Shown here piece after piece: positions 1 to 64,000 of a DNA stretch of 64,000 nucleotides. Location of the stretch: positions 1,736,001 to 1,800,000 of the forward strand of contig CM030334.1 of assembly GCA_017654855.1 (NCBI GenBank), in the 5' to 3' direction. Within the stretch, counting starts at the first letter, position 1, and every line of letters begins with the position of its first letter. Below the pieces are notes generated by a model. The model saw only the letters and a program-made list of their open reading frames with translations, was not told the DNA's origin and did no database searches. A program made the position numbers and the translations under genes. Source of the stretch: Podospora anserina. Lineage: Eukaryota.

Positions 1-789
1 CCCCTCCACCTGAACAAGTAGCCGTCATGTCTGGTCCTACTGCCGTCATTGCTCCAACAGCCGGCATGATGGACAATGGAGAGACGGCCGACGGAAGAAA
101 AAAGCGTGAGCTTTCCCAGTCTAAACGCGCCGCCCAAAACAGAGCCGCACAGGTGAGTTATCCTCCCGTTTCGTGAACCAATTGTTGCCTGCGACTTGTA
201 ACAACAAGCTTGGCGATCAATTTTACCCCTTACCTTACGTAAACAGTGCTGACTGATCAATGAACAGCGAGCATTCCGCCAAAGAAAAGAAGGCTACATC
301 AAGAAGCTTGAGCAGCAGGTTGCGGAATTCAACCAGATGGAGGAGAGCGTCAAGGCGATGCAGGCCGAGAATTTTCAGCTGAGGGAGTACATCATCCACC
401 TACAGTCGCGGTTGCTAGAGAGTCAAGGGAGTTTCCCGCCGCCGCCGGAGAATATCAGTCTTGCTCATCCTAGCAGTGTTCAGGGGAGAGCTCCTGAGGG
501 TGGTGCTGCGGGTGCGGTTCAACCGCCGCCGGGGGCTGCTCAAGGTCAGCAGCAGCCAGTGCCGGCGCCGAATCCCCTGGAGGTTGCCGCGCAGGCCGTT
601 GCGGGGTTGAGTAGGACTAGTGAGCAGGGCCATAGAGGGGGGCAGCAAGTGAATGATCCGTACGCCGGGTTGAGGGCTGTGGCGGCGATGAGGGGGGAGG
701 GGGAAGATGTTAGCACTACGGAGGAGATTACGAGGCAGTTGCAAGGGGAGGGGGGGCAGGAGGGGAACCTGCCTGGGGCTGCTATGTAG
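1..789 (+). CDS. kapC: bZIP transcription factor, KapC-like (5' end probably upstream of the window; intron 153-267)
   Basis: Splicing GTGAGT(153)..CTGAC..CAG(267) yields KRELSQSKRAAQNRAAQ|RAFRQRKEGYIKKLEQQV, a basic region plus zipper typical of fungal KapC. TAG stop at 787-789. Confidence 0.8.
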
Positions 790-1967
790 AGACTGGTCGC
801 AGCGGTGATGGATGGAGAGGGGATGGATGGGGGTTTGGGTGAGGATGAGGGGGGTGGGAAGAAGAAGGTTAGAAGAGGCAAAAGGAAAGTCGGGGGGGGT
901 ACATACGTAATGTTTTTCTTGTTTGGGTTTTGTCTCGAGCGTTGGAGGTTGTTTGATATTGTTTGAGATGGTGAGGTGCTTTTTAGTACCCTGAGCGAGA
1001 AGCTTCTTCTTTGATATATGGTTTAGTTCCTGTTTGGTTTCTTTTGGGCGTTGGGTTTGCAAGGGGTGAGGAATTTGCGGTGTTGATTTTCTTAGCGGGA
1101 TGCCAGACGAGCTACCAGTAGCCTTTGGGGTGAGATACCTTAGTTAGGTAGATTTCTCGTTTGGGGGCTTGTGGGATTAGTGTCGAGAATACTGATTTTA
1201 TAATTATCATGATTTTTCTTATCTGCTATGTGATGATGTGTTTTGTTTGGGGAAGGAAAGTTATGGGGAGCATCTTAACTTGAAAATAAATGGCATTGTA
1301 AAAGTAAGGTAATGTGTGTGTATTAGATCATGAACTGTGCCTCAAATGAAAACCAACAGGTCTGTTCGCTCTACCTTTCAAGTCCTATTCTTGTTTCAAA
1401 AGGATACAAGTTAACAATAATCATATGTTATATTGACCTGTGATGCCGGTTATTTTGTTGGAAGCGTGCCCGGTGGAAGTCACGCATGCAATTTTGAGGA
1501 CATAAAAACCATTGCGGTGTTTGAAGTTTTGTAATTTTCTACTTCCCCTCTCTTCTCGCCCTCGAATCTCCAACCAAGAAAAAAAAATAGGTATCACAAC
1601 TCTGTCGCCCTCTAGGCGCTATGAGGAATAGAATTAGAACACAAAGTAAAACAAACCCAAAAAGAATAAAAAAATTCCAAATGCTTGCTTGCTTTGCCCG
1701 GTGGTGGTGGGCTGGTTTCGCCAACCCCTTTCCAAAACCCAAATCCAGTCCCAGTAGAATCGAATATTTACACAAATGAAATCTCTTTCCCCCTCCAACT
1801 CGCTGAAATGGTCGTCATTGTTGTCGTTGTGTGGTAGTGTGCTCTAAACCGCCCTGTCCCAGACAGGCAGCGGTGTTCATCCTTCAAAAGGACCAAAAGA
1901 TTGTCAAGAATTGAAAGATATATCCCCTCTAAATGAATGTACGAGTTGGTCCCTGCCTTTTGTTCCC

Positions 1968-4115
1968 CTAAGGATCAACAACCTCCACCAACTCACTCCT
2001 CCTATTCTCCCCCCCGTTCACCACCATCGGCACCCCAAGTTTCGTCCCCCTCTTCAAAATCTCCACCTGAACCCTCCCCCCTCCCACCGTCGCGCTCCTC
2101 CCCCTTATCGCCCCCGACTTTGCAGAACTCGACATTGTCGCCCCTTGCCCGAGCGGCCGGAGCATATTCCTCTGTTGTCGGGAGATACTAATCTGTCTCG
2201 CTATCGAGATTTCAACTGCTGCCTTGAGAGCAACGTCGTCTTCTTCCACTGGCGGCACTTTTGGCTTGTGCTCCAAGGGCCGTAAAGTATCGAGGGAGGG
2301 ACTGGTAGTTACTGACGAGACAGCCGACTGCTTCGAGCTATCTGACGAGGAGGCGGTGGAGGAGGGAGGGGAAATCATCGTCCATGTTGGCTCTGGCACT
2401 GCGGGGCGGAGCGGGATGGCAGTTACTGCTGCTCTGGCTGATAACGGCTCGTAATCCTCGTCGGCGAGGGAGGAGGTTGTGGCGAAGCTGGCAGGTGAGT
2501 CGAGGATGAGGGCCGAGTTATTGGGTCCAAAGTAGAAGGGGTTTGTTGTTGGTGGAGGTTGGCGGGGTGGGTTTAGCTGGGCTTGTTGCTGCTCACGGAG
2601 CTTTTCAACTTGAGCCGCACGGTTGATTTCGTCCATCGCTCGCGGCGAAACGATCCTGACTGTTTTGCGCTCTTTTTTCGCCGCCTCTGGTGAGCCTTCT
2701 TGGGTGCTGAAAAAGTTTGCTCTGGCTGGTGATGGGAGAACCGAAGGCGAGGTGTTGGATCGCTGAAGTTTCCGTGGTGGAGGAGCGAGCGAGTTGGTCG
2801 AGGACATGGCCTGGGGGAAGAGGGTGAATCCTGGAGATTTCATCGGTTGCGGGGATGTGGCACGCCGAGGTCGTATCCTTTCTTCTTCCTCTTGGTCCTT
2901 GATCGTCTTCAGCTTTTCCAACGTCGCTTGTCGTCTTTCCAATAACGAGGATTTGGACTGTGGTGATGTCGTGCCGCTGGGGTTCAAGACGCCGCTGAAC
3001 ATGATGCTGTAGCGTTCTAACCTGACGTCTGGGATCTCCAGGTCTAGCAACATGGGCGCTTTGGAGGGAGAGCTTCCCGGCAATGGCTGTAAGCTGTTCA
3101 ACTGCTCTTCTGTCCTTCTCAGGTCTTGTTGGGATGAGGTTTCCTTCAAAGTGTTGGACCTAACCACGATAGGCTTGTGTTTCGGGGCCTTTTTGCCGCT
3201 AACTGTTTTGCTTCTTGTCGGGACATTGTCTTCTGCAGGACCAGTAACCGTGATCGACACAGTACTTTGGTTTGCTTCGGCGGTCTCCATCGTCTTTGCT
3301 GGCTCGGCATGCTTCCTCCCAAATAACGACCCGAACAGCCTCCTCTTTTGAGTCTTCGTCCTTTGAACCGTGGGCTCTGACGTCTTCTGTACTGGCGGCG
3401 GTGATGGCGATCTCTGAACGTTTGCCTCGACCTGTGCCTGGTAGCCTATGTTCTGAGTGGAGCCATTCCAACTCCCAGCATAGCCGACAACCTGTGTGGG
3501 ACTACTCAAAGCCATACCGATGGGAATCTCCCCAGAGTGAAAAGACTCTGGCGTCATGACCCGAGAAGGAACTGAAAAGTTGGGTGCCGGTGATGGTGCT
3601 CTCATTCTGCCTGGACTAGACTCGGGTGTAAAGGGTCCAGATCCCTTGACGCCAATGATATATGGCTGGAGCCCCTTGCCCTTGGAGCCCATGTTCAAAG
3701 CCATGTCGTCCCTGGACTGTCGTTTGTCAAAATTTGGTCTTGAGCCAGCAGCCGCCTTGCTGGATGGTCCTGAAGAGGTGCTTGGCCTCGCTGGCATGAC
3801 AGGCGGGACTGTGTTGACCGCCACGGCCGTAGATGTTTTGTTGGAGGGTGTTTTGGGCCGGGGAGGAATGGGGAGAGGACGGTCAAGATAGGGGTTCCGC
3901 CCTCCGGGAAACGCGATGGGGGGGATGTCTGCATTTTGAACAACTGGACGGCTGGGCTGTCTGGAGCTGGTGCTTGTTGTATCGCGCGGATCTGATACAG
4001 ATCCTGGTCCTTGGACTGTGGAGGGGCCCGTCGGACCGTGCGTTTCTCGACCGTCGACCTCAGCTCCTGCATCTTGGGCTGTTGAGGTGGCACGGCGCCT
4101 AGCCGCTTTCAACAT
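1968..4115 (-). CDS. Hypothetical Pro/Ser-rich protein, 715 aa
   Basis: Long uninterrupted ORF with ATG in GCCACCATG context. Has short conserved-looking motifs (LLDLEIPDVRLERYSIMF; AVEISIARQISISRQQR). No family recognised. Confidence 0.8.
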   Translation of the reverse strand: MLKAARRRATSTAQDAGAEVDGRETHGPTGPSTVQGPGSVSDPRDTTSTSSRQPSRPVVQNADIPPIAFPGGRNPYLDRPLPIPPRPKTPSNKTSTAVAVNTVPPVMPARPSTSSGPSSKAAAGSRPNFDKRQSRDDMALNMGSKGKGLQPYIIGVKGSGPFTPESSPGRMRAPSPAPNFSVPSRVMTPESFHSGEIPIGMALSSPTQVVGYAGSWNGSTQNIGYQAQVEANVQRSPSPPPVQKTSEPTVQRTKTQKRRLFGSLFGRKHAEPAKTMETAEANQSTVSITVTGPAEDNVPTRSKTVSGKKAPKHKPIVVRSNTLKETSSQQDLRRTEEQLNSLQPLPGSSPSKAPMLLDLEIPDVRLERYSIMFSGVLNPSGTTSPQSKSSLLERRQATLEKLKTIKDQEEEERIRPRRATSPQPMKSPGFTLFPQAMSSTNSLAPPPRKLQRSNTSPSVLPSPARANFFSTQEGSPEAAKKERKTVRIVSPRAMDEINRAAQVEKLREQQQAQLNPPRQPPPTTNPFYFGPNNSALILDSPASFATTSSLADEDYEPLSARAAVTAIPLRPAVPEPTWTMISPPSSTASSSDSSKQSAVSSVTTSPSLDTLRPLEHKPKVPPVEEDDVALKAAVEISIARQISISRQQRNMLRPLGQGATMSSSAKSGAIRGRSATVGGGRVQVEILKRGTKLGVPMVVNGGENRRSELVEVVDP

Positions 4116-6759
4116 GGTGGCCGTTTAACCCAGGAACCACTGCAACCACTCAGGGGCCCTGCAGGTCACTTTTGCTGCAGGAAGTCCCGGAGCTGGTCCC
4201 TGTCGACGGGGTAGTTTCGAAAAATATCGTCTAATTCACGGAGGGGTACCCGTTGGACGAATCGAGAAGGCAGATGGCCCTTTGTTGTTGTAGGGACGCC
4301 GCAGACGCCGGAGAACGAAAATACAGCCTCATTAAAGGCCAGCAGCCAAACAAGAGGCAGAGGCTCAGGAAGAGTCCTGAGTGGAAGACAACGGGAGATT
4401 ATCACCTACATATCTTTAGCCACTCATCTGTACAGGCCGTCCCAAGCAGCCATCCAGCCGCTTGTGTTTTGGGAAGCAGCAGCCTTGTTGAGCCTCGTGT
4501 CTGACACTCGACATTTTGAGCCTGAAGCCGTGTCAACATGTCGACGAGCGAATTTCGAGCCTTCTGACCACGCTGTCAGTCAGAGAAGGGCGGCGGTTAT
4601 TCTGGGTGAGGTTGATCGCCCACAGGGGTCGTGGACACACCGAGACCCCTGGGCAGCCCGTTGAGGGTTCATGTCCTGCAAAGGGCAGCACATCGTCCAT
4701 GCACCCCGGCATTCGAACGAACGATGAGGGGCCGCAACCGACCCATGCTGCGGGAGGACATCCTTGTCAGGCCCCGCTGCAGAATCTGTGTCTCAGAACT
4801 TCACCATCTCCCCCCTCCCCTCCTTTCGTGTGCTGGCTCTCCCCAGTCCCCGTGCCATCCGGCATCTTTGTCGTCGATATGTCGTTACACTGCTGGATGC
4901 AGGCGCGGAGCGATGGGCCGCCGACTCGACCATACAACTTCCGCGGGCCGCTCTCGAGACGGCCTGGTACTATACAGGCTCAATGTTGTGGACTACCTTG
5001 GTCATTTCCTGGTATAAGCCGCCTCCTCCATGCGTAGTTGGTCACCACATGAGCGTCTGTTATTTTGATGATGCCGATCCCAACTGTGAGACAACCCCTC
5101 TTTGGTTAGTTGGTGCTTGGGATGGTGGCTTGCTGCAGGAACAACAAAACTGCATGCGGCATCTGATGAGTTGGACATGTTGAAGAGAAATGATTCCGCT
5201 CCTTCAAGGGACACCAACACTAGCCTTCACTGCGGAGCCGGCCGTTTCTTCAAGACAACGACGCCAAGCCTGATATGTTCCGCATCGTAATCAAGATGGG
5301 CTTTTATTAGCGATTGCTACGAGTCAAATGTTTTGGTGCCATTGGAATAATTTGCTGTCTGAGCCGAGCTGACTACATTGGTAATATCGGGGCTCCTAAG
5401 AGTTAATGGCCTCAGTCATCATGCGAAACAGGCAAGTGGTGGCTTGACCGCTGAAGGGAAATTCATGATGTTTGTCGTTGGCCATAGCTGTGGAGACATG
5501 CTGTATCAAACATGCCAACTCGTTCATGCTTCAACAACCCAGTCGACAACGGCCATAAAGAAATTTGGCATCTTCGGACCGTGCGGGTGTTGCAGTGTCG
5601 TCTCGTCTGAAGTTGAAGTCGAAGTTGTCAAGTGCCAAGTATTGCCGAAGACTTTGTTTCGTAGTGACAAACAGGGTTAGACCGTAGAGCTACGTCTCAG
5701 AAATACATACGGCCCCGCCAACCTCGGACGGACGATCGCCTGGGGATGAGATTGAGAATGAAATGATTGCTGATGTCTTCGAGTAAGATTTTGGTGAAGA
5801 AGAGAAGGATTACCCGCTTGGATGGGTAAATCAGTTTCGATCTCGGGCTTCTAGAACATTGTTTGAGCAGCGGCGGCTTGCGTGATTCTTCATGATCTCC
5901 TTCTGAGCGTCTCGGATTTGTACCAGCACACACACATGTCTCGACTCTTTTGCTTCAGCGCGTTGGCTAAATAGAAGGTTGTTCAGCTGTGTCCAACTCG
6001 AGAGAATCGACAAGAAGGATGCGGCGGACAATGGTAGCGAGCTTCCTCCGGTGATGACGATGGCCCCTCGAATATCGGATAATGTCTCCAGAGAACAACT
6101 CACTCCGGTCTCCATTTTTGGAGTTGAGGATTTCTCTTGGCCGTAGCCACCGATGCGTCACGTTTGGGTCGTCATCCTAGTGGCATATCGCAGACCTTAT
6201 CGCAAGATGATCACAGCGGGCTGGGCTGTTTTCATGCTCAATTGAGCATATGAGGCGTGGTAACCGTCATTGGGTGGTCGGACAGAAAATGACAAAGAAA
6301 AAAGCTTTCTCGGATGCTCCCGCCGAATGTTGTGAAATTGCCGAGCCCGCCAGCACACATGAGGCTCCATTCAATCGAGGGGCTGCTGCAATCAGTTGCT
6401 TGAGTGACGACTGGTGGACCGCTCCCAACACTGGCGGTCAAAAAGGATAGTGTAGGTGGCTTACCTAATGCAAACTCAACGCTGCAGTCCCTCACTGTGG
6501 TAGGCTGGTGTGCTTCTCCCGTGCCCGTCTTCAGCAAAACGGCCTCCGCTGGCGGGGTAAATTGGAATGAGTGAAAGGCCCAGAAACCGATCGTCGTCGG
6601 CACCTGGAACCACCGAACAACTTCTTTTCGCGCGCCCCTCCCCCATCAACAACAACAACACCAACAACAACACAACACTCGCCCTAACATTGGCATCGTC
6701 TCTCCCTAATAAATCCCCTCACATCACCGAACCAGACACACAACAGCAACCTACACATC

Positions 6760-7547
6760 ATGTCCTGGCAAGGTACGTCGTTTTGTTTTAACCCGCGCGG
6801 AAGCAAAGCTTGGGGAAACAACCCCACCTTGGGATATTCAGGAGTCGGTTTAGCTAACCTTACCACCACAACAACAGCTTATGTTGACTCGAGGTACGAA
6901 CCACTACTTCACCATCCGGAACATCGATGCCCATAGAATCCCTCCTATTACCACAGTAATCTAACATTTCTCTTCCCCCCGCCAGCCTCGTCGGCTCCGG
7001 CCACATCGACAAAGCCGCCATCGTCAGCGCCGCTGGCGACAGCACTTGGGCCGCGACCCCCGGCTTCACCGTACGTTCTTCCCCTCCCCTATTCCAACAT
7101 CAACATGAACAACCCCTTTTCCCATCCTCCCCCCTCCCCCCTTTTACACACCGCTCCTCCTCCTCCTCCTCCTCCTCCTCCATCACCGCCTCACCCCTGC
7201 CACCACACCATCCCACCCCGAAAACCATCCCCCATTCTAACTCTCATGCCCAGGTCTCTCCCTCAGAAATAACCTCCATCATCTCCATCCTCAACGAAAC
7301 CGACAAGTCCAACGGCCCCGCCGCCACCAAGGCCTTCGCCGAGGGCATCCACGTCGGCGGAGAGCGCTACGTTGCCACCCGCAACGAGGACCGCCACGTC
7401 TACGGCCGCCAGGGGAGGACGGGCATCTGCATCGTCAAGACCAAACAGGCCATCCTCGTCGGCCACTACGGCGAGAACGCCCAGGCCGGCAACGCCACCC
7501 AGACGGTCGAGGCGCTGGCTGATTACCTGATTGGTCTTGGTTATTAA
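6760..7547 (+). CDS. PFY1: Profilin, 135 aa (exons 6760-6772, 6878-6893, 6986-7070, 7254-7547)
   Basis: Spliced product MSWQAYVDSSLVGSGHIDKAAIVS...GERYVATR...KTKQAILVGHY...VEALADYLIGLGY. Three GT-AG introns with CTAAC branch sites. Missed by the ORF track. Confidence 0.95.
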
Positions 7548-8328
7548 GTGCGGGAAAGACTGGTGGTGTACGAAAGCGGCGGTAGGTTGTTTGAAGAAAG
7601 GGAGGTTTATGACAATTCATATGAAGAAGATGGTTGATTAGAGATGGTGGTGGTGGGATGAGGAATGAGGGCAAGAGAAAGAAGAAGACGCCCCCTTTTT
7701 TTTGTTGAATCTCTCAAATGAATGTGCACAACTGGCTGGTTCGAGATGATTATATCGCTGTTGTTGATTGTGTTGGTGTAGCTGGTGCTGTGGTGGTGGT
7801 GCTGGTTGTCGATGCTTGTTACCTTTTGCAACCCCCTACTTAGCTAGGTCTATGTTCCCTATTTACGACTGAGAAGCTGATATCTCCTTTCCTGCTTCTC
7901 GCATCACTTGCAACGATTTCGAAACATATCAATGTGCTGAAAACACAAAGCGCGCCTGAGCCTCGTTGAATTCCTCATCTATAACACTCTTCTTATCCCT
8001 GTCCCATAAAGGGCCATTTTCATACTCCGTACAATCATAGTCGTACACAAGACAAACCCCTCCTTCCTCCTCCATCAATATTATCTATAACAGGGGAATA
8101 TTTTTCTTTTTCTCCCAACGCCTTTCCACCACCACCATTAAAACATCGCTATACCCCCTTTACTTTTCTCAACCCATTGATGGTACAGAGAGCTAAGTTA
8201 CCTGTCCAATCTTCGCTTGTTCCCATTACCACATGTTATATTCGTCGTCATGACAGTCATATCCCTCCTCTCCCGGAAGAAAAAAACCCAAACCTCACCA
8301 TATTAAAAAAAAGAAAAAAAAGTTGTAC

Positions 8329-8814
8329 TTACTCATCCCTACCAACGTTTACACAACAAGCCCCCCTCTTCACCCACCCAGTATATTTTTTAGGATTCCT
8401 CGAAAACGCCTCCAACAACTCCCGCCTCTTCTCCATCTTCCTCTTCTCCTTTTCAATCTCCCGACAAGTCAACTCCATCTCCCTCCGCAGTACCAATTGT
8501 CTAAGCCGCTCCTTGGCAAACGCCTCCACCTTCTGCCTCTCCTGTTCAGCAATCCAGTCCTCATAGATCTTCTTCGCCATCTCCACCCCCCGTTCCCTCT
8601 TTTCCTTCTCCATTTGTTCCACCACAGGCTTCATCCTCATCCACGTCTTCCTCCACTTCCTCCCCGCCTTTCTCACATCCCCTACATCAAGCGGATCTTT
8701 TCTTTTCACCACCTTGTCGTCCACCAGCTTGTCGTCCACCACCTCAACATGATCATCCTCCATTTTCTGTTGCCTCCTACCCCGTCGCTTAAACACCTGT
8801 AGGAATCCCATCAC
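8329..8814 (-). CDS. 161-codon charged coiled-coil ORF in frame with, and immediately after, the GOT1 TAG (candidate readthrough/edited extension)
   Basis: GTT TAG GTG ATG GGA... stays open to TAA at 8329. K/E/R-rich with a VVDDKLVDDKVV duplication. Confidence 0.5.
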   Translation of the reverse strand: MMGFLQVFKRRGRRQQKMEDDHVEVVDDKLVDDKVVKRKDPLDVGDVRKAGRKWRKTWMRMKPVVEQMEKEKRERGVEMAKKIYEDWIAEQERQKVEAFAKERLRQLVLRREMELTCREIEKEKRKMEKRRELLEAFSRNPKKYTGWVKRGACCVNVGRDE

Positions 8815-9358
8815 CTAAACAGGCAACTCAGCATTCCTCCTCGCCCCCAAGCCCGTCCTGTCAACCAACATGCCCACATACGGCCCAACAACGGGAATAT
8901 TCCTCGCAAACCCAAGAATCGTCCCCAAAAAGTCCCCAAACAGGATCAAAATCCCGTACAGCTCGATAAGAAAACCGATCAGAGGCCACCGGAGGAAAAT
9001 CAACGTCAGGCCGGAAAAGAAGGCGAGAGTTCCTTGGATTTTCTGTCGGCGGGCGAAAAATACGGCTGTTTTGGCAGGGCCGATGATGATTGTTAGGCCG
9101 ATCAGGAAGAGGATCTGGGGGCGAAGGGTTAGTGAGTGGTGGTGCGAAAGGGGAGAGGAAGAAGAAACGTACATTGCCCATTGCGAGCATGGCTCTGTCG
9201 AAGAAGAGGAGTACACCCCCTATGAGAAAGAAGCCGCCGCCTGAGCAGAAGGCCACTCCGACCTCTGGGGAGGTTTGTTAGTTACTACCTTGAGGGGTGG
9301 GTGGGATGTGAGGAGGGGGAGGGGGGAACGTACTCTGCGAGTCTGATAACCACATCAT
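8815..9358 (-). CDS. GOT1: Got1 family Golgi/ER vesicle transport membrane protein, 138 aa (exons 9358-9334, 9264-9173, 9114-8815)
   Basis: Spliced product [55 protein letters not shown]...LFGDFLGTI...IPVVGP. Two GTACGT..CAG introns. Confidence 0.93.
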
Positions 9359-10651
9359 CTTCTTGTCTCAACAACGTCTCTGCTTAATGATTGCACCAGC
9401 CAAGAGAGCTGTCCAGCACGCCACCACAGAATCGTGATGATGTGTCCCTAGCACCACGATGTGTTCCTCCGAACACGGTCTCCGAATTGCCTCCCCCACA
9501 CCTTGTGAGAGACTGCTCGGTCTGCTTTTTTGTTGACGTTTGTATCGTGCGTAGGAAGAATCCCGTTGGGTCGAGCGGAAAGTATGACAGGTGCTGCGGT
9601 TTCCTGATCCCGGCGGTGCTATCGTGGCGGTGTTCGGGGTGAATTTGGAGAAGGGTACAGTCGTCGTCAAGACGATGGTCGGCGATCGTTGGTGGTGTGA
9701 AGCCTTGAATCAAAGTATCGTTTTAGTCGGGCGAAAAGGGTAAGGTAAGTAATATCTGTCCTGTCGAGAAGAGGAATCAAAAAGCTGCTGCTGCCTAGCT
9801 CGCAATAGGTAAAACTGTGTTACAGATGATTCGTCGTGGTGTGTAAAGTGTCAAGAGTTCAAAAACACGAAAGCAGTTGGATGATGGATGGGAATAAGCT
9901 GCAACAGCAAGCGCAACGCAACAGCTTGCGACAGGAAGGGACAACGCCAAGAGGGACATTTCTTCAGGGGTTCTCTCGCAGACGGAAAGGGGGCCTAAGC
10001 ATTTCTTTCTCGTTGCGGCAGGCAGGGCCCTGGTTTGAAAGATGGAAATATGATTGGCTGATGACAAGACTCCACTCTTGGGAGCTGTTGGTCTTTTCTT
10101 GAATTTTTGAAGAAAGTTAAAATCATCTTTCTTGCATCGAAGAAACATCTGAGGATGGACCAAGCTGGTTGAGCAATGAGCAGCAACAAATACCCAAAGC
10201 CGACAGGATGATGTATTCTTGGGAAAAAAGACTGCCAGTACTGACAGACCTGTCAGCTCTTATTCCAATGGCCAAGGTTAATGACGGTAGGTATATATAT
10301 CTCGCTTTTCTCTCATGTCCCCCTCAACACAAAAACACATGCCGCGACGGCTCCCATCGCTCGTCGTTGGGAGCACCCCGAGTTTGGTAATCCCGATCCT
10401 TACCCGGAAGTCTGTCGATACTCAGGCAGAGAGCAACTGATCACGATTAAGCCGGGGCGTCAACTTGATACTCCTGTCGAGAGGCAGCGAGTTGCATAGA
10501 TGGGGCCTGACTTTGTTGGTCAAACAATTTATTATCTTGATATTTATGATTCTGTTGTGGAACTGCTGCCATGCCTTTGCCCTGCTTCCGTAACGCCGTG
10601 CCTCCCAATCATAAAACAAATGAACGCCATTCCCAACCACTGGTCCCGCTT

Positions 10652-11278
10652 CTATTTCAGTATCGTCTGAGCCCCTCTGGCTTCCAAGAATTGCTCCCCT
10701 ACACCATTGGGCAGAGATCGAATCATCCCAAACACCTCCCGGTTGTGATACTTTAGTCTCGTCTTGGGGTCAATGTATGGTGCTGGTAGACCAGTGACGT
10801 CGCAGTACCGCTTCTGTGGAGCTAGACTTGGAGCGCCTTCGATGTTGGTGTATGTTGGGATTGGGGCAGAGGACGTGGCTCCGTTGCCGTTTCCATTGAC
10901 TTGCTTGTTGTTGTTGTTGTTGTTGTTTAATGACTTCTCCAGCACCAGCTTCGACAAGCTCCTCGACGCCTGGGCGAGGTTGGGTTGAAGGCTGTTGCCG
11001 CCGCTGCTGGCGGGTGTAGACGTCCCACTCGTTGAGAGGCCGTCGTCGTTTTGGTCTTTTGGAGTCGCGGCGCCGCTGGCGTCTTGGGGGGTAGCGATCA
11101 CGGAAGCTTCCTTCTTTTGGGCGTCGCCGAGGATGGTCTTAATGTTCTTGTTGCGGCGCTGGTTGGGGCGCCAGTGTGGGTTGCGGAAGGTCTTGTGGAT
11201 GGAGTGGATGTCGAGTTGCTCGAGGAGGGCTGTGTGGGCTGCTTGCGCGGCGAGCACTTCGGGGTTCTGTGATGCCAT
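10652..11278 (-). CDS. IES6: INO80 complex subunit Ies6 (YL1 C-terminal domain)
   Basis: Motifs HKTFRNPHWRPNQRRNKNIK and TYTNIEGAPSLAPQKRYCDVTGLPAPYIDPKTRLKYHN. ATG at 11278. Confidence 0.9.
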   Translation of the reverse strand: MASQNPEVLAAQAAHTALLEQLDIHSIHKTFRNPHWRPNQRRNKNIKTILGDAQKKEASVIATPQDASGAATPKDQNDDGLSTSGTSTPASSGGNSLQPNLAQASRSLSKLVLEKSLNNNNNNNKQVNGNGNGATSSAPIPTYTNIEGAPSLAPQKRYCDVTGLPAPYIDPKTRLKYHNREVFGMIRSLPNGVGEQFLEARGAQTILK

Positions 11279-11561
11279 GGTTATGATGGTGATGCTGCAG
11301 AGCTGATGGGTGAGTGTTGGCGGGCTGTGATCAGCGATCAATGGCGAGCCAACTTCTGGAACAAGTGCTGGGAGCTTCAAGTGTTGGAACCTCTGCCGCG
11401 TCTGACCGCTTTTGCTGTTCGCACTGTTGACGCGCTCCAGAAAGCGTGCCCCGCCAAACACTTTGTGGGGGTGGGGCTGTACGTTATGCTTCGCCCATTC
11501 AAGTCATTATTACCACGAAAGCCATCAATTTTGGAGTGACAGAGCTGTGATAACCCTCAAG

Positions 11562-11997
11562 ATGGTACGTTCTCATATATATTGCCTTATGATATGGACT
11601 AACAGGCAACAGGAAAGTCCACACGAGCATCAGCAGAACCTCCTGCTGTCGCGCATTATCACCAATGTTGTAAGTCAACTCAGGTACATGGCAAGCAGAC
11701 AGCACATACTCATGGATATACAGGAGAAACTGAACGAGTCCATTCTTGTCATGAACAAGACCCTTCAAGTAGGACATCATATTCCAAAATCACTGCTTAA
11801 TATCAAGCTAATCGGCTGGTAGGACATCAACATTCAGAACATGAACATTGAGCTGGTAGCCCAAATGTTCAAGAATTACCAGTCCAATGTCCTTTTCCAT
11901 CTCGAGGGTAAGCTCTCATGATTTTAAAGGGTCACATGCAACTGTGAACTGTACTAACACCGGTACAGCTACGGACAACTTGAAAGACCCGGCGTGA
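11562..11997 (+). CDS. DAD4: DASH/Dam1 kinetochore complex subunit Dad4, 72 aa (exons 11562-11564, 11613-11669, 11724-11768, 11823-11907, 11969-11997)
   Basis: Spliced product [72 protein letters not shown] matches the Dad4 pattern. Four GT-AG introns. Confidence 0.92.
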
Positions 11998-12489
11998 AGT
12001 AACCTGCGAAGAGTTGCAATGGGTTGAGCAACAAGGCTAGTGTCCATGGCAAGCTCATCATGTTGATGTCAGGAAGCATTTTACAGCGGCGTTTAGGAGT
12101 ACTATATTTCTAGACTGTTCTGAGTGCCAAAGTCGATATATTCATCATCTATTGTCTTGATGACTTTCTGTAAGTGCCTACAACAACCGCACGGTGCATC
12201 TCCAAATTCCAACTGTATCAGCACGGTGCGGCGCGCATCCCTGACAGCTCCCGGCAGCGGCAAGCTCGAGGCGGATGGCGGCGTTGCGCACTGGACTTAC
12301 AACTTCCATCTTGCTCTTTGGCAAAGCAATAATATCTCTTTTATTAGCAACCAGTTTTCCAAGTACGTTATCATCCGGTCCAGAATCATACCAAAATCCC
12401 CTCGAGAATTTCTACCAAACTCGTCAACATCATCACCAGAAACCTTACGTTGCGCGCTTCCGTACACCTGCCATCTGCGACTCGCAGCA

Positions 12490-14963
12490 ATGGCGCCCTC
12501 GGCAATGGAAGGGGTTGTCAGCACACGAGATGCCTGGATGACCCTCCCACCACCGACATTGCACCCGGTCAAGGAAGCCAGATTCGAGAAATACCTAGAG
12601 CCACAAACAGACGGCCGCAAGCGCGCCCTAGCCTTGCCTCAAGGGCAGGCCGCGATTGTCATTGATAATGGTATGCCAGCTTGCTTTGCTGTCCCCAACA
12701 TCAAGACCAAGATTGCTTACATGTCAATTGTTGTTTTTTTCGTAGGCTCCTACAATGTCCGCGCAGGCTGGTCCTTCGAGGACAAACCCCGATTGTCCAT
12801 CCCCCCGATCATGTCCAAGTACCGAGATCGCAAGTTAGCCAAGACCTTTTCGTTCGCCGGCCAGGACTGCTACGCCGACACCACTGCGAGGGGACATATC
12901 CGCAATGCGTTCGAGGCCGGGACTGGCATCGTAAGCAACTGGGATGTGATGGAGCATGTTTTGGACCACATCTTCATCAAGCTTGGCATGAATGGGGTGG
13001 AGGGCGGGATTGATATGCCTATTGTTATGACGGAAGCTGTCGCCAACTTTCCATACTCGAGGAAATGTTTGTGTTTTCCCCCCTTCTATCTTGATACTGT
13101 TGTTGTGCTGACACTTTCCAGCCATGGCTGAAATCATCTTTGAGTGCTACCAAGCACCAAGTCTCGTCACTGGCATCGACTCTCTCTTCTCATACCGCCA
13201 CAACAAGGGCGACACAGGCCTCGTCGTATCCTCATCATACAGCTCAACACATCTCATTCCTATCTACAACCAAAAACCCATGCTAGCTCAAGCTACGAGG
13301 TTGAACTGGGGCGGCTGGCACGAGGCGGAATACCTTCTCAAGCTCATCAAGCTGAAGTACCACACCGGTTTCCCCGGGAAGCTGAACGCCTCCCAGGCTG
13401 AGCAAATGGTGCGGGACTTTTGCTACGTATCTCCAGACTACGACAAGGAACTCTCGGGGTACCTAGAATGGACCGGCCTGGAGGACAGAGAACGCATTGT
13501 GCAATATCCTTACACCGAAGAGGTCATTATTCAGAAATCGGAAGAGGAACTTGCACGGATCGCTGAGCGCAAGAAGGAAAGCGGCCGCAGACTACAGGAG
13601 CAAGCCGCCAAGATGCGCCTCGAGCGGCTGATGAAGAAGGAAGAGGAGCTGGAATACTACAAGGATGTTCAGAGGCGGCTGGTTGACCAGACCAAGAAGG
13701 AGACGAAGCGGATCCTCGATGATGCTGAAGTCAAGGACGAGGCACAGCTCGAGAAGATTATCAAGGAGCTGGAAAAGACAATCAGGAAGCAGCGGACAAA
13801 GGACCTGGGTGAACCAGAGGAGGAGCAGGAAGCCCCTGATTTTAGCCTTCTAGACGTGCCGGATGACCAGCTCGACGAGGCGGGGATCAAGCAAAAGAGG
13901 CAGCAACGGCTGCTGAAGTCCAACCACGATGCGAGGGCGAGGGCCAGGGCGGAGAAGGAAGCTGAAAAGGCGAGGATAGCAGAGGAGGCGAGGTTGGACG
14001 AGGAGAGGAGAACGAATGATCTCGAGGCGTGGCTGGAAGACAAGAGGCAGGCGAGGTTGGCGAAGCTGGCGCAGATCAAGGAACGGGATCGGCTGAAGGC
14101 TGATTTGGGCAATCGCAAGTCGCTCGCCAGCCAAATACGCATGAAGAACATTGCCAACCTGGCCTCGGACACACCTACGGGCGGGAGCCGCAAGCGGAGG
14201 CGCGGAGGGGATGATGATGACTTTGGGGCGGATGATGCTGACTGGGGTGTTTACCGGTCGGTGGCTATCGGCGCCAACAAGGGGGACTCTGACGACGACG
14301 AGGAGGGGGAAGAAGATTTGGAGGCTGCGGTGAGGGCGCTGGAGGCGGACTTGCTGGAGTATGACAAGGATTTTACCTACGAGAACACGCTTGAGGCGCA
14401 GAACGACTGGTCCAAGAGTCTGCTGCATGCGTTTCGGTATGGGCCGAGACCGTTTGATCCTTCTAATCCGGCCGAGACGCACAGGCTGCATCTTAATGTG
14501 GAACGGATAAGGGTGCCGGAGGTGATTTTTCAGCCGAGCGCGATCGCGGGGGTTGATCAAGCGGGCATTGTGGAGATTGCGGGGGATATTTTGAATCAGA
14601 GGTTGATGGGGTTGGGAGGGGAGGAGTATAGGGATGAGGTTCTGAGGGATGTTTTCCTTACGGGGGGGAATACGTTGTTTGAGAACTTTGACGAGAGGTT
14701 GAGGAGGGGATTGATTGGGTTGTTGCCTGCGGGGAGTGAGTTGAGGGTTAGGAGGGCGGGGGATGCGGTGCTGGATGCTTGGAGGGGGGCGGCGGGGTGG
14801 GCGGGGACGGGGGAGTGCAGGAGGGCGAGGGTGACGAGGCAGGAGTATGAGGAGAAAGGGGGGGAGTATATGAAGGTGAGATTGCCCTTGACATTAGTGG
14901 GAGAGAGAGATGTGCTAACAAGTGATATAGGAGCATGATTTGGGGAATGCCTTTGCTGGGTAG
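12490..14963 (+). CDS. ARP5: Actin-related protein 5, INO80 complex (introns 12671-12745, 13067-13121, 14876-14930)
   Basis: Actin-fold motifs IVIDNGSYNVRAGW, HLNVERIRVPEVIFQP and VFLTGGNT, the Arp5 charged insertion (RKKESGRRLQEQAAKMRLE), and C-terminal YMKEHDLGNA. Confidence 0.93.
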
Positions 14964-15269
14964 ATCAGTTTACACAGAGACATAGAAGGGAGAGAATGCA
15001 GGTGATCGTGGGACAGGAAAGGGCGTGATGGTTTCGGATGCCTGGAGGGTCTGCATAATGCGATAGGCATAGCAGTGTTATAAGATGTTTATTCTTGTAT
15101 TGTTCCAGTTTTGGGACTGTTGAAAATGTCCTTGCGAGAATTCTCTCGTGGTGTGAACACCTCATATGTCTGCTGCCCCTTCTACACCTAGACTTGGGAC
15201 TGCTAAGCATGGCTACTATCCTCTCATAAAACCCATCACATATCAACACACAATCCGCCCCGAACAACC

Positions 15270-15388
15270 ACATACGACCACAGACAGCTGAAAATACGGG
15301 ATCCCGTCCGCTCTCCCCTAGTCAAACAGCTGATCGCCAGACTAGTACTCAGGTGGGTGACCACTGGGGAATCCCTGGTGTTGTATGT
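15270..15388 (+). rRNA. 5S rRNA, dispersed copy of a divergent type (119 nt)
   Basis: Ends ACATACGAC...GTTGTATGT pair. Conserved CCCGTCCGCTC, TAGTA and GGTGGGTGACCAC blocks. T-run Pol III terminator directly after. Confidence 0.93.
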
Positions 15389-15868
15389 TTTTTGTTCTCC
15401 ATACCGGTGGATCTTTTTGTGGTGTTGGAGTCCTTGACTGACTCGAACATGTTGATCGGGTTAGGGTTGAATGTGAGGAGTGAGCTTGAGCACGGGCCAT
15501 ATCGATTGGAGAACCGGAAGCTCGGAGCTCTTTAAGCTCAAGCTTCGAGTTGGAAGTGAACAACGTCACTTTGTTGCTTTTTGAGCCTCAACTTTGTCTT
15601 TTTGAACCGGTCGACTGAAACGGAGCTGGTTGTACGGCATAATTGGGACTCAATCTCCGTTTTCAGAGAAGAGGCGTCGACTTGCTTGAGGAAACGGCAT
15701 TGACATCTGCGAAGAGCTGCCGCCAAGATCAAGCTTCACCACCACCACCACCACCACGTCAACACAGTTACAACACAACACATCCACATACCACCACCAA
15801 CTTTCATCCACACCCTACAACCACAACCACACATCCCAACCAGAAAAACGCGCAAGAAAGGAGCAGCA

Positions 15869-16093
15869 ATGGCAAAACAATACTTCTCCCCCTACGCCCC
15901 CCGCACCCCGCGCTCCCCCCGTCTAATCCTGATCTGGATCTCCTGCTTCCTCTTCCTCGTCTGGCTGACCTGGTTCCTGTCCGGGCGTTCCATGGACGAG
16001 AGGGTAGCTCGCACCAATTCCCGGCTTCAGTTCGGGAAGGAAGGCGAGGGGGATGATAGGAGTTGGCATGAGGCCAGGGATGAGCACAACTAA
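15869..16093 (+). CDS. Small putative single-pass membrane protein, 74 aa
   Basis: ATG in GCAATGG context after a CA-rich leader. One hydrophobic segment (LILIWISCFLFLVWLTWFL). Shows the C-to-G compositional gradient of neighbouring genes. Confidence 0.5.
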   Translation: MAKQYFSPYAPRTPRSPRLILIWISCFLFLVWLTWFLSGRSMDERVARTNSRLQFGKEGEGDDRSWHEARDEHN

Positions 16094-16834
16094 GAATTTA
16101 CCACCGCCACGACGAGTATTTGACTCACTTCACTTCATCATTTTACACTCTGCAACCTAAACTGTGGTGGGATGTGGCTGGATTGGATGGGGGAGCGGCG
16201 TGGGGGAGGGGGGATGAAATGGGATGTCAGGGGTGCTCAAAGGGGATTGGAAAAGGGTAGAGAGAGAGAGATTATGGAGGGGTGGTTACATGCTGGGAAA
16301 AGGGGGATATGTATATAATTAATTAATGGTGGATGGTGATGGACACGCAATTGAGTATCACTATGAGGTTGGGGGGGGGCGGGGGGGAAGGGGGTGGAAA
16401 GACAGAAAACAGGGAAGGGAAAAAAGAGGATATTGTGCCTATTCATGGTTAGTCGAGTCTCTGAACGAGTAGGTACCTGCTGCTCAAAACATCAACTGTC
16501 ATTCTTCATACTTTGGGCAAGAACTACATCTTGATCCCTCCGGTTTGTGACATGTTTCGCCTGACCACTCTCATCATCTCCCATTTACATCACCTCACCA
16601 TTTCAACACTCACAAGACAAACACAGCATTCAACACAAAACATATATACCTCTCTCCCTATCACACCCCCACCCCCAAAACAATATGTACAAACAACACA
16701 AACAACTCTGCAACAGGTAACCATTCTATTCGTCTTCCTGTCTCAACCTTGTACAACAAAAACACAACAACACACAACACATCTTTTCCACCCCCCAAAC
16801 CCATCCTGTAGGTATGCTTGCCTGCTCCAAACAT

Positions 16835-19429
16835 CTATACACCATACTCAATCTGTCCCATCGGCCTATCCTCCTCCATGCCCGGAGCCATAAAGTTCGT
16901 CCTGGGATCACCCGTCTCCTTGGCCGCCGAGCAGCGCGCCATCGTCGGGGAGCTATTTTTAATGTCAGCTTCATCAACCACACCAAAAAAAGAAGAAAAA
17001 AATAAGAAAAGAAAAACATACCTTCTAGAAATCACATCCGTAAAATAAAAGTTCTCCACCACCTTCCTCAACGGCTCCCCACTAACCTTCGCCCCCTTGT
17101 TCTGCTCCACAAGCTGCACCTTGCTCAGCTCCCTCAGCGCAACCGGCTCGACAACATCGTACGCCGCCAGCGCAGGAGAAATCTCCACCATCCTGTCCCT
17201 CAGCTGAGCCACGTCATCATACGGCAGCGGCGCCCCAAGGAACTCGCTCACCGCCCGGATGATCTTCCAGTCCGTCCTGCTGGCGCCCGGCAGGCCCGTC
17301 GCGGCCCTCGTCATCTGCGTGCGGCCCTCCGTGTTGACATAGGTGCCCGCCTTCTCCGTGTACGCCGCACCGGGCAGGACAACGTCCGCAATCTCGGCGC
17401 CCTTGTCACCATGATGGCCCTGGTAAACAATGAACGCGTCCTTGGGGACGTCGGCCGCGTCAAACTCGTCAGCACCCAAAAGCCAGACAAACTTGGGCTT
17501 GGTGTTGGCCACCTCCTCGTTGGGGACGACGAAGCCGACCTCAAAGGCGCCCGCGCGGGAAGCCTGGCGCTGGAGGACGTTGTAGCCGCTCCACTCCTCG
17601 GTCTGGAAGTTGCCGGCGTTCTTGTCGACGAAGCTGCCGACGACCTCGTAAAAGGCCTTGGCGTCGGGGTGCTCCGTGACACCAGAGCCAACAACAATCA
17701 TGGGCCGCTTGGCGGAAGCGAGCTTCTTGCCAAACTCGCCACTGAGAGCAGTCTTGAGGGCCTCAAGGTCCCGGCCGAGGTGGTCAAACTCAAAGGTAGA
17801 CTTCCACGTCTCGCCAACAACACCAATCTCAAGATCAGAGCGGAGCCATTGCTTCCTGATGCGGGCGTTCAAGACCGCAGCCTCATGTCTGGGGTTGGTG
17901 CCAACGAGAAGAACGCAGTCGGCAGACTCGATGCCCCAGATCTTGGAGTTGAAGAGGTAGTTGGACCGGACATCAACACCGTGAGCAATAGGCTGGCTGC
18001 CGCCGGGAATGTCGAGAGCGAGGTTATCCGAACCAAGCTTGTTGGCAAGATCCTTCATGGCGACCAAAGACTCAACCTCGGTCAGAGCGCCAGCAATAAC
18101 CTTGAACTCGTTCTCCTTGGGAGCCAGCGTCTGGTAAGCATGTGAAATCTCGGTAAGAGCCTGCTCCCAAGTAGCCGGCTCAAACTTGCCCTCCCTGCGC
18201 ACCAGAGGAATCGTCAACCTCTGCGTCTTGAGACCGTCGCAAGCAAAGCGAGTCTTGTCGTTGATCCACTCCTCGTTCACATCGTCATTCAAACGAGGCA
18301 AGATGCGCATGACCTCCAAACCCCTCGAGTCAACCCTGATGTTGGATCCCAACCCATCCAACACATCAATCGACTCGGTCTTCTTCAGCTCCCAAGGACG
18401 CGCCCGGAATGCGTACGGCTTCGAAGTCAGCGCACCGACAGGGCACAAATCAATAACGTTACCCGACATCTCCGAGTCCAAGTTCTGCTCGAGGTAAGTG
18501 CCAATCTGAATATCGTTGCCACGACCAGTCGAGCCCATCTCGGGGGCACCAGCAATGTCGTTGGAGAAGCGGATGCACCTCGTGCAGTGAATACACCTGT
18601 TCATGCTCGTCTTGATCAGAGGACCAATGTTCTTGTCCTCGACCGCGCGCTTGCCGCCAATCTCGTGAAACCGGCCACGATCAGCGCCGTAGCGCATCGA
18701 CTGATCCTGGAGATCGCACTCGCCTCCCTGGTCGCAGACGGGGCAGTCGAGGGGGTGGTTTGCGAGCAAGAACTCCATGACACCCTCGCGGGCCTTGTGT
18801 GTGAGGGGCGAGTTGGTCTTGACGACCATGCCGGGCTGGACGGGCCACGCGCACGAGGCGACGGGCTTGGGGGCGTTCTGGACTTCGACGAGGCACATGC
18901 GGCAGTTACCGGCGATCATGAGTTTCCTAGAGACACATATCTTATCAATATCGGTGTTGTTGTTGTTTGTTGTTGTTGACACCATTGGTGACATACTCAT
19001 GGTAGCAGTATCTGGTTTGAGGAATTCCATGTTAGCATCTCTCCCTTCCACTAGTCCGTGGACTTGAACATACCTGGGAACGGTCACACCCGCCTTCTCG
19101 CAAGCTTGAATGAGCGCGGAACCAGCTATTATTCACCCCCCCCAAGACCAAATCAGCAAAACCATCCCCCTTTGCCTATGAAACCTTTATCGCGAGGGAA
19201 AAGAAAGAGAGCTCGGCCTTTTCTTACCCTCAATCGAAACCTTCTTCCCATCTATTCACATCTCCAGCGTCAGCACTTGTCCCTTTGCATCCCAAAGACT
19301 GCGATCCTCACCAATGGTAAGCTCAACCTCAGCCGGCCTCACCGTCGTCGTAGAAAACGTCCTGTTGGCGACCAAGCTGGCTCTGGCCCGCGTCCGCCAA
19401 GCCGAGCGAGCCAATGTCTGCCTCAACAT
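16835..19429 (-). CDS. nuo78: NADH:ubiquinone oxidoreductase 75/78-kDa Fe-S subunit (introns 19311-19252, 19227-19126, 19073-19012, 18996-18927, 17021-16953)
   Basis: Mitochondrial presequence MLRQTLARSAW. Spliced [21 protein letters not shown], plus HPLDCPVCDQGGECDLQ, RCIHCTRC and DLCPVGAL Fe-S motifs. Confidence 0.96.
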
Positions 19430-20523
19430 TGTTGCGTATTTGCCCGTTCGATCTCGCCGGTAGTTGGGTATCGCTGTCTGTCGTCGAAGTTCGATCGGGG
19501 GGGGAGGGGGGGTGTTTCGTTTCTCGTTGCCGTCGGCGGGGGGGAGGGCGGCCAACTTGTTCCGTGATAACGAGGGGGGTCAAGAGCCGCAAGCTTACCT
19601 CGAGAGCTTCGTCGTTAGCAAGTGGCTCGTGCATTCAATCAACGAGGCAAGCCAAACTGCGGGTCCCCCACCCAACCTACCCAACCAATCACAACCACCC
19701 AATTCTAATCCCGCCCACCCATAAATGTCTTCCCCCACCAATTTCCTTTTTTTTTTCGCTTTTTCCTTTTCTTTTTTCTCTCCATATTGTACCAACGGTC
19801 ACTTATTGTAGGAGGGTACTGGTTAACTTCTTCCACGGAACTTCCTCCTCTATCATGTGCACCAAGAGAGAAAAAATATTATACTGGCTCCGTTTATGGA
19901 TGCAGGTGAGAGATTTCGTGTCTCGTTGAGCCATGGTTCTTACCGGCGGTTGCTACATTTTTGCCTGTGACTATTGTCCATTTTGATTTGTGTGCGAGTG
20001 AATGATTTTGGGCGGATTGAATGATCTCAAGATATCTTTTCGTGGTATTCTGATTTCGATGAGAGGGGGGACCCGTTTGTCTGAGGCCAGATGACCCGAG
20101 AGTGGCATTTCGTAGCTGTGGAGGGACCGTAATAGCTTCCCATAGACATCGACTTTTCAGTTCTCCCCATCCCGGGGGACTGATTGAATCGCGCGTGATG
20201 GTTCGGGAATGCTTCCTGGCATGGTGAATGGCACGGTGAACTGCATTTTGCAGAACACCAATCCATGATTTTACTCGGCGTGGCCTTAAAAAGACAACAT
20301 GAAACGTCCTCTGCTGCTGGTTAGTAAGACTTCCAGGTCAATATCATCACACGCTCAATTCTTTACAAGAATTACCAAAATTCTCTATAATCTCAAACAC
20401 AAGACTCGCCTGTCCAATATACAGTATTCATCCCACAAATCCCATCTCCCCTTATCCCAACATCGTTATATCTACACAAACCCTACAAATACCCCCACCC
20501 CTTTAACTCAACTACACAAACTC

Positions 20524-21864
20524 TCATCTACCTCCACACAACCTCCCCCCCCCCTCCCTCCCAAACCCTCGTTTCCCTTCCACCTCCCTCTTTCTCTCCT
20601 CCTCCTCCTCCCTCTCCCTCTCCCTCTCCTCCCTCACCTCCCTCCACTGCCGCTCCTGCGCCGCCCTCCTCGCCCTCGGACTCAAAGTCTCATACCCCTT
20701 CTTCTTCTCCCCTTCCCTCTCCTCCCCAACAACATTACTCGCATTAGCAAAGATCGTCGCCAAACAGTTCGAGTTCGGAGGCATCCCCTTTTTCTTGACA
20801 ACCCTCTTCTTGACAACCCTCTTCTTGCTTGAACTGCCAGTGCCTGGTGGTGGTGTTTCTGCCTCAGCACCACTAGCTGTCTCTATACTCGGTCTGCTCT
20901 TCTTCACCGGCGGCTGCTTTCCAACCGCTTCATCATCACCACTGTGCTGCGGAGATAAATCATCAGCCAACCGCTTCTGGGGGGGGTCGTTGCTGATGGA
21001 GAGGGATCCGAGTTTGTCCAGTCCCGTCGAAGAGCTAGAGATGGGCAGGTTGGGTCGGGTGGTTACCATCGTCGGTGTAGACAAGCTGGAAGGGCTAGGG
21101 ACAGCTGGAGTGGGAGAGATGGCGACAGGCTTGAGACTGGACGACTTTATCGATCTCTTCTTTTTGGTCGAGGATTCGGTAGGCAACATGTAGGTTTGTT
21201 TTCGGGGAAGACTGCTGTTGCCAGATTGGGGAGTGATGTTGGTGTGGTTCTGGATGGTTCTCTGAGGAGCTGGCATTGTTGAGTGGGGTGAGGCTGTCGC
21301 CGTTTCAAACGGTGATGAAGTCGTCTTTGCCGGCAAGGGGGATTGTTGTGTAGAAGATGTACCCTTTTTAGACGGCATGGAGGCCACTTTTGTCATCAAT
21401 GGACCTGGTGTTGTCAAGGGCAGGGTCTTCTTCGACCGAACCGAGGTTTGCTTTTGCGTCAACGAAGCCTGTGCCGCCGACGGTGAGGCTTTCTTTGACA
21501 GATGCGAGATTTGTTCCGGCATCAATGAAGCCTGTGCTGCCGAGGGTGTAGCTGTGCTTGACGAAAGCGAGGTTTCATCCTCTGTCAACGAAGTGATCTT
21601 TGACAATGGTGATGGTGACGGTACATGTTTTGATCGCAGCAACACCTGTCTCGGTGTGATCAAGCCCTGCTGTTTCGTGGCCGACGACTCCTGCTTCGCC
21701 AGTTCCGAAAATGTCTTTGCCAAGTCCAAATCTTTCTCCTCCCCCGAAGCCAAAGGTGTCCCAGACACATCCAATGAGTGATCTCCCGATCCACGGTGTC
21801 TCTTATCGCTCCCAACAGCATCCCCGGAAACCCGGACGCCGTCAACAGTTGAACCCGTCGCCTT
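20524..21864 (-). CDS. 446-codon Ser/Thr/Pro-rich ORF in frame with, and immediately after, the TAG of the 21865-22500 gene (candidate readthrough/edited extension)
   Basis: GCT TAG AAG GCG ACG... has no stop until TGA at 20524. First ATG only at 21522. Internal in-frame repeats (PSAAQASL x2, KKRVV x2). Confidence 0.6.
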   Translation of the reverse strand, partial: KATGSTVDGVRVSGDAVGSDKRHRGSGDHSLDVSGTPLASGEEKDLDLAKTFSELAKQESSATKQQGLITPRQVLLRSKHVPSPSPLSKITSLTEDETSLSSSTATPSAAQASLMPEQISHLSKKASPSAAQASLTQKQTSVRSKKTLPLTTPGPLMTKVASMPSKKGTSSTQQSPLPAKTTSSPFETATASPHSTMPAPQRTIQNHTNITPQSGNSSLPRKQTYMLPTESSTKKKRSIKSSSLKPVAISPTPAVPSPSSLSTPTMVTTRPNLPISSSSTGLDKLGSLSISNDPPQKRLADDLSPQHSGDDEAVGKQPPVKKSRPSIETASGAEAETPPPGTGSSSKKRVVKKRVVKKKGMPPNSNCLATIFANASNVVGEEREGEKKKGYETLSPRARRAAQERQWREVREEREREREEEEERKREVEGKRGFGREGGGRLCGGR

Positions 21865-22500
21865 CTAAGCACCCATCCTCTCCTCCGGCCTGACCTCAAA
21901 CTCCCTCATCTTCTCCACCTCCTTCTCCACATACACCGCATACTTGTCCCTGATGCCATTCATCGCATTCTCAAAGCTGTCCAGCTCGCTGATCGAACTC
22001 TCAATCAAAAACATCAAGTCCCTCACCGTCTTCTCCCTCACCGGCAACGGCTTGTCCGCCGGCTCCGGCCTGATAGCCTGCTTCAACGGCAGCACAGCTT
22101 CCGACTTGACATTGTAATCCTTATTCGGATCAGCCGGGGCGCTCACACTCGCCAAGAAGGAATCCTCCTCCTGCGGCGTGAGAGCAGGGCGGTAGTCCTG
22201 ACCGAGCTGATTCTCGGCCTCTTCAGCCTCGTTGATAAGCCGCTGTTTCTCGCGATCAAACATGTAGTACAGATTCTCTCTCGACCCCTGGCGGTGAAAC
22301 TCGATACTTTTGAGAATGTGCTCCAGACGCTGCATCCGGCCCTGCAGGGGTGTCGCTGTGGTGAGGTCGAAACTGACGGGGACGAACATGTGACCAGCTA
22401 CGTTCCTAAGCGGGGGGATCTTCTCCTTCTCCTCTTTGACAGGCGGCTTGAAGGAGCGGTCGAGGTCCATCAGATCTCCGAGGTCGAAGGAGCCCTCCAT
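21865..22500 (-). CDS. Hypothetical protein, 211 aa
   Basis: Intronless ORF with coding-like codon usage and a predicted helical/coiled-coil character. Family not recognised. Confidence 0.75.
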   Translation of the reverse strand: MEGSFDLGDLMDLDRSFKPPVKEEKEKIPPLRNVAGHMFVPVSFDLTTATPLQGRMQRLEHILKSIEFHRQGSRENLYYMFDREKQRLINEAEEAENQLGQDYRPALTPQEEDSFLASVSAPADPNKDYNVKSEAVLPLKQAIRPEPADKPLPVREKTVRDLMFLIESSISELDSFENAMNGIRDKYAVYVEKEVEKMREFEVRPEERMGA

Positions 22501-23587
22501 GATGGATGATGAGGTGGTTGCAGAGTCGAGTCAAGTCGAGTCGAATAATATTTTGACAGGCTTTCTTGAGAAGGGAATGCTACATATACCGGCTTTTCTG
22601 GTGACTCGGTTACTAAAAAGTACAAACAGCTTTAAATGCGGCGTATCATAATTACCTCGGCAATGGTTTGTTTCTGCGGTTGCTGTTGTTGGAAAACGGA
22701 GTGTGTGATCTTGTGAAGTCGAGAGAGAAGCTTTGATATTTGCCCCGCCACAAGACAACATCAACGACACGCCTAGTGACCCCGCCACTTCACCGCAACT
22801 CGGCGGAAGGAGCGATGTGAAATATGCAGAGGAGGGTTCAGTGGCTGACTGGGCTGTGGAAGGCTTTTTTTCTTTCTTTCTTTCTTTTTTTTTTTTTGTA
22901 ATTTTTTTTAATTTTTTTTTAATTTTTTTTTGCAACAATTGTAAGTGCTCATATTCAAGGTTAGAGATTGACGTCTTGGCCGCATCTCGCCCTCAATGCT
23001 CGAGGTTGACTAGGTTGGTTTTGTATCTTCCGTCTTTGTGTCTACAACTAATCGTCTTGTGATATTCGTACAAACACCCGTTGATAACAAATTCGTTTGT
23101 ACCGTGCTAGGAGGCCAGGCTTATCAAGATCGGATGAGGCAGGCGAATATATGTCATATCCTGTGTTCTACGTTGACATTTGAACTACTATAAAATCAAG
23201 ACCATGGATATCCCAACAGGTCTTCCCGAAATGAGCTCAGTCATGGTTTTGTCGTGATCCCAGAAAGCTGGCAGTTGACCTTTCATTTCATGTAGACACC
23301 CTCAACCAATTGTCTACGTTAAACTTACAAATGTACTCTTACAGTATCACTTCAACGTTCATGTGTTTACACATACCTTGAGCACTTGAACAAACACATA
23401 CAAGTCAATGAAGCCCTCACGACACATCAAATCACATCAACATCATCCAACACGGAACTCACCCTGAACCGCACAACTGAGATCAAGCACCACTGTCAGC
23501 AAAATAACAAATACGTGATATTAACAAAGTCCATCAGAACAAGGAAAGGGTAAAGCACCTTTATGTCCGTTGGCCACCCTTCAGAAT

Positions 23588-25616
23588 CTATGCCAACCTC
23601 ACACCCGCCTCCCTCCTCCTCTTCCCCTGATCCCTCGCCGCACTCCCCAACCCCACAATCTGCCCCGCATCCAAAATGCTCTGCTCCATCCTCCTCTTCT
23701 CCTCCGCCAGCTTCTTCAGCTTCTTATCCGTCTTCCCCTTCCCAGACCCCTTCCCATGGAACTGATGACTCAACTCCTTAAACGCCTCCTTCTGACCCAG
23801 ACTCCTCCCGTCCTCATCAATATACCTCAGCTGCACGTCCGGCTTGTACCCCTCCCGATACAAGGCATCAATAACCCTGCTCTGGTGCATCTCTCTGATG
23901 CTGTTCTGCTGCTGCTGCCACATCTCTTTCTCTTTTGTCGACATCCTCTTGAACCGCTCGCTCTCACGGTCCTTCTCACGCTGGAGGCGGGTTTCTTCAT
24001 CGAAAAGAGCCATGCGCCGGTTGAGCTCGGCGAGAAATCTCTGGCGCTGACGGAACTTTTCGGCTGCTTCGGCGCCCTGGCCTTCTTCGAGGAGGTGACG
24101 GTCGCGGAGGAGGGATAGGGTGGCGCCCATGCCTTGGGCGACCGTCTTTTCTTCTTCCACGCCGAGAGGGAGGTCGGCCAAGGGGGTGGTGGCGCGGCGG
24201 GTGGAGGAGGGCTCGTATTCATTGCGCGGATCATGGGCGTCGGCCATATCTTCATCCGAGGACTCGTCCTCCATCGCTGTCACCGCAGCGGGGCCGTTTT
24301 CTAGCTTGGGTTTGGGCGCCTTTCTGCGCTGTTCCTCTTGGTCCCTGTTTGCGCGGAGCGTGTCAACGAACTCGCTGATCTCGTCAATGACAACGGCCTT
24401 TTCTGTATAGGGGAGAGCGTCATCGGGGTCGTTGGTTGTTTCCCTCAGCTGACGGGCAATGTCCTCTGGCCGAGTCTTTTTTCGTTTCTTGAGGGCATCT
24501 CGTCTTTGTTGAGCGAGGGAGGTTTGGAGGTCCTCGTCGTCAGCAAAGTCGTCAGTGATAACTTTGCGCTTCTTCGTGAACGTGATGGCGCCGCCGTCAA
24601 TATCCATGTCGTTATCGAGGTTGGTTGTGTCCCCTGGGAATAGCACGTCGTCGTCATCCTTCTTCTGCCGTGATGACTTGGACTTTTTCTTGGGCTTCTT
24701 GACTTTGATCTCCGAGGCGTCGAGGTAGTCTGACACTGGGGGAGGAGCGTCCTCTGTTGAGATTCTGTTAGTTGTGGCGATCAGAAAGCTGTGGATGAAG
24801 AAGGTGGTGCCTACCAAGAGTGTCGAGATCCCCCACTTGTTGCCTTCTCTTCTGAACTGGCGCTTGAGCAAGAATGTCGGCCAAATCTGATGACGTCCCC
24901 ACTGCATCCAGCGTGAAAGCCTTCTTCTTCTTTCCGTGAATCTCCTCATCGTAATGCGACAGGATCCCAATCTGACCCGTCTCGTCAATGTCGTTTGGGT
25001 CGTATACTGGCTTCTTCTTTTTCAGATCTAGCCTCTCCTGCAGCTTCTCCCGTTCCCTCAGCTCGGAGTTCTCCAGCTCATCCCCTTCCTCCTCTTCCAG
25101 CACACCCGTATCCTTCAATGTGAGGACCTGATCATCTCCATCCAGGAAGCTGGCCATGTCGTGCGCAACCTTGACACCGGCCAAGTCAGCAGCTGTATGC
25201 TCAGCCGCCTTCCTTTCCGCTGCCTCCTTCTCTGCCCGGGCCTTCTCTTCCGCCTCGATTTTCTTTTGTCGCTTCTTTTGGCTCTTCAGCCAGGACTTGG
25301 TGTCGAGCTCGTCATCGTCGTCTGCGAGACCCTTGCCTTGCAGAACCGCATTGCGCTGAGCCAGCTCACGCGCCTTCTTGATCGCAGCAAGCTTCTCGGC
25401 GCGTTTCCGTTTCGCTTCTTCGGCTTCTTGCGCCTTTCTGTAGTTTTCGAATCCTTCTGCTTCGCGAATCTCGAGGGTGCTCGCCTTCTCGCCAGTCTCG
25501 GGGTCTGGGGATGGTTCTTTCGCTGCTTCCTGTGGCGCTGCTCCAGGCACAGGCAAGGGCTTCATGCCCATGGCCCGGCGGACCTTGTTGATCTCTTCTA
25601 TCGACGCAGCGTCCAT
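23588..25616 (-). CDS. SNU66: U4/U6.U5 tri-snRNP protein Snu66/SART-1 (intron 24814-24754)
   Basis: N-terminal HIND motif SIEEINKVRRAMGMKPL, DLAGVKVAH, and C-terminal KEAFKELSHQFHGKGSGKGK. Confidence 0.93.
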
Positions 25617-27469
25617 TTTTGTTGTTAATGGCGCAAATGATGATGGAGTTGATAAAATTGAGGACCAACCTTGATTGGCAAGGCAAGGCGACGAGCCAAG
25701 CTGGACATGATGAGGCTGACATGCTCCAAAGTGGAGCCGGATTGATAAGATAAGGCAGACAAACAGCAAGGCTGGCAAATTTGCATGCGTGCACGGGCCA
25801 CACTCCACCAAAAATTTGCCAGTATTTAGGTGAAGCCAAGCTGAGATTTTCCGACTTCTCTTTTTCCTTTTTCTCTCTTCAACGGTCCTGTGCCCAGTGT
25901 TCCTCTGCTGCCCTCGGGTGGTCAGAGTCGCAGCGCTGGCGCAGCTCGGTATTACCAAGGATGCCATCTTCTCTCCATGATGTCAGCTCTACCGACAGGA
26001 ACCAAGATTGACCGAAGTCTGTGGCAGCTCTGTTCGCGCCGTTTCGGCGGCGCTTGAGCGGGGTGTAAACTGATTTTACGAGATGCTATATTCCAAGCCG
26101 TTCGCAGAGACCGTCGGTCTGTGATGCTGGGGGAAACCATAGCGACCTACATTTTGATATCATGTGATTCTTTGCTTTGAATTCTTGTCCGTTATCTCCG
26201 GCGGGTTTCCATGATTGGCAACACGTTCGGAGGCTGCTCCGAAGCCATTCACAAGTTTCCAAGAAAACGGACCGATCACGATGGCTTCATGTTTGCTCTG
26301 AATCCCGAAGTGTCGTTCGGCCTTTCTCGGCGTGACAAGAGCTGAGCCTGAAGTTGTTCCTTGGCGGCGATCTGTGGCTGAGGCATGTGACGATGATTTT
26401 TTTTTTTTAAAGTGAGGCTTCGGTGCGAGCTTCCTTTCTCGTGGGGAAGCCGGGGACCCCACAATCTGGCGTCCGGCTGCCGATGCGGGGAACGGCACTG
26501 CGACCTCACCATCCTCCAGATTCCTCTCTGGGGAGGAGGGCGTGAAACCGCCGGACGGACCGATTCGAATCTGCGATTGCGGGGCCGACGCTACCGCAAC
26601 CGTTGGGCTAGCCATGACCTGCATATCGTCTATTTTTCGAGAAGTCTCCATCAGATGCTCTCTATCAGAGAGGGTGATTGCGTATCATGTAGGCTACCAC
26701 CCAGATCAAGCACATACTACACGCCTACACCGGTACAGACATACGCACACCTGCATATCTACAACAGCAAGATAGACGACAGACTTTGGATGACAGCAGG
26801 GGAGAAAAAGCACAGTGCCTGAGTTTAGTGTTCCTCCTCCTGTCTCGGGTGGCCCGATTTGGCATCCTCCCCATACCCCATACGATTCTGTACCCCAGTC
26901 CATGCTCCCCACACTGCATGTAAGTGAGATTCTTCAATCTCCATGCTTTGAAGGGCGTTCTCCGTGGTTCATGCAACCGCCCTGCTCACCACCACAAGCC
27001 GCGGCAGTCTGCCAGACCCAGTAAAACTGATCAAGACGACCAATCCCCTTTGTCCACCGCCATGGCTGCCCAAGCTGGTGACGTCTTCAGGCCCCTGGTC
27101 TCTCCGGCTAGACATCGGTGCTTTTCCAAGAAGTGTGGTCAAGTGCCTGGTATCTCGGTTAACCCTCATTCAGAGCAGATAGCCGGCCGACCTGGGGAAT
27201 AGAACACGCATGATAGCATACACAGTAGCCCAACCGCCTCTAGACGCTCCGTTGCAACGCTGTCAACTTACCTTCCCGCAACCCGGGCCCTACCCCTGCT
27301 TCCCGGCCCTGCCTCTCTGCTCTGGCCATCGTAGCACCGAGCACGAGAAACACCGAGAAGCCATCTCGCTCACACCTTGAGGTCGGCCCTTCCCTCGCCA
27401 GCTCCACCGTGCCAACGGCTTGGACGCCCGTGGACGCCCTTGACGTTGAGGCGGTCCTTGGCTTGACCC

Positions 27470-27522
27470 CGGCCCGAGTACGGCAGCCTCCCGGTACCAC
27501 ACGTTGAAGATCCAAGTATAAG
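27470..27522 (+). promoter_or_regulatory. Tandem CGG-N8-CGG-N8-CGG (AmyR/Zn2Cys6-type) array followed by a TATA box, upstream of glucoamylase
   Basis: CGG(27470)-CCCGAGTA-CGG(27481)-CAGCCTCC-CGG(27492). TATAAG at 27517-27522; ATG at 27654. Confidence 0.6.
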
Positions 27523-27653
27523 TAAACATGGCTCTCTTCGCCGTTCCCAACATCATCCAGGACCTCATCCCAGCAGCAGCCTCCGAGTCAATCAACCCTT
27601 GGACCTGGAACCTGAACCTGAACGCCTCTGGTCTCTACGAATACCTTCCCACC

Positions 27654-29621
27654 ATGCACGCCTTGTCCAAGTTCGCCCTGCTGGGCGCCTGCGCCGTTCA
27701 GTCGGTGATGGGTCTGCCCGAACCTGTCGAGAGACGTGAGGCCAACCTCCTCAAGCGCAACGTCGACGACTGGATCAACAGAGAGACCCCCATCGCCTGG
27801 GAGAAGCTCCTCTGCAACATCGGCCCCGATGGCTGTGCTGTTCGCAACCAGGGTGTTCCCGCCGGTGTCGTTGTTGCCAGCCCTTCCCGCTCCGACCCTG
27901 ACTGTAAAGTTTACTGGTTCTCTGATATCACTCGCACTTGCTGACAGACACCAACAGACTTCTACACCTGGACCAGAGATGCCGCCCTCGTCTACAAGGG
28001 CCTTGCCGATGCCTTCCGCCGCAACTACACCGAGGGTCTCCACACCCAGCTCAAGAACTTTGTCTCCTCCCAGGCCAAGCTTCAGGGTGTCGGCAACCCG
28101 GCCGGTGGTCTCAACGACGGCCAGGGTCTTGGTGAGCCCAAGTTCATGGTTGATCTCAAGGAGTTCACCGGCGAGTGGGGCCGCCCCCAGCGCGATGGTC
28201 CTCCCCTCCGTGCCATTGCCCTGATCCGCTACGCCAAGTGGCTCGTTGAGAACGGCCACAAGGCTGTTGCCAACGCCCAGGTCTGGCCCACCATCGAGAA
28301 CGATCTCAAGTACTCGGCCCAATACTGGAACCAGACCGGTTTCGACCTCTGGGAGGAGGTTCCCGGCTCCTCCTTCTTCACCATCGCCAGCACCCACCGT
28401 GCCCTCGTCGAGGGTGCTCAGCTCGGCGCCGTCCTCGGCAAGCCCACCCGTGCTTACACTGCCGTCGCCCCTCAGGTTCTCTGCTTCCAGCAGTCTTTCT
28501 GGAACGCTCGCGAGGGTTTCGTTGTCTCCAACATCAACGGTGGTGAGTGGCGCCGCGGCCGCGACGCCAACTCGATCCTCGCCTCCATCCACAACTTCGA
28601 CCCCTCCGCCGGCTGCGATGCCAACACTTTCCAGCCCTGCTCTGACAGGGCGCTCTCCAACCACAAGGTCGTCGTCGACTCTTTCCGCTCCATCTACAAC
28701 ATCAACCGCGGCATCGCCCAGAACAAGGCCGTCGCTGTTGGCCGCTACTCTGAGGATGTCTTTTACAACGGCAACCCCTGGTTCCTCGCCACCTTTGCCG
28801 CCGCCGAGCAGCTCTACGATGCTCTCCTCGTCTGGAAGGCCCAGGGCTCCATCGCCATCACCCAGACCTCCCTTCCTTTCTTCCGCGACCACGTCTCGGG
28901 CGCCACCGTCGGCACCCACGCCGCCGGCTCCGCCACCTACAACCAGATCGTCTCCGCCATCACCGCCTACGCCGACGGCTTCATCGAGGTCGCCTCCAAG
29001 TACGCCCACTCCAACGGTGCCTTGAACGAGCAGATCGACCGCAACACCGGCCAGCCCATCGCCGCCCCCGATCTCACCTGGTCCTACTCCGCCTTCCTCA
29101 CCGCCACCGCCCGCCGCGACGGTTACATCCCCACCGGCTGGGGCGCCGGCCAGGCCACCGCCCTCCCCGCCGGACAGTGCCAAAAGTTTGAGGTTGCCGG
29201 CAACTACAACCTCCCCCCCACGCCCGTCTTCCCCTCCAACCTCACCCCCGCCGCCAACGCCCCCGTCGAGCAGATCACCGCTGTTCCCACCGGCTGCACC
29301 AACCCCGAGAAGGTCTTTGTCACGTTCAACGAGCGCGCTTCTACTTCCTGGGGCCAGGTGATCAAGGTTGTCGGCAACGTTCCCGAGCTCGGCAGCTGGG
29401 ACGTCAACAAGGCTGTTCCGCTTTCCGCGTCCAAGTACACCTCTGGGGACCCGTTGTGGTCTATCACTCTGCCTATCCAGGCCGGGAGCAGTGTTCAGTA
29501 CAAGTACATCCGCATCACGAACGGTGTTGCCGGTGTTAGCTGGGAGGGGGGTGACAATAGGGCTTTTAGCGTGCCGGGGGCTACTTGCGATGTTCAGAAT
29601 CGGTGGGATAACTGGAGGTAA
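27654..29621 (+). CDS. Secreted glucoamylase, GH15 with C-terminal CBM20 (intron 27904-27957)
   Basis: Signal peptide and KR propeptide. GH15 motifs DPDYFYTWTRD, WGRPQRDGP, GFDLWEE and DLTWSY. Starch-binding domain VVGNVPELGSW. Confidence 0.96.
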
Positions 29622-29967
29622 ATTGCTTCGGGAGTGGTGCGATAGATTTGGATGGGATAGGAGGGATAGGAATAGAAGAGGGGGGATGAAAAAAGAAAAG
29701 GGAAAACATGCATAATCGGGGGTGGGATCGAGTCTTCTTGTTATCATCATATATATCTATTGGATATCTCTTTTTTTTTTCTTTTTTTTTAGGAAGGGGG
29801 TTGGTTGGGAATCCTTTTAGGGGGTCGTCGGAGGAGGGGATTGTATATATACTGCAGAGTTTTGCATACACAAATTGCATTTTCTTTTACATCTTATGAA
29901 AAGTCTTGATTTGACATGCGTCCCGTCGAACAGGTGAAGAACCGCTTTGATACCTCGCCATATTTTT

Positions 29968-30077
<110 letters not shown>

Positions 30078-30206
30078 TGTATAGCCACTTACACATATGA
30101 TCAGGCAAGTCTGCATGTAGTTCTTTGGCTGAGACTCCAATCTCTTTTCCATTGATTCTTTCACGAACATGGTCTTTTGTACACAGTTTCTTTCCCCAAC
30201 CACCCC

Positions 30207-31217
30207 CTACCGCCTATCGCCCTCCTCAAACCTATTATTCCAAAAACCCCTGTAGTGCCTCCCTTTCCCCGCCTCGCTTATCTCTTTCACCTCTCTGGGA
30301 GTGAGTTTGAATTTCGGCAGCTTACTCAACCACCCCTTCAGTCTCTCCTCCCTTTTGCTCGTTGTCAACGCGACAATCCCCTGATCCAACACCCACCTCA
30401 GCCCTACCTCCCCCTCCCCCACTCCGTATTTGTTTGCCAGTCGTTCATAGACTTGATCCACCGGGCCGCCCGGGGCTTTAGTGATCGGCGTCAGCGGGGC
30501 GTACGCCGCCAAGGCGATATTATGCCTCCTGTGGAAATCGACAAAATCGTCTTCGTGCTGGAGGTAGGGGTGGTATTCGACCTGGTTGATCACTGGGGGG
30601 TGCTTGGCTGTTGAGAGGATTGATTCCAGGTGGTGAGGGAGGAAGTTGGAGACGCCGATTGATTTGGCGCGGCCCGAGTCTTTGATCGCTTCCATTTCTG
30701 CCCAAGCCGACTGGAGGGCTTCAGGGGAGGAGAGAGGGGAGCCGAAGAAAGGGGAGTGGATCAGGTAGAGGTCTACGTAATCGAGGGAAAGGTTGGAGAG
30801 GGAGCGGTCAAAGGCTTGTTGGATTGTTTCGCCTTGGCGGCACGAGGTTTTGGTCGTGATGAAGAGGGTTGAGCGGGGGATGCCGGAGGTTTGGATGGCG
30901 GTGCCGAGTTCTTTTTCGTTGCCGTAGGCTTCTGCGCCGTCGAGGTGGGTGTACCCTGCCTTGAGGGCGGTGACGGTGGCGGCGACGACATCTTCGTTGA
31001 ACTTGGACTTGTCGCCGCGTTTGAAGTTTGCGGTGCCGAGGCCGTAGCCGAGCTTTTATACAGATGGTTAGGGGAGGGAAGGTGAGATGATGGGAGGAAG
31101 GGGGCTCACAAAGGGGATTTCATTGCCGTCGCTGAGCCTGAGGTTGGGGATGTGGTCGAGCTGTTTGGGGGTTGCGCCTGAGGCGTCGGGGGCGTGGGAG
31201 GCTTCGATGGAGTTCAT
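30207..31217 (-). CDS. Aldo-keto reductase (intron 31109-31053, AAG acceptor)
   Basis: Motifs LGYGLGT, HLDGAEAYGNE, LFITTK, DYVDLYLIHSP, KSIGVSNF and NQVEYHPY. TATAAAA at 31290-31284. Confidence 0.92.
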
Positions 31218-31896
31218 TTTGGTGTAGGACGCTATGAGGTATATGTGAGTTTGTGAGGGTGGTCTCGGTGGTGATGATGAGGGTTTTATAAGCGCTCACT
31301 GTAGGTAGTACCAGGTTAACTCCGATGTCGTGAATGTGGCTTAAATGTCGAATTCGAATTCCCAATCGAATAAATGGCTGCAAGAGAACGGCACCAGCGT
31401 GCCATCCCGGCCTCGGTCCCGGCAAGGCGGGAGCGGGGCACCCCGCAGCGGCGGGAGGGGGGCACGGGAGTAGATGCGGGGCGTCATCCCATCGGCTATG
31501 GCGTCATAGGGTCTGGGGTTGGTTTGATCTGATAATCTCATAATCCCATATCAAAGAATTCATCAGATTGCCACCTCAAGACAGAACTCTGCAAAAGTCC
31601 ATGATTCATACATATGTTTCTCCACGGGTTCGCATTGGGTGCTTATGCCAAGACAGACCCCTGTACCACCCTCCATGACGTTCAACGACTTGCCGTTGAC
31701 AGCCGCCACTCACTGCGACAGCCCCGCGATGTCAAACCATCGCTGATTGATAAGCCATTTCTTTCACAGCCTTATACAACCCTCCCCTTTTTTTTTGCTT
31801 TCTTTTTTTCGCCATCACCCTCACAGCTCTGCTTCAAACAAACAGTCCTCAAACCTTGTAAACCCCAACCTCAACCATTTCACCAGCGCCGCGCCT

Positions 31897-33876
31897 ATGC
31901 GCTTCCCAGCACCAGCATCCCGCTGTCTAGCCCTCGCATCCCACCTCCGCTATCCCACCTTCAACCAGCTCCCCTTCTTGATCTCCCGCAACTTCTCAGT
32001 CCTCCCCTCAAACATGGGCTCCTCCTCCCAACCGGGGGGTCTCCCCCTCAAATCCCTCCCCAAATCCTGGACCCTCCCTTCCCTCCTCCCCCCAGACCCC
32101 TTATACCCCACCCCCCTTTCGTCTCACAACACCCCCCGCGATGAAATCACCCCCCGCCAGGTCCGCAACGGCCTCTTCACCTACGTCCGTCCAGAACACC
32201 AATCGAGCTACCAACTCCTCGCCATATCCCCCGCCGCCTTCAAAACCCTAAACCTCTCCCTTTCCGAGGCCACCACGCCTGAATTCGCCGAGACGGTAGT
32301 CGGTAACAAGCTCTGGGATTTTGACGAGACGGACGAATCGAATCGGAACTACCCCTGGTCGCAAAACTATGGTGGTTTCCAGTTTGGTAGCTGGGCCGGG
32401 CAGTTGGGTGATGGACGGGTTATCAGCTTGTTTGAGACAACAAGCGAGCAGACGGGAAAGAGATACGAAGTCCAGCTGAAAGGCGCGGGCATGACGCCCT
32501 ACTCCCGCTTTGCCGACGGAAAGGCGGTGCTGAGGAGTAGTATAAGGGAGTTCATCGTCTCTGAGGCTCTCCACGGCCTCGGCATTCCGACCACCCGCGC
32601 TCTGGCTTTGACGCTCTTGCCTGAGGAGAGGGTTAGACGGGAAAGGATGGAGCCAGGGGCGATCGTGGTCAGGTTTGCAGAGACGTGGATCAGGCTAGGG
32701 AATTTTGATTTGTTGAGGGCGAGGGGGGAGAGGGGCAATATGAGGGTTTTGGCTGATGTTGTCGCTCAGCATGTTTACTCTGGCTGGGAGAACCTCCCCG
32801 CCAGGTTAGAAGAGGGACAAACCGAGCCGAAGACCGGCGTGAAAAAGGAAACAGTGGAGGGACCAAAAGGGGAGGAGCAAAACCGGTATTCCCGCCTCTA
32901 CCGCGCCATTGTCCGTCGCAATGCAGCTACTGTGGCCAGGTGGCAGGCGTACGGGTTTATGAACGGGGTTTTGAACACTGACAACACGAGTATCTTTGGG
33001 TTGTCGATGGATTTCGGACCGTATGCGTTTATGGATGTTTTTGACCCGAGTTATACGCCTAATCATGATGATCACATGTTGCGGTACAGCTACAGGAACC
33101 AGCCGACGATTATATGGTGGAACTTGGTGAGGTTGGGGGAGGCGTTGGGGGAGATGATGGGGATTGGGGAGAGGGTTGATGATGAGGAATATGTTGAAAA
33201 GGGGGTGGTGGGGGAGGAGATGGAGAAGGAGATGGTGGGGAGGGCGGAGAAGGTTATCGAGCAGGCGGGGGAGGAGTATAAGCAGGTGTTTTTGGGCGAG
33301 TACAAGAGGCTGATGAGTGAGAGGTTGGGGTTGAAGGGGGTGAAGGAGGATGATTTTGATGGGTTGTTCAGTCCGCTGCTTGATGCTATGGAGGCGTCGG
33401 AGCTGGATTTTAATTTGTTTTTTAGGAGGTTGTCGAGTGTCAAGGTGGCTGATCTGGAGAGTGAGGAGGGGAGGACGGAGCAGGCAAAGGTGTTTTTTTA
33501 TCGGGACGGGTTGAGTGAGACGAGCAGCGACGACCTTGAAAAGGTTGCTGATTGGCTTGCGTTTTGGAAGGAGAGGGTGGTGGAGGACTGGGGTGAGGGG
33601 AAGGATGAGGAGAGGATCAGGGCGATGAAGGCGGTCAACCCTAATTTTACGCCGAGGGGGTGGATCATGGATGAGCTGATCAGACGGGTCGAGAAGGAGG
33701 GGGAGAGAGACGTGCTGAAGAGGGCTATCCACATGGCTACGTATCCGTTTGAGGACTCGTGGCATGGAAAGGAGTTTGACGGGGTGGTGTATGAGGGTGA
33801 CGCGGATGAGGAGAAGAAGTGGACGGGGGATGTGCCGAGGGGCGGGAGGGCGATGCAGTGTAGTTGCAGTTCTTAG
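31897..33876 (+). CDS. FMP40: SelO-family protein adenylyltransferase (mitochondrial Fmp40-like)
   Basis: Motifs YGGFQFGSWAGQLGDGR, QLKGAGMTPYSRFADGKAVLRSSIREF and GVLNTDN, with C-terminal CSCSS. The start codon is uncertain. Confidence 0.92.
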   Translation: MRFPAPASRCLALASHLRYPTFNQLPFLISRNFSVLPSNMGSSSQPGGLPLKSLPKSWTLPSLLPPDPLYPTPLSSHNTPRDEITPRQVRNGLFTYVRPEHQSSYQLLAISPAAFKTLNLSLSEATTPEFAETVVGNKLWDFDETDESNRNYPWSQNYGGFQFGSWAGQLGDGRVISLFETTSEQTGKRYEVQLKGAGMTPYSRFADGKAVLRSSIREFIVSEALHGLGIPTTRALALTLLPEERVRRERMEPGAIVVRFAETWIRLGNFDLLRARGERGNMRVLADVVAQHVYSGWENLPARLEEGQTEPKTGVKKETVEGPKGEEQNRYSRLYRAIVRRNAATVARWQAYGFMNGVLNTDNTSIFGLSMDFGPYAFMDVFDPSYTPNHDDHMLRYSYRNQPTIIWWNLVRLGEALGEMMGIGERVDDEEYVEKGVVGEEMEKEMVGRAEKVIEQAGEEYKQVFLGEYKRLMSERLGLKGVKEDDFDGLFSPLLDAMEASELDFNLFFRRLSSVKVADLESEEGRTEQAKVFFYRDGLSETSSDDLEKVADWLAFWKERVVEDWGEGKDEERIRAMKAVNPNFTPRGWIMDELIRRVEKEGERDVLKRAIHMATYPFEDSWHGKEFDGVVYEGDADEEKKWTGDVPRGGRAMQCSCSS

Positions 33877-34014
33877 GTGTGTGTGTTTGTGGGTGAAGTG
33901 TGTAAATAATAGAGGTGCGTTGATGGGTCAAACTCCGCTGGATTCAATAACCGCAACGAAAAGACCTTGAACATCACGTTGGTACATGTGCCTTTTTATC
34001 TATCATGATGACAT

Positions 34015-34899
34015 TTACTCACCCTCATTCTCCCGCCGCCCCCCCTCCCCTCCCAGAACCCCCTCCAGCCTATCAACCACCTCCCCCACAGCCCAAACCA
34101 ACACCTCCCCAAACCCCTCCCCATCCCCATGCCCATGCCCATCCTCATGCCCACCCCCCATAGCCAATATCCCCTCCCTCTCCAACACCTTTCTGTCTAA
34201 CCTCCCCCTTTTTACATCCCCGTCCACGAACAAATACCCATGCTGCTCCACATAATTAGGCCACACAACCTCCTCCACATAACCCTCCGGATCCTTCCAG
34301 AACCCTTCGAGGGTGACATATCCATCCCTCGCCTTCCTCCTCGCCACCGCCTTCTCCTCTGACGCCAGTAAAAAAAGCTTGATGTCAATTAGCTCAAGGA
34401 TAGGCTTGAACTCCTCGGCCTGTGAATACAATAAAAACCCATCCAGGATACAAATCTTGGCGTGTTTGAGGAGTGAGTGGAGGGATGAGCTGGCGATGAT
34501 GGCCTTGGCGAGGTTGATGTGGGACGGGGAGGCGGGGCAGGCGCCGAGGGTGTTTTGGTCTTCCTTTGAGTTGATGAAGGGCTAAGAAAGGGGTTAGTAA
34601 ATATGGGGGGAAGGGGAAGGGGAAGGGGAAGGGGAAGGGCGTACGGGGAATTTTCCGGTGGATTTTATGTAAGTGAGGGCGTTGGTTAGGGCAGGGAGGT
34701 CGATTGCTTCGGGACAGTCCCAGTCTCGATGACCGGAACGAAAGGGGAGGAGGGATTCGGGCTTGTAGAAGTCGTCTTCGTGGAGGATGAAGGTGTTTGG
34801 GAGGAGGTCGCGGAGGAGGCGGGCGAGCGTTGTTTTGCCTGAGGAGGAGGGGCCGGAGAGGGAGACGAGGAGGGATTTTTGGGCTGGGGGGAGGGGCAT
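34015..34899 (-). CDS. NRK1: Nicotinamide riboside kinase (intron 34644-34582)
   Basis: P-loop SGPSSSGKTT, then ILHEDDFYK, DWDCPEAID and RKARDGYVTLEGFWKDPEGYVEEVVWPNY. Confidence 0.9.
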
Positions 34900-35504
34900 G
34901 GTGGGTGGTGGAGAGAAGATTGCCTTGATATGTGAAGACAGATGGGTTGTTGGAAGTGAGATTGTGAGTGAGTTGGGTGAGGTCGAGGTTGAGGGTGTGT
35001 TTTGTGTAACGGTGATCAAATCGCTGCTCACAATAGTGGCCGGTAGAAAGCAGTTTTGGGATGGCGTTTCGGGTGTGGTTTCTCCAAAAATAACAAAAAC
35101 ACCTACATGAGAGAAATGTCTATGAGAAAAAAGCGGAAAAACCTCATGAATCAGTGAAAATGACCTGTGAGAATAAGCTCACTCTCACTTACACCCTGAA
35201 GGGCCGTCAACCCGCGGCGTAACAATACCATACTACAGTAATTACCCGTACCGCCCCAATCCGGAACTTACCGCCCCGGGCATTTTCTCCCCTTGCCTGC
35301 CCGCGCGCTAGTCGCTAGCAGATCAAACAAATCCCCCGATTTCCAAATTTCCCATACCAACAACACATGAACGTCATACGGACAGCAACCATTCTACGAG
35401 TACCAACGACACGACCACTCCCGTTCTCACCGCTCCCCCGATCCCATATTCCACCTATTTCCCCCCGACGATCCATCTCCAGTATCACCACAATCCTCGC
35501 CACC

Positions 35505-36247
35505 ATGCCAGCAGAAGACCCAACCCTCCTCTCCTCCACAACCGTCCTAACAACCTCGATAATAACCTTCATCTCCGGCTTTTTGTTAGGTGTCTATTCC
35601 CTAACCGGCCACCTCATCCCCCCCTCCCTCCGCCACGAGCGTGAAGCCCAATGGAAAGATCCCGTGGAATCAGAAGAAAGCGACATTGACGAGGAAGACA
35701 CAATCCTCGACCACGCCCCCAACTGGTCCAATGGTTTCGAGGCAGACAAAAAACAGGGATTGCGCGCCAGCACCTCTCAACCGATAACCGAGGAGTGCAA
35801 GCTTGTGCTGGTGGTGAGGACTGACTTGGGCATGACGAAGGGTGCGTACTACTACTACTATACTACTACTATGCCTGATATAATGGGGTGGGGGTGATTG
35901 ACAAAATCAAAAAAAAAATAGGGAAAATTGCTGCCCAGGCTGGCCACGCAACGCTGGCTTGCTACAAGACGTTGAGCAAAGCTGCCTCCAAAGACCCAAA
36001 CGGAAAGGCGGCACAGATCCTCAAGGCGTGGGAGCGGCGCGGGCAGGCCAAGATTGCGGTTCAGGTCAAGAGTGAGGAGGAGCTTTTGTTGCTGCAGGGG
36101 ACGGCGAGGAGCTTGGGGATTACGGCTGAGGTGATTGCCGATGCGGGGAGGACACAGATTGAGAGTGGGAGTTTGACTGTTCTTGGTGTTGGGCCCGCGC
36201 CAAAGAGCGAGGTGGATGGTGTTACCGGCGGGCTGAAGCTTTTGTAA
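35505..36247 (+). CDS. PTH2: Peptidyl-tRNA hydrolase 2 (intron 35842-35921)
   Basis: Spliced KLVLVVRTDLGMTKGKIAAQAGHA, plus IADAGRTQIESGSLTVLGVGP. N-terminal transmembrane segment. Confidence 0.93.
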
Positions 36248-36458
36248 GCTTAGGGTGTAAGAGATGAAAAGGGTGTATAGACAACAACGGGCAAGCGGGA
36301 GTTCCATGGTTAGTTAGATTTGGAAAGCATGAAAAAGCGCTGGGCAATCTCGAATACAAAAATGGCATACAGACGGTTTCCCAGACACATGCAGCATCAA
36401 CACATCTTGCTATTACTTAATAACCGGGTATCATCACCACAACCCCCCCCCACCGTCT

Positions 36459-38184
36459 CTAATCCTTCCTCGCAAACCTCGCCAGACTCGGCCCCAGCTG
36501 CTCCTGCCTATCCTTAAACTTCTCATCCTTCCTCTCCTGCATCTCCTTGATGGCCTCCTCCACCTTCAGCCTCTTGTCATCAATAATGTTCTTCTTCTTC
36601 TGCTTCCTCAGATATTTCTTCAGCGCCGTGTTCTTGCCCCTAGCCCTGTTCTTCATCTCCTCCACCACATCCACCGGCGCGGCATCCAGGTCCCTGTCCG
36701 CCTTCCTCTGTTGCTCCGATCGCAAATCCAGCTTGCCGATGAAGTTGGGGTCGAGCGCAATCATCTCGGGCTTGAGCTTGTTCAGCAGAGCCTTGACCTC
36801 GCCTTCCTGCCTCTGCTTCTTCGTCTCGAAGGGGTTGACTTCCAGAGCGTCATAGTTGGGCTCGCCGGCGCCCGGGACGATCAGTGACGAGAACCCTTCC
36901 GTGTGGCCTACACCAAGAACATCCTCAAAGGGGCACCACCGGACGCGCTCGACCTTGTGGCCTTCGCCGCCCCAGGTCATGTAGGGTGACTGGACCTTTT
37001 CTTGGACGGGCTTGTTCTTGTCAAAGAGGCCGCGCCAGATGGTGGTGTGGGTGTTCCAGCCGACCGCGGTCAAGCCCGTGTCTGAGATGGCGACCGAGGT
37101 GGCTGGTGACCGGGTGAAATACGACGAGACGGACTCCTTGAAGTTGCGAACGTCCCAGATGCACATCCTGTTGTCCTGGCCTGCCGATACCATGTAGCGA
37201 CCTTCGCGGTCTACGGCGACGGATCGCACGGGCCCGCGGTGGGCAAGAAGTTTCACGAGGGGTTCGCTCGAGTTTGGCGACCATAATGTGACGGTGCCGT
37301 TTTGCTGGCCGACGTGGAGGATGGCGTTGTAGGGGTTGTGGGTGAGGGAGACGGGGGTGCCTTGTCTGGTCGAGATTTCGGAGACGATTTGACCGGTCGA
37401 GGTGTCTTGGTATTTGAGGGAACCGTTGATGCCCTGGGAAAGTGTCAGCTTCAAAAGCGATCAGCCCCCGAGAAAGCTGCTTTGCGCTTACCAATGTCGC
37501 CAGCAAGAAGTGGTACGGCAGAAACTCCATATGCGACACCTCGACGTGCTTCTTCAGGCAGTGAAGCTCAACACCCTGCGAGTCGTAGATGTACACATAC
37601 TTCTTCTGCGCGACGGCGAAGAACTGGTTATTGTGCAAGAACCTCGCATCGCGAACCGTCTCCATCAGCTGAAGCTCACAGCCCAGCTTTCCGTCTCGCC
37701 AGTCCATCGTCGCGACATGGCCTTTCCTCCCCGCCAGGATCAAGTCTCGACCATTCCTGCTGTATTCGCAAATATATGGCCCCAACTCGTTGAGCTTCAG
37801 CTCGAACCCCTTTTGCGCCACCTCAATGGCGACATTTTTCTGAATGTCGTCCTGGCGAACCTTGTATGTCCTTTCCAACTCCGTCTCTGGCTCGATAAAG
37901 CCAGCTGTGTTCTCCAGCAGGATCTCTGCTTCCTTGGCTTTGTATGCCGCCTCCTTGTATTTGTTCTCGAGTGTGCTGAGGTTCCGCCGTAACTTCTTGT
38001 CCCTGACGGTCTTGACGTCGATTCCGCGACCGCGACCGTAGGCCTTTTGCGCATCTCTTTGGCGACGGGCCTTTGCAATCTCGGACTTTGATTTGAGTTC
38101 GGTTCGTGGTTTCCTGACGGCGAGCTGACCGTTGCTGGGCTGTGATACCCTCGTGAGGGGCGCGTCGACGGTGTCTATCTCCAT
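36459..38184 (-). CDS. UTP7: SSU processome WD40 protein Utp7/WDR46 (intron 37491-37434)
   Basis: Motifs YSRNGRDLILAGRKGHVA and EFLPYHFLL, and the BING4CT region IVPGAGEPNYDALEVNPFETKKQRQE. Confidence 0.93.
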
Positions 38185-38527
38185 CTTTGGCTGACTGGAA
38201 TTGTGTGATAAATGAATGGGCAGAAAAGAAGAGAACTCCCCAACCTAGAGCAGCGCCGGTTGCTCAGTTGCTGTTCGGAACTTTTTTTGGCAGGGGGCCC
38301 ACTGAAAAGTTGGGGAAAGGTTATCTGATTGGTCGCACAATGCGACTGATAAGATATGCCCACAAGGTCGAAAAAAGATGTGCCCCGCCATCATCACCAC
38401 CCCTCGTCTCACTCTGTAATACGGGCAATAATTCAGTTCCAAGTTCTACGAAAAACGACAGACGATTCAAAAGTACGACAAAGTGGCGTCTCTTCCCTTC
38501 CGATTCAAAGCCGGCAGCGACGCAAAG

Positions 38528-41108
38528 ATGCCTGGCGCCGTGGCCACGGGCCATTCCCACCGCCCGACTACCAAGCAGCGGAACAAGGGCTTCAAATCGC
38601 GAAAGGCAACCAAGGGTCAGCTTCGGGACGCTGCCAAAGGTATGAGTCACGCCGTGCTCGGGGAACCATGGGGGATTGGGGTCTAAAAGGGGCAATGAAT
38701 GGGCTGCACAGAACAGAGGACTTTGGAGAATTTAGTTTGCAACAGTCGGGCCGTTGGCTGACATTTCCGAACCAACAGGCAGAATCGAACCCGGACAGCG
38801 CAAGACGATCCACCAGCAAGCCATGTCTAAACTCGACCGAAAGAACCGTGCGAAACAGAGGCAGCAGGAGAAGGCTAGGGAACATGCCAGGGAGACTTCG
38901 GTCTTCGCCGGCAAGGACGGTGCGCCGCGCAATGTTGCCGTTATCCCCCTGTGTGTGGATGGCGACGCTGTCGCTGCCATCAAGGCCCTGAACGAGAGCG
39001 TAGAAGCCGAGGCTGAGATCAAGGAGGGATGCTTCCGGGTGCCCGTCACTAGATTCAAGCAGAAGCTGCAGTATTTCCCTGTAACCAGGGACCTTACCGC
39101 ATGCTTGGACGCCGCTCGGGTAGCCGATTTCGTCGTTCTGATCCTCTCGGCCGAGCACGAGGTTGACCCCCTGGGAGAGCTCATCATTCGCAGCGTCGAA
39201 AGCCAGGGCATGTCCACCCTGTTTACCGTCATCCAGGGCCTCAACAAGATCGAAGCCGCGAAGCAGAGGTTGTCGGTCATCTCTTCCCTCAAATCATACA
39301 TCACCCATTTCCACCCCGAACAGGAGAAGCTTTGCAGCCTCGACAACCGCCAGGAATGCGCCAACTTGATGCGCTCGCTGTGCAACACCACGCCGAAGGG
39401 TGTCAGGTGGAGAGATGAGCGGAGTTGGATGTTGGTGGAGGATGTCAACTTTGGCGGTGAGTCCACGGTTGTCACCGGTGTGGTCAGGGGCAAGGGTCTC
39501 AAGGCGGACAGACTGGTTCAGGTTGGGGATTGGGGAACATTCCAAATCGAAAAGATCACCGCTGCACCGCTTGCGGCCCCGAAACCTGAGGGTATGGCTG
39601 TCGGCGGAGCGGAGGGAGACGCTTTGGACGCTCCTACCGAGGACCAGGATGAGCTTGCCGAGCTTGCACCGGAAGAGGTCAACATGGAGGACGACGATAT
39701 GGATGCCGCTTCCGCCGTGCCTGAGCAGAAGAAGGGAGTTTTGCTGGACGAGCACCATTATTTCTCTGACGACGACCAAGTTATTGCGCTCCAAATGCCC
39801 AAAAAGGTGCCCAAGGGCACTTCCAAGTACCAGGCCGCCTGGTTCTTGGACGGCGGTGAGGAGTCAGAGGATGGATCAGACCTCGAGGATTTCGAGATGG
39901 AGGATGCGCTAGAGGAGGAGCCAGCGAGACCAGAGGACGGCATCGAGGGTGCTGCTGGGGACGTTGCCATGACCGAGGGCGCGCCAACAGAATATGCCAA
40001 GTCGGTAGCATTCGTCGAGCCCGACGAGGATGAGGACGCTATGGGGCTGGAGGCCTATCGCAAGCAGAAGCGGTCCGAGGCCGAGGACGACTTGGAGTTC
40101 CCGGATGAGATCGAGCTCCACCCCAATGTTCTCGCCCGGGAAAGACTGGCCAAGTACAGAGGTCTCAAGAGCTTGAGGACGAGTCCTTGGGTAGAAGAGG
40201 AGGATCGCGCGCACGAGCCGGAGGAGTGGAGAAGGTTACTTCAAATTCAAGACTACCAGGCGGCCCGCATCAGATCGGCTAGAGAAGCTCTGGTTGGCGG
40301 TGTTGCCCCTGGCACTCGTGTTCACGTCCACCTCAGAGGCGTGCCATCAGAGGTTCGGGCTTCTCACAGCTCAGGCCGACCGCTCGCTCTTGTTTCTCTG
40401 TTGAGGCACGAGCACAAGCGGACCGCCATGAACATTCTCATCAACCTCCCTGCTGATGCCACAGCGCCCATCAAGTCAAAGGAGGAGTTGGTTGTTCAGT
40501 ACGGCCCAAGGAGGTTCGTCATCAAGCCCTTGTTTTCTCAGGGCGGCGCCACTCCCAACGACGTCCACAAGTACTGCCGGTACATTCACCCCGGACAGTC
40601 GGCCGTGGCGACCTTTATGGGTCCTGTAGCGTGGGGTTCCATGCCGGCTCTTTTTTACAAGAGAATTGTTCCTGGCGAGGAGACTCCCCACGACGACGAC
40701 GAGTCGGATCTGCCGCTGAAGCTGGTGGCCACGGGCACCACCATGCCCCCGTCTACCTCCCGTGTCATTGCCAAGAGGGCAATTCTCACCGGTCACCCAT
40801 ACCACATCCACAAGAAGATCGTTACCGTCCGGTACATGTTCTTCAACAGAGAAGACGTGGAATGGTTCAAGGCGCTGCCCATGTGGACCAGGAGAGGCCG
40901 CACCGGTTTCATCAAGGAGCCCCTCGGTACTCACGGGTACTTCAAGGCGACGTTTGACGGGCGGATCAACCCCCAGGACTCGGTCGGTGTCAGCTTGTAC
41001 AAGCGGGTGTGGCCCCGTCCTGCGGAGCCGTTGAGGGGGCTGTTGCTTGACCCTGAGCAGGTGCCTGACTTGGTGGAGGATGATGCTATGGATGCGGATG
41101 CTGAGTAG
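38528..41108 (+). CDS. TSR1: Pre-40S ribosome assembly factor Tsr1 (intron 38640-38778)
   Basis: N-terminal HSHRPTTKQRNKGFKSR, plus EFPDEIELHP..ARERLAKYRGLKSLRTSPW and RTGFIKEPLGTHGYFKATFD. Confidence 0.94.
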
Positions 41109-41243
41109 GTGGTTAGATATATACCCTCCTGACAGAGGGTCTTTTCATGACGGCGTTTTTGGGATGGGGATTAATGAAAAGATTTTTGTTCTTGTTCTTT
41201 TTCATATTTTGCCATCTCATCTTTCTGTTTACATATGCGTCGT

Positions 41244-42129
41244 CTACTCCAATTCCTCCAACCCAGGCGTCGGCCTTGGGCCGCCAACACTCCTCCTCTG
41301 CTCCTCGGCCCCGCTCGCCCTCCAAGCACTCAAGATCAAGTCAACAATATGCTCCACCCCGACCCCCTTCTTGACCTGCGCGAAGACCGTCGGCCCCCCC
41401 TCCCTCATCTTCCTCGCGTCCCTGTCCATGACATCCAAATCCGCGCCGACAATCTCGGCGAGATCGGTCTTGTTGACGACCAACAAGTCGCTCTGTGTGA
41501 TGCCCGGGCCTCCCTTGCGCGGGATCTTGTCGCCGCCGCTGACGTCGATGACGTAAATGATGTAATCGGCGAGTTCACGGGAGTAGTTAGCGGCGAGGTT
41601 GTCGCCCCCGGACTCGATGAGGAGGAGGTCGGTGTCGAATTGGGCGTGGAGGTCCTCGAGGGCGGCGAGGTTGGCCGAGATGTCCTCGCGGACGGCGGCG
41701 TGGGGGCAGCCGCCGGTCTCGATTGCGCGGATGCGGGGGGCGGGGAGGGCTTTGTTTCGGGTGAGGAACTCTGCGTCTTCGCGGGTGAAGATGTCGTTTG
41801 TTACCGCCGCGAGGGAGTAGGAGGAGCGGAGGTGGCGGGAGAGGGAGAGCATGAGGGCTGTTTTGCCTGATCCTACGGGGCTATAAAAAGGGGGTTAGTA
41901 TATAGAGAGGGGGGATAAAGGGGGGAAGGGAAGCGTACCCGCCGATGCCGATTGTGAAGGCGCGGTCGGCCCAGTTGCGGCCTTCGGTGATGGGCATTTC
42001 GCGGCCGTGGTAGGAGCCGGGGCCGTCGAGGATCTCGTGGGAGTGGCCGTGGTCTGCTGCGGAGAAGGAGACGGCGTGGTCGTGGGAGGCGTGGAAGTGG
42101 ACGCCGTCGTGGGTGTGTTGGTGGGACAT
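41244..42129 (-). CDS. ureG: Urease accessory GTPase UreG (intron 41938-41881)
   Basis: His-rich N-terminus, spliced IGIGGPVGSGKT, then ETGGCPH, ESGGDNL and NKTD. Confidence 0.95.
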
Positions 42130-42340
42130 TTTGATGTTGTTGGTTTCTCACAATTGTCACTTGGGAAAGTTGGATTGGTTGTGAAAATGAAAAAGTTTAA
42201 ACTTCAATTGACTGCTCCTGCAAAAGCCGCCGTTGATATCCACCCCTCTTGGACCCTCCCCCCCTTTTCCGTCTTGGCCTCTGTCTCCGATTTGAGGAGG
42301 AGGGAGGAGGGGTAGCTTCGGGATATCCATCCAAGATCCA

Positions 42341-42739
42341 TGGTGGTGGTGGTGGTGGTGGTGAGGGGCATAGATAAGATAACGAGCTTGTTGTGTCATC
42401 ATTCATCGTGGGGGTTACCCAATCCCTCTTCTTCTTCTTCTTCTTCTTCTTCTTCTTCTTCTTCTTTCCCTTAACCCTGGACATCAAGGTTCACCACCTC
42501 CCCTTTCCCTTTTAACCTCATCCATCTCTTGTCCAAAAAAGTAGCTTCCGTCAAGGACTCCGTGAAGGATTCAACATGCATTCACTTTCCTCTTGGCAAA
42601 AGGGAGTTTTCTGATCACATTTCGCAAGAAATGTGCTCATTCATGCTCCTACCTGCTTGCTGCTTCCCTTCCGAAATATGCAAGCAGCATCATGCAAGCA
42701 GCATCATGCAAGGTGTAGGCATGCAAGGTGTAGGGGGAG

Positions 42740-42777
<38 letters not shown>
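42341..42777. repeat. Simple-repeat cluster: (TGG)7, (CTT)13, 4x ATGCAAG-headed 14-15 bp units, (TA)n(TG)n
   Basis: Visible at 42341-42363, 42428-42466, 42678-42734 and 42741-42777. Confidence 0.9.
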
Positions 42778-43339
42778 AACCATCGTGAGAAAACCTGCTC
42801 TTTCTCTCTACTGCCCCCCTGCAACTCAGCTCACAATCCAGGTACTGGGGATGCTTACTCAGACGTCGGTTGGTAGTTAGGGAACGACTCAAGTGCGAAC
42901 TGGATAGTTTGTGATAATAACGGCGAGTTCGAGCCAGCCAATCGTGGCGTTGGGTAATGTCCGGTAGACTGTGTACGCGCGGGTTCGTACCCTCACCGTT
43001 GGAAACGTTACCTATTGAATGATGTAGGTCGTCAGGTGAAGGTCTTTTTTTATTGATTTTTTTGACGGACCATCTCTTTCCGTGGAGTGTTTCTTGTTTT
43101 GTTAGTGAAGAAGAAGCTGAGAAGAGCTACAAGGGGAAGGAAGGGTTTCATCGAGAGTTGTGTGTATAAAAGGCGGCATCTTCTTCTCACACTGGCATCC
43201 CAGGTTTTCTTTTCACGCTGGATCTAACTTGTCTATTGCGGACTGATTTGTTTTTCAAGAAACTGATCTCTCATCGACCACTGGGGGAAAAGAAAAACTT
43301 CATCTTTTGTTTAGGAGAACACTCTCACACCTCTTCAAA

Positions 43340-44327
43340 ATGAAGCCCAACTCATCCCTCATCGGACTTCTCACCACCCTCCTCTTACTCACCTCTTCAG
43401 TCCTCGCCTCCCCACAACACGGCAAAGCAAAAGGAAAAGGCAACCCCCCATCCCCATCACCTCCCCCTCAGAAGAACCCCCAACCCACTACGGCATCCTC
43501 CTCATCCGCGCCTTCCAACCGCTAGACATCTACGGCCCCCTCGACACCCTCCAACTCCTAGCCGTAAGCCCCCCCTCCCCTTTCTTCCCCCTTCCCCATC
43601 CCCCTAACTAACCTCCCCCTAGCACAACCGCCACCTAACCCTCACCCTCCTCTCCCGCACCCTTCTCCCCGTAACCTCCGAGCCCGCCTCGGCAATGATG
43701 AACACCCACAGATCCACCTTCTGGCCCACCATTTCCCCAACCCACACCCTCACCTCCCCCCCATCCAACCTCCAAGTCCTCATCATCCCCGGCGGCCCCG
43801 GCGCCCGATCCCCCGACCTCGGCCCCGAAATAGCCTTCATCCGCTCCGTCTTCCCCAAGCTCCAATACCTAATCACAATCTGCACCGGCTCCGGCATCGC
43901 CGCCCAATCCGGCGTCCTCGACGGCCGCCGCGCGACGACCAACAAGGCGGCCTGGAATTCCATGACGGCTATGGGGCCAAAGGTGAAATGGGTCGCGCCC
44001 GCGAGGTGGGTTGAGGATGGCAAGGTTTGGAGCAGCAGTGGTGTAAGTTGTCCCCCGCCTCAAAACATCATCATGCAGAAAAAAAAACCCCCCCCCCCAA
44101 AAAAAAGGAAAAAAAATTGACAATGATACCCTTACGGGAAAAAAAAACAGGTCACGGCAGGAATAGATCTCATCTACGAGTTCATCAAGCAGAAATACCC
44201 CAATGGTACGGCACTGACAAAAAGATTCGGCGAGGTCACCGAGTACGAGCCCGAAACTGACTGGAGAGCTGACCCCTGGAGCGAGAGGTTCAATGTTACT
44301 GTTCCTGTTCCTGAGCCTCTGGTGTAG
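43340..44327 (+). pseudogene. DJ-1/PfpI family protein with signal peptide, carrying an apparent 1-nt frameshift near 43444-43449 (introns 43564-43622, 44043-44150)
   Basis: Motifs HYGILLIRAFQPLDIYGPLD, VLIIPGG, ICTGS and WVEDGKVWSSSGVTAGID. The signal-peptide ATG frame differs from the domain frame. TATAAAA at 43165. May be an intact gene with an assembly error. Confidence 0.7.
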
Positions 44328-45167
44328 AGGGCTGAGTTGGGTTCGAGTCTGAAATTGACGAGTTGGAGGAGAAAGGCAAGCGGGCGAGCGTGAATCTGTT
44401 GTTTTGCCATGATCGTTAGCAATTATTATCTTTGACGAGTTGAAATCAGCATTACATGAGGTACCTAAAACTGCCATTCTACACATGTCATCATGACAAC
44501 AGAGCAACATACATAAGAATAAGAGCTCATTAAGGATTGACTATGGGTGTGTATCTATTTGTTACATGGACAAGGCCAAGTTAATCCATTGCAGGCCATG
44601 CATCTGCTGAGCATCAACAACAACACGTCCATCCAGGACTAAAAAGAAAAGGCAGTCTCCCGTCATTATCCTCCACAACCTCCCCCTTCTTTTTTGTTCT
44701 TGTACCCCCACATTTGTCAAACCTTGCTCCCCAAGAAAATGATTTCTCACAGTTATATTTGAATGAAAACGATTGCCAGGCGCGGCCCACCCCGAGGGTT
44801 TGGCAGGTCGCTGTCCCCATTAGATCGGACAGAACAGATTCCCCCGTCCCCTTTAAAGAAGGTTGCAAAGCCGCAAACCGTTGATGTCGCAAAACACTAA
44901 TCATGAAGTGTCCAAAGCACTCGAACGGGCAGTAGCCTCCCGAGCGTAGGATGTCGGGTGATCTCTAAGATTAGCTGCTGGCGAATATGTTGGGTGAAGA
45001 ACCGAGACGAATATGGTGTGGGTCAACTCGTCGAAAGAACGATTGCGAAAATCATGGTCGTAATACAGACAAGAAAAAAGAAAAAAAAAGAAACGAATGG
45101 GCTCGGACGATGAATGTGTCTGAGAGAAGAGGAAAAAGAAATGCTTCTTCAGATCGCGGATCAAATC

Positions 45168-47826
45168 TTAGCGGTACGCGGCAACACCACCGCCACCACC
45201 ACCGCCACCACCACCACCACCACCTCCATAGGGGCGGCTAGGACGAATGGCCGCCATGGAGGAGGGACCAACACCAGGACCAGGCCGGGTTGCGACGGCG
45301 TGGTTGGTGCAGAGCATGCCGACACGGGAACCAAACTTGGAGCCACGGAGAGACACCATGTGCTTGCGAATATGAGCGGCGACAATCTCGCGATGCTGGG
45401 GGTTGGCGTGCGTCAAGATGTACTGGATGAGATAGTTACCGTACTGATCGCTGGCGATGTCGATAAGGGGAATGCGGGGACGTTCGTGCCGGCCCTCGCA
45501 GACACGGTCAAGATAGCGGCCCAGAAACTCGGGGCCACCAATCTTCAGACACTTCTCGACCACCTTGGACGCAAACTGGTCCATGCTGTACTCGGCGGCA
45601 TATCGAATGACATGGTCGATGGCTCGGCTGCGGTCAGCCGGGGCGCCATGCTCGCAGATGTGCTGGATGCACCAGTTGCCAAACTGGCCATGAGCGACAA
45701 TGTCGATATTGGCAAGCACCTCCTCAATGCAAGGACGCTGTAGACATCCATGTTAGCGATCGCCAGCACCGCAGAGCAACGTGACAGCACAAACCTTGTC
45801 CTCCTCCAAACAATTCTCAAAGATGTTCTGCACAACCAAACTACCCGTCTCGCCCAAGGCAACCTCGTGCCACATGCCGCGCAGCGACTCGTTGACATAC
45901 TTCATGATCTGGGGAGGAGACTCGGTCCAACGCAGCTCGAACAGCTTCTGCCAGACGTGGCAAGCATAACGGTGAATGACCGTCTCGGGAATCCGGCGCA
46001 GCAGCTCGTGAACCATGATGGCCTTGTACTCCTCGGGCACCGAGTCGAAGGCCTTCTGAACCACATGGCAGCCAAAGGGGTCCATCGAGAGATTCAGAGT
46101 GTTTCCGCGAATCGCCTCGGCAATCTTGACCACCTGTTCCGGGGTGCCATGCTCAAAGCAGCGCTGCACCAAGAAGTTGCCGAACCGGTTGACCATCAAG
46201 GGGTAGGCCTGGGCAACAATCGCCTCCACAATGTCGTACTTTTGGTCAGGGGTGCCGACCTTGAGCTTTTGCTGCAGAAAGATGGAGGCTTGCTGGTCAT
46301 TGTTGCACACAATCTTGTCGACGATGTACTTCCAGTCGCAAGTGACGTTGCGGTCAAGAAGGCGGCGATAGTTGAGAGGCTCGGTCGTGGCAGAGACGTA
46401 GGTCTGGCCTTCGCTGGAAATGGACTGCAATTCAAGCGTCAGCATGATGCTTCAAGCAATAGCCCGTTTGAAGCTCACCTCAGTCTTTCCCCAGGGTCCC
46501 TGGGAAGAGGAGGTGAACTCGGTGGCATGGGGTGAGAGTGGAGACCCAACCTGTTGCTGCGGGTAGGGGGGATACATCCCCAAGCCCATGCCGCCGGCCA
46601 TGGGGGCCTGATTGCCGTAGGGATAGCTGAGAGCGGTGCTGTCATAGGGGCCAGCATTCATGTTGAAGCCGCCGCTGTAGTTGGACGAGGGAGCGTAGCG
46701 GCTGTCGTAGCGATTGGTGCGGCGTCCCATGGGCCTCATCATCTCCTGGTCAGGCGGAGCTCGATCCTGGCGATACACCTCCAGGCCTGTGTGGTTGTAT
46801 GAGGTTTCGTACCCTGCGGTGGGGGCGCGGGGATCGGTCCAGGGAGTCGCCTGGGGCGCACCTGTCACGGCGGTGGTCTGGGGGAACTGACTGGGATAAG
46901 AAGGCTGCTTGTTCCAGATACCGCGAGCGCGGCTCATGCCTCCTGTCGACATGGGCTCGGGAATCTCGGCGCGGGCATCGTCGGGAACAAGCCAGCCCGG
47001 CTCGCGAAGATAAGGCAGCTTGGCGGAGCTGCCGCAAGTCGGACCTCCCGAGAGAGCCCGAGCAATCGGGGAGACAGCGCCGGTAATCGACGAGGCAAAG
47101 TCGGATTCGACGACACCAAGAGCTGGAGTGACGCGCCCACTCTCAAGACCGTAGCGGTTCTGCGACTCGAGGCGTGAGATGTGGTTGTGAGCTTGAGCGA
47201 GCTCGAGCTTCAAACGCAAAACCTCCTCAGTGCTGGCCTGCGTCTCGTTCTGGGCGGCGCTGGCAGGTCGAGTGGTGGGGGCAGTCTGCGACGAAGGGAA
47301 GCCGTCCGTGGCGGGCGTGATGGGCAGAGAGCTGCAGGACGATTGGTGGTCCAGGGCTCTGGTGTGCACAGCATCCTCGTCCGAAGCCTTGCGCATGTCG
47401 CTCTGATGCTGCAAGATGGCAGACTGCTGCTCGGAAATCTTGGCGTAGAGTTTCTCCATGGGGTACGAGTCGGACGGAGGCGGCTCGTGTTTGATCTTCA
47501 CCTTCTGTTATGATCAGTCCAATCTTTGACAGGAGAGTTGAGTGGCAGCACCAACCTTGGGATAGCTCTGGTTGGCCAGCTTCGAGGTGCTGAGGGCGCT
47601 GACGTTCTTCTTGAGGGAGACGGGAAGGGAGCTGCCGTCCTGTTGCAGAGCGGGTCAGAAACTTATCCATTGCCTGTCTGTGCAGCGAGTGAATGCGGAG
47701 GGGCAATGCCTGAGATGAGTGGGCCGCAAACTCGTCAGAGTTTTTGGAGTTTTCATCGTGGGAGCAGCTCTTGGAAGCCTGGGTACGTCGCTCCGTGGGA
47801 GAGCCGCTCATGGCTGCGGTCGACAT
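45168..47826 (-). CDS. Pumilio/PUF RNA-binding protein (introns 47709-47640 [putative GC-AG], 47555-47505, 46478-46425, 45794-45738)
   Basis: Puf repeats NRFGNFLVQRCFE, DPFGCHVVQKAFD, GQFGNWCIQHI, DQFASKVVEKCL and DQYGNYLIQYIL. Gly-rich C-terminus. The 5' exon structure is tentative. Confidence 0.88.
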
Positions 47827-49028
47827 GGTCCAGAACCCGATGGTGGCGGTGCGGGATTAGACAGAGCCGACGATTCAAATTACTTGATCCAATGTGATCT
47901 GACAAGGTGAGAATATGGCCCAGGTGTACCTAGCAAAAAAGAAGAAGTAGATGGCAGTTGATGGTTTGTGGTGAAAAGGCAGAGAGGCCAGATGGCGGAG
48001 GAGTAAGTAGAGCAGACGGTCGGGCAGTCTGCCGCTCCACCACCGACGAGGCAGACGCGAATCTTCAGCTGGGCAGGTGAGGCGACCTGGTCGAAGGGAA
48101 GGTGCGGACCGTGTTGAGATAAAAAGTTAGCCCGTCGGGACCGAGATCTGATTTTGATCGATGATTGCCTCTGCGGTGGTGCGCCGAAGGTTCGTCCTCG
48201 ACCAAGAACCTTTTATAAAACGTGGCCGAGATGCTGGAGATGCGTGGTAAAGAGCGTAGTTGAGTTGGGCTTGGTCGTCTAGGGGAGGTGGAAGCCCAGG
48301 GAAAGCCGTTGTTTGGTGAAGGAGGAAAGAACAACAGCAGGGGGCGGCTGGCCGATTCCACAGACAGGACAGATGAGGGAGCCAGTCACCGTCTCGTCTG
48401 AAGGCTGGAATCGGCGGAGCAGTGGAGGACCGGGAACCGGAGCAGGCTTGAGTCTCACATGTAGCATCTCAACATCAGACGGCAGCTCAAAGGGAAGGGA
48501 CGACTGCTTACCGGGCAGCCAATGACCGGACGACCCGGCCGAATGGGTGGCCACAGCGTCGGTAACTGTGGGAAAGGGTAGGGAGGGATATGGCGGAAGG
48601 GACCCGTGGACGTGACTGCCTCGATAGCCGTCAGCGACGAGGCAAGGCACACGATTGGAGGTTTCCAGTTTCATCACCTCGCTCAGGGGTATCACGTCGA
48701 TGCGTTGAGCATGTAAATCATCCGATCTGCCACATTGACGCTGTAACGGCAATGTTGCTTTTGCTGGTTAAGCAGCTTCAGTGCCGTCGGCAGACAGTAA
48801 TATGCTGCAACAAAAGCAGGGGGAAATGATGGGTTGAGCCCAACCGTACAGAACATGATCAAAGGCAAGAAAAGGCCACAATACCTGGCTGGGAACGCAA
48901 GCAACACAGCCACGACTCCAGCACCGAGAATGGCAATATGTTCCAAAAACCCGGGTATCTTTTTTTACCTTGTTCTATACAGTAGTAATACACATGAGAT
49001 CGTGGGCATCGTCCGTCGCTCCAAGCAA

Positions 49029-49509
49029 TCATTTTTTCTTCTTGTGATCTGTGTACGGTTAGCATGCTGACCTTCCGCCGCAGCACCCAGACCAACATAC
49101 CGGGAGCAGAGTTCTTCTTCTTGGGCGCACCCTTCCCGCGCGCTTTCAGACTGTGACATGTTAGACCACACAAGCATCCCAGCTATCCCAATGCCGAAAA
49201 CCCACAGAGAAACATGTTCGAAACGGTCCAGCTCCTTCTCGTCGTCAACCAGGAGGTGAAGATCCCTGAACTCGGCCTGGAACTCCTGCATGGTCCATAT
49301 CCTTCGTGGGTAGTATCCGGCGAGGGCGGGGCCCTTGAGGCGCTGTCTCAGGATCTTGTTGCCGGCGCGGATGCCGTCAGGGTTGAAGGTGGTCTCGAAG
49401 AGCTTGCAGCGAGCCTGGGGAGTCGGGGTTAGCGACCGAGGTTGACGGGTGGATAGCAGAGTCCTCTCACCTCCATGAGCTGCAGTAACCTCGCGCGTGG
49501 GACCGACAT
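49029..49509 (-). CDS. RSM27: Mitochondrial small-subunit ribosomal protein Rsm27/mS33, 105 aa (exons 49509-49471, 49414-49206, 49150-49101, 49048-49029)
   Basis: Motifs [31 protein letters not shown] and [10 protein letters not shown]. Confidence 0.92.
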
Positions 49510-49958
49510 CTTGCCGGTACGTGGACGATTTGTCGCAATTCGAGCCGCTCTTTTCGAGAGTCGACGACGCTTGACGTTGAGAGATCTTTGGCGATAAATG
49601 TGGGCCCGCCAATCGCAGAGGCGGTAAGAGTGGGGCGGCAGAGACCCTTGTCTGCAGCGCCAAGATATCTTTCCATCAACCTTCCCGCTACCCTTGGGAC
49701 TTCTTTCAAAAGCAGGATAGTTTCATCAACCTCGACTTTCACAGCGACGGCAGCGTTTTCTGCTGAGGAAATCTCATTTTCTGCTTGTAAGCCGCTCATC
49801 TCACAACGTTGATTCTTTGGCCGCCACGAACATCGATCCTAGCGCGCATTACCTGACTCTCAAAGCAGACATCAAGGTTCTCTTCACCAACAAACACCTC
49901 CCTCTCTCACCTCGAACCTTTTCACATCTCAATCAGCAACCACCACCACACACACAAA

Positions 49959-50966
49959 ATGTCCAAAAGAAAAGCGCCCGCCGCCACCAGCCCGCCCACA
50001 ATCCAGGACACCTCCGCCCGCGCCCCCAAACGCCAAAAACCATCCTCCTCCTCCTCAGCGCCGACCCCCTCCACCTCGGCCCCAGAATTCTCCCCCATAA
50101 CCCTCTGCACAAAATGGACAACCCCCACCCTCCCCTCCCACCTCCCCCCCTTGCCCCCCATTCTCTCCCCCACCCTCGAAACCGCAGCGCTCACCCACTC
50201 CGGGCAAAAAAAATCCCCCTCCGACCTCTCCTACGAGCGCCTAGAATGGATAGGCGACGTCTACCTCGAGCTCATCGCCTCGGAGCTCATCTTCGCCACC
50301 TTCCCCTCCATCCCCGAAGGCGAAATGTCCCGCCGTCGCGAGCTCCTCATCCGCAACTCAACCCTCTCCGCCTTTTCGGTCCGGTACGGCCTTGACAAGA
50401 GAGCAAACTTCCCCAGCGAGTTCAATCTGACAGGCAGACCGAACGGCAGCACGGCCCACGCCAAAAGGAAGGAGAAGGCCCTGGCGGATATTTTTGAGGC
50501 GTATGTCGGGGGGGTGATAAGGTCTGATCTTGTCAATGGGTACAAAAATGCTGTGGTTTGGTTGAAGGCGTTATGGGGACCGTTGTTGAAGGCGGAGATC
50601 AAGGTTGAGGAGGGCGGGGGACGGATGATCGACAAGGAGCAGAATCCGAAGGTGAGGCTGGAACAGCTGATCGGGGCCAGTTGTGTCAGGATTGAGTACA
50701 GGGATTTGCCTGGGACGGGGGAGAGGTTTGTGGATAAGCAGCCGCAGTTTGGGATTGGCGTGTATTTCACGGGGTGGGGGGAGGAGAATCTTTTGCTGGG
50801 GGAGGCATGGGATTTTGGTAAGAAGAGTGCCGGGCACAGGGCGGCGGAGAAGGCTTGTGGGCATCCGATGGTGGTGGGGAGGTTGGTGGAGAGGAAGAGG
50901 GCTTATATGGCCAAGAGGGCCATTGAGAGGACGACGGAGGAGGAGGAGGGGAAGGAGGAGGAGTGA
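49959..50966 (+). CDS. Ribonuclease III domain protein (Rnt1/Pac1-like; one RNase III domain plus dsRBD-like C-terminus)
   Basis: Signature ALTHS..SYERLEWIGD and ADIFEAYVG with catalytic acidic residues retained. C-terminal KKSAGHRAA helix. Confidence 0.88.
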   Translation: MSKRKAPAATSPPTIQDTSARAPKRQKPSSSSSAPTPSTSAPEFSPITLCTKWTTPTLPSHLPPLPPILSPTLETAALTHSGQKKSPSDLSYERLEWIGDVYLELIASELIFATFPSIPEGEMSRRRELLIRNSTLSAFSVRYGLDKRANFPSEFNLTGRPNGSTAHAKRKEKALADIFEAYVGGVIRSDLVNGYKNAVVWLKALWGPLLKAEIKVEEGGGRMIDKEQNPKVRLEQLIGASCVRIEYRDLPGTGERFVDKQPQFGIGVYFTGWGEENLLLGEAWDFGKKSAGHRAAEKACGHPMVVGRLVERKRAYMAKRAIERTTEEEEGKEEE

Positions 50967-51782
50967 TTGGGGAAAGAGGTGTGTTGTGTGTGAAGGGTTC
51001 AAGCATGGTCATACACGTGAAGTGTGCCTGCTGGCGATGACACGATGTGGATGGATGAAGTAATTTGATACCGCCAGAGAAACAATTCGTTTCCAAAATT
51101 CATTGTTTGTCATAAACGCATCACAATAACCACCCGCCGGTATCAAGTTATCTAAGTGTATCTAAACATATGTGCAAAGGGAATGTGTTTGTTGGCAAAA
51201 GAATGTGAGAGCATCTTTTCGGCTCCTGTGGTGTGTGGTGGTGTGCGTGTCTGTTGCTGTGACAGCGTGCCATTTTCAGGCAGCCTTTCTGTTGCTGCAT
51301 TGCAGGTGTACTTCCGGGTTTTTGTGGAGGTTGGAACTGAGGCGGGGCGTGTTGTTGTTTTCATCAGATTTGATGGGCGAATGTTTTGAAGCCGTACATA
51401 AGATGGCCACGATGGCTTGACTGAAGTGTGCCTGCCTGCTCAGGAGATCCCTACTTTCTCGTCTGGGAGAAGGATTGGGGGATCACTGGCTTTGGAGGGT
51501 CGTCCGTCGTGGCTTTTGGTGTAGTATGATCGGGTTTGGTATAGGGGGCTTGGGCTGGGCCCCTGTCTCGATGGATGTCCGCTTGATGATGATGCCCTTG
51601 ACGCTTGTGTTGAGGGCTCGTTTGGCGCTGCTGTCGGCCGGCAGCTGTAGGTAGCAAGCTGCCGTGGGCTGATCTACCTCGTCCATCCAAAAGGCAGGGC
51701 CCAGAAGGAGTTACGTCTCATCCCTCGCAATACCGGTCCTGTGTTCCCAGCAGCAAGAGACCGTCTCTTGAAACCCCCCTCC

Positions 51783-52805
51783 TCATCTCGAAGGCAGTAT
51801 CTTCCGAGCATACTCCCTCCCCAACCTGAACAACCCCCTCACGTGATCCTCAAACCTCCTGTCCTTCCTCTTCCTCATCCAAACAAGCAGCAGAACAAGC
51901 AGAAGCAGATCAACAGTAAAATGCTTCACCGCCCCCCAAAACCCCCAGCTCACCCACGCCCCCAACCCACTATCCTTCTTCGTCCTCCACTCCCTTCCCG
52001 TAGCAATCTGCTCCCTCAACGCGGCGATTTCAGCCGACAACCTCACAATCGCCCGCTCCATCCTCTTGGACCGTTTATCGCTCCTCCCCCTAAACCCCCC
52101 CTCATTCTCCTCCCCGTCCTCCCCGGCCAGCTCCACCATCCTGGCCTCGCTCTCATCCGGCTCGCTCATAGGACTTATAACCCTCATCGGCTGTTCCTCC
52201 ACCCTCCCTCCACCAAACCGTCTGATGACCTGCGTAAAGCCCGCCAGCCCCCCTCGTCCCTTCCCCTGCTGCTGCCCCCCGTTCCCCCCCTCCCCCATTG
52301 AACTCCCCCCCTCCTCAGAACTAGGCTCATTACTCCTGACCTGATTCCACACAAACTCCAGCTCACTCACCAGCTCAAGCGCATTGGGCGTATTAGCATA
52401 CCTATGCATCGTCTCGATCAACGCCTCGACGTAGCGGCGTTTTGCCTCCGTCCGCGACAATCCCGTCTGTGACTTCCAAGCATCCCACTTGTCTTGCTCC
52501 CGCGAGAGTTCTTCTGGGTTGGGGAAGGAGGACGAGGTTGGTCGCTCCATCACGCCGTCGACGTCGCCTTCCATTGCTTGTTTGTAGAGGCCGTAGAGGC
52601 GCATCCGGTCGGTTGGTGGGGGGCGGGAGGCGCCGGTTTTGGGGATTTTTTTGACGGTGGCGAGGGCGTGGACGAAGACGCGGTCTGTGGCAGAGGTTGT
52701 AAGTGGGTGCGTGTATTTGGGGCGGGAGGTGGGAGGTTGTTGATGTGGTGGTGATGGCGGATGGAGGGGGAGGGAGGAGGAGGACGTACCGACTGAGTCT
52801 GACAT
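51783..52805 (-). CDS. Acyl-CoA-binding domain protein with C-terminal transmembrane anchor (Atg37/ACBD5-like)
   Basis: ACBP motifs DRVFVHAL, RLYGLYKQAMEGD, KWDAW and EAKRRYVE, then a coiled coil and a TM segment (DLLLLVLLLVWM). Confidence 0.88.
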   Translation of the reverse strand: MSDSVGTSSSSLPLHPPSPPHQQPPTSRPKYTHPLTTSATDRVFVHALATVKKIPKTGASRPPPTDRMRLYGLYKQAMEGDVDGVMERPTSSSFPNPEELSREQDKWDAWKSQTGLSRTEAKRRYVEALIETMHRYANTPNALELVSELEFVWNQVRSNEPSSEEGGSSMGEGGNGGQQQGKGRGGLAGFTQVIRRFGGGRVEEQPMRVISPMSEPDESEARMVELAGEDGEENEGGFRGRSDKRSKRMERAIVRLSAEIAALREQIATGREWRTKKDSGLGAWVSWGFWGAVKHFTVDLLLLVLLLVWMRKRKDRRFEDHVRGLFRLGREYARKILPSR

Positions 52806-54794
52806 GTTGAACTATTATACTTGCCCCGCCTACCTGGTGAGGTGAGGAGGACGAGGACGAGGACGAGGACGAGGAGGGGGATAAGGAGGAGGAAGTAGGA
52901 GGAGGAGGGGGGATGAGGATAAGGATAGGCAGAGGAAGGTCGAGGGTTGTGAAAGGGTGATGGATAATCTCGAACGATCGAATGCGTTGGCAATGGGGAC
53001 GTTTATTGGAGTTGGGTTGAGGATCCAAAGGGTCGGCGCATCTGTGGCTGGCTGAATTGATGGTATGGTATGGCGGCGTGGCTGGGGGTTGTTATGGTGT
53101 CGTCAACACGCACAGCAACAAGAAAGAAGAAAAGACCAACAACAGACATTGGGCCCTAGTATTATTATTCCATCTGTCTTCTGCGCCAAGTTATGGAACC
53201 AAAAAGTGTATTAAATGAGCTGTTCTCGTTTTGGTGATGCCATGTTCGTGTTTCCCCACATTGTGTTAATTGGGCATATTTGCTGGAGACGAGACACATC
53301 CCATCCATCAACAGCGGCAAACTGGACAGGTGGGTGAGTGGTTTTGCCTCGGCACGCCGGGCACGGGTCGCGCGAGCGCAAAAACGTTCCGCGAACCAAA
53401 GGGGATCCACTTCCCCACAGAGAAAACCCCTGGAAAACAAACCCGGGGAAGATCTTTCAGTGGGCTCAGGCATGTGATTGATATCCGTGCCTTACTTTGC
53501 CCAACCACAACCATACCCATTCATTTCCTTTGTTTTTATGCTTTGTGCTTCTGGAAAACGAAATGCAACCCTTGACAAAATAGTCCAACCGTGTCCCTAC
53601 TTTGGGCCAGTCGATCTGTTTAGTGGTGTAGTTCGCATAACCGGTGGTGGTGTTTGGGGTTAGATGGCCCGCGGATGGTGACCGTGCCAATGATGCGAGT
53701 TCCGAAGGTGTGTCCTGTAAGTCAGAGATAGGCCAGGGGTCTATCGGTGAATCAACCTAACCCATCGCCTACCCCGGATTAAGCTGTCCATGATGTTTGA
53801 CATGGCTACATGCCTTGGTATATATCTGCATGTAATCTCCGATGACAACACACATGGCATTCAGCGTTTATGTAGGACTTGACCGGCAGCATGTGAAGTG
53901 CCCAACGCGAGTCTGAGAAAGACTCCGCGTTTTGATTGCTGTGTGAGAGCTTTACAATCATGTCTTCATCACTTAGCATCCACTCAGTGAGAACCTTACA
54001 TGTACATCCCATGAGTTACAATCTATCTATTTCACACCCAACACACAACAGCTAATCCCACACTCCCAACCCCTTTGCTCCTCCCCTTCCCCAAAGTTGA
54101 GAACGAAATCAAACTAAGCTGACACACAAGAAAGAAAGACTGAACGCACGTATATAACCCCCCCACCCCATCCTCCTCCACCTTCAAGTCCAGGAAAAGT
54201 CTCCTACCAACTCGTCCAGTCCTCTTCCAACAAACCCAACACAGATCTGATGCGCACCACCCTAAACCGTACACCATGTTCCCCCGCTCTGGAGAAAGCA
54301 AGGCAACCTTGAAAGCAAGCTTTTTATCGCCTCAACCCTTCCAGCCGCCAAAATCTCTTCCCTCACAGACCATGCTTTTCTCTTGCCTCTTGCCTCGTCC
54401 AACTTGCTGATATCAAATGCTGAAAATTCTCCCCAAATCATACTCAGTATGCGTACAATAACTGACAAGTAAAACTCCGCCATGGTCCTCAATACCATCC
54501 GTAAGCGGCGCTCAAAACAGCTCTCCCCCACCTCACATCAGTCTCTCCCTCTCTCTCACACCCCCTCCAGTCTCACTCAGCAACCCCCTCAGATAACTCT
54601 CCCAACCTCCTTCTCTCCCCCAGCCTGATTCTCCTCACATCACTACCCGACAATCCGCCCTCCCTCCTTGCCCTCCCTCGCAGCAGCAGCCTTCAAAGAG
54701 CAAACAGTAGGCGTGAATATGCGCGTGGTGTCAGACGTGGCATGGTTGGGATCGGTGAATACCTCCCGCCCAGCGAAGTGTTTTCACCCTGCTC

Positions 54795-56066
54795 CTAAGA
54801 AGGCCTCGCCTTGTTGGTTCCGGCACGCTTCCCGGTCTTCGTGGTGGTCTTGGGAGCAGGGGCGCTGCCGCTGGTCGATGTTGAAGACGGAGGCTTCAGT
54901 GTCTTGCGCCGTTTGGCGTCGCTGGGCCGAAGAGGAGGGATCGTGGTGCTTTCTTCGCCAGCTTGGTTTGTAAATGTGCCGCCGACCTTTCGGTGTGGGG
55001 GAACTACTGTATTGAAGAGCCTGGGGACGGAACCCGCGGTGGGAGTTGCCGCTGGGGGTCTCGTGCCGGGGGTGTTGTGCTGCGAGATGGGCGTCCTGGG
55101 CTGTGATGTGGGAGTCGTCATTGCGGGCCTTGCCCCCGGGACTTTTGGCACCGGAATAGGCGTTGCTGATGTTTTTGGGGGCTTCGAGGTTGAAGATCTG
55201 GACGGCAATGCAGACGCTTTGCCCTGTGCTTTAGGCCGTGAATCCGCTGCTGTCTTGGTCAAAACTGGCAACGCCTTGATCATCGTTGAAGTTGAAGGCT
55301 TGCTAGCCGAGGAGACCGTCTCTTCCCCCCTGATTGCCATGCTAGCAATCTCAGACGTCCGCCGCTTCTTCGGTCTGTGGGACTCGGGCGCTGGAATGGT
55401 ACTCGGTGTATCGTCCTCCCCGCTTAGGACGATCGAATCCCCTGAAGCCGAATCTGGTATTCGAGGCCGCTTACTACGACCGGCAACCGAACCCACCGTC
55501 ATCGCCTTCGATTTAGCAGCAGGCTCCTCAGAAGGGACTGTCTTTTTCAATGCCCGAGACGCTGGCGGTGGTGAGGAGATGCGCATTCTAGAAAATGCCG
55601 CGCTGGAAGGTGTATTTTCAGCATTGTAATCTGGAAGCTGGACCTCGCCCATAGCAGCGGTCGGCTGTGGGGTTCCCGAGTTTTTCAGTATTGACTTCAA
55701 CGGGGTGCTGAGTCTGTTGATCAATCTCATCGGTATCGGCATACCCAACGGGGTTAAGGCAGGTGTCGTTGAAGCCTCAGCTGGTGCCGTTGAAGGCTCA
55801 GCTGGTGCCGTTGAAGGCTCAGCTGGTGTCGTTGAAGGCTCAGTGAGTGTCGTCAAAGTCACAGCTGGTGGCTCCTGCAACATCGGAGGGGGCACGCTGC
55901 TTTGATGGTAGGAAGAGCTGGCGGCAGTCTGCGAGACTGTAATGGGTGACTGTCCATACGTAGATGGCTGCGGTTGAGCACCCCCATCACCTTTGGCTGC
56001 ACTTCCCCCGACGCCTCCACCGGTCTCAGTCCACGCCGGCCAACGTGGGGTTGGCGGTCCCAAGTC
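54795..56066 (-). CDS. 423-codon Pro/Ser/Thr-rich ORF in frame with, and immediately after, the chromodomain gene TAG (candidate readthrough/edited extension)
   Basis: GCT TAG GAC TTG GGA... stays open to TAG at 54795. First ATG only at 55883. Contains a frame-preserving 21-bp tandem repeat. Confidence 0.6.
   Translation of the reverse strand, partial: DLGPPTPRWPAWTETGGGVGGSAAKGDGGAQPQPSTYGQSPITVSQTAASSSYHQSSVPPPMLQEPPAVTLTTLTEPSTTPAEPSTAPAEPSTAPAEASTTPALTPLGMPIPMRLINRLSTPLKSILKNSGTPQPTAAMGEVQLPDYNAENTPSSAAFSRMRISSPPPASRALKKTVPSEEPAAKSKAMTVGSVAGRSKRPRIPDSASGDSIVLSGEDDTPSTIPAPESHRPKKRRTSEIASMAIRGEETVSSASKPSTSTMIKALPVLTKTAADSRPKAQGKASALPSRSSTSKPPKTSATPIPVPKVPGARPAMTTPTSQPRTPISQHNTPGTRPPAATPTAGSVPRLFNTVVPPHRKVGGTFTNQAGEESTTIPPLRPSDAKRRKTLKPPSSTSTSGSAPAPKTTTKTGKRAGTNKARPS
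55762..55843 (-). repeat. 21-bp x4 coding minisatellite (EPSTxPA units)
   Basis: GGTGYCGTTGAAGSCTCAGCT repeated four times on the + strand. Confidence 0.9.
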
Positions 56067-59000
56067 CTAAGCGGAGCCGACTGTTGATCCCTTGTGTTGA
56101 CCAATGCTGAGTGCACCAAAGATGTTTCGCCATGAATCGACCGTTATGTGTGAAAAGCCACGCCCCTCCTCCTCCTGGTCCTTGTACCACTCCGTGGTAG
56201 GTCGAAACCGATACTTCATGTACTGTGAGCGTCGCCCATACCTGTTGCGCCAGAGGCGGGCTTCTTCAAAGAGCCTGTTGGTACACTTGGATGGGGCCCC
56301 GTCGTCCGACAAGGGCCGCCCTGTAGCGCGAGGTGGGTGGAAAATGATGCGGGCGTCTTCCTCATCCGATGTCTCAGAATCCCGGATACCCATCTCCACA
56401 TCGTCCTCGTCAGTAGCTGGATCCGTGGCGAGCTTCACCCTTTTGAATCCTTTATTGGGTCTCAACATGCTGGTACGCGGCGCGGGAATAAGTTTCTTAA
56501 ACTGGAACTCGGTGCCCAAGGCTTGGAGAAATAGAGCCACCACATCAATGTCGTGCGGAGATTGGCATTCTTCCGGGACCATGTAACCCCCAAGCCACAC
56601 ATCGGTCAACCTGGTGCCGGGATTCCTTTCCCCTGTATGCTCCCGTACATGCTTGATCAGTTGCCGCTGCATGAACGTAAGCTCGCCCTCAGTGGGCTGA
56701 CGGTCTCCAAACCTCCTTGGGGCCGCAGGATCCCAGATGATAAGCTCGGCGTCTGTCCACGGTCTCTTAAACGCATCACGTGGCCGATAAAAGACGAGCC
56801 AGGGGTGTCGTTTTGGCGTGCGGTCGTCAGGCTTGTTGTCGGGGTCCCACTCGTCGGGGATGGTATAGAAGAAACCGACATAGGTATTGAACCTCGTGGT
56901 CCCATGCCTTCCTCCCCATGGAAACCCCCATTTGAACCAGCTCGAGATGGTGTTCCAGTGCAGTGTGAAATCTTCGTAATGATCGCCCATGTCGCTATCG
57001 GACCACGAAACTGGAAACCCGAACAAGATCCAGAGGCTGGAATTCCATTCGCTTGGCCCCACATCTTTCAGCATCTCAGCAAGTGAGTGCTGTGATATGC
57101 GACTAAAGCACTCGCTGGAGACCTCGTGCATTGCGAAGGCCTGATACACAGAAGCAGGGGCTGCAGCAGAGGTGGCGGCTGGTGCTATACCTGCGCTCTC
57201 AGCAACAGCGTGGGCTTGTCCGGATTGCTCGGCCTGCGTGTTGCAAACACGGTAGTGCTCCAAGGTACCCTTCAACACGTAGTCTGAGTCATTGATGGTG
57301 CGGCTGGTGTACCTTGGAACGGCGATTTCTCGCTCGCCTCTTTCAGACCGACGCGCTGTTATGGAGTCGTCTGTACCAAGAACGTAGAAGTGGCGGAACT
57401 GATCCAATCGCAGTGTTGACCAGTACCCAAACCAGTTGACGAGGCTTTGCTCGTCATTGGGGTCGATCTTGTCAATAGCATAGACCAGCGTGGCGCTCTC
57501 CTCGTTGTCACCAACAGGCGGGAGTTTTCGACGTCTCAGGTCGTCCAGCTCATAGGCCTTTGTAGCGGCAGTAAACCGGCTCTCGCAATCTTCCTTGCTT
57601 AAACCTTTCAAGTTTTCGAGAATGGCAAGATTGGCCGTGCTCTCCATCGCTGCTGGAGAGGCTAGCAGCTTGGCTCGATCATGCTCCTTCTCCTCAGCCA
57701 AGTCCCTGAGGTAGGCTGCAAAGTCCCATGCGGTAACAAGACGACATGTTGTGGATTTGGCAAAGTACATCAGAAACCAGTCAATGATTTCGAGGGCTCG
57801 AGTTGGTTCCGCTACCAGAAAGCTTGGGGTCAATAATATGGCCGCCCCTAGGGGAAACAAGCGCGTGAGCTGGAGTTGGCCTGGAGGCACCACAGAACTT
57901 TCTTCCAACAGCGAAGTTGTTGATGGATACATCGGGAGCTTGCTCATCGGCTCTGTAAAGCACCAAAACTGATCATCTCGGCTAAGTAAGAGATGTCGCA
58001 GATTCGGGAGCCTGTGCAAAGTCCACGCCATCAGCTCATGTACGATGACCACACCCGCTGTCTCTTCTGAGCTGAGCTTGTTCTGGAAGGCATACCAGCT
58101 CCCAGGATGGTCGCTTGTGAAGATACAGCAGTTGGGCTCACATGCACGGAGCCAGTGAAATAGCAAGAGACGAACTTCGACCTTTGAGTCAGGAAATGCC
58201 AGGAAGAAGTTATGTGTCGATGCGGGCTTCAAGCTGGTTGGTAGCAGCCTCTGGTAGTCAAAACCGAAGAACTTTTCCATGATCAGTTGCCGATTTGAGG
58301 ACTCCTTGCCAGCGCCAGGCGGCTTGGGTGGCACATCCCGGGGTGGCGGCAGCAGGGCCAGGAGGGGCTCGTGTGGTGTAAATATGTAGTACAAGAGCTC
58401 AAATTCAGATGGATCTGACGCTGGAAGTCCCCTGAGCTGAACGGCATTCCATTCTTCACACTTTGACGGGTATATGAGAATGCTGAAGTCTGGCTGAGCA
58501 CAAAGCAGTCCCATAATGCTGGCTCGTAAAGAACTCGCCACATTTTGTAGCCTTTGTTGGTCGGTATTAGAACTTAAGCCGCCAAAGGCCAAGCCAGTTT
58601 TAACCATTGAGTGCAGTGCGGTAGCTACCGACGTAGCAAGGCAACTGTGGTCAAACTCCAAGCTCTCCGTGGCTAGAAACCTTGCATACAGCTCATCACG
58701 AGTCCCATCAGGTAACCCGTTGAAAGTTGTTTGAATACATTTGGACCCAGGCTGGGGCTTGCCAAACCTAACCCGCTTTTCTGAACAGGTATTGCGTTGG
58801 GGTATGATGGTAACTGTTGGCTCAGGAGCAGACAATGTAGGAGGTGGGGTAGGAGGCCGAGCAGCGAGAGATGCTGCAGGCCGTGGAGTGGCCTCAACTT
58901 GATCTTTTTGCACAAGAGTATTATCGTCCAAGTCCATGGGATCCGGCTCACGGAATTCGATGACGCTGTTCACGTCGTCATCCCATCTCACCGACTTCCG

Positions 59001-60473
59001 CTTTTTCAAAGGGGGCCTTGAGATTGGTGCCGTGTGTGCTTGTGGTGATGATGGCAGGCATGCTGAAGGCGGTGGCAGGCCCGCTGAGGCTGGCGCTGGG
59101 TCAATTGTTCTTGGTGAGATTCCTGCCGACGTCGCTGTGAGGCCTGCTGAGGTTGCCGGCACTAGGCCTGTCGAGATCGGTGCAAGGCCGGTCCGACTGG
59201 AGGAAATGGGTGCTGTTATGTCTTCTGGGTCCGACTCCAGCTCCATCGAATAGTCGCCAACAAAAAGGCTGTCGTCTTCCGGTAGATCCGTCGGTTGTGC
59301 AGTTTCCTTGGACATCTTTCTCGCTGCAGCAGGCCCCTCGGTCAGGGGGAAGAGGGCTACCTTTGAAGGGTCAGGGGCAATGTCTTCCCTCGCACGGCTA
59401 CGAAGTTCGGCCAATCTCCCAAGATGCATGTTGCTGAAGGGCTTGGGGTCCTTTGCGGGATTGGACATAACCTCCTCAATGACAGGCCGTGGTTTCCTTA
59501 CTTTACCGCCAGTAAAGATGTTCCCCGTCTTGCTTTGGACGGTCTTTTGGGTCGACTTGCGGGCCGTTGTCTTTTGGCCCGACGGCGCTCTTTTGCTAGA
59601 TGCGGCACCCTTGGAACCGAGGTTTGATTCCTTGGTCTTTGATTTTGACGGGCCGCTCATGTCGTCTTTACTTGCTTTTCTTGCAGTTCCCTCGTATCCA
59701 GTGGTCGACGGAGCTGTAGCCTGCCGTTTCTTTGTGGAAGATGATGCCAGTGGGTCGGAGGTCGCTGCAGGTTTGGCTAGTTTGCCTGGGAGGCTTGCTG
59801 GCCTATCCTTGTTTGGTTTTGACAAGGCCGAGGACTTCAGAGGCTTGGACTTTGTTGGCGATTTGGGAGCAGTGGTCTTAATAGGCCTTGCAACGCCCTT
59901 CTTATAAATCGAGGTCAAAGATGGTTTTCGTGCCTTGGGTGGCTTGGGCCGAGGGGCCGACACTTCCACAACATCGCCATCCTCACTCGCCTCATCACTA
60001 CTCGAATCATCTTCTGGAATAGCACTTGACTTGGACGATGATGCTGGCAAAGGCTCGGTCAAGGGAAGACCCAGCCGGGCGCGCTTCGCATTACGAAGAT
60101 TGTGCCTTTCTCTTTTCTCCCGCTCCTTTTGTTGTTGAACTGCAAAGTACCTGTCGACATCAAAAGGCTTCTCTTCGCCAGCTTCTTGCTTGGCCTTGGT
60201 CTCTGCCCACTGGGCAATCATATCATCACCAAAAATCTCTGCGGGCTCCCAAGTGCTGTCCCAGAACGGATCAAACCGGGTAGCATCCCACTGAACGAGA
60301 TAGTACATGATTCCGTTTTGGTTTGGGCGTTCAGCCAGAATCGATTCGACGACATACTCCTCGTCGTCGGGGGGAGGGATTGTGGATGTCAATGAGATCG
60401 CATCATCATCGCTCTCAGCCGGGCCGTCGTCCAGCCTCGATGGCCAACTCTCCACGAGGATATTCTTGAACAT
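56067..60473 (-). CDS. Large chromodomain-containing protein, about 1468 aa (Chp1-like architecture)
   Basis: N-terminal chromodomain EEYVVESILAE..YYLVQW..STWEPAE, a long disordered linker and a globular C-terminal half. The start codon is uncertain. Confidence 0.85.
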   Translation of the reverse strand: MFKNILVESWPSRLDDGPAESDDDAISLTSTIPPPDDEEYVVESILAERPNQNGIMYYLVQWDATRFDPFWDSTWEPAEIFGDDMIAQWAETKAKQEAGEEKPFDVDRYFAVQQQKEREKRERHNLRNAKRARLGLPLTEPLPASSSKSSAIPEDDSSSDEASEDGDVVEVSAPRPKPPKARKPSLTSIYKKGVARPIKTTAPKSPTKSKPLKSSALSKPNKDRPASLPGKLAKPAATSDPLASSSTKKRQATAPSTTGYEGTARKASKDDMSGPSKSKTKESNLGSKGAASSKRAPSGQKTTARKSTQKTVQSKTGNIFTGGKVRKPRPVIEEVMSNPAKDPKPFSNMHLGRLAELRSRAREDIAPDPSKVALFPLTEGPAAARKMSKETAQPTDLPEDDSLFVGDYSMELESDPEDITAPISSSRTGLAPISTGLVPATSAGLTATSAGISPRTIDPAPASAGLPPPSACLPSSPQAHTAPISRPPLKKRKSVRWDDDVNSVIEFREPDPMDLDDNTLVQKDQVEATPRPAASLAARPPTPPPTLSAPEPTVTIIPQRNTCSEKRVRFGKPQPGSKCIQTTFNGLPDGTRDELYARFLATESLEFDHSCLATSVATALHSMVKTGLAFGGLSSNTDQQRLQNVASSLRASIMGLLCAQPDFSILIYPSKCEEWNAVQLRGLPASDPSEFELLYYIFTPHEPLLALLPPPRDVPPKPPGAGKESSNRQLIMEKFFGFDYQRLLPTSLKPASTHNFFLAFPDSKVEVRLLLFHWLRACEPNCCIFTSDHPGSWYAFQNKLSSEETAGVVIVHELMAWTLHRLPNLRHLLLSRDDQFWCFTEPMSKLPMYPSTTSLLEESSVVPPGQLQLTRLFPLGAAILLTPSFLVAEPTRALEIIDWFLMYFAKSTTCRLVTAWDFAAYLRDLAEEKEHDRAKLLASPAAMESTANLAILENLKGLSKEDCESRFTAATKAYELDDLRRRKLPPVGDNEESATLVYAIDKIDPNDEQSLVNWFGYWSTLRLDQFRHFYVLGTDDSITARRSERGEREIAVPRYTSRTINDSDYVLKGTLEHYRVCNTQAEQSGQAHAVAESAGIAPAATSAAAPASVYQAFAMHEVSSECFSRISQHSLAEMLKDVGPSEWNSSLWILFGFPVSWSDSDMGDHYEDFTLHWNTISSWFKWGFPWGGRHGTTRFNTYVGFFYTIPDEWDPDNKPDDRTPKRHPWLVFYRPRDAFKRPWTDAELIIWDPAAPRRFGDRQPTEGELTFMQRQLIKHVREHTGERNPGTRLTDVWLGGYMVPEECQSPHDIDVVALFLQALGTEFQFKKLIPAPRTSMLRPNKGFKRVKLATDPATDEDDVEMGIRDSETSDEEDARIIFHPPRATGRPLSDDGAPSKCTNRLFEEARLWRNRYGRRSQYMKYRFRPTTEWYKDQEEEGRGFSHITVDSWRNIFGALSIGQHKGSTVGSA

Positions 60474-62031
60474 GGTGGGCAAGTGCTGTTGGACAGGCAG
60501 GGGCGGTTGGTGCTGGCATCAATGGTCGATGCCCGAAGGCTCTTGACCATGCACCACCCGGTGGAGCTAGTTCTGGCAATTTATTTGGGCCAGATATGTG
60601 CGTGGTGTGAGATGCTACACTCAAGTTAGCATTTGATGCAGACTGTAAGGTAGGTGATGGTGTTTGAAGTTCGGCTCAACTCACCAGGAGAATCGATTGA
60701 TCGGACGATAGGTCGGTTCGATGTGCTGTGATATGGGATGATTTATTTCCACGCACCGTGAAACAAAGGATGCCCCACGAAGGTTTCCTTTGATTCGTTT
60801 GCTGTTCACTGAAGCAGATGTGAGATGAAGTTGAGAAGCGACTTCAGGAGTGTGAACCAATGAGGCCTGAGGTCCCACTAAATAATTGCTAGGGGTTGGT
60901 TGCTGGGTGAAGCTGCCCCACCATCACAAGTATCACCAAACAGGCAAGAACGGCCCTTCAGTATCAACCCCGCTCTTCAATTGGATCAGGATTTGGGTAT
61001 TGCCCTCAGGAGAGGCAGGAAAGGGCCATCCAAGGCAGCGGGAATTGGCAGTTTGAGGTGTTGCCTCAGCAATGGCCCGGTCATCGACACCAAGAACAGC
61101 TTCGCTCTGTCTTGCAGGGTTCTTTTGTTGAATATCATTGTAGGAGAGACCACAATAGCTCATGCCGCAGCAGTAAAGCCTCTTGGACAGCTGAATAATG
61201 TTTTTGATGGAGAAATAGCCAACGCGGATCCAATATCAAGAGACTAGAGCCTTGAGCTCTCACAGCATAGGTTGATGTGTTTGGGTCTCTGAAAAGTGGA
61301 CACTGGCCTCAATTTTTGAGTTGGCTAGTGGCCGCCTCGCACCACAAAAACACCGAAAAAGCTTAATTATAACACTTGCAAGTTCTCGCTCCTTGTGATG
61401 CTGTCAGCCTTGATATTTGTCTTTGCACATCAACCATGTCGTCGGTATCTGGACGTGGGGAGAGCCGATGCTACCCTTGTAAGTTCAAGCTTCAGCACGT
61501 GACATCCCCTTTGCAGTGCATGGTTCAAGTTTGAAGACCCCGGCTTGTCCGAGTCCCGAGAGTGACAAGTGCACTGGACTCCGCTACGGATTTGACAGAG
61601 AGATGCTGTGTCTCTGAACAAAGTATTGAGAGCCGGACCTTTATTCAGGTTGTCCCGGCACTTTTCCGACAGACCCCCGGACAAACCAAAAGAACCTGGA
61701 AGGGCCAAAGATAGACGACAGCAAAGCCCGCTATCAGCCATCCTAAAACAGGCGCCGAACACCGCCACTTGTTCGTCAGCTGGGGCGCTCGACCAACTGC
61801 TGGACCGAGACCCACTGGCCTGAGCCGCACCGCCCTGCCCTCATTGACTCCTGGACGCTGCTTGCCTGGGCGTTTGAACCTGGTATTTGGCATCTGGCTG
61901 GCTTTGGCATTCCGTCTTTGTGCACTTGCATCAACGAATCCAGCTTCGACCCATCGACCGAGACAACCTCCCCGGCACATTTCAGATTTCAAGAAACCAC
62001 AAGCACCCTCACCTCTCACCTCATCGCAGCC

Positions 62032-62986
<955 letters not shown>

Positions 62987-63797
62987 TTGTGGGCGGATAT
63001 GATGATTACATGGCGTCACTTTATGTCTGATATGAACGGGGACGGGGATTCTTATGGCCATGGGGAGAGGATATGGATCTTGCTAAGCCTCCCGGGGATG
63101 CGTTCTACTAGCTTGTTTTTGTTGTCTACTGCTTTTACATACCTTTGCTGGTTGTTGGGATTTCTACAAATGGGTTTTCCGTTTTCCTTCGACCATCATT
63201 CAAGCATGGTTTTACGAGGCAGTTAGCTGATTGAACTGGGATAATACATTTTACTACTACTTACCACATTGTGATGTCTTGCGTCACCGGGTCATTGTAT
63301 CAAGACATTTTCTCTGCGGCCGAGACGTAGGCCAACTTCGGACGCCCCTTTTTGCAAGGCATCACTCAAAATACTTTTTTTCGTACCCTTTCTCCATCTG
63401 TCATTTTTTTTTAGTTTCGTTTCATGTTCCAGGCACGCGCAAGGTCCAAAAGTCGGGTCTTGGCTTCTCGACCTTCACAAGCAGCGGCGGCGAGGCCCCA
63501 GTGGCCCCTTGCTCCATACGGGAGTACCCCTCGCTCACCGCCTTGCACCATGCGACGCTAAGATAAGCCTTATCTGGAGTGGGGCCGCGAATCAGTGGAC
63601 GAACTTTTTTTTGTTGGCTTGCTGCAGTGCCAATTGATGCTGCAGGCGACTGGCATCAACAGGAACAATAACTTTTTTTTTTTTGACAAGAACTTTGCGA
63701 CCGACGACAAACAACTCCCCACCCCGCCACCACCATCCACTTTGACGAAGGACGTTTGATACCCGAAATCGAGACGAGCAAAGAGAAAGAAACGAGG

Positions 63798-64000
63798 ATG
63801 GCAGCTGTTTACAAATCGCTGGCCAAGACCAGCAGCAAGGCTGACAAGATGGATATCGATGAGGATTCAAAGAGCAGCGGTAACGGGGTTAGGAAAAACA
63901 AGCAGAGGGTGTTGATCCTTTCCTCCAGAGGCGTTACCCATAGGTTTGTTGCACTTTTGCGCAAAAGAAGAAGAAGAGGAGCGGGAGGGTTGGCTAACGG
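63798..64000 (+). CDS. BRX1: Ribosome biogenesis protein Brx1 (partial; exon 1 63798-63943, intron from 63944)
   Basis: MAAVYKSL...KNKQRVLILSSRGVTH, followed by a GTTTGT donor and a GCTAAC branch site at the window end. Confidence 0.85.
   Translation, partial: MAAVYKSLAKTSSKADKMDIDEDSKSSGNGVRKNKQRVLILSSRGVTHRFVALLRKRRRRGAGGLAN

Follow-up and report, generated by a model that had tools for sequence, protein, structure and literature searches.

In Fusarium, the A-to-I editing of mRNAs at the sexual stage is carried out by the tRNA deaminases Tad2/Tad3. In F. graminearum, 323 genes with stop-loss events were reported, together with 69 “PUK1-like” genes whose edited UAG lies in exons wrongly annotated as introns (PMC4817773), and 71 “restorative” cases were counted in which editing corrects a premature stop (PMC10776026). 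A PUK1-like gene carries an in-frame UAG within an uninterrupted mRNA; the coding sequence behind it is conserved, and annotation hides the stop in a false intron. Most such genes are without a known domain. When it is a canonical UAG that is edited, a conserved protein end is followed by a biased, disordered extension. Such extensions measure 24, 11 and 27 residues in FgDBF2, FgMOB1 and FgCDC14, that of DBF2 reportedly being poorly conserved in sequence outside close species (PMC13123824), and 131 residues in wc-1 of Sordaria macrospora, where the extension via editing comes with peptide evidence (PMC6794485). Other Sordariales with reported editing are Neurospora, Sordaria and Chaetomium (PMC13123824, PMC5381528), and a literature search found no paper reporting editing sites in Podospora.

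Two further systems bear on the comparison. In FgBUD14, the UAG is edited and the intron around it is also alternatively spliced, so that either process can eliminate the stop (PMC11156358). In P. anserina itself, the long form of PaYIP3 is made via a translational frameshift (PMC3777964), i.e., two protein forms arise from one mRNA by an unusual mode of decoding in this species group, although a frameshift and not a stop is involved and the case is without an editing link. Whether fungal stop-loss editing is adaptive or mostly error is an open dispute (PMC13123824 versus PMC13684035), in which the critics hold that true stop-loss and “functional pseudogenes” are hard to separate, outgroup homologues being seldom detectable. 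The idea of stop-loss and PUK1-like editing is already well described, and two genes of P. anserina likely join it.

The window analysed here, a stretch of 64,000 nts of P. anserina DNA (GCA_017654855.1 CM030334.1:1736001-1800000, positions counted from its first letter), contains two genes, and perhaps a third, with a long coding stretch directly behind a TAG. A preliminary description of the window had pointed to three minus-strand frames that end in TAG and continue in frame as tails with basic clusters, and these features were all recovered. The stops read GTT-TAG-GTG at 8815-8817 (gene 1), GCT-TAG-AAG at 21865-21867 (gene 2) and GCT-TAG-GAC at 56067-56069 (gene 3). Re-reading the minus-strand frames from stop to stop gave open runs of 161 codons (8329..8814, after the frame 8815..9219), 446 codons (20524..21864, after 21865..22530) and 423 codons (54795..56066, after 56067..60518), hereafter tails 1, 2 and 3, and basic clusters are visible in the translations of all three. 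The in-frame run that follows a long frame is usually short: over the 94 stop-to-stop frames of at least 150 codons in the 64-kb window its median is 29 codons, it reaches 150 codons or more in nine, and the runs of 446 and 423 codons are the two longest. By their coordinates, four of the other seven long-run frames lie opposite a longer frame and one is the 5′ leader frame running into the head of gene 2. The remaining two are parts of one three-part frame at 45168-47507.

When the tails were shuffled with dinucleotides preserved, frame 0 stayed open in none of 5000 shuffles for tail 1 and in none of 2000 each for tails 2 and 3 (mean expected stops 9.0, 12.7 and 9.6, respectively). Together with the census of 94 frames, this places the frame lengths beyond chance. 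The other two sense frames hold 9 and 12 stops along tail 1, 13 and 18 along tail 2 and 15 and 16 along tail 3, against none in the tail frames, which, with the shuffles, argues that the tails are coding. It follows that a purine-rich composition keeping tail 1 open by chance was rejected, and the tails are no shadows of plus-strand genes either: it is the minus-strand frames to which the relatives correspond and which have the highest GC3. That all three stops are TAG is weak evidence by itself, because 28 of the 94 long frames terminate in TAG (TGA 49, TAA 17). The three TAGs are not assembly errors: RNA contigs carry no differing letter at 8816 and 21866, and a 1468-residue Logan ORF from independent assemblies, 100% identical over the covered 17% of the query, has the length of the head of gene 3 and hence ends at the third TAG.

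Gene 3 gives the clearest comparison with the known stop-loss genes. Its head (56070..60473, minus strand, 1468 codons) encodes a chromo-domain protein. The match to Pfam Chromo PF00385 at residues 55-104 of the frame scores 20.8 bits and so falls short of the cut-off of 25.1; PF00385 is precomputed in six of the ten gene-3 matches listed, and the sources name the relatives “chromo domain-containing”. Tail 3 ends in a TAG of its own, consists for 63% of S/T/P/A/G/Q and contains conserved short motifs. It is joined to the head in three of the ten proteins found, those of Triangularia setosa, Cercophora samala and Apiosordaria backusii, with identities of 0.52-0.56 in the tail versus 0.66-0.73 in the head over four genera, and a search of 1.84 billion representatives with tail 3 alone returned matches only in Podosporaceae. 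The models of these three relatives omit, as an intron, the 75 bases corresponding to 56067..56141, which end at the TAG. Homology to the 25 omitted codons is found in the conserved C-terminus of six homologues that consist of the head only, from Triangularia verruculosa, Lasiosphaeris, Coniochaeta (three proteins) and Fusarium (one protein). These proteins end a few to about 30 residues past the omitted stretch. This stretch thus encodes the ancestral C-terminus. Judged by its relatives, tail 3 is real coding sequence, conserved across genera, and gene 3 is a true stop-loss layout, with the stop at the ancestral C-terminus and the tail a putative addition of the Podosporaceae.

Like the canonical UAGs that are edited elsewhere, the stop of gene 3 marks a conserved protein end followed by a biased, disordered extension. 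Unlike in the PUK1-like genes, this stop coincides with the end of the ancestral protein, and gene 3 is therefore no “corrected pseudogene”, and in contrast to FgDBF2, tail 3 is conserved residue by residue across four genera (52-56% identity). The distinction asked for by the critics of adaptive stop-loss editing can therefore be drawn here: the outgroup homologues end at the stop and more than 400 residues behind it are conserved across four genera. If editing were confirmed at gene 3, it would provide a clear case in which an extension is kept by selection, one that far exceeds the 11-131 residues of the cases cited above. A tentative evolutionary reading, to which we give a distinctly smaller chance than to editing as such, is that tail 3 was born behind the ancestral stop within Podosporaceae, has been kept by purifying selection and is reachable only by recoding one UAG, RNA editing (or readthrough) having exposed former 3′ sequence to selection and so produced a new stage-gated C-terminal module. 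On this reading, a 64-kb window with two or three genes of this kind would imply that the Podosporaceae hold many long gated tails, hidden by false introns or cut off in annotation.

Gene 2 has a helical head of 211 codons from the ATG (21868..22500, minus strand). A Pfam search gave no match for head 2, tail 2 or tail 3, an ESM Atlas search with head 2 gave no usable match, and the low-confidence model of head 2 consists of long helices with a pLDDT of 60-80. Tail 2 ends in TGA and is rich in S/T/P/A. The preliminary description had called the tails mostly disordered or charged, and tail 2 is indeed predicted to be mostly disordered, by a low-confidence model. All three proteins found have tail 2 joined to the head, with identities in Podospora pseudopauciseta, C. 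samala and A. backusii of 0.95, 0.59 and 0.43 in the tail and of 0.98, 0.79 and 0.73 in the head. Their models remain in frame up to the conserved C-terminus, and a block immediately after the TAG and a C-terminal helix are conserved. From these comparisons tail 2, too, is real coding sequence conserved across genera. Here the models omit 66 bases ending at the TAG (21865..21930; 54 bases in one species). For gene 2, either the stop or the full length may be the older state. Metagenome scans with the gene-3 and gene-2 alignments yielded 156 and 418 pattern-matched stretches, none of which was confirmed.

Genes 2 and 3 thus show in their relatives the signature of PUK1-like genes, whereas editing is documented for the Fusarium genes and predicted for those of Podospora; in addition, their tails of 423-446 residues exceed the 131 residues of wc-1. 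We consider the chances about even that each of the two genes is one transcription unit with a single TAG and a conserved, mostly disordered tail that is reached by UAG editing at the sexual stage. In vegetative cells the ribosome would halt at the TAG and release the head only. In developing perithecia, the A of the UAG would be deaminated by the A-to-I mRNA editing that Sordariomycetes perform at the sexual stage, and UIG would be read as UGG (Trp), giving the head followed by a tail of 446 or 423 residues. Editing itself and its stage we infer from the layout and from the known systems.

The published preference for U at −1 and for A or G at +1 and +3 (PMC11156358) agrees with site 2 (UAGAA) and site 3 (UAGGA) but not with site 1 (UAGGU), which has U at +3. 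Site 2 lies in a predicted hairpin loop: its A was in a hairpin loop in a share of 0.95 of the sampled structures, above 91% of 250 background UAGs (median 0.19). The corresponding shares are 0.29 at site 3, where the A is unpaired in a share of 0.99 and unremarkable for hairpin loops, and 0.11 at site 1, where it is mostly paired. The 61-nt folds around sites 1, 2 and 3 were no stabler than those of shuffles (z −1.19, +0.44 and −0.20).

RNA evidence for sites 1 and 2 comes from the Logan contigs of four runs, in which variants were listed from a threshold of 1%, rare ones being dropped; the runs are RNA, since their contigs skip introns with GT..AG ends. Position 8816 is covered in all four runs and 21866 in three, with no differing letter and no joint. 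The preliminary description had proposed to look for T>C (plus strand) in perithecia; in these four runs, which are not assigned to a stage, no such change is listed at 8816 or 21866. Other T>C changes, each seen in a single run, at 5291 and 15026, are not in a U-A context, so that nothing marks these runs as edited sexual-stage samples. Contigs that run from 7935-8032 to 9114 join gene 1 to tail 1 in four of four runs, and contigs 20744-22597, 20728-22597 and 20738-22597 cross gene 2 in three of four, none with a joint among the joints listed. The claim that one transcript spans each junction is in part borne out, as unspliced contigs bridge sites 1 and 2, although contigs are no proof of a single molecule. 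A head-only reading would leave at least 780 nts of transcribed sequence past the TAG of gene 1 and at least 1100 nts past that of gene 2, against a median 3′UTR of 212-239 nts in P. anserina (PMC9801653). The proposal of stop-loss editing in the preliminary description hence keeps a published mechanism for the layout (PMC4817773, PMC11156358, PMC6794485), a fitting context at sites 2 and 3 and the conservation of tails 2 and 3; against it stand the lack of A-to-G at 8816 and 21866 and the weakness of site 1.

Alternatively, the tails could be made apart from the heads, as separate small genes or by internal initiation on overlapping transcripts, or be remnants of formerly longer genes cut by a nonsense mutation, a possibility made easier by the fact that contigs do not prove a single transcript. 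For tails 2 and 3 the anatomy argues otherwise. As noted in the preliminary description, the first Met is residue 115 in tail 2 and residue 62 in tail 3, leaving 114 and 61 codons without ATG, and the best-conserved blocks start at the first codon after the TAG, so that these tails must be reached from upstream. There is also no room for a promoter, and in a decaying remnant the frame would not persist as far as a conserved C-terminus, with 43-59% identity between genera. Overall, separate production is an unlikely explanation.

It is better suited to gene 1. The last coding exon of this gene (8818..9114, minus strand), placed by Pfam and RNA contigs, belongs to a member of the Got1/Sft2-like family (Pfam Got1 PF04178, 39.4 bits over a cut-off of 24.6, E 1e-09), and the contigs of all four runs skip its upstream introns at 9115-9172 and 9265-9333 (58 and 69 bases, with CT..AC ends). 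Tail 1 ends in TAA, is highly charged (48% K/R/E/D) and looks coding. Among 146 candidates there was one match, a 144-aa Logan ORF of 97% identity, and none further; an ESM Atlas search had a best score of 0.78, not usable as a lead. A match to DUF7842 (18.6 bits versus a cut-off of 27) was dropped as probably compositional. In contrast to tails 2 and 3, tail 1 has an ATG at codon 2 and another 19 codons in, at the start of the 144-aa ORF. The leading reading of tail 1 is therefore that an ORF, either young and restricted to its lineage or left open by chance, lies in the long 3′ region of Got1. On the other hand, an unrelated ORF would be open and in frame from the Got1 stop only by a coincidence that we estimate at about 1-in-10. 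Got1 and tail 1 may thus form a third case of a recodable TAG, much weaker than genes 2 and 3 because of the single 97%-identical relative, the U at +3 and the mostly base-paired A in the predicted folds, and a small ORF of recent origin within an extended 3′ region would account for tail 1 just as well.

Translational readthrough would reach tails 2 and 3 from the heads, as editing would. A near-cognate tRNA would occasionally decode the unedited UAG, giving a small share of head plus tail at every stage or whenever termination loses efficiency. The in-frame conserved tail, the single unspliced contig and the lack of ATG fit readthrough equally well, and it would explain why no A-to-G is found in the four RNA runs. 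Leaky stop contexts include C at +4, UGA-CUA and UAG-CAR-YYA. The three stops are followed by GTG, AAG and GAC, i.e., by G, A and G at +4, and thus lie outside these contexts. Recoding has a precedent in P. anserina in the frameshift of PaYIP3 (PMC3777964); however, UAG is not the leakiest stop, PMC4817773 naming UGA as the relatively leaky one, and in Sordariomycetes UAG is often edited, the sites numbering hundreds in each species (PMC11156358, PMC13123824). The protein models of the relatives point in the same direction, as the ..AG that they imply at this position is suited to TAG specifically; from these models we infer retention of the TAG and purifying selection on the tails, the former with a bias, since only relatives with ..AG at that place could yield a joined model. 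Taken together, readthrough seems rather improbable as the main route.

Alternative splicing would require a 54-75 nt in-frame intron ending with the AG of the TAG, which part of the transcripts would lose, possibly in sexual tissue alone, as drawn in six gene models from five species and with FgBUD14 as a precedent for both editing and splicing of a UAG-holding intron. All six joined models of genes 2 and 3 omit 18-25 codons ending exactly at the TAG of the window and resume at the next codon. This agrees in part with the view in the preliminary description that annotation would split the tails off as separate genes: in the relatives, annotators have either done so or introduced a spurious intron to get past the stop. 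The gene-2 intron does not appear real, because the contigs cross this stretch without a joint in runs that do splice other introns; 15 joints are listed and four more exist, which leaves room for a minor spliced form. The splice signals are also poor. Among the introns of the window validated by contigs (13 of the 15 joints listed, two with letters between the sides being left out), 12 of 13 have G at +5 and nine of 13 have CTRAC in the last 35 bases, whereas the two candidate introns (GTGGAG.. and GTCGAT..) have neither. Hence genes 2 and 3 differ from FgBUD14 in their poor splice signals and, for gene 2, in having no spliced form among the joints listed; a mixed model of editing plus splicing, as in that gene, is compatible with the data. 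The gene-3 intron is doubtful as well, since the skipped stretch is conserved coding sequence in the homologues that end there and splicing would remove this conserved C-terminus. Alternative splicing is accordingly very unlikely, and the bridging intron is probably false. False in-frame introns in published Podosporaceae gene models delete conserved residues and need correction, and their signature is usable to find more genes with a coding stretch behind a TAG. Two details of the models also count against splicing: the three gene-2 models disagree on the 5′ site, omitting 18 or 22 codons, and the GT taken as the splice site in gene 3 belongs to the Val codon of a motif that tail-less taxa conserve for the sake of the protein.

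Three minus-strand genes close with an in-frame TAG codon, at 8815-8817 (site 1), 21865-21867 (site 2) and 56067-56069 (site 3). As a re-reading of the sequence confirmed exactly, the preliminary description had reported that each frame stays open behind its TAG, for 161, 446 and 423 codons, respectively. These open frames are referred to as tails (8332-8814, 20527-21864 and 54798-56066), and the coding sequence before each TAG as the head. Independent data back all three TAG codons: RNA contigs (Logan contigs of four sequencing runs) match the window letter by letter at sites 1 and 2, and site 3 is the end point of a 1468-residue Logan ORF. Among the 94 stop-to-stop frames of at least 150 codons in the window, the next in-frame run has a median of 29 codons, with 446 and 423 as the two highest values. 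Composition alone does not account for the open tails, since their other two sense frames contain 9-18 stops and no dinucleotide-preserving shuffle was open (0 of 5000 for tail 1, 0 of 2000 each for tails 2 and 3). The 94 frames close with TAG in 28 cases, TGA in 49 and TAA in 17. TAG is also the stop of several frames that rank among the largest and are clearly coding (e.g., 1968-4124, 16835-19132, 31747-33876 and 38736-41108). Tails 1 and 2 end with TAA and TGA, and tail 3 with another TAG (TCT-TAG-GAG, 54795-54797, minus strand) followed by 33 further open codons.

The window-encoded proteins have their closest relatives in Podospora pseudopauciseta (92-96% identity), Cercophora samala, Apiosordaria backusii and Triangularia, which places the fungus in the Podospora anserina group (Sordariales). 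The gene 2 stretch is present in 20 runs, all under one coded species label. GT..AG introns are skipped in the contig sets of the four aligned runs, which identifies them as RNA and makes splicing observable in them. Only four fixed differences from the window were found in 19.5 kb (5681 A>G, 7594 A>T, 13434 C>T and 20131 A>G), each a single base at full depth in all four runs. They were therefore rejected as editing and attributed to a window strain slightly distinct from the strain or strains of the RNA runs.

Gene 3 encodes a probable chromo-domain protein of 1468 residues (head, 56070-60473). A search with tail 3 alone against 1.84 billion representatives gave a single solid match, the C-terminus of a 1802-residue protein of Triangularia setosa. 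Head and tail are joined in the gene models of three relatives (1802-1816 residues), each without the last 25 residues ahead of the TAG. Six head-only homologues (from Triangularia verruculosa, Lasiosphaeris, Coniochaeta and Fusarium) conserve a motif to which these residues align, and stop a few to about 30 residues past it; the donor GT of the joined models is a Val codon of this motif. Judged by this alignment, the stretch is not intron-like, and the stop lies at the ancestral C-terminus. Tail 3 is an addition, with Podosporaceae as the only family in which it was found. Across genera its identity is 52-56%, against 66-73% for the head, and it holds invariant short motifs within a stretch of 63% S/T/P/A/G/Q.

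For gene 2 (head, 21868-22500), a Pfam search returned no family for head or tail. Three relatives of the read-through protein were found among candidates of 367-1169 residues, and all three cover both parts. Aligned to the window, they show gaps of 22, 18 and 22 residues up to the TAG position and pick up again at the very residues encoded behind the TAG; their annotators evidently placed a short in-frame intron to bypass the stop. The RNA contradicts this model: in three of the four runs, contigs span about 20730-22597 without a letter change and are unbroken by any of the listed joints (skipped bases), while the listed piece of the fourth run ends short of site 2. Splice signals were compared using 13 of the 15 listed joints, omitting the two that enclose micro-exons. 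The validated introns carry G at +5 in 12 of 13 cases and a CTRAC branch motif in 9 of 13; the candidate intron of gene 2 (GTGGAG..., 66 or 54 nt) has neither. Identity to the three relatives is lower in the tail (0.95, 0.59 and 0.43) than in the head (0.98, 0.79 and 0.73), with conserved blocks immediately 3′ of the TAG and at the C-terminus. An AlphaFold model built from four sequences is poor (mean pLDDT 44). It predicts a helix at residues 165-212, spanning most of the stretch omitted by relatives (201-222), pLDDT below 50 for 213-590 and a confident helix at 618-653.

The head of gene 1 is a clear Got1/Sft2 family member in Pfam, with two RNA-confirmed introns upstream. In all four runs, joint-free contigs span its last exon, the TAG and the entire tail to 7935-8032, hence transcribed sequence extends at least 780 nt past the Got1 stop; the median 3′UTR of P. 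anserina is given as 212-239 nt (PMC9801653). With no in-frame stop, against 9 and 12 in the other sense frames, and a GC3 of 0.68, tail 1 looks coding. Its sole relative is a 144-residue Logan ORF with 97% identity (one match among 146 candidates of 133-424 residues), and it ranks as an uncertain candidate.

Genes 2 and 3 share a layout described in Fusarium graminearum, in which sexual-stage A-to-I editing of UAG to UGG (Trp) would allow the tail to be read. In that species, 69 genes were reported with such editing in exons that automated annotation had concealed in falsely called introns, and another 323 with stop-loss events (PMC4817773), and Sordaria macrospora wc-1 gains 131 residues by stop-loss editing, with peptide support (PMC6794485). 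Editing is described as restricted to sexual tissue (PMC4817773; PMC9605262), with a preference for U at -1, purines at +1 and +3, and hairpin loops (PMC11156358). The preferred bases are present at sites 2 and 3, while site 1 deviates with U at +3. In sampled predicted structures, the A lies in a hairpin loop in 95% of cases at site 2, 29% at site 3 and 11% at site 1, against a median of 19% for 250 background UAGs, and none of the three local folds exceeds shuffled sequences in stability. The contigs of the four RNA runs, of unspecified developmental stage, display no A-to-G at sites 1 and 2 and no editing-like change elsewhere, a result compatible with both presence and absence of stage-specific editing. 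Readthrough of an unedited UAG, which would yield the same head-tail proteins, is a less probable rival. So is a minor spliced form joining head and tail, as modelled in the relatives of genes 2 and 3, the unbroken contigs bearing on gene 2. Independent translation of the tails is a third rival; tail 1 has its own ATGs close to its start, tail 2 has no Met for its first 114 codons, and tail 3 has none in its first 61, though conserved from codon 1.

Hidden C-terminal isoforms gated by UAG editing, as the preliminary description proposed, are an established concept: hundreds of sites are reported in Fusarium and Neurospora, DBF2 has been studied functionally (PMC13123824), and a rebuttal of the general adaptiveness of editing has been published (PMC13684035). 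The candidates here are likely members of this class, and the known mechanism is, in their case, a proposal. A literature search found no editing catalogue for Podospora. New are the Podospora candidate set for editing at UAG, the length of the tails and the clean separation, in gene 3, of an ancestral stop from a lineage-specific conserved extension.

Other features were noted in the window. A dispersed 5S rRNA gene lies at 15270-15389 on the plus strand (Rfam RF00001, 89 bits, full length). Here the contigs of all four runs diverge from the window at 15269 and 15393, and three paralogue-type differences (15330, 15337 and 15342) are as expected if reads of other 5S copies were mixed in. Two micro-exons were detected: within a very highly expressed plus-strand gene, contigs skip 211 bases (6773-6983) and retain 14 letters, found at 6878; within a 765-codon minus-strand gene, they skip 147 bases (18927-19073) and retain 15 letters, found at 18997. 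Finally, a minus-strand frame at 45168-47507 stays open for 351, 232 and 194 codons, interrupted once by TGA and once by TAA; short in-frame introns between the exons of a single gene are a more probable cause than recoding. One of these stops lies in a CTAAC-like context.

Follow-up and report, generated by a model that had tools for sequence, protein, structure and literature searches.

The question raised by this locus is whether two neighbouring open frames on the minus strand, separated by a single TAG, are parts of one gene, and, if so, how and when the second part could be translated. In the window, that is, the whole stretch of 64,000 nucleotides that was analysed, an earlier note had taken the two frames to be one, and this is confirmed by the sequence: a single frame begins at ATG 22500, runs through 211 codons, the TAG and 446 sense codons, and closes at a TGA (20526–20524), giving a translation of 658 aa when a Trp is placed at the TAG. 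A protein cluster look-up identifies the gene as Podospora anserina PODANS_3_4890 (Pa_3_4890); in its own 35.96 Mb genome Pa_3_4890 is the sole match to the long form, and no paralogue was found. The stretch of 30 sense codons that the note had placed between the two tracked frames is open as described, although it ends at a TTG (21774). The parts of the transcription unit are as follows.

22501..22707, minus strand: 5′ UTR, to the limit of the contigs; the contig of run X4 runs 52 letters past the joint at 22656
22598..22655, minus strand: 5′ UTR intron of 58 nt (GTAATT...CCAG), with the joint in runs X4 and X13 (two of four) and a branch-like GTAAC 16 nt from its end
21865..22500, minus strand: ORF1, 211 aa plus TAG, ending RPEERMGA; member of an unnamed Sordariomycete family, predicted antiparallel coiled-coil hairpin
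21865..21930, minus strand: 66-nt "intron" of the public model, identical with the final 21 codons of ORF1 and the TAG that follows them
21865..21867, minus strand: the TAG, with A21866 as the putative target of editing (UAG to UIG, decoded as Trp)
20524..21864, minus strand: in-frame tail, 446 codons to the TGA, rich in Ser, Thr, Pro and Lys and predicted to be disordered except for two C-terminal helices
19720..20523, minus strand: 3′ UTR of about 805 nt according to the published transcript model, with contigs over parts of 19792–20379

The public 636-aa model of Pa_3_4890 fuses both ORFs by dropping the 66 nt from GTGGAG through the TAG. Eight long public models exist, six in the species complex and one each in Cercophora samala and Apiosordaria backusii, and all of them resume at KATGS after the stop, the C. 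samala model with a predicted donor five codons later than that of the P. anserina model. The annotation of Triangularia verruculosa is a 207-aa protein with the C-terminus RPEERMGA, three Logan proteins (25 contigs) stop at this same residue, RPEERMGA, and a read-through sequence from Met11 is absent from the protein collection.

The nature of the stop can be judged from the relatives of ORF1. A profile search with ORF1 returned 123 representatives at E ≤ 0.001, and in the 121 relatives used for family statistics (the 123 minus two already in hand) the median length is 214 aa; 109 have 300 aa or fewer, 10 have 324–414 aa, and the two above 420 aa are both weak, repeat-like matches. A terminal motif like RPEER is present in 24 of the 121, all of which end 0–18 residues past it. 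The named members belong to Sordariales, Coniochaeta, Colletotrichum and Discula, and the ORF1 product covers the whole family alignment. Because the relatives end at the position of the TAG across Sordariomycetes, the TAG is taken as the normal end of the family and the short form as the whole ancestral protein, and the idea of an old gene interrupted by a premature stop is not supported. Among these relatives, none was found with a sense codon joining ORF1 and tail. A metagenome scan reduced 176 candidates to one distant locus; the metagenomic syntenic relative L002 ends RPEERVLGR-TGA, and its next gene follows 668 nt on, leaving no room for a comparable tail. In L002 (1158–2333), a further 168 codons of the ORF1 frame are free of stops ahead of the likely start codon.

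ORF1 alone is predicted by AlphaFold to fold as an antiparallel coiled-coil hairpin with a mean pLDDT of 90.1. In Pfam nothing significant was found for ORF1, the tail or the long form, and of 52 family members one had a match, marginal and unrelated; the ESM Atlas gave no usable match for ORF1 or one relative, Foldseek gave no match to the ORF1 fold at E ≤ 0.001, and the best VIA match (Z 8.5) in the fold search was among generic coiled coils. The label "ING N-terminal domain", which UniRef attaches to one sibling model, was not reproduced by Pfam. Judged from the family alignment and the predicted fold, the 211 aa of ORF1 make up an entire coiled-coil protein. Two tests that define a PSC (premature stop correction) gene thus turn out in the opposite sense, in that the outgroup members end at this position rather than being full length with a sense codon, and the unedited product is not a fragment, the 211-aa protein being predicted to fold confidently alone. 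The locus is therefore not of the PSC type; it is of the stop-loss type, a complete short protein followed by a lineage-restricted tail.

A stop-free run of 446 codons arose in one of 9,000 Markov simulations (orders 1–3, 3,000 each), in which the mean was 10–13 stops, so that the tail is not a product of chance; the other five frames of the same region hold 3–18 stops. Codon periodicity is seen in the tail (G at the third position, 0.42). Under a codon model built from 13 other long frames of the window, which included a TAG tail at 54798–56066 and hence has a slight bias in favour of the tail, its score exceeds 2,000 of 2,000 base shuffles and ranks first among the six frames, at 0.058 versus 0.313 for ORF1. 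For the 114 codons before the tail ATG, the score is reached by 337 of 2,000 shuffles. AlphaFold assigns a pLDDT below 50 to residues 209–576 and helices to residues 579–588 and 608–644, from a shallow alignment of five rows, and this prediction fits with disorder of most of the tail.

The frame at 54798–56066 belongs to a second split frame in the window (54798–60518, minus strand), with 1483 codons, a TAG (A 56068) and 423 codons, in the same GCT TAG context. At 45114–47507, adjacent long open frames lie on both strands with single stops (TGA, TAA, TAG) between them, and these are probably introns or shadow frames.

The following elements of the tail bear on its conservation.

21760..21864, minus strand: first 35 codons after the stop, identical at 31 of 35 positions in C. 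samala and 19 of 34 in A. backusii
21520..21522, minus strand: first tail ATG, at codon 115 past the TAG, present in five of five sibling species and absent in C. samala
21148..21192, minus strand: motif YMxxTxSSxxKxRSI (residues 437–451), common to three lineages
20788..20826, minus strand: basic cluster KKRVVKKRVVKKK, poorly kept outside the species complex
20641..20763, minus strand: C-terminal block LAxIFAxASN...YExLSPRxRRxxQxRxWR (residues 580–620), leading into a charged helix

The distance of 114 codons from the TAG to the first ATG and the presence of PPVKKSRP and KKRVVKKRVVKKK in the tail are as the earlier note had given them; in three of five sibling species the latter has one KKRVV unit fewer. 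Outside P. anserina and its siblings, the tail was found in C. samala and A. backusii and nowhere else. In C. samala the homologous tail has 375 aa (E 1.9e-30) and is identical at 217 of 354 aligned residues; in A. backusii it has 319 aa and is identical at 138 of 297. The corresponding identities of ORF1 are 150/190 and 136/187. The 35 residues straight after the stop, upstream of every ATG, are the best-kept part of the tail. The first Met in the C. samala tail is at position 194 of 375, and the tails offer no candidate Met for a common start, the sole shared Met being inside the conserved YM motif. In an ORF1 tree of 29 rows, P. anserina and siblings, C. samala, A. backusii and T. verruculosa form one branch (99/99, with rough bootstraps). 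The tails of the relatives are gene models, not DNA, so that stops could be concealed by additional predicted introns, and the TAG of these relatives was deduced from the AG acceptor before KATGS. Comparison of these sequences suggests that the tail is lineage-restricted, protein-like and under constraint at the protein level.

Among the alternative explanations, the one that survives best, even if it appears unlikely to us, holds that the tail is not usefully translated, the region being a lengthy 3′ UTR whose open frame is decaying or under weak selection, and any editing being noise. It would account for the residue differences within the species complex, which amount to 4–6% in the tail versus 0.5–2% in ORF1, for the weak synonymous codon bias of the tail, and for the result in T. 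verruculosa, where no tail was found by a weak search that also missed the tail of A. backusii; moreover, stop-loss editing has been argued to be generally non-adaptive, and genome-wide mostly so (PMC13684035). Against these points, the frame stays open for 319–449 codons in all eight public models, the indels are in-frame, and the motifs at the far end are common to three lineages, including the block LAxIFAxASN...YExLSPRxRR some 370–410 codons past the stop. The real 3′ UTR, unlike the tail, has a negative, clearly non-coding codon score in all six frames.

The RNA evidence consists of contigs, over 17000–27000, of four of the 14 runs guessed to be of RNA (X1, X13, X14 and X4, from three studies); all four are spliced at introns of neighbouring genes and hence represent RNA. 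The stop and the annotated 66-nt segment are bridged in four of four runs, without a gap or a changed letter, by contigs spanning 21692–22424, 20728–22206, 20728–22137 and 20728–22597, and the contig depth in the four runs is 5–21 over the stop versus 0–1.9 in the intergenic bin 22678–23011. The stretch 20380–20727, a contig gap on a skipped repeat, was left out of the evidence. Since the X4 contig holds the spliced 5′ UTR intron, it is derived from the minus-strand mRNA. The published model, in the accessible part of its source (PMC9801653, Table S1 row 8676), is one 2.8-kb transcript across both frames with an 805-nt 3′ UTR and an end near 19720; although its source is a series on sexual development, the same run also yielded the housekeeping neighbour Pa_3_4870, and the model is therefore uninformative on stage. 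Thus, one mRNA spans ORF1 and tail and is unspliced at the stop, and the TAG, intact and unspliced in all four runs, is due neither to a sequencing error nor to a constitutive intron.

Other features of the same contigs concern the neighbouring genes. A 15-nt micro-exon lies within the skipped stretch 18927–19073 in four of four runs, together with a 24-nt exon at about 19228–19251, in a gene that we take to be NADH dehydrogenase 78-kDa-like. In three of four runs, an intron with an unusual GTGCTT donor (23477–23558) is spliced just past the stop of a neighbouring gene, presumably SART-1-like.

A fused protein might still result if the 66-nt (or 54-nt) GT...TAG segment were spliced out in a minor form or at a particular stage, with the TAG kept as an acceptor, and we regard this as quite improbable. 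The segment is used by all eight long public models, rare forms are dropped by contigs, the four runs may come from another stage, and in FgBUD14, as described in the available part of PMC11156358, editing is combined with splicing of a stop-holding intron. The earlier note had seen no in-frame donor with a branch site; in-frame GT donors do exist, at 21930 and 21918, and are paired with the TAG as acceptor in the public annotation, but the absence of a branch site stands. An argument from the donor is weak, because one real neighbouring intron also has a non-consensus donor, and it is the branch argument that carries weight: no NTRAY branch motif is found in the 66-nt segment, 77% of which are purines, and a branch motif is present at most 31 nt from the 3′ end in five of five RNA-supported neighbouring introns examined. 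In addition, no joint occurs in any of the four runs, the segment encodes the conserved RPEER end of the family, and the predicted donor varies between species.

Given a conserved coding tail that has no start of its own and is carried on an unspliced mRNA, the stop must be bypassed. UAG is the only stop codon that a single A-to-I edit removes, and the long form is probably made in this way, by stop-loss editing in perithecia through a presumed edit at A21866. The context of A21866 is GCT TAG AAG, with U at −1 and purines at +1 and +3; the fit to the fungal editing preference, pointed out in the earlier note, is real but hardly informative, since every UAG brings the U at −1 and the G at +1 with it. 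A21866 is predicted to be unpaired in six window sizes (P 0.69–1.00; the mean for all As is 0.65–0.77) and falls within a hairpin loop when ±30 nt are folded; this loop is confined to short windows, the fold varies with window size, and the stability of the hairpin is no better than that of shuffles (z 0.44, 0.82 and −0.36). No T>C was found at 21866 in the contigs of the four runs, which drop minor alleles, nor elsewhere in the minus-strand genes over 10 kb in the same contigs; hence these runs provide no positive control, and the stage sampled may simply be a non-editing one. Of the two products proposed previously, a 211-aa short form and a 658-aa recoded form, the frames, the single transcript and the coding-like tail are thus upheld, with editing seen in the contigs of zero of four runs. 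At 20131, within the 3′ UTR of Pa_3_4890, a plus-strand A>G occurs at full contig depth in four of four RNA runs; it reads as T>C on the mRNA strand and is therefore probably a difference between strain and reference, not editing.

Precedents for such a route are given in the portions of the following reports that were accessible. In Sordariomycetes, sexual-stage A-to-I editing is performed by Tad2-Tad3-Ame1 (PMC11087585), with a preference for U at −1, purines at +1 and +3, and hairpin loops (PMC11156358). Stop-loss editing occurs in 403 genes of Fusarium graminearum, that of DBF2 being found also in Chaetomium, Sordaria and Neurospora, which like P. anserina belong to Sordariales (PMC13123824), and 15 stop-loss cases in Sordaria macrospora have peptide support (PMC6794485, PMC7306014). 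In P. anserina, ADAT genes rise in perithecia (bioRxiv 2024.12.09.627484). In the literature covered, which included few subscription papers, no report was found on the stop of Pa_3_4890 or measuring editing in P. anserina, and Pa_3_4890 has no match in seven supplements of PMC6709928.

If ribosomes read through the unedited UAG with a near-cognate tRNA, at a low level and in all stages, this would also account for a conserved tail on an unedited mRNA and would need no untested enzyme. Leaky stop contexts include UGA-CUA and UAG-CAR-YYA; UAG-AAG-GCG is not known to be one, nor does a stable downstream structure stand out, and we consider this route very unlikely. Still less probable is a separate gene of 332 aa that starts from ATG 21522 on its own internal transcript: the ATG is present in five of five sibling species, and an internal start is compatible with the contigs, but C. 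samala has no Met at the corresponding position, the part of the tail conserved best is upstream of the ATG (31/35, vs 150/190 for ORF1, in C. samala), a single transcript model has been published, and no stand-alone tail was found among proteins of 182–581 aa by the weak search that also missed A. backusii. Finally, a sequencing error or a strain-specific nonsense mutation, which the earlier note had named beforehand as fatal to its reading, is refuted by the TAG in four of four runs from three studies, the retention of the stop in relatives, the like ends of the three Logan proteins and T. verruculosa, and the end of the family at this position.

In the predicted mechanism of stop-loss editing, the unspliced mRNA of about 2.8 kb would by default yield the complete 211-aa coiled-coil protein, as shown at the RNA level. 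Immediately past the ancestral stop, a long frame appears to have been held free of stops in the lineage that comprises P. anserina, C. samala and A. backusii. The Tad2-Tad3-Ame1 deaminase most likely acts on A21866 while perithecia develop, converting UAG to UIG (Trp), and the edited mRNA would be translated into the 658-aa isoform, in which a disordered, basic tail ends in a conserved block of helices near the C-terminus. The basic clusters, which we take to resemble a nuclear localization pattern, suggest nuclear targeting, and the tail probably shifts the location or the binding of the protein, e.g., by nuclear import via these clusters. We speculate, by analogy with FgDbf2, that the tail may also destabilise the protein. 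It is possible, though rather doubtful at present, that in one Sordariales lineage the 3′ sequence past an ancestral stop gave rise to a region of 300–450 residues with conserved motifs of its own, which has only been reachable via sexual-stage editing.

If this were true, stop-loss editing would be a birthplace of new protein domains confined to one stage, as opposed to short degrons, and, with the second tail of 423 codons in the same window, hidden isoforms may be frequent in Podospora, masked by false introns that end at TAG. The public model of Pa_3_4890 is corrected to a default product of 211 aa instead of 636 aa, and the models of its orthologues probably likewise. Pa_3_4890 is a sharp test case for whether fungal stop-loss editing is adaptive (PMC13123824 vs PMC13684035), since noise is a hard explanation for a tail of 446 codons with conserved motifs and the lineage-restricted origin can be dated. 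Its stop would also be an easy initial marker when A-to-I editing is looked for in P. anserina.

The place of Pa_3_4890 among edited fungal genes is worth considering, within the accessible parts of the reports cited. It resembles the stop-loss genes of F. graminearum in having a UAG at a conserved C-terminus, an editable context and a disordered extension restricted to close relatives. However, the characterised stop-loss tails of FgDBF2, FgMOB1 and FgCDC14 have 11–27 aa and act as degrons (PMC13123824), whereas the tail of Pa_3_4890, known from sequence, has 446 aa, twice its core, and contains conserved motifs; moreover, its TAG is not class-wide, the syntenic relative L002 ending in TGA with no tail. 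White collar 1 of S. macrospora, with a peptide-verified stop-loss extension of 131 aa that has been proposed to add function (PMC6794485), is a second case in Sordariales of a long extension behind a normal stop; it is a known regulator and proven by peptides, whereas the core of Pa_3_4890 has no assigned function and its predicted tail is 3.4 times longer. A single in-frame TAG that splits a long frame is also seen in the PSC "pseudogenes" of F. graminearum (PUK1, AMD1 and FgAMA1), a group enriched for disordered hypothetical proteins and commonly mis-annotated (PMC10776026). In a CDC20/AMA1 family search of the P. anserina genome (G000), WD40-repeat matches with one in-frame TAG were observed at C6:3359000–3359488, C4:3691935–3692417 and C8:2981664–2982038, which may represent introns, disrupted genes or genes that depend on editing. 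PSC stops mostly derive from sense codons in older full-length genes, of which the truncated form appears functionless (PMC10776026); in clear contrast, the short form of Pa_3_4890 would be ancestral and whole, and the tail the newcomer. Because ten PSC genes had their stop fixed at origin (PMC10776026), the boundary between PSC and stop-loss genes is not sharp. Altogether, the mechanism is one already known, and it is the tail that is unusually long in comparison with the characterised extensions.

Follow-up and report, generated by a model that had tools for sequence, protein, structure and literature searches.

The window analysed here, a stretch of 64,000 nucleotides of Podospora anserina DNA, carries on its minus strand a chromodomain gene whose reading frame closes at a UAG and then stays open, in the same frame, for a further 423 codons. 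This raises the question of whether these codons belong to the gene and, if so, by which route they could be translated.

The chromodomain gene and its ordinary product

The main reading frame and the mRNA around it consist of the following parts:

60473-56070, minus strand: main coding sequence (short form), 1468 codons in a single exon, ATG at 60473
56069-56067, minus strand: TAG at which the short form ends; its A, at 56068 on this strand, is the adenosine proposed to be edited
54797-54795, minus strand: second TAG stop, end of the long form
60685-60821, minus strand: first exon of the 5'UTR; transcript contigs reach at least 60814-60821
60615-60684, minus strand: 5'UTR intron, 70 nt, canonical GTGAGT ... 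GCTAAC ... TAG
54633-54794, minus strand: start of the long-form 3'UTR, found in the same contigs as the tail
60207-60356, minus strand: chromodomain, residues 40-89, Pfam Chromo E 3.6e-4

The RNA evidence consists of transcript contigs from four runs of four studies, with the developmental stage unspecified, and such contigs drop minor variants; the parts without cover (53767-54033 and beyond about 60975) were not used as evidence. At the 5' side the contigs end at 60821 (X1), 60814 (X2) and 60819 (X5), and the 5'UTR intron was removed in all four runs, joining 60614 to 60685. Over the main coding sequence, one X1 contig was continuous from 55799 to 60614. The protein collection holds a near-identical protein of 1468 aa (P0004), and Sordariales relatives are mostly annotated as the short form alone (P0008-P0012). 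All conserved domains lie within the short form, whose end coincides with that of the Sordariales orthologues, and its C-terminus (..V/I-G-S-A/G) is common to other Sordariales. The ordinary translation product is a 1468-residue chromodomain protein ending at the UAG.

The assignment to chromodomain proteins, already made in the initial annotation, is supported at the level of the family, but the window protein alone scores 20.8 bits against Pfam Chromo (PF00385), which is below the curated cut-off of 25.1 bits. All nine aligned family members matched this domain at E<=0.01 (best 2.7e-12), and a family profile compared with solved structures matched HP1/CBX5/Chp1 chromodomains at about 1e-8. 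For the other ~1380 residues, the Pfam and family-profile searches returned no Pfam family and no solved relative. The protein resembles HP1/CBX-type proteins in the N-terminal position of its chromodomain but differs from them in being without a chromoshadow domain, and the nearest protein-atlas clusters are named only 'Chromo domain-containing protein'.

The open frame behind the first stop

Beyond the UAG, three features are of importance for the argument:

56066-54798, minus strand: in-frame tail ORF, 423 codons, rich in P, S, T and A
55762-55870, minus strand: 21-bp tandem repeat, in frame, 5.2 copies, 87% matches, EPST.PA heptads
55356-55376, minus strand: basic cluster RPKKRRT; its core KKRRTSE is invariant in 4/4 tails

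The tail contains no in-frame stop, the other two frames containing 15 and 16, and the probability of finding 423 open codons by chance was estimated analytically, with the stop-triplet frequency of the tail itself (0.0245), as about 3e-5. An open frame of 1269 nt past the TAG, a first ATG 61 codons in (codon 62, 55883-55881) and a long form of about 1892 residues had all been proposed in the initial annotation, and all three were confirmed by our counts, the readthrough product amounting to 1468 + 1 + 423 = 1892 residues. The repeat had been described as four copies of 21 bp that preserve the frame; period and frame are correct, but the copies number 5.2, and the repeat falls in an alignment gap in all three orthologue tails. 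Likewise, the three basic clusters named at the outset (SKRPRI, RPKKRRT and AKRRKT) are present at tail residues 198, 231 and 384, but the emphasis on an NLS-rich tail is unsupported, as the short form itself has conserved basic clusters, e.g. PLKKRKSVRW.

A tail fused to the main body was found in all three tail-bearing relatives, the Podosporaceae gene models P0005, P0006 and P0007. The three orthologue tails are 52-56% identical to that of the window gene; across the four species the tail shows 52-62% identity and the main body 66-73%, and 123 of 445 columns in the tail alignment are invariant, among them short blocks such as TPLGMPIPMRLIN..KSILKNSGTPQPTA, KKRRTSE and TTIPPLRPS. Since the tail is fused to the main body in the three orthologue models, and since its homology begins at the first post-stop codon (D/N..P..P.WPAW), it is, judged by sequence comparison, genuine coding sequence of this gene. 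An exhaustive search with the tail alone gave three matches at E<=0.001, of which only the cluster of long models is a true relative, so that no tail relatives were found by it beyond the three species; the other two matches, one to a 3588-aa protein (70 residues aligned, 2.8e-7) and one to a fragment of 75 aa, were rejected. When residues 1410-1570 of the readthrough form were used as query for short protein fragments across the junction, none of 1833 candidates scored.

The stop codon and its surroundings in transcripts

The sequence immediately upstream of the tail has two possible readings, as coding sequence and as an intron:

56067-56141, minus strand: last 24 sense codons (VDSWRNIFGALSIGQHKGSTVGSA) and the TAG; this stretch is also the one GT..AG candidate intron that keeps the frame (75 nt, GTCGAT..TTAG)

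The stop stands in the context GGC TCC GCT TAG GAC TTG, which bears out the earlier description of U at -1 and -2 and of purines at +1 (G) and +3 (A) around A 56068. Published fungal editing sites show U at -1 in >70% of cases and a preference for A/G at +1 and +3 (PMC11156358), and the stop context fits this preference. In each of the four runs a contig from the main ORF continues through the TAG as far as 55799, beyond the ATG at 55883, and so speaks against polyadenylation directly behind 56067; such a site, together with a separate transcript starting near 55883, had been named in advance as counting against a long form. The tail, too, is covered by contigs in 4/4 runs. The contigs of the four runs (stage unspecified, minor variants dropping out) keep the genomic letter at 56068, with no A-to-G change; this speaks solely against editing at a high level, and solely in the samples concerned. 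The contigs break at the 21-bp repeat, where they overlap at 55799-55805, and those covering the tail and 3'UTR begin at 54633, 54641, 54689 and 54691. Contig depth for the tail contig versus the other was 36.6 v 20.7, 21.4 v 14.3, 27.9 v 10.2 and 23.6 v 7.31, values from which neither a separate tail transcript nor 3' bias can be read because there is one depth figure per contig.

Introns of fungi have the consensus donor GTRNGT and branch motif CTRAY. The candidate intron has its GT at 56141-56140 and its AG at 56068-56067 and would keep the frame; its donor, GTCGAT, departs from the consensus at +5, where G is expected, and the 75 nt are devoid of CTRAY. In all four runs, each from a different study, 56067-56141 is spanned by a contig without a joint or other letters, and in X1 one and the same contig also has the 5'UTR intron removed; an exon joint 56142/56066 was found in the contigs of none of the runs, contigs being prone to drop rare isoforms. 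The initial annotation had stated that no convincing in-frame donor with a branch site exists, which requires a correction in one respect, as an in-frame GT is present at 56141; the donor is nonetheless weak, the branch is absent and the 75 nt are retained. For the dominant RNA, its further claim that the TAG is not a splice acceptor agrees with all four runs. Two other donors were considered and rejected: GTATGG at 56241 is better, but would define an out-of-frame intron of 175 nt and remove conserved residues, and GTGCAC at 56116 would define one of 50 nt, also out of frame.

The long models P0005, P0006 and P0007 enter the tail by removing about 25 codons around the stop, with the junctions ..SHIT/NPGP.., ..SHM/ADSEP.. 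and ..SHI/ANSEP... They thereby lack a peptide, V-D-S-W..IF..L.IG, that is conserved in all six proteins retaining it, and the introns of these three public gene models are probably invented. Conservation of a TAG with an open tail in Sordariales orthologues had been proposed as a check; the tail is indeed found in the three Podosporaceae models, but their in-frame TAG is one that we infer, because two of the junctions are offset by one residue (SHM/A.. and SHI/A..) and protein models alone were compared.

Stops and extensions in metagenome relatives

Twelve metagenome relatives have a visible stop, which is TAG in eight and TGA or TAA in four (TGA in three). With the window gene included, 9/13 family members end in TAG, compared with 17/58 of the remaining long ORFs on this DNA; treating the loci as independent gives P=0.003, and collapsing close pairs leaves 7/11 (P 0.019). 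Because a TAG also provides the acceptor AG, this excess cannot distinguish editing from splicing. The window gene, L001 and L019 share the codon block TCY GCT TAG RAY (S-A-stop-D/N). In-frame extensions after the TAG measure 350 codons in L014, 332 in L013, 115 in L019, 81 in L001 and 73 in L011, and the TGA gene L010 has one of 57 codons. L013 and L014, which have the longest extensions, carry C, not U, at -1. Purifying selection on the tail was not seen between these two, with 16 tail substitutions falling 6, 6 and 4 times on the three codon positions, about as densely as in the downstream DNA, the main ORF showing 2, 1 and 6. Searches of the metagenome extensions against the Podosporaceae tail gave a best blastp E of 0.098 and nothing below E 0.16 with a profile.

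We also folded the RNA around the stops. A hairpin around the UAG of the window gene was no better than in shuffled sequences (z +0.88, -0.20 and +0.96 for 41, 61 and 101 nt), and no structure beyond shuffles was found around the stops of five relatives (z +0.40 to -1.98). A 56068 lies in a hairpin loop in one of three folds (41 nt) and in an internal loop at 61 and 81 nt, a position that is non-discriminating because the stops of TGA relatives are often in hairpin loops too (L016 and L020 at all three fold sizes, L010 at one of them).

Possible routes into the tail

Bypass of the stop probably yields a longer protein. As the most likely route, our analysis points to sexual-stage A-to-I stop-loss editing of UAG to UGG, for which we consider the chances to be even. 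One mRNA would then give two proteins, the tail being reached through a recoded stop and not by splicing: tRNA-type adenosine deaminases acting at the sexual stage would convert UAG to UIG, which would be read as UGG (Trp), and the 1892-residue isoform would be confined to fruiting bodies. A disordered tail with invariant blocks would there alter which partners the chromatin reader has, where it is localised or how stable it is. The link to heterochromatin or genome defence suggested in the initial annotation is speculation.

The tail could instead be reached by alternative splicing, if 56141-56067 were a weak and mostly retained intron whose removal, occasional or tied to a stage, joins ..GFSHIT to DLGPPTPRW.. 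in a protein of 1867 residues, while retention gives the short form. The frame-keeping borders for such an event exist, just such a junction is used in the annotated models P0005, P0006 and P0007, the TAG excess of the family would suit an acceptor as well, and a minor spliced form could escape the contigs. We nevertheless regard splicing as unlikely, since the joint is absent in the same four runs in which the 5'UTR intron was removed every time, since the candidate donor and its missing branch compare poorly with that verified intron, and since removal would delete the peptide conserved in 6/6 proteins. Moreover, the GT is a conserved Val codon and the AG belongs to the stop, and a frame-keeping GT..AG arises wherever a Val codon precedes a TAG in the same frame; automated annotation is documented as inventing introns around edited UAGs (PMC4817773).

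Decoding of the unedited UAG by a near-cognate tRNA, whether constitutive or regulated, would explain why contigs cross the stop unspliced and unedited while the tail is conserved in frame from the first post-stop codon, and the long in-frame extensions of several relatives, including that of a TGA gene, would agree with it. Yet readthrough is promoted by contexts such as UGA CUA and UAG CAR YYA, which UAG GAC UUG does not resemble, and UGA, the leakiest stop, is a minority in a family enriched for TAG, which suits editing or splicing better. The folds gave no significant downstream structure, and the identity of the tail, being near that of the main body, suggests more than a trace product, so that translational readthrough appears distinctly unlikely to us. 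We consider it improbable that the tail is separate from the chromodomain protein in this species, either with an internal start of its own or a shorter transcript, or as a relic, fallen out of use only recently, whose frame has stayed open. In favour of this, the contigs break at the repeat and do not trace one molecule all the way from the TAG to 54798, most Sordariales relatives are annotated with the short form alone, and the tail is without relatives outside three species. However, the main-ORF contig passes 55883 in every run, all 61 codons before the first ATG are conserved, the Met at codon 62 is conserved in none of the three orthologues (K, S or A there), the next Mets, in GMPIPM, are missing in A. 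backusii, and an unused frame of this length would rarely have stayed open by chance.

Relation to known stop-loss editing

UAG stop-loss edits have been described in 323-403 genes of Fusarium graminearum (PMC13123824), and stop-loss editing is also known from hundreds of genes in Neurospora crassa (PMC4817773, PMC11156358, PMC13123824). If editing is the right explanation, the gene studied here is a further case of this already known process. As in cases such as FgDBF2, a canonical UAG with U at -1 leads into a disordered C-terminal extension in the same frame, and the short form is a conserved ordinary protein; the extended form would arise only where editing is active. In contrast to those cases, ours is a candidate site from sequence. 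The extension of FgDBF2 is short and described as a degron, whereas here 423 residues are conserved at 52-62% identity, with invariant blocks, in four species. A literature search outside the supplementary tables of editing sites found nothing specific on this gene or on a chromodomain stop-loss case.

A 2024 review (PMC11156358) knew of no stop-loss event whose function had been characterised, and a later study dealt with short destabilising tails (PMC13123824). If edited, the present gene would therefore offer an unusually clear test case for the purpose of stop-loss editing: because the tail has 423 residues, is conserved in four species and sits on a chromatin reader, alleles with TAA or TGG in place of the stop can be expected to show readable phenotypes. 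A more tentative idea, which we think is rather more probably wrong than right, is that stop bypass is an old property of the whole chromodomain family and not peculiar to one genus, with the S-A-UAG-D/N block offering a UAG behind which lineages grew disordered, repeat-bearing, basic tails of their own. In that event fruiting bodies would systematically carry a re-tooled chromatin reader, and the tail would surpass every known stop-loss extension in length and conservation, with a sequence-specific function and not that of a generic degron.

In PUK1 and 69 other genes, gene models hide an edited UAG in a predicted intron (PMC4817773). The present gene resembles this PUK1-type PSC editing in having an in-frame UAG between two conserved coding parts and in being skipped by way of an intron in the models, and in P. 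anserina the RNA retains the stretch in 4/4 runs. The unedited product of PUK1-type genes is truncated and presumably non-functional, whereas here it is a full, widely conserved protein; because it ends as in other Sordariales, the event would be stop-loss and not repair. Such sites can be found without perithecial RNA by their signature, a stop lying inside a weak in-frame intron whose excision would cost conserved residues. In rfk-1, of the Neurospora Sk-2 spore killer, editing of an early UAG reportedly gives a long form that ends at a late stop (bioRxiv 10.1101/2020.12.30.424869); the early UAG and late stop likewise provide a short and a long protein, but rfk-1 is an unrelated gene of a selfish element and not a conserved chromatin protein.

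Gene layout and the encoded chromodomain protein

The initial annotation had described a chromodomain ORF followed by an open frame behind a single TAG, and this arrangement was borne out in the window: the minus-strand ORF runs for 1468 codons, and 423 further codons in the same frame are open behind its stop, which is set in GGC TCC GCT TAG GAC TTG on the minus strand. The features concerned are:

60615-60684, minus strand: 5'UTR intron of 70 nt (GTGAGT..GCTAAC..TAG), 141 nt upstream of the ATG, removed in four of four sequencing runs
60473 to 56069-56067, minus strand: main ORF, from ATG to TAG
56141-56067, minus strand: candidate intron of 75 nt, with the AG of the TAG as acceptor
Behind the TAG to 54797-54795, minus strand: tail of 423 open codons in the frame of the main ORF, ending at a second TAG
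55762-55870: 21-bp tandem repeat, 5.2 copies

Within the tail, ATG first occurs at codon 62 (55883). No in-frame stop interrupts the tail, while its other two frames hold 15 and 16, and from the tail's own stop-triplet frequency 423 open codons would be expected with P ~3e-5.

Residues 40-89 of the protein match the Pfam Chromo family with an E of 3.6e-4, slightly below the curated cut-off; the same family is matched by all nine aligned family members (best E 2.7e-12), and the family profile finds the chromodomains of HP1, CBX5 and Chp1 among solved structures at ~1e-8. On these profile matches, we consider the N-terminus of the protein to carry a chromodomain. In Pfam and structure profile searches, the other ~1380 residues matched no family and no solved structure, and in the protein atlas the family is known solely under the name "Chromo domain-containing protein". 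Among named relatives, the best belong to Sordariales and the nearest of these to Podosporaceae, which places the source of the window among such fungi. Trp, Pro and Asp are invariant in many columns of a large C-terminal region that the family conserves (window 56070-58790, residues ~560-1468), e.g., IDPNDEQSLVNWFG.W; with neither a Pfam family nor a solved relative, this region is an uncharacterised domain. At codon 1009, within the motif IDPNDEQSLVNWF, P0004, a near-identical 1468-residue cluster representative from public assemblies, has K and the window Q, although the 9-sequence alignment shows no variation in this column; at this codon the contigs of all four runs agree with the window.

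The transcript continues unspliced across the stop

Transcript contigs were available from four runs of four studies, none of which is recorded as RNA. Because the 5'UTR intron, a textbook intron and the one verified intron of this gene, is removed in them, the contigs derive from spliced RNA. In all four runs a contig spans 56067-56141 without any joint or letter difference and continues past the TAG as far as 55799, and another contig covers 55805 down to 54633-54691. In run X1 a single contig both lacks the 5'UTR intron and keeps the 75 nt. The coding region is thus one exon and the tail is transcribed. In the dominant transcript the stop is not spliced out, in agreement with the initial annotation, which had argued against the TAG as a splice acceptor, and this form lacks the poly(A) site just after the stop that had been named there as part of a refuting observation. 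The break at 55799-55805 falls in the tandem repeat, as word-based assembly would give, and continuity of the transcript across it is therefore likely.

At 56068, the A proposed to be edited, the contigs show the genomic letter; as assembly into contigs loses minor variants and no developmental stage is recorded for the samples, this speaks only against editing at a high level in these four runs.

All four runs differ from the window at 54974 (A>C) and 60408 (A>G) on the plus strand, the former giving F365V in the tail and the latter being a synonymous change of codon 22. Read on the transcript strand, neither is A-to-G, and both therefore look like strain differences. Within a purine-rich stretch of the 3'UTR, one X1 contig joins 54530 to 54633 and lacks the intervening 102 nt (54531-54632), whereas the contigs of the other three runs end in this region without a join. 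The gap lies between the two copies of a direct repeat of 8 nt, has no GT..AG ends in any register, and could reflect either a deletion in the strain or an artefact of assembly.

The tail is conserved in Podosporaceae

With the read-through product as query, three orthologue models were found in which main body and tail are fused.

Orthologue models with fused tail
Cercophora samala: 1816 aa
Triangularia setosa: 1802 aa
Apiosordaria backusii: 1815 aa

Queries with the tail only recovered the same three and no further convincing relative. Over aligned pairs, the tail of the window is 52-56% identical to those of the orthologues, which share 54-62% among themselves, compared to 66-73% for the main body, and 123 of 445 alignment columns are invariant in all four tails. 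This conservation marks the tail as coding sequence of the chromodomain gene. Homology starts with the first post-stop codon (D/N..P..P.WPAW) and spans the 61 codons before the tail's first Met, at whose position the orthologues have K, S or A, which makes separate initiation of a tail protein unlikely.

The three long models run from ..EEEGRGFSHI(T) straight into the tail, skipping the stretch that reads VDSWRNIFGALSIGQHKGSTVGSA-stop in the window. Six proteins retain it (the window, T. verruculosa, Sordaria brevicollis, Parathielavia hyrcaniae and two assembly-derived proteins), and because V-x-x-W..[IV]F..L.IG is conserved in all six, the skipped stretch is not junk; four of them end in [VI/A]GS[AG]. 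Similar C-termini, [VIA]-G-S-[AG]-stop, were seen in the Sordariales short forms P0008, P0010 and P0011 and at window 56070-56081, behind a low-complexity and highly variable linker. What is conserved in this ending is a C-terminal peptide motif or, alternatively, an element of the RNA at the stop.

Stop codons in metagenome relatives

A family-alignment scan of metagenomes gave 21 loci of 29-39% identity, with the stop visible in 12.

Stop codons of the metagenome loci
TAG, 8/12: L001, L003, L011, L012, L013, L014, L019, L021
TGA, 3/12: L010, L016, L020
TAA, 1/12: L017

With the window included TAG is used in 9/13, compared to 17/58 among the other ORFs of 250 codons or more on that DNA (P=0.003 assuming independent loci), and in 7/11 once the close pairs L013/L014 and L001/L003 are collapsed (P=0.019). 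The codon block TCY GCT TAG RAY (S-A-stop-D/N) is common to the window, L001 and L019; its S-A-stop part is also present in L011. Open in-frame codons behind the stop number 350 in L014, 332 in L013, 115 in L019, 81 in L001, 73 in L011 and 57 in L010, and at most 20 in the remaining loci.

The open codons at L013:3811-4806 and L014:3220-4269, in two closely related orthologues, are built of SGSERRPEPSQSF-like repeats, end in ..KASRKRK and differ by a 54-nt in-frame indel. Their 16 substitutions fall 6, 6 and 4 by codon position, without third-position bias, compared to 2, 1 and 6 in the main ORF, and both loci have C at -1. The C at -1 and the missing third-position bias, together with the lack of detectable homology between the metagenome extensions and the Podosporaceae tail, count against a simple story.

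Possible origin and role of the extended protein

In Fusarium, Neurospora, Sordaria and Pyronema, A-to-I editing of mRNA during the sexual stage is an established process, with a described preference for U at -1, for A/G at both +1 and +3, and for hairpin loops (PMC11156358). In F. graminearum, UAG to UGG stop-loss edits are reported in 323-403 genes, and PUK1 and 69 other genes have in-frame UAGs that automated annotation hid in erroneous introns (PMC4817773; PMC13123824). Similarly, the window UAG has U at -1, G at +1 and A at +3 and a conserved in-frame continuation behind it, and the models of its relatives hold an "intron" that is not removed in the RNA of this species and would delete conserved residues. 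A hairpin at the UAG was not convincing (z -0.2 to +1.0), and loop position does not discriminate. Since the signature is that of published sites and the hairpin is not convincing, we give stop-loss editing roughly even chances of explaining the tail. The UAG would then be recoded to yield the read-through product. The short form, an mRNA left unspliced across the stop and conservation of the tail as coding sequence are demonstrated, and we infer both the recoding step and its stage.

Rare or stage-specific splicing of the 75-nt intron would give the junction of the three long models, and GT 56141, a Val codon, with the AG of the TAG is the sole frame-keeping GT..AG pair in the window. Such a pair arises for free wherever an in-frame TAG is preceded by a Val codon, the donor is GTCGAT, and a CTRAY branch motif was sought within the 75 nt and is absent, making this weak intron an unlikely explanation. 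Translational readthrough, for which the unspliced mRNA and the conserved frame would also serve, seems a little less probable still. That the tail is not joined to the protein at all we find improbable given the homology from the first post-stop codon onwards. The gene structure itself is solid and directly testable. If stop-loss editing were confirmed, the phenomenon would be a known one, and the extension notable for its size and conservation; a literature search, with supplementary site tables outside its scope, returned no paper on this gene or on a chromodomain stop-loss case.

The tail consists of 72% S/T/P/A/G/K/R and 1.9% aromatic residues and is therefore probably disordered, with invariant blocks that include KKRRTSE. 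All three basic clusters reported in the initial annotation were found in it; conserved basic clusters are already present in the short form, and nuclear import could thus do without the tail. The stop-loss tails published so far are described as destabilising elements (PMC13123824), whereas the length and conservation of this tail may point to specific interactions instead.
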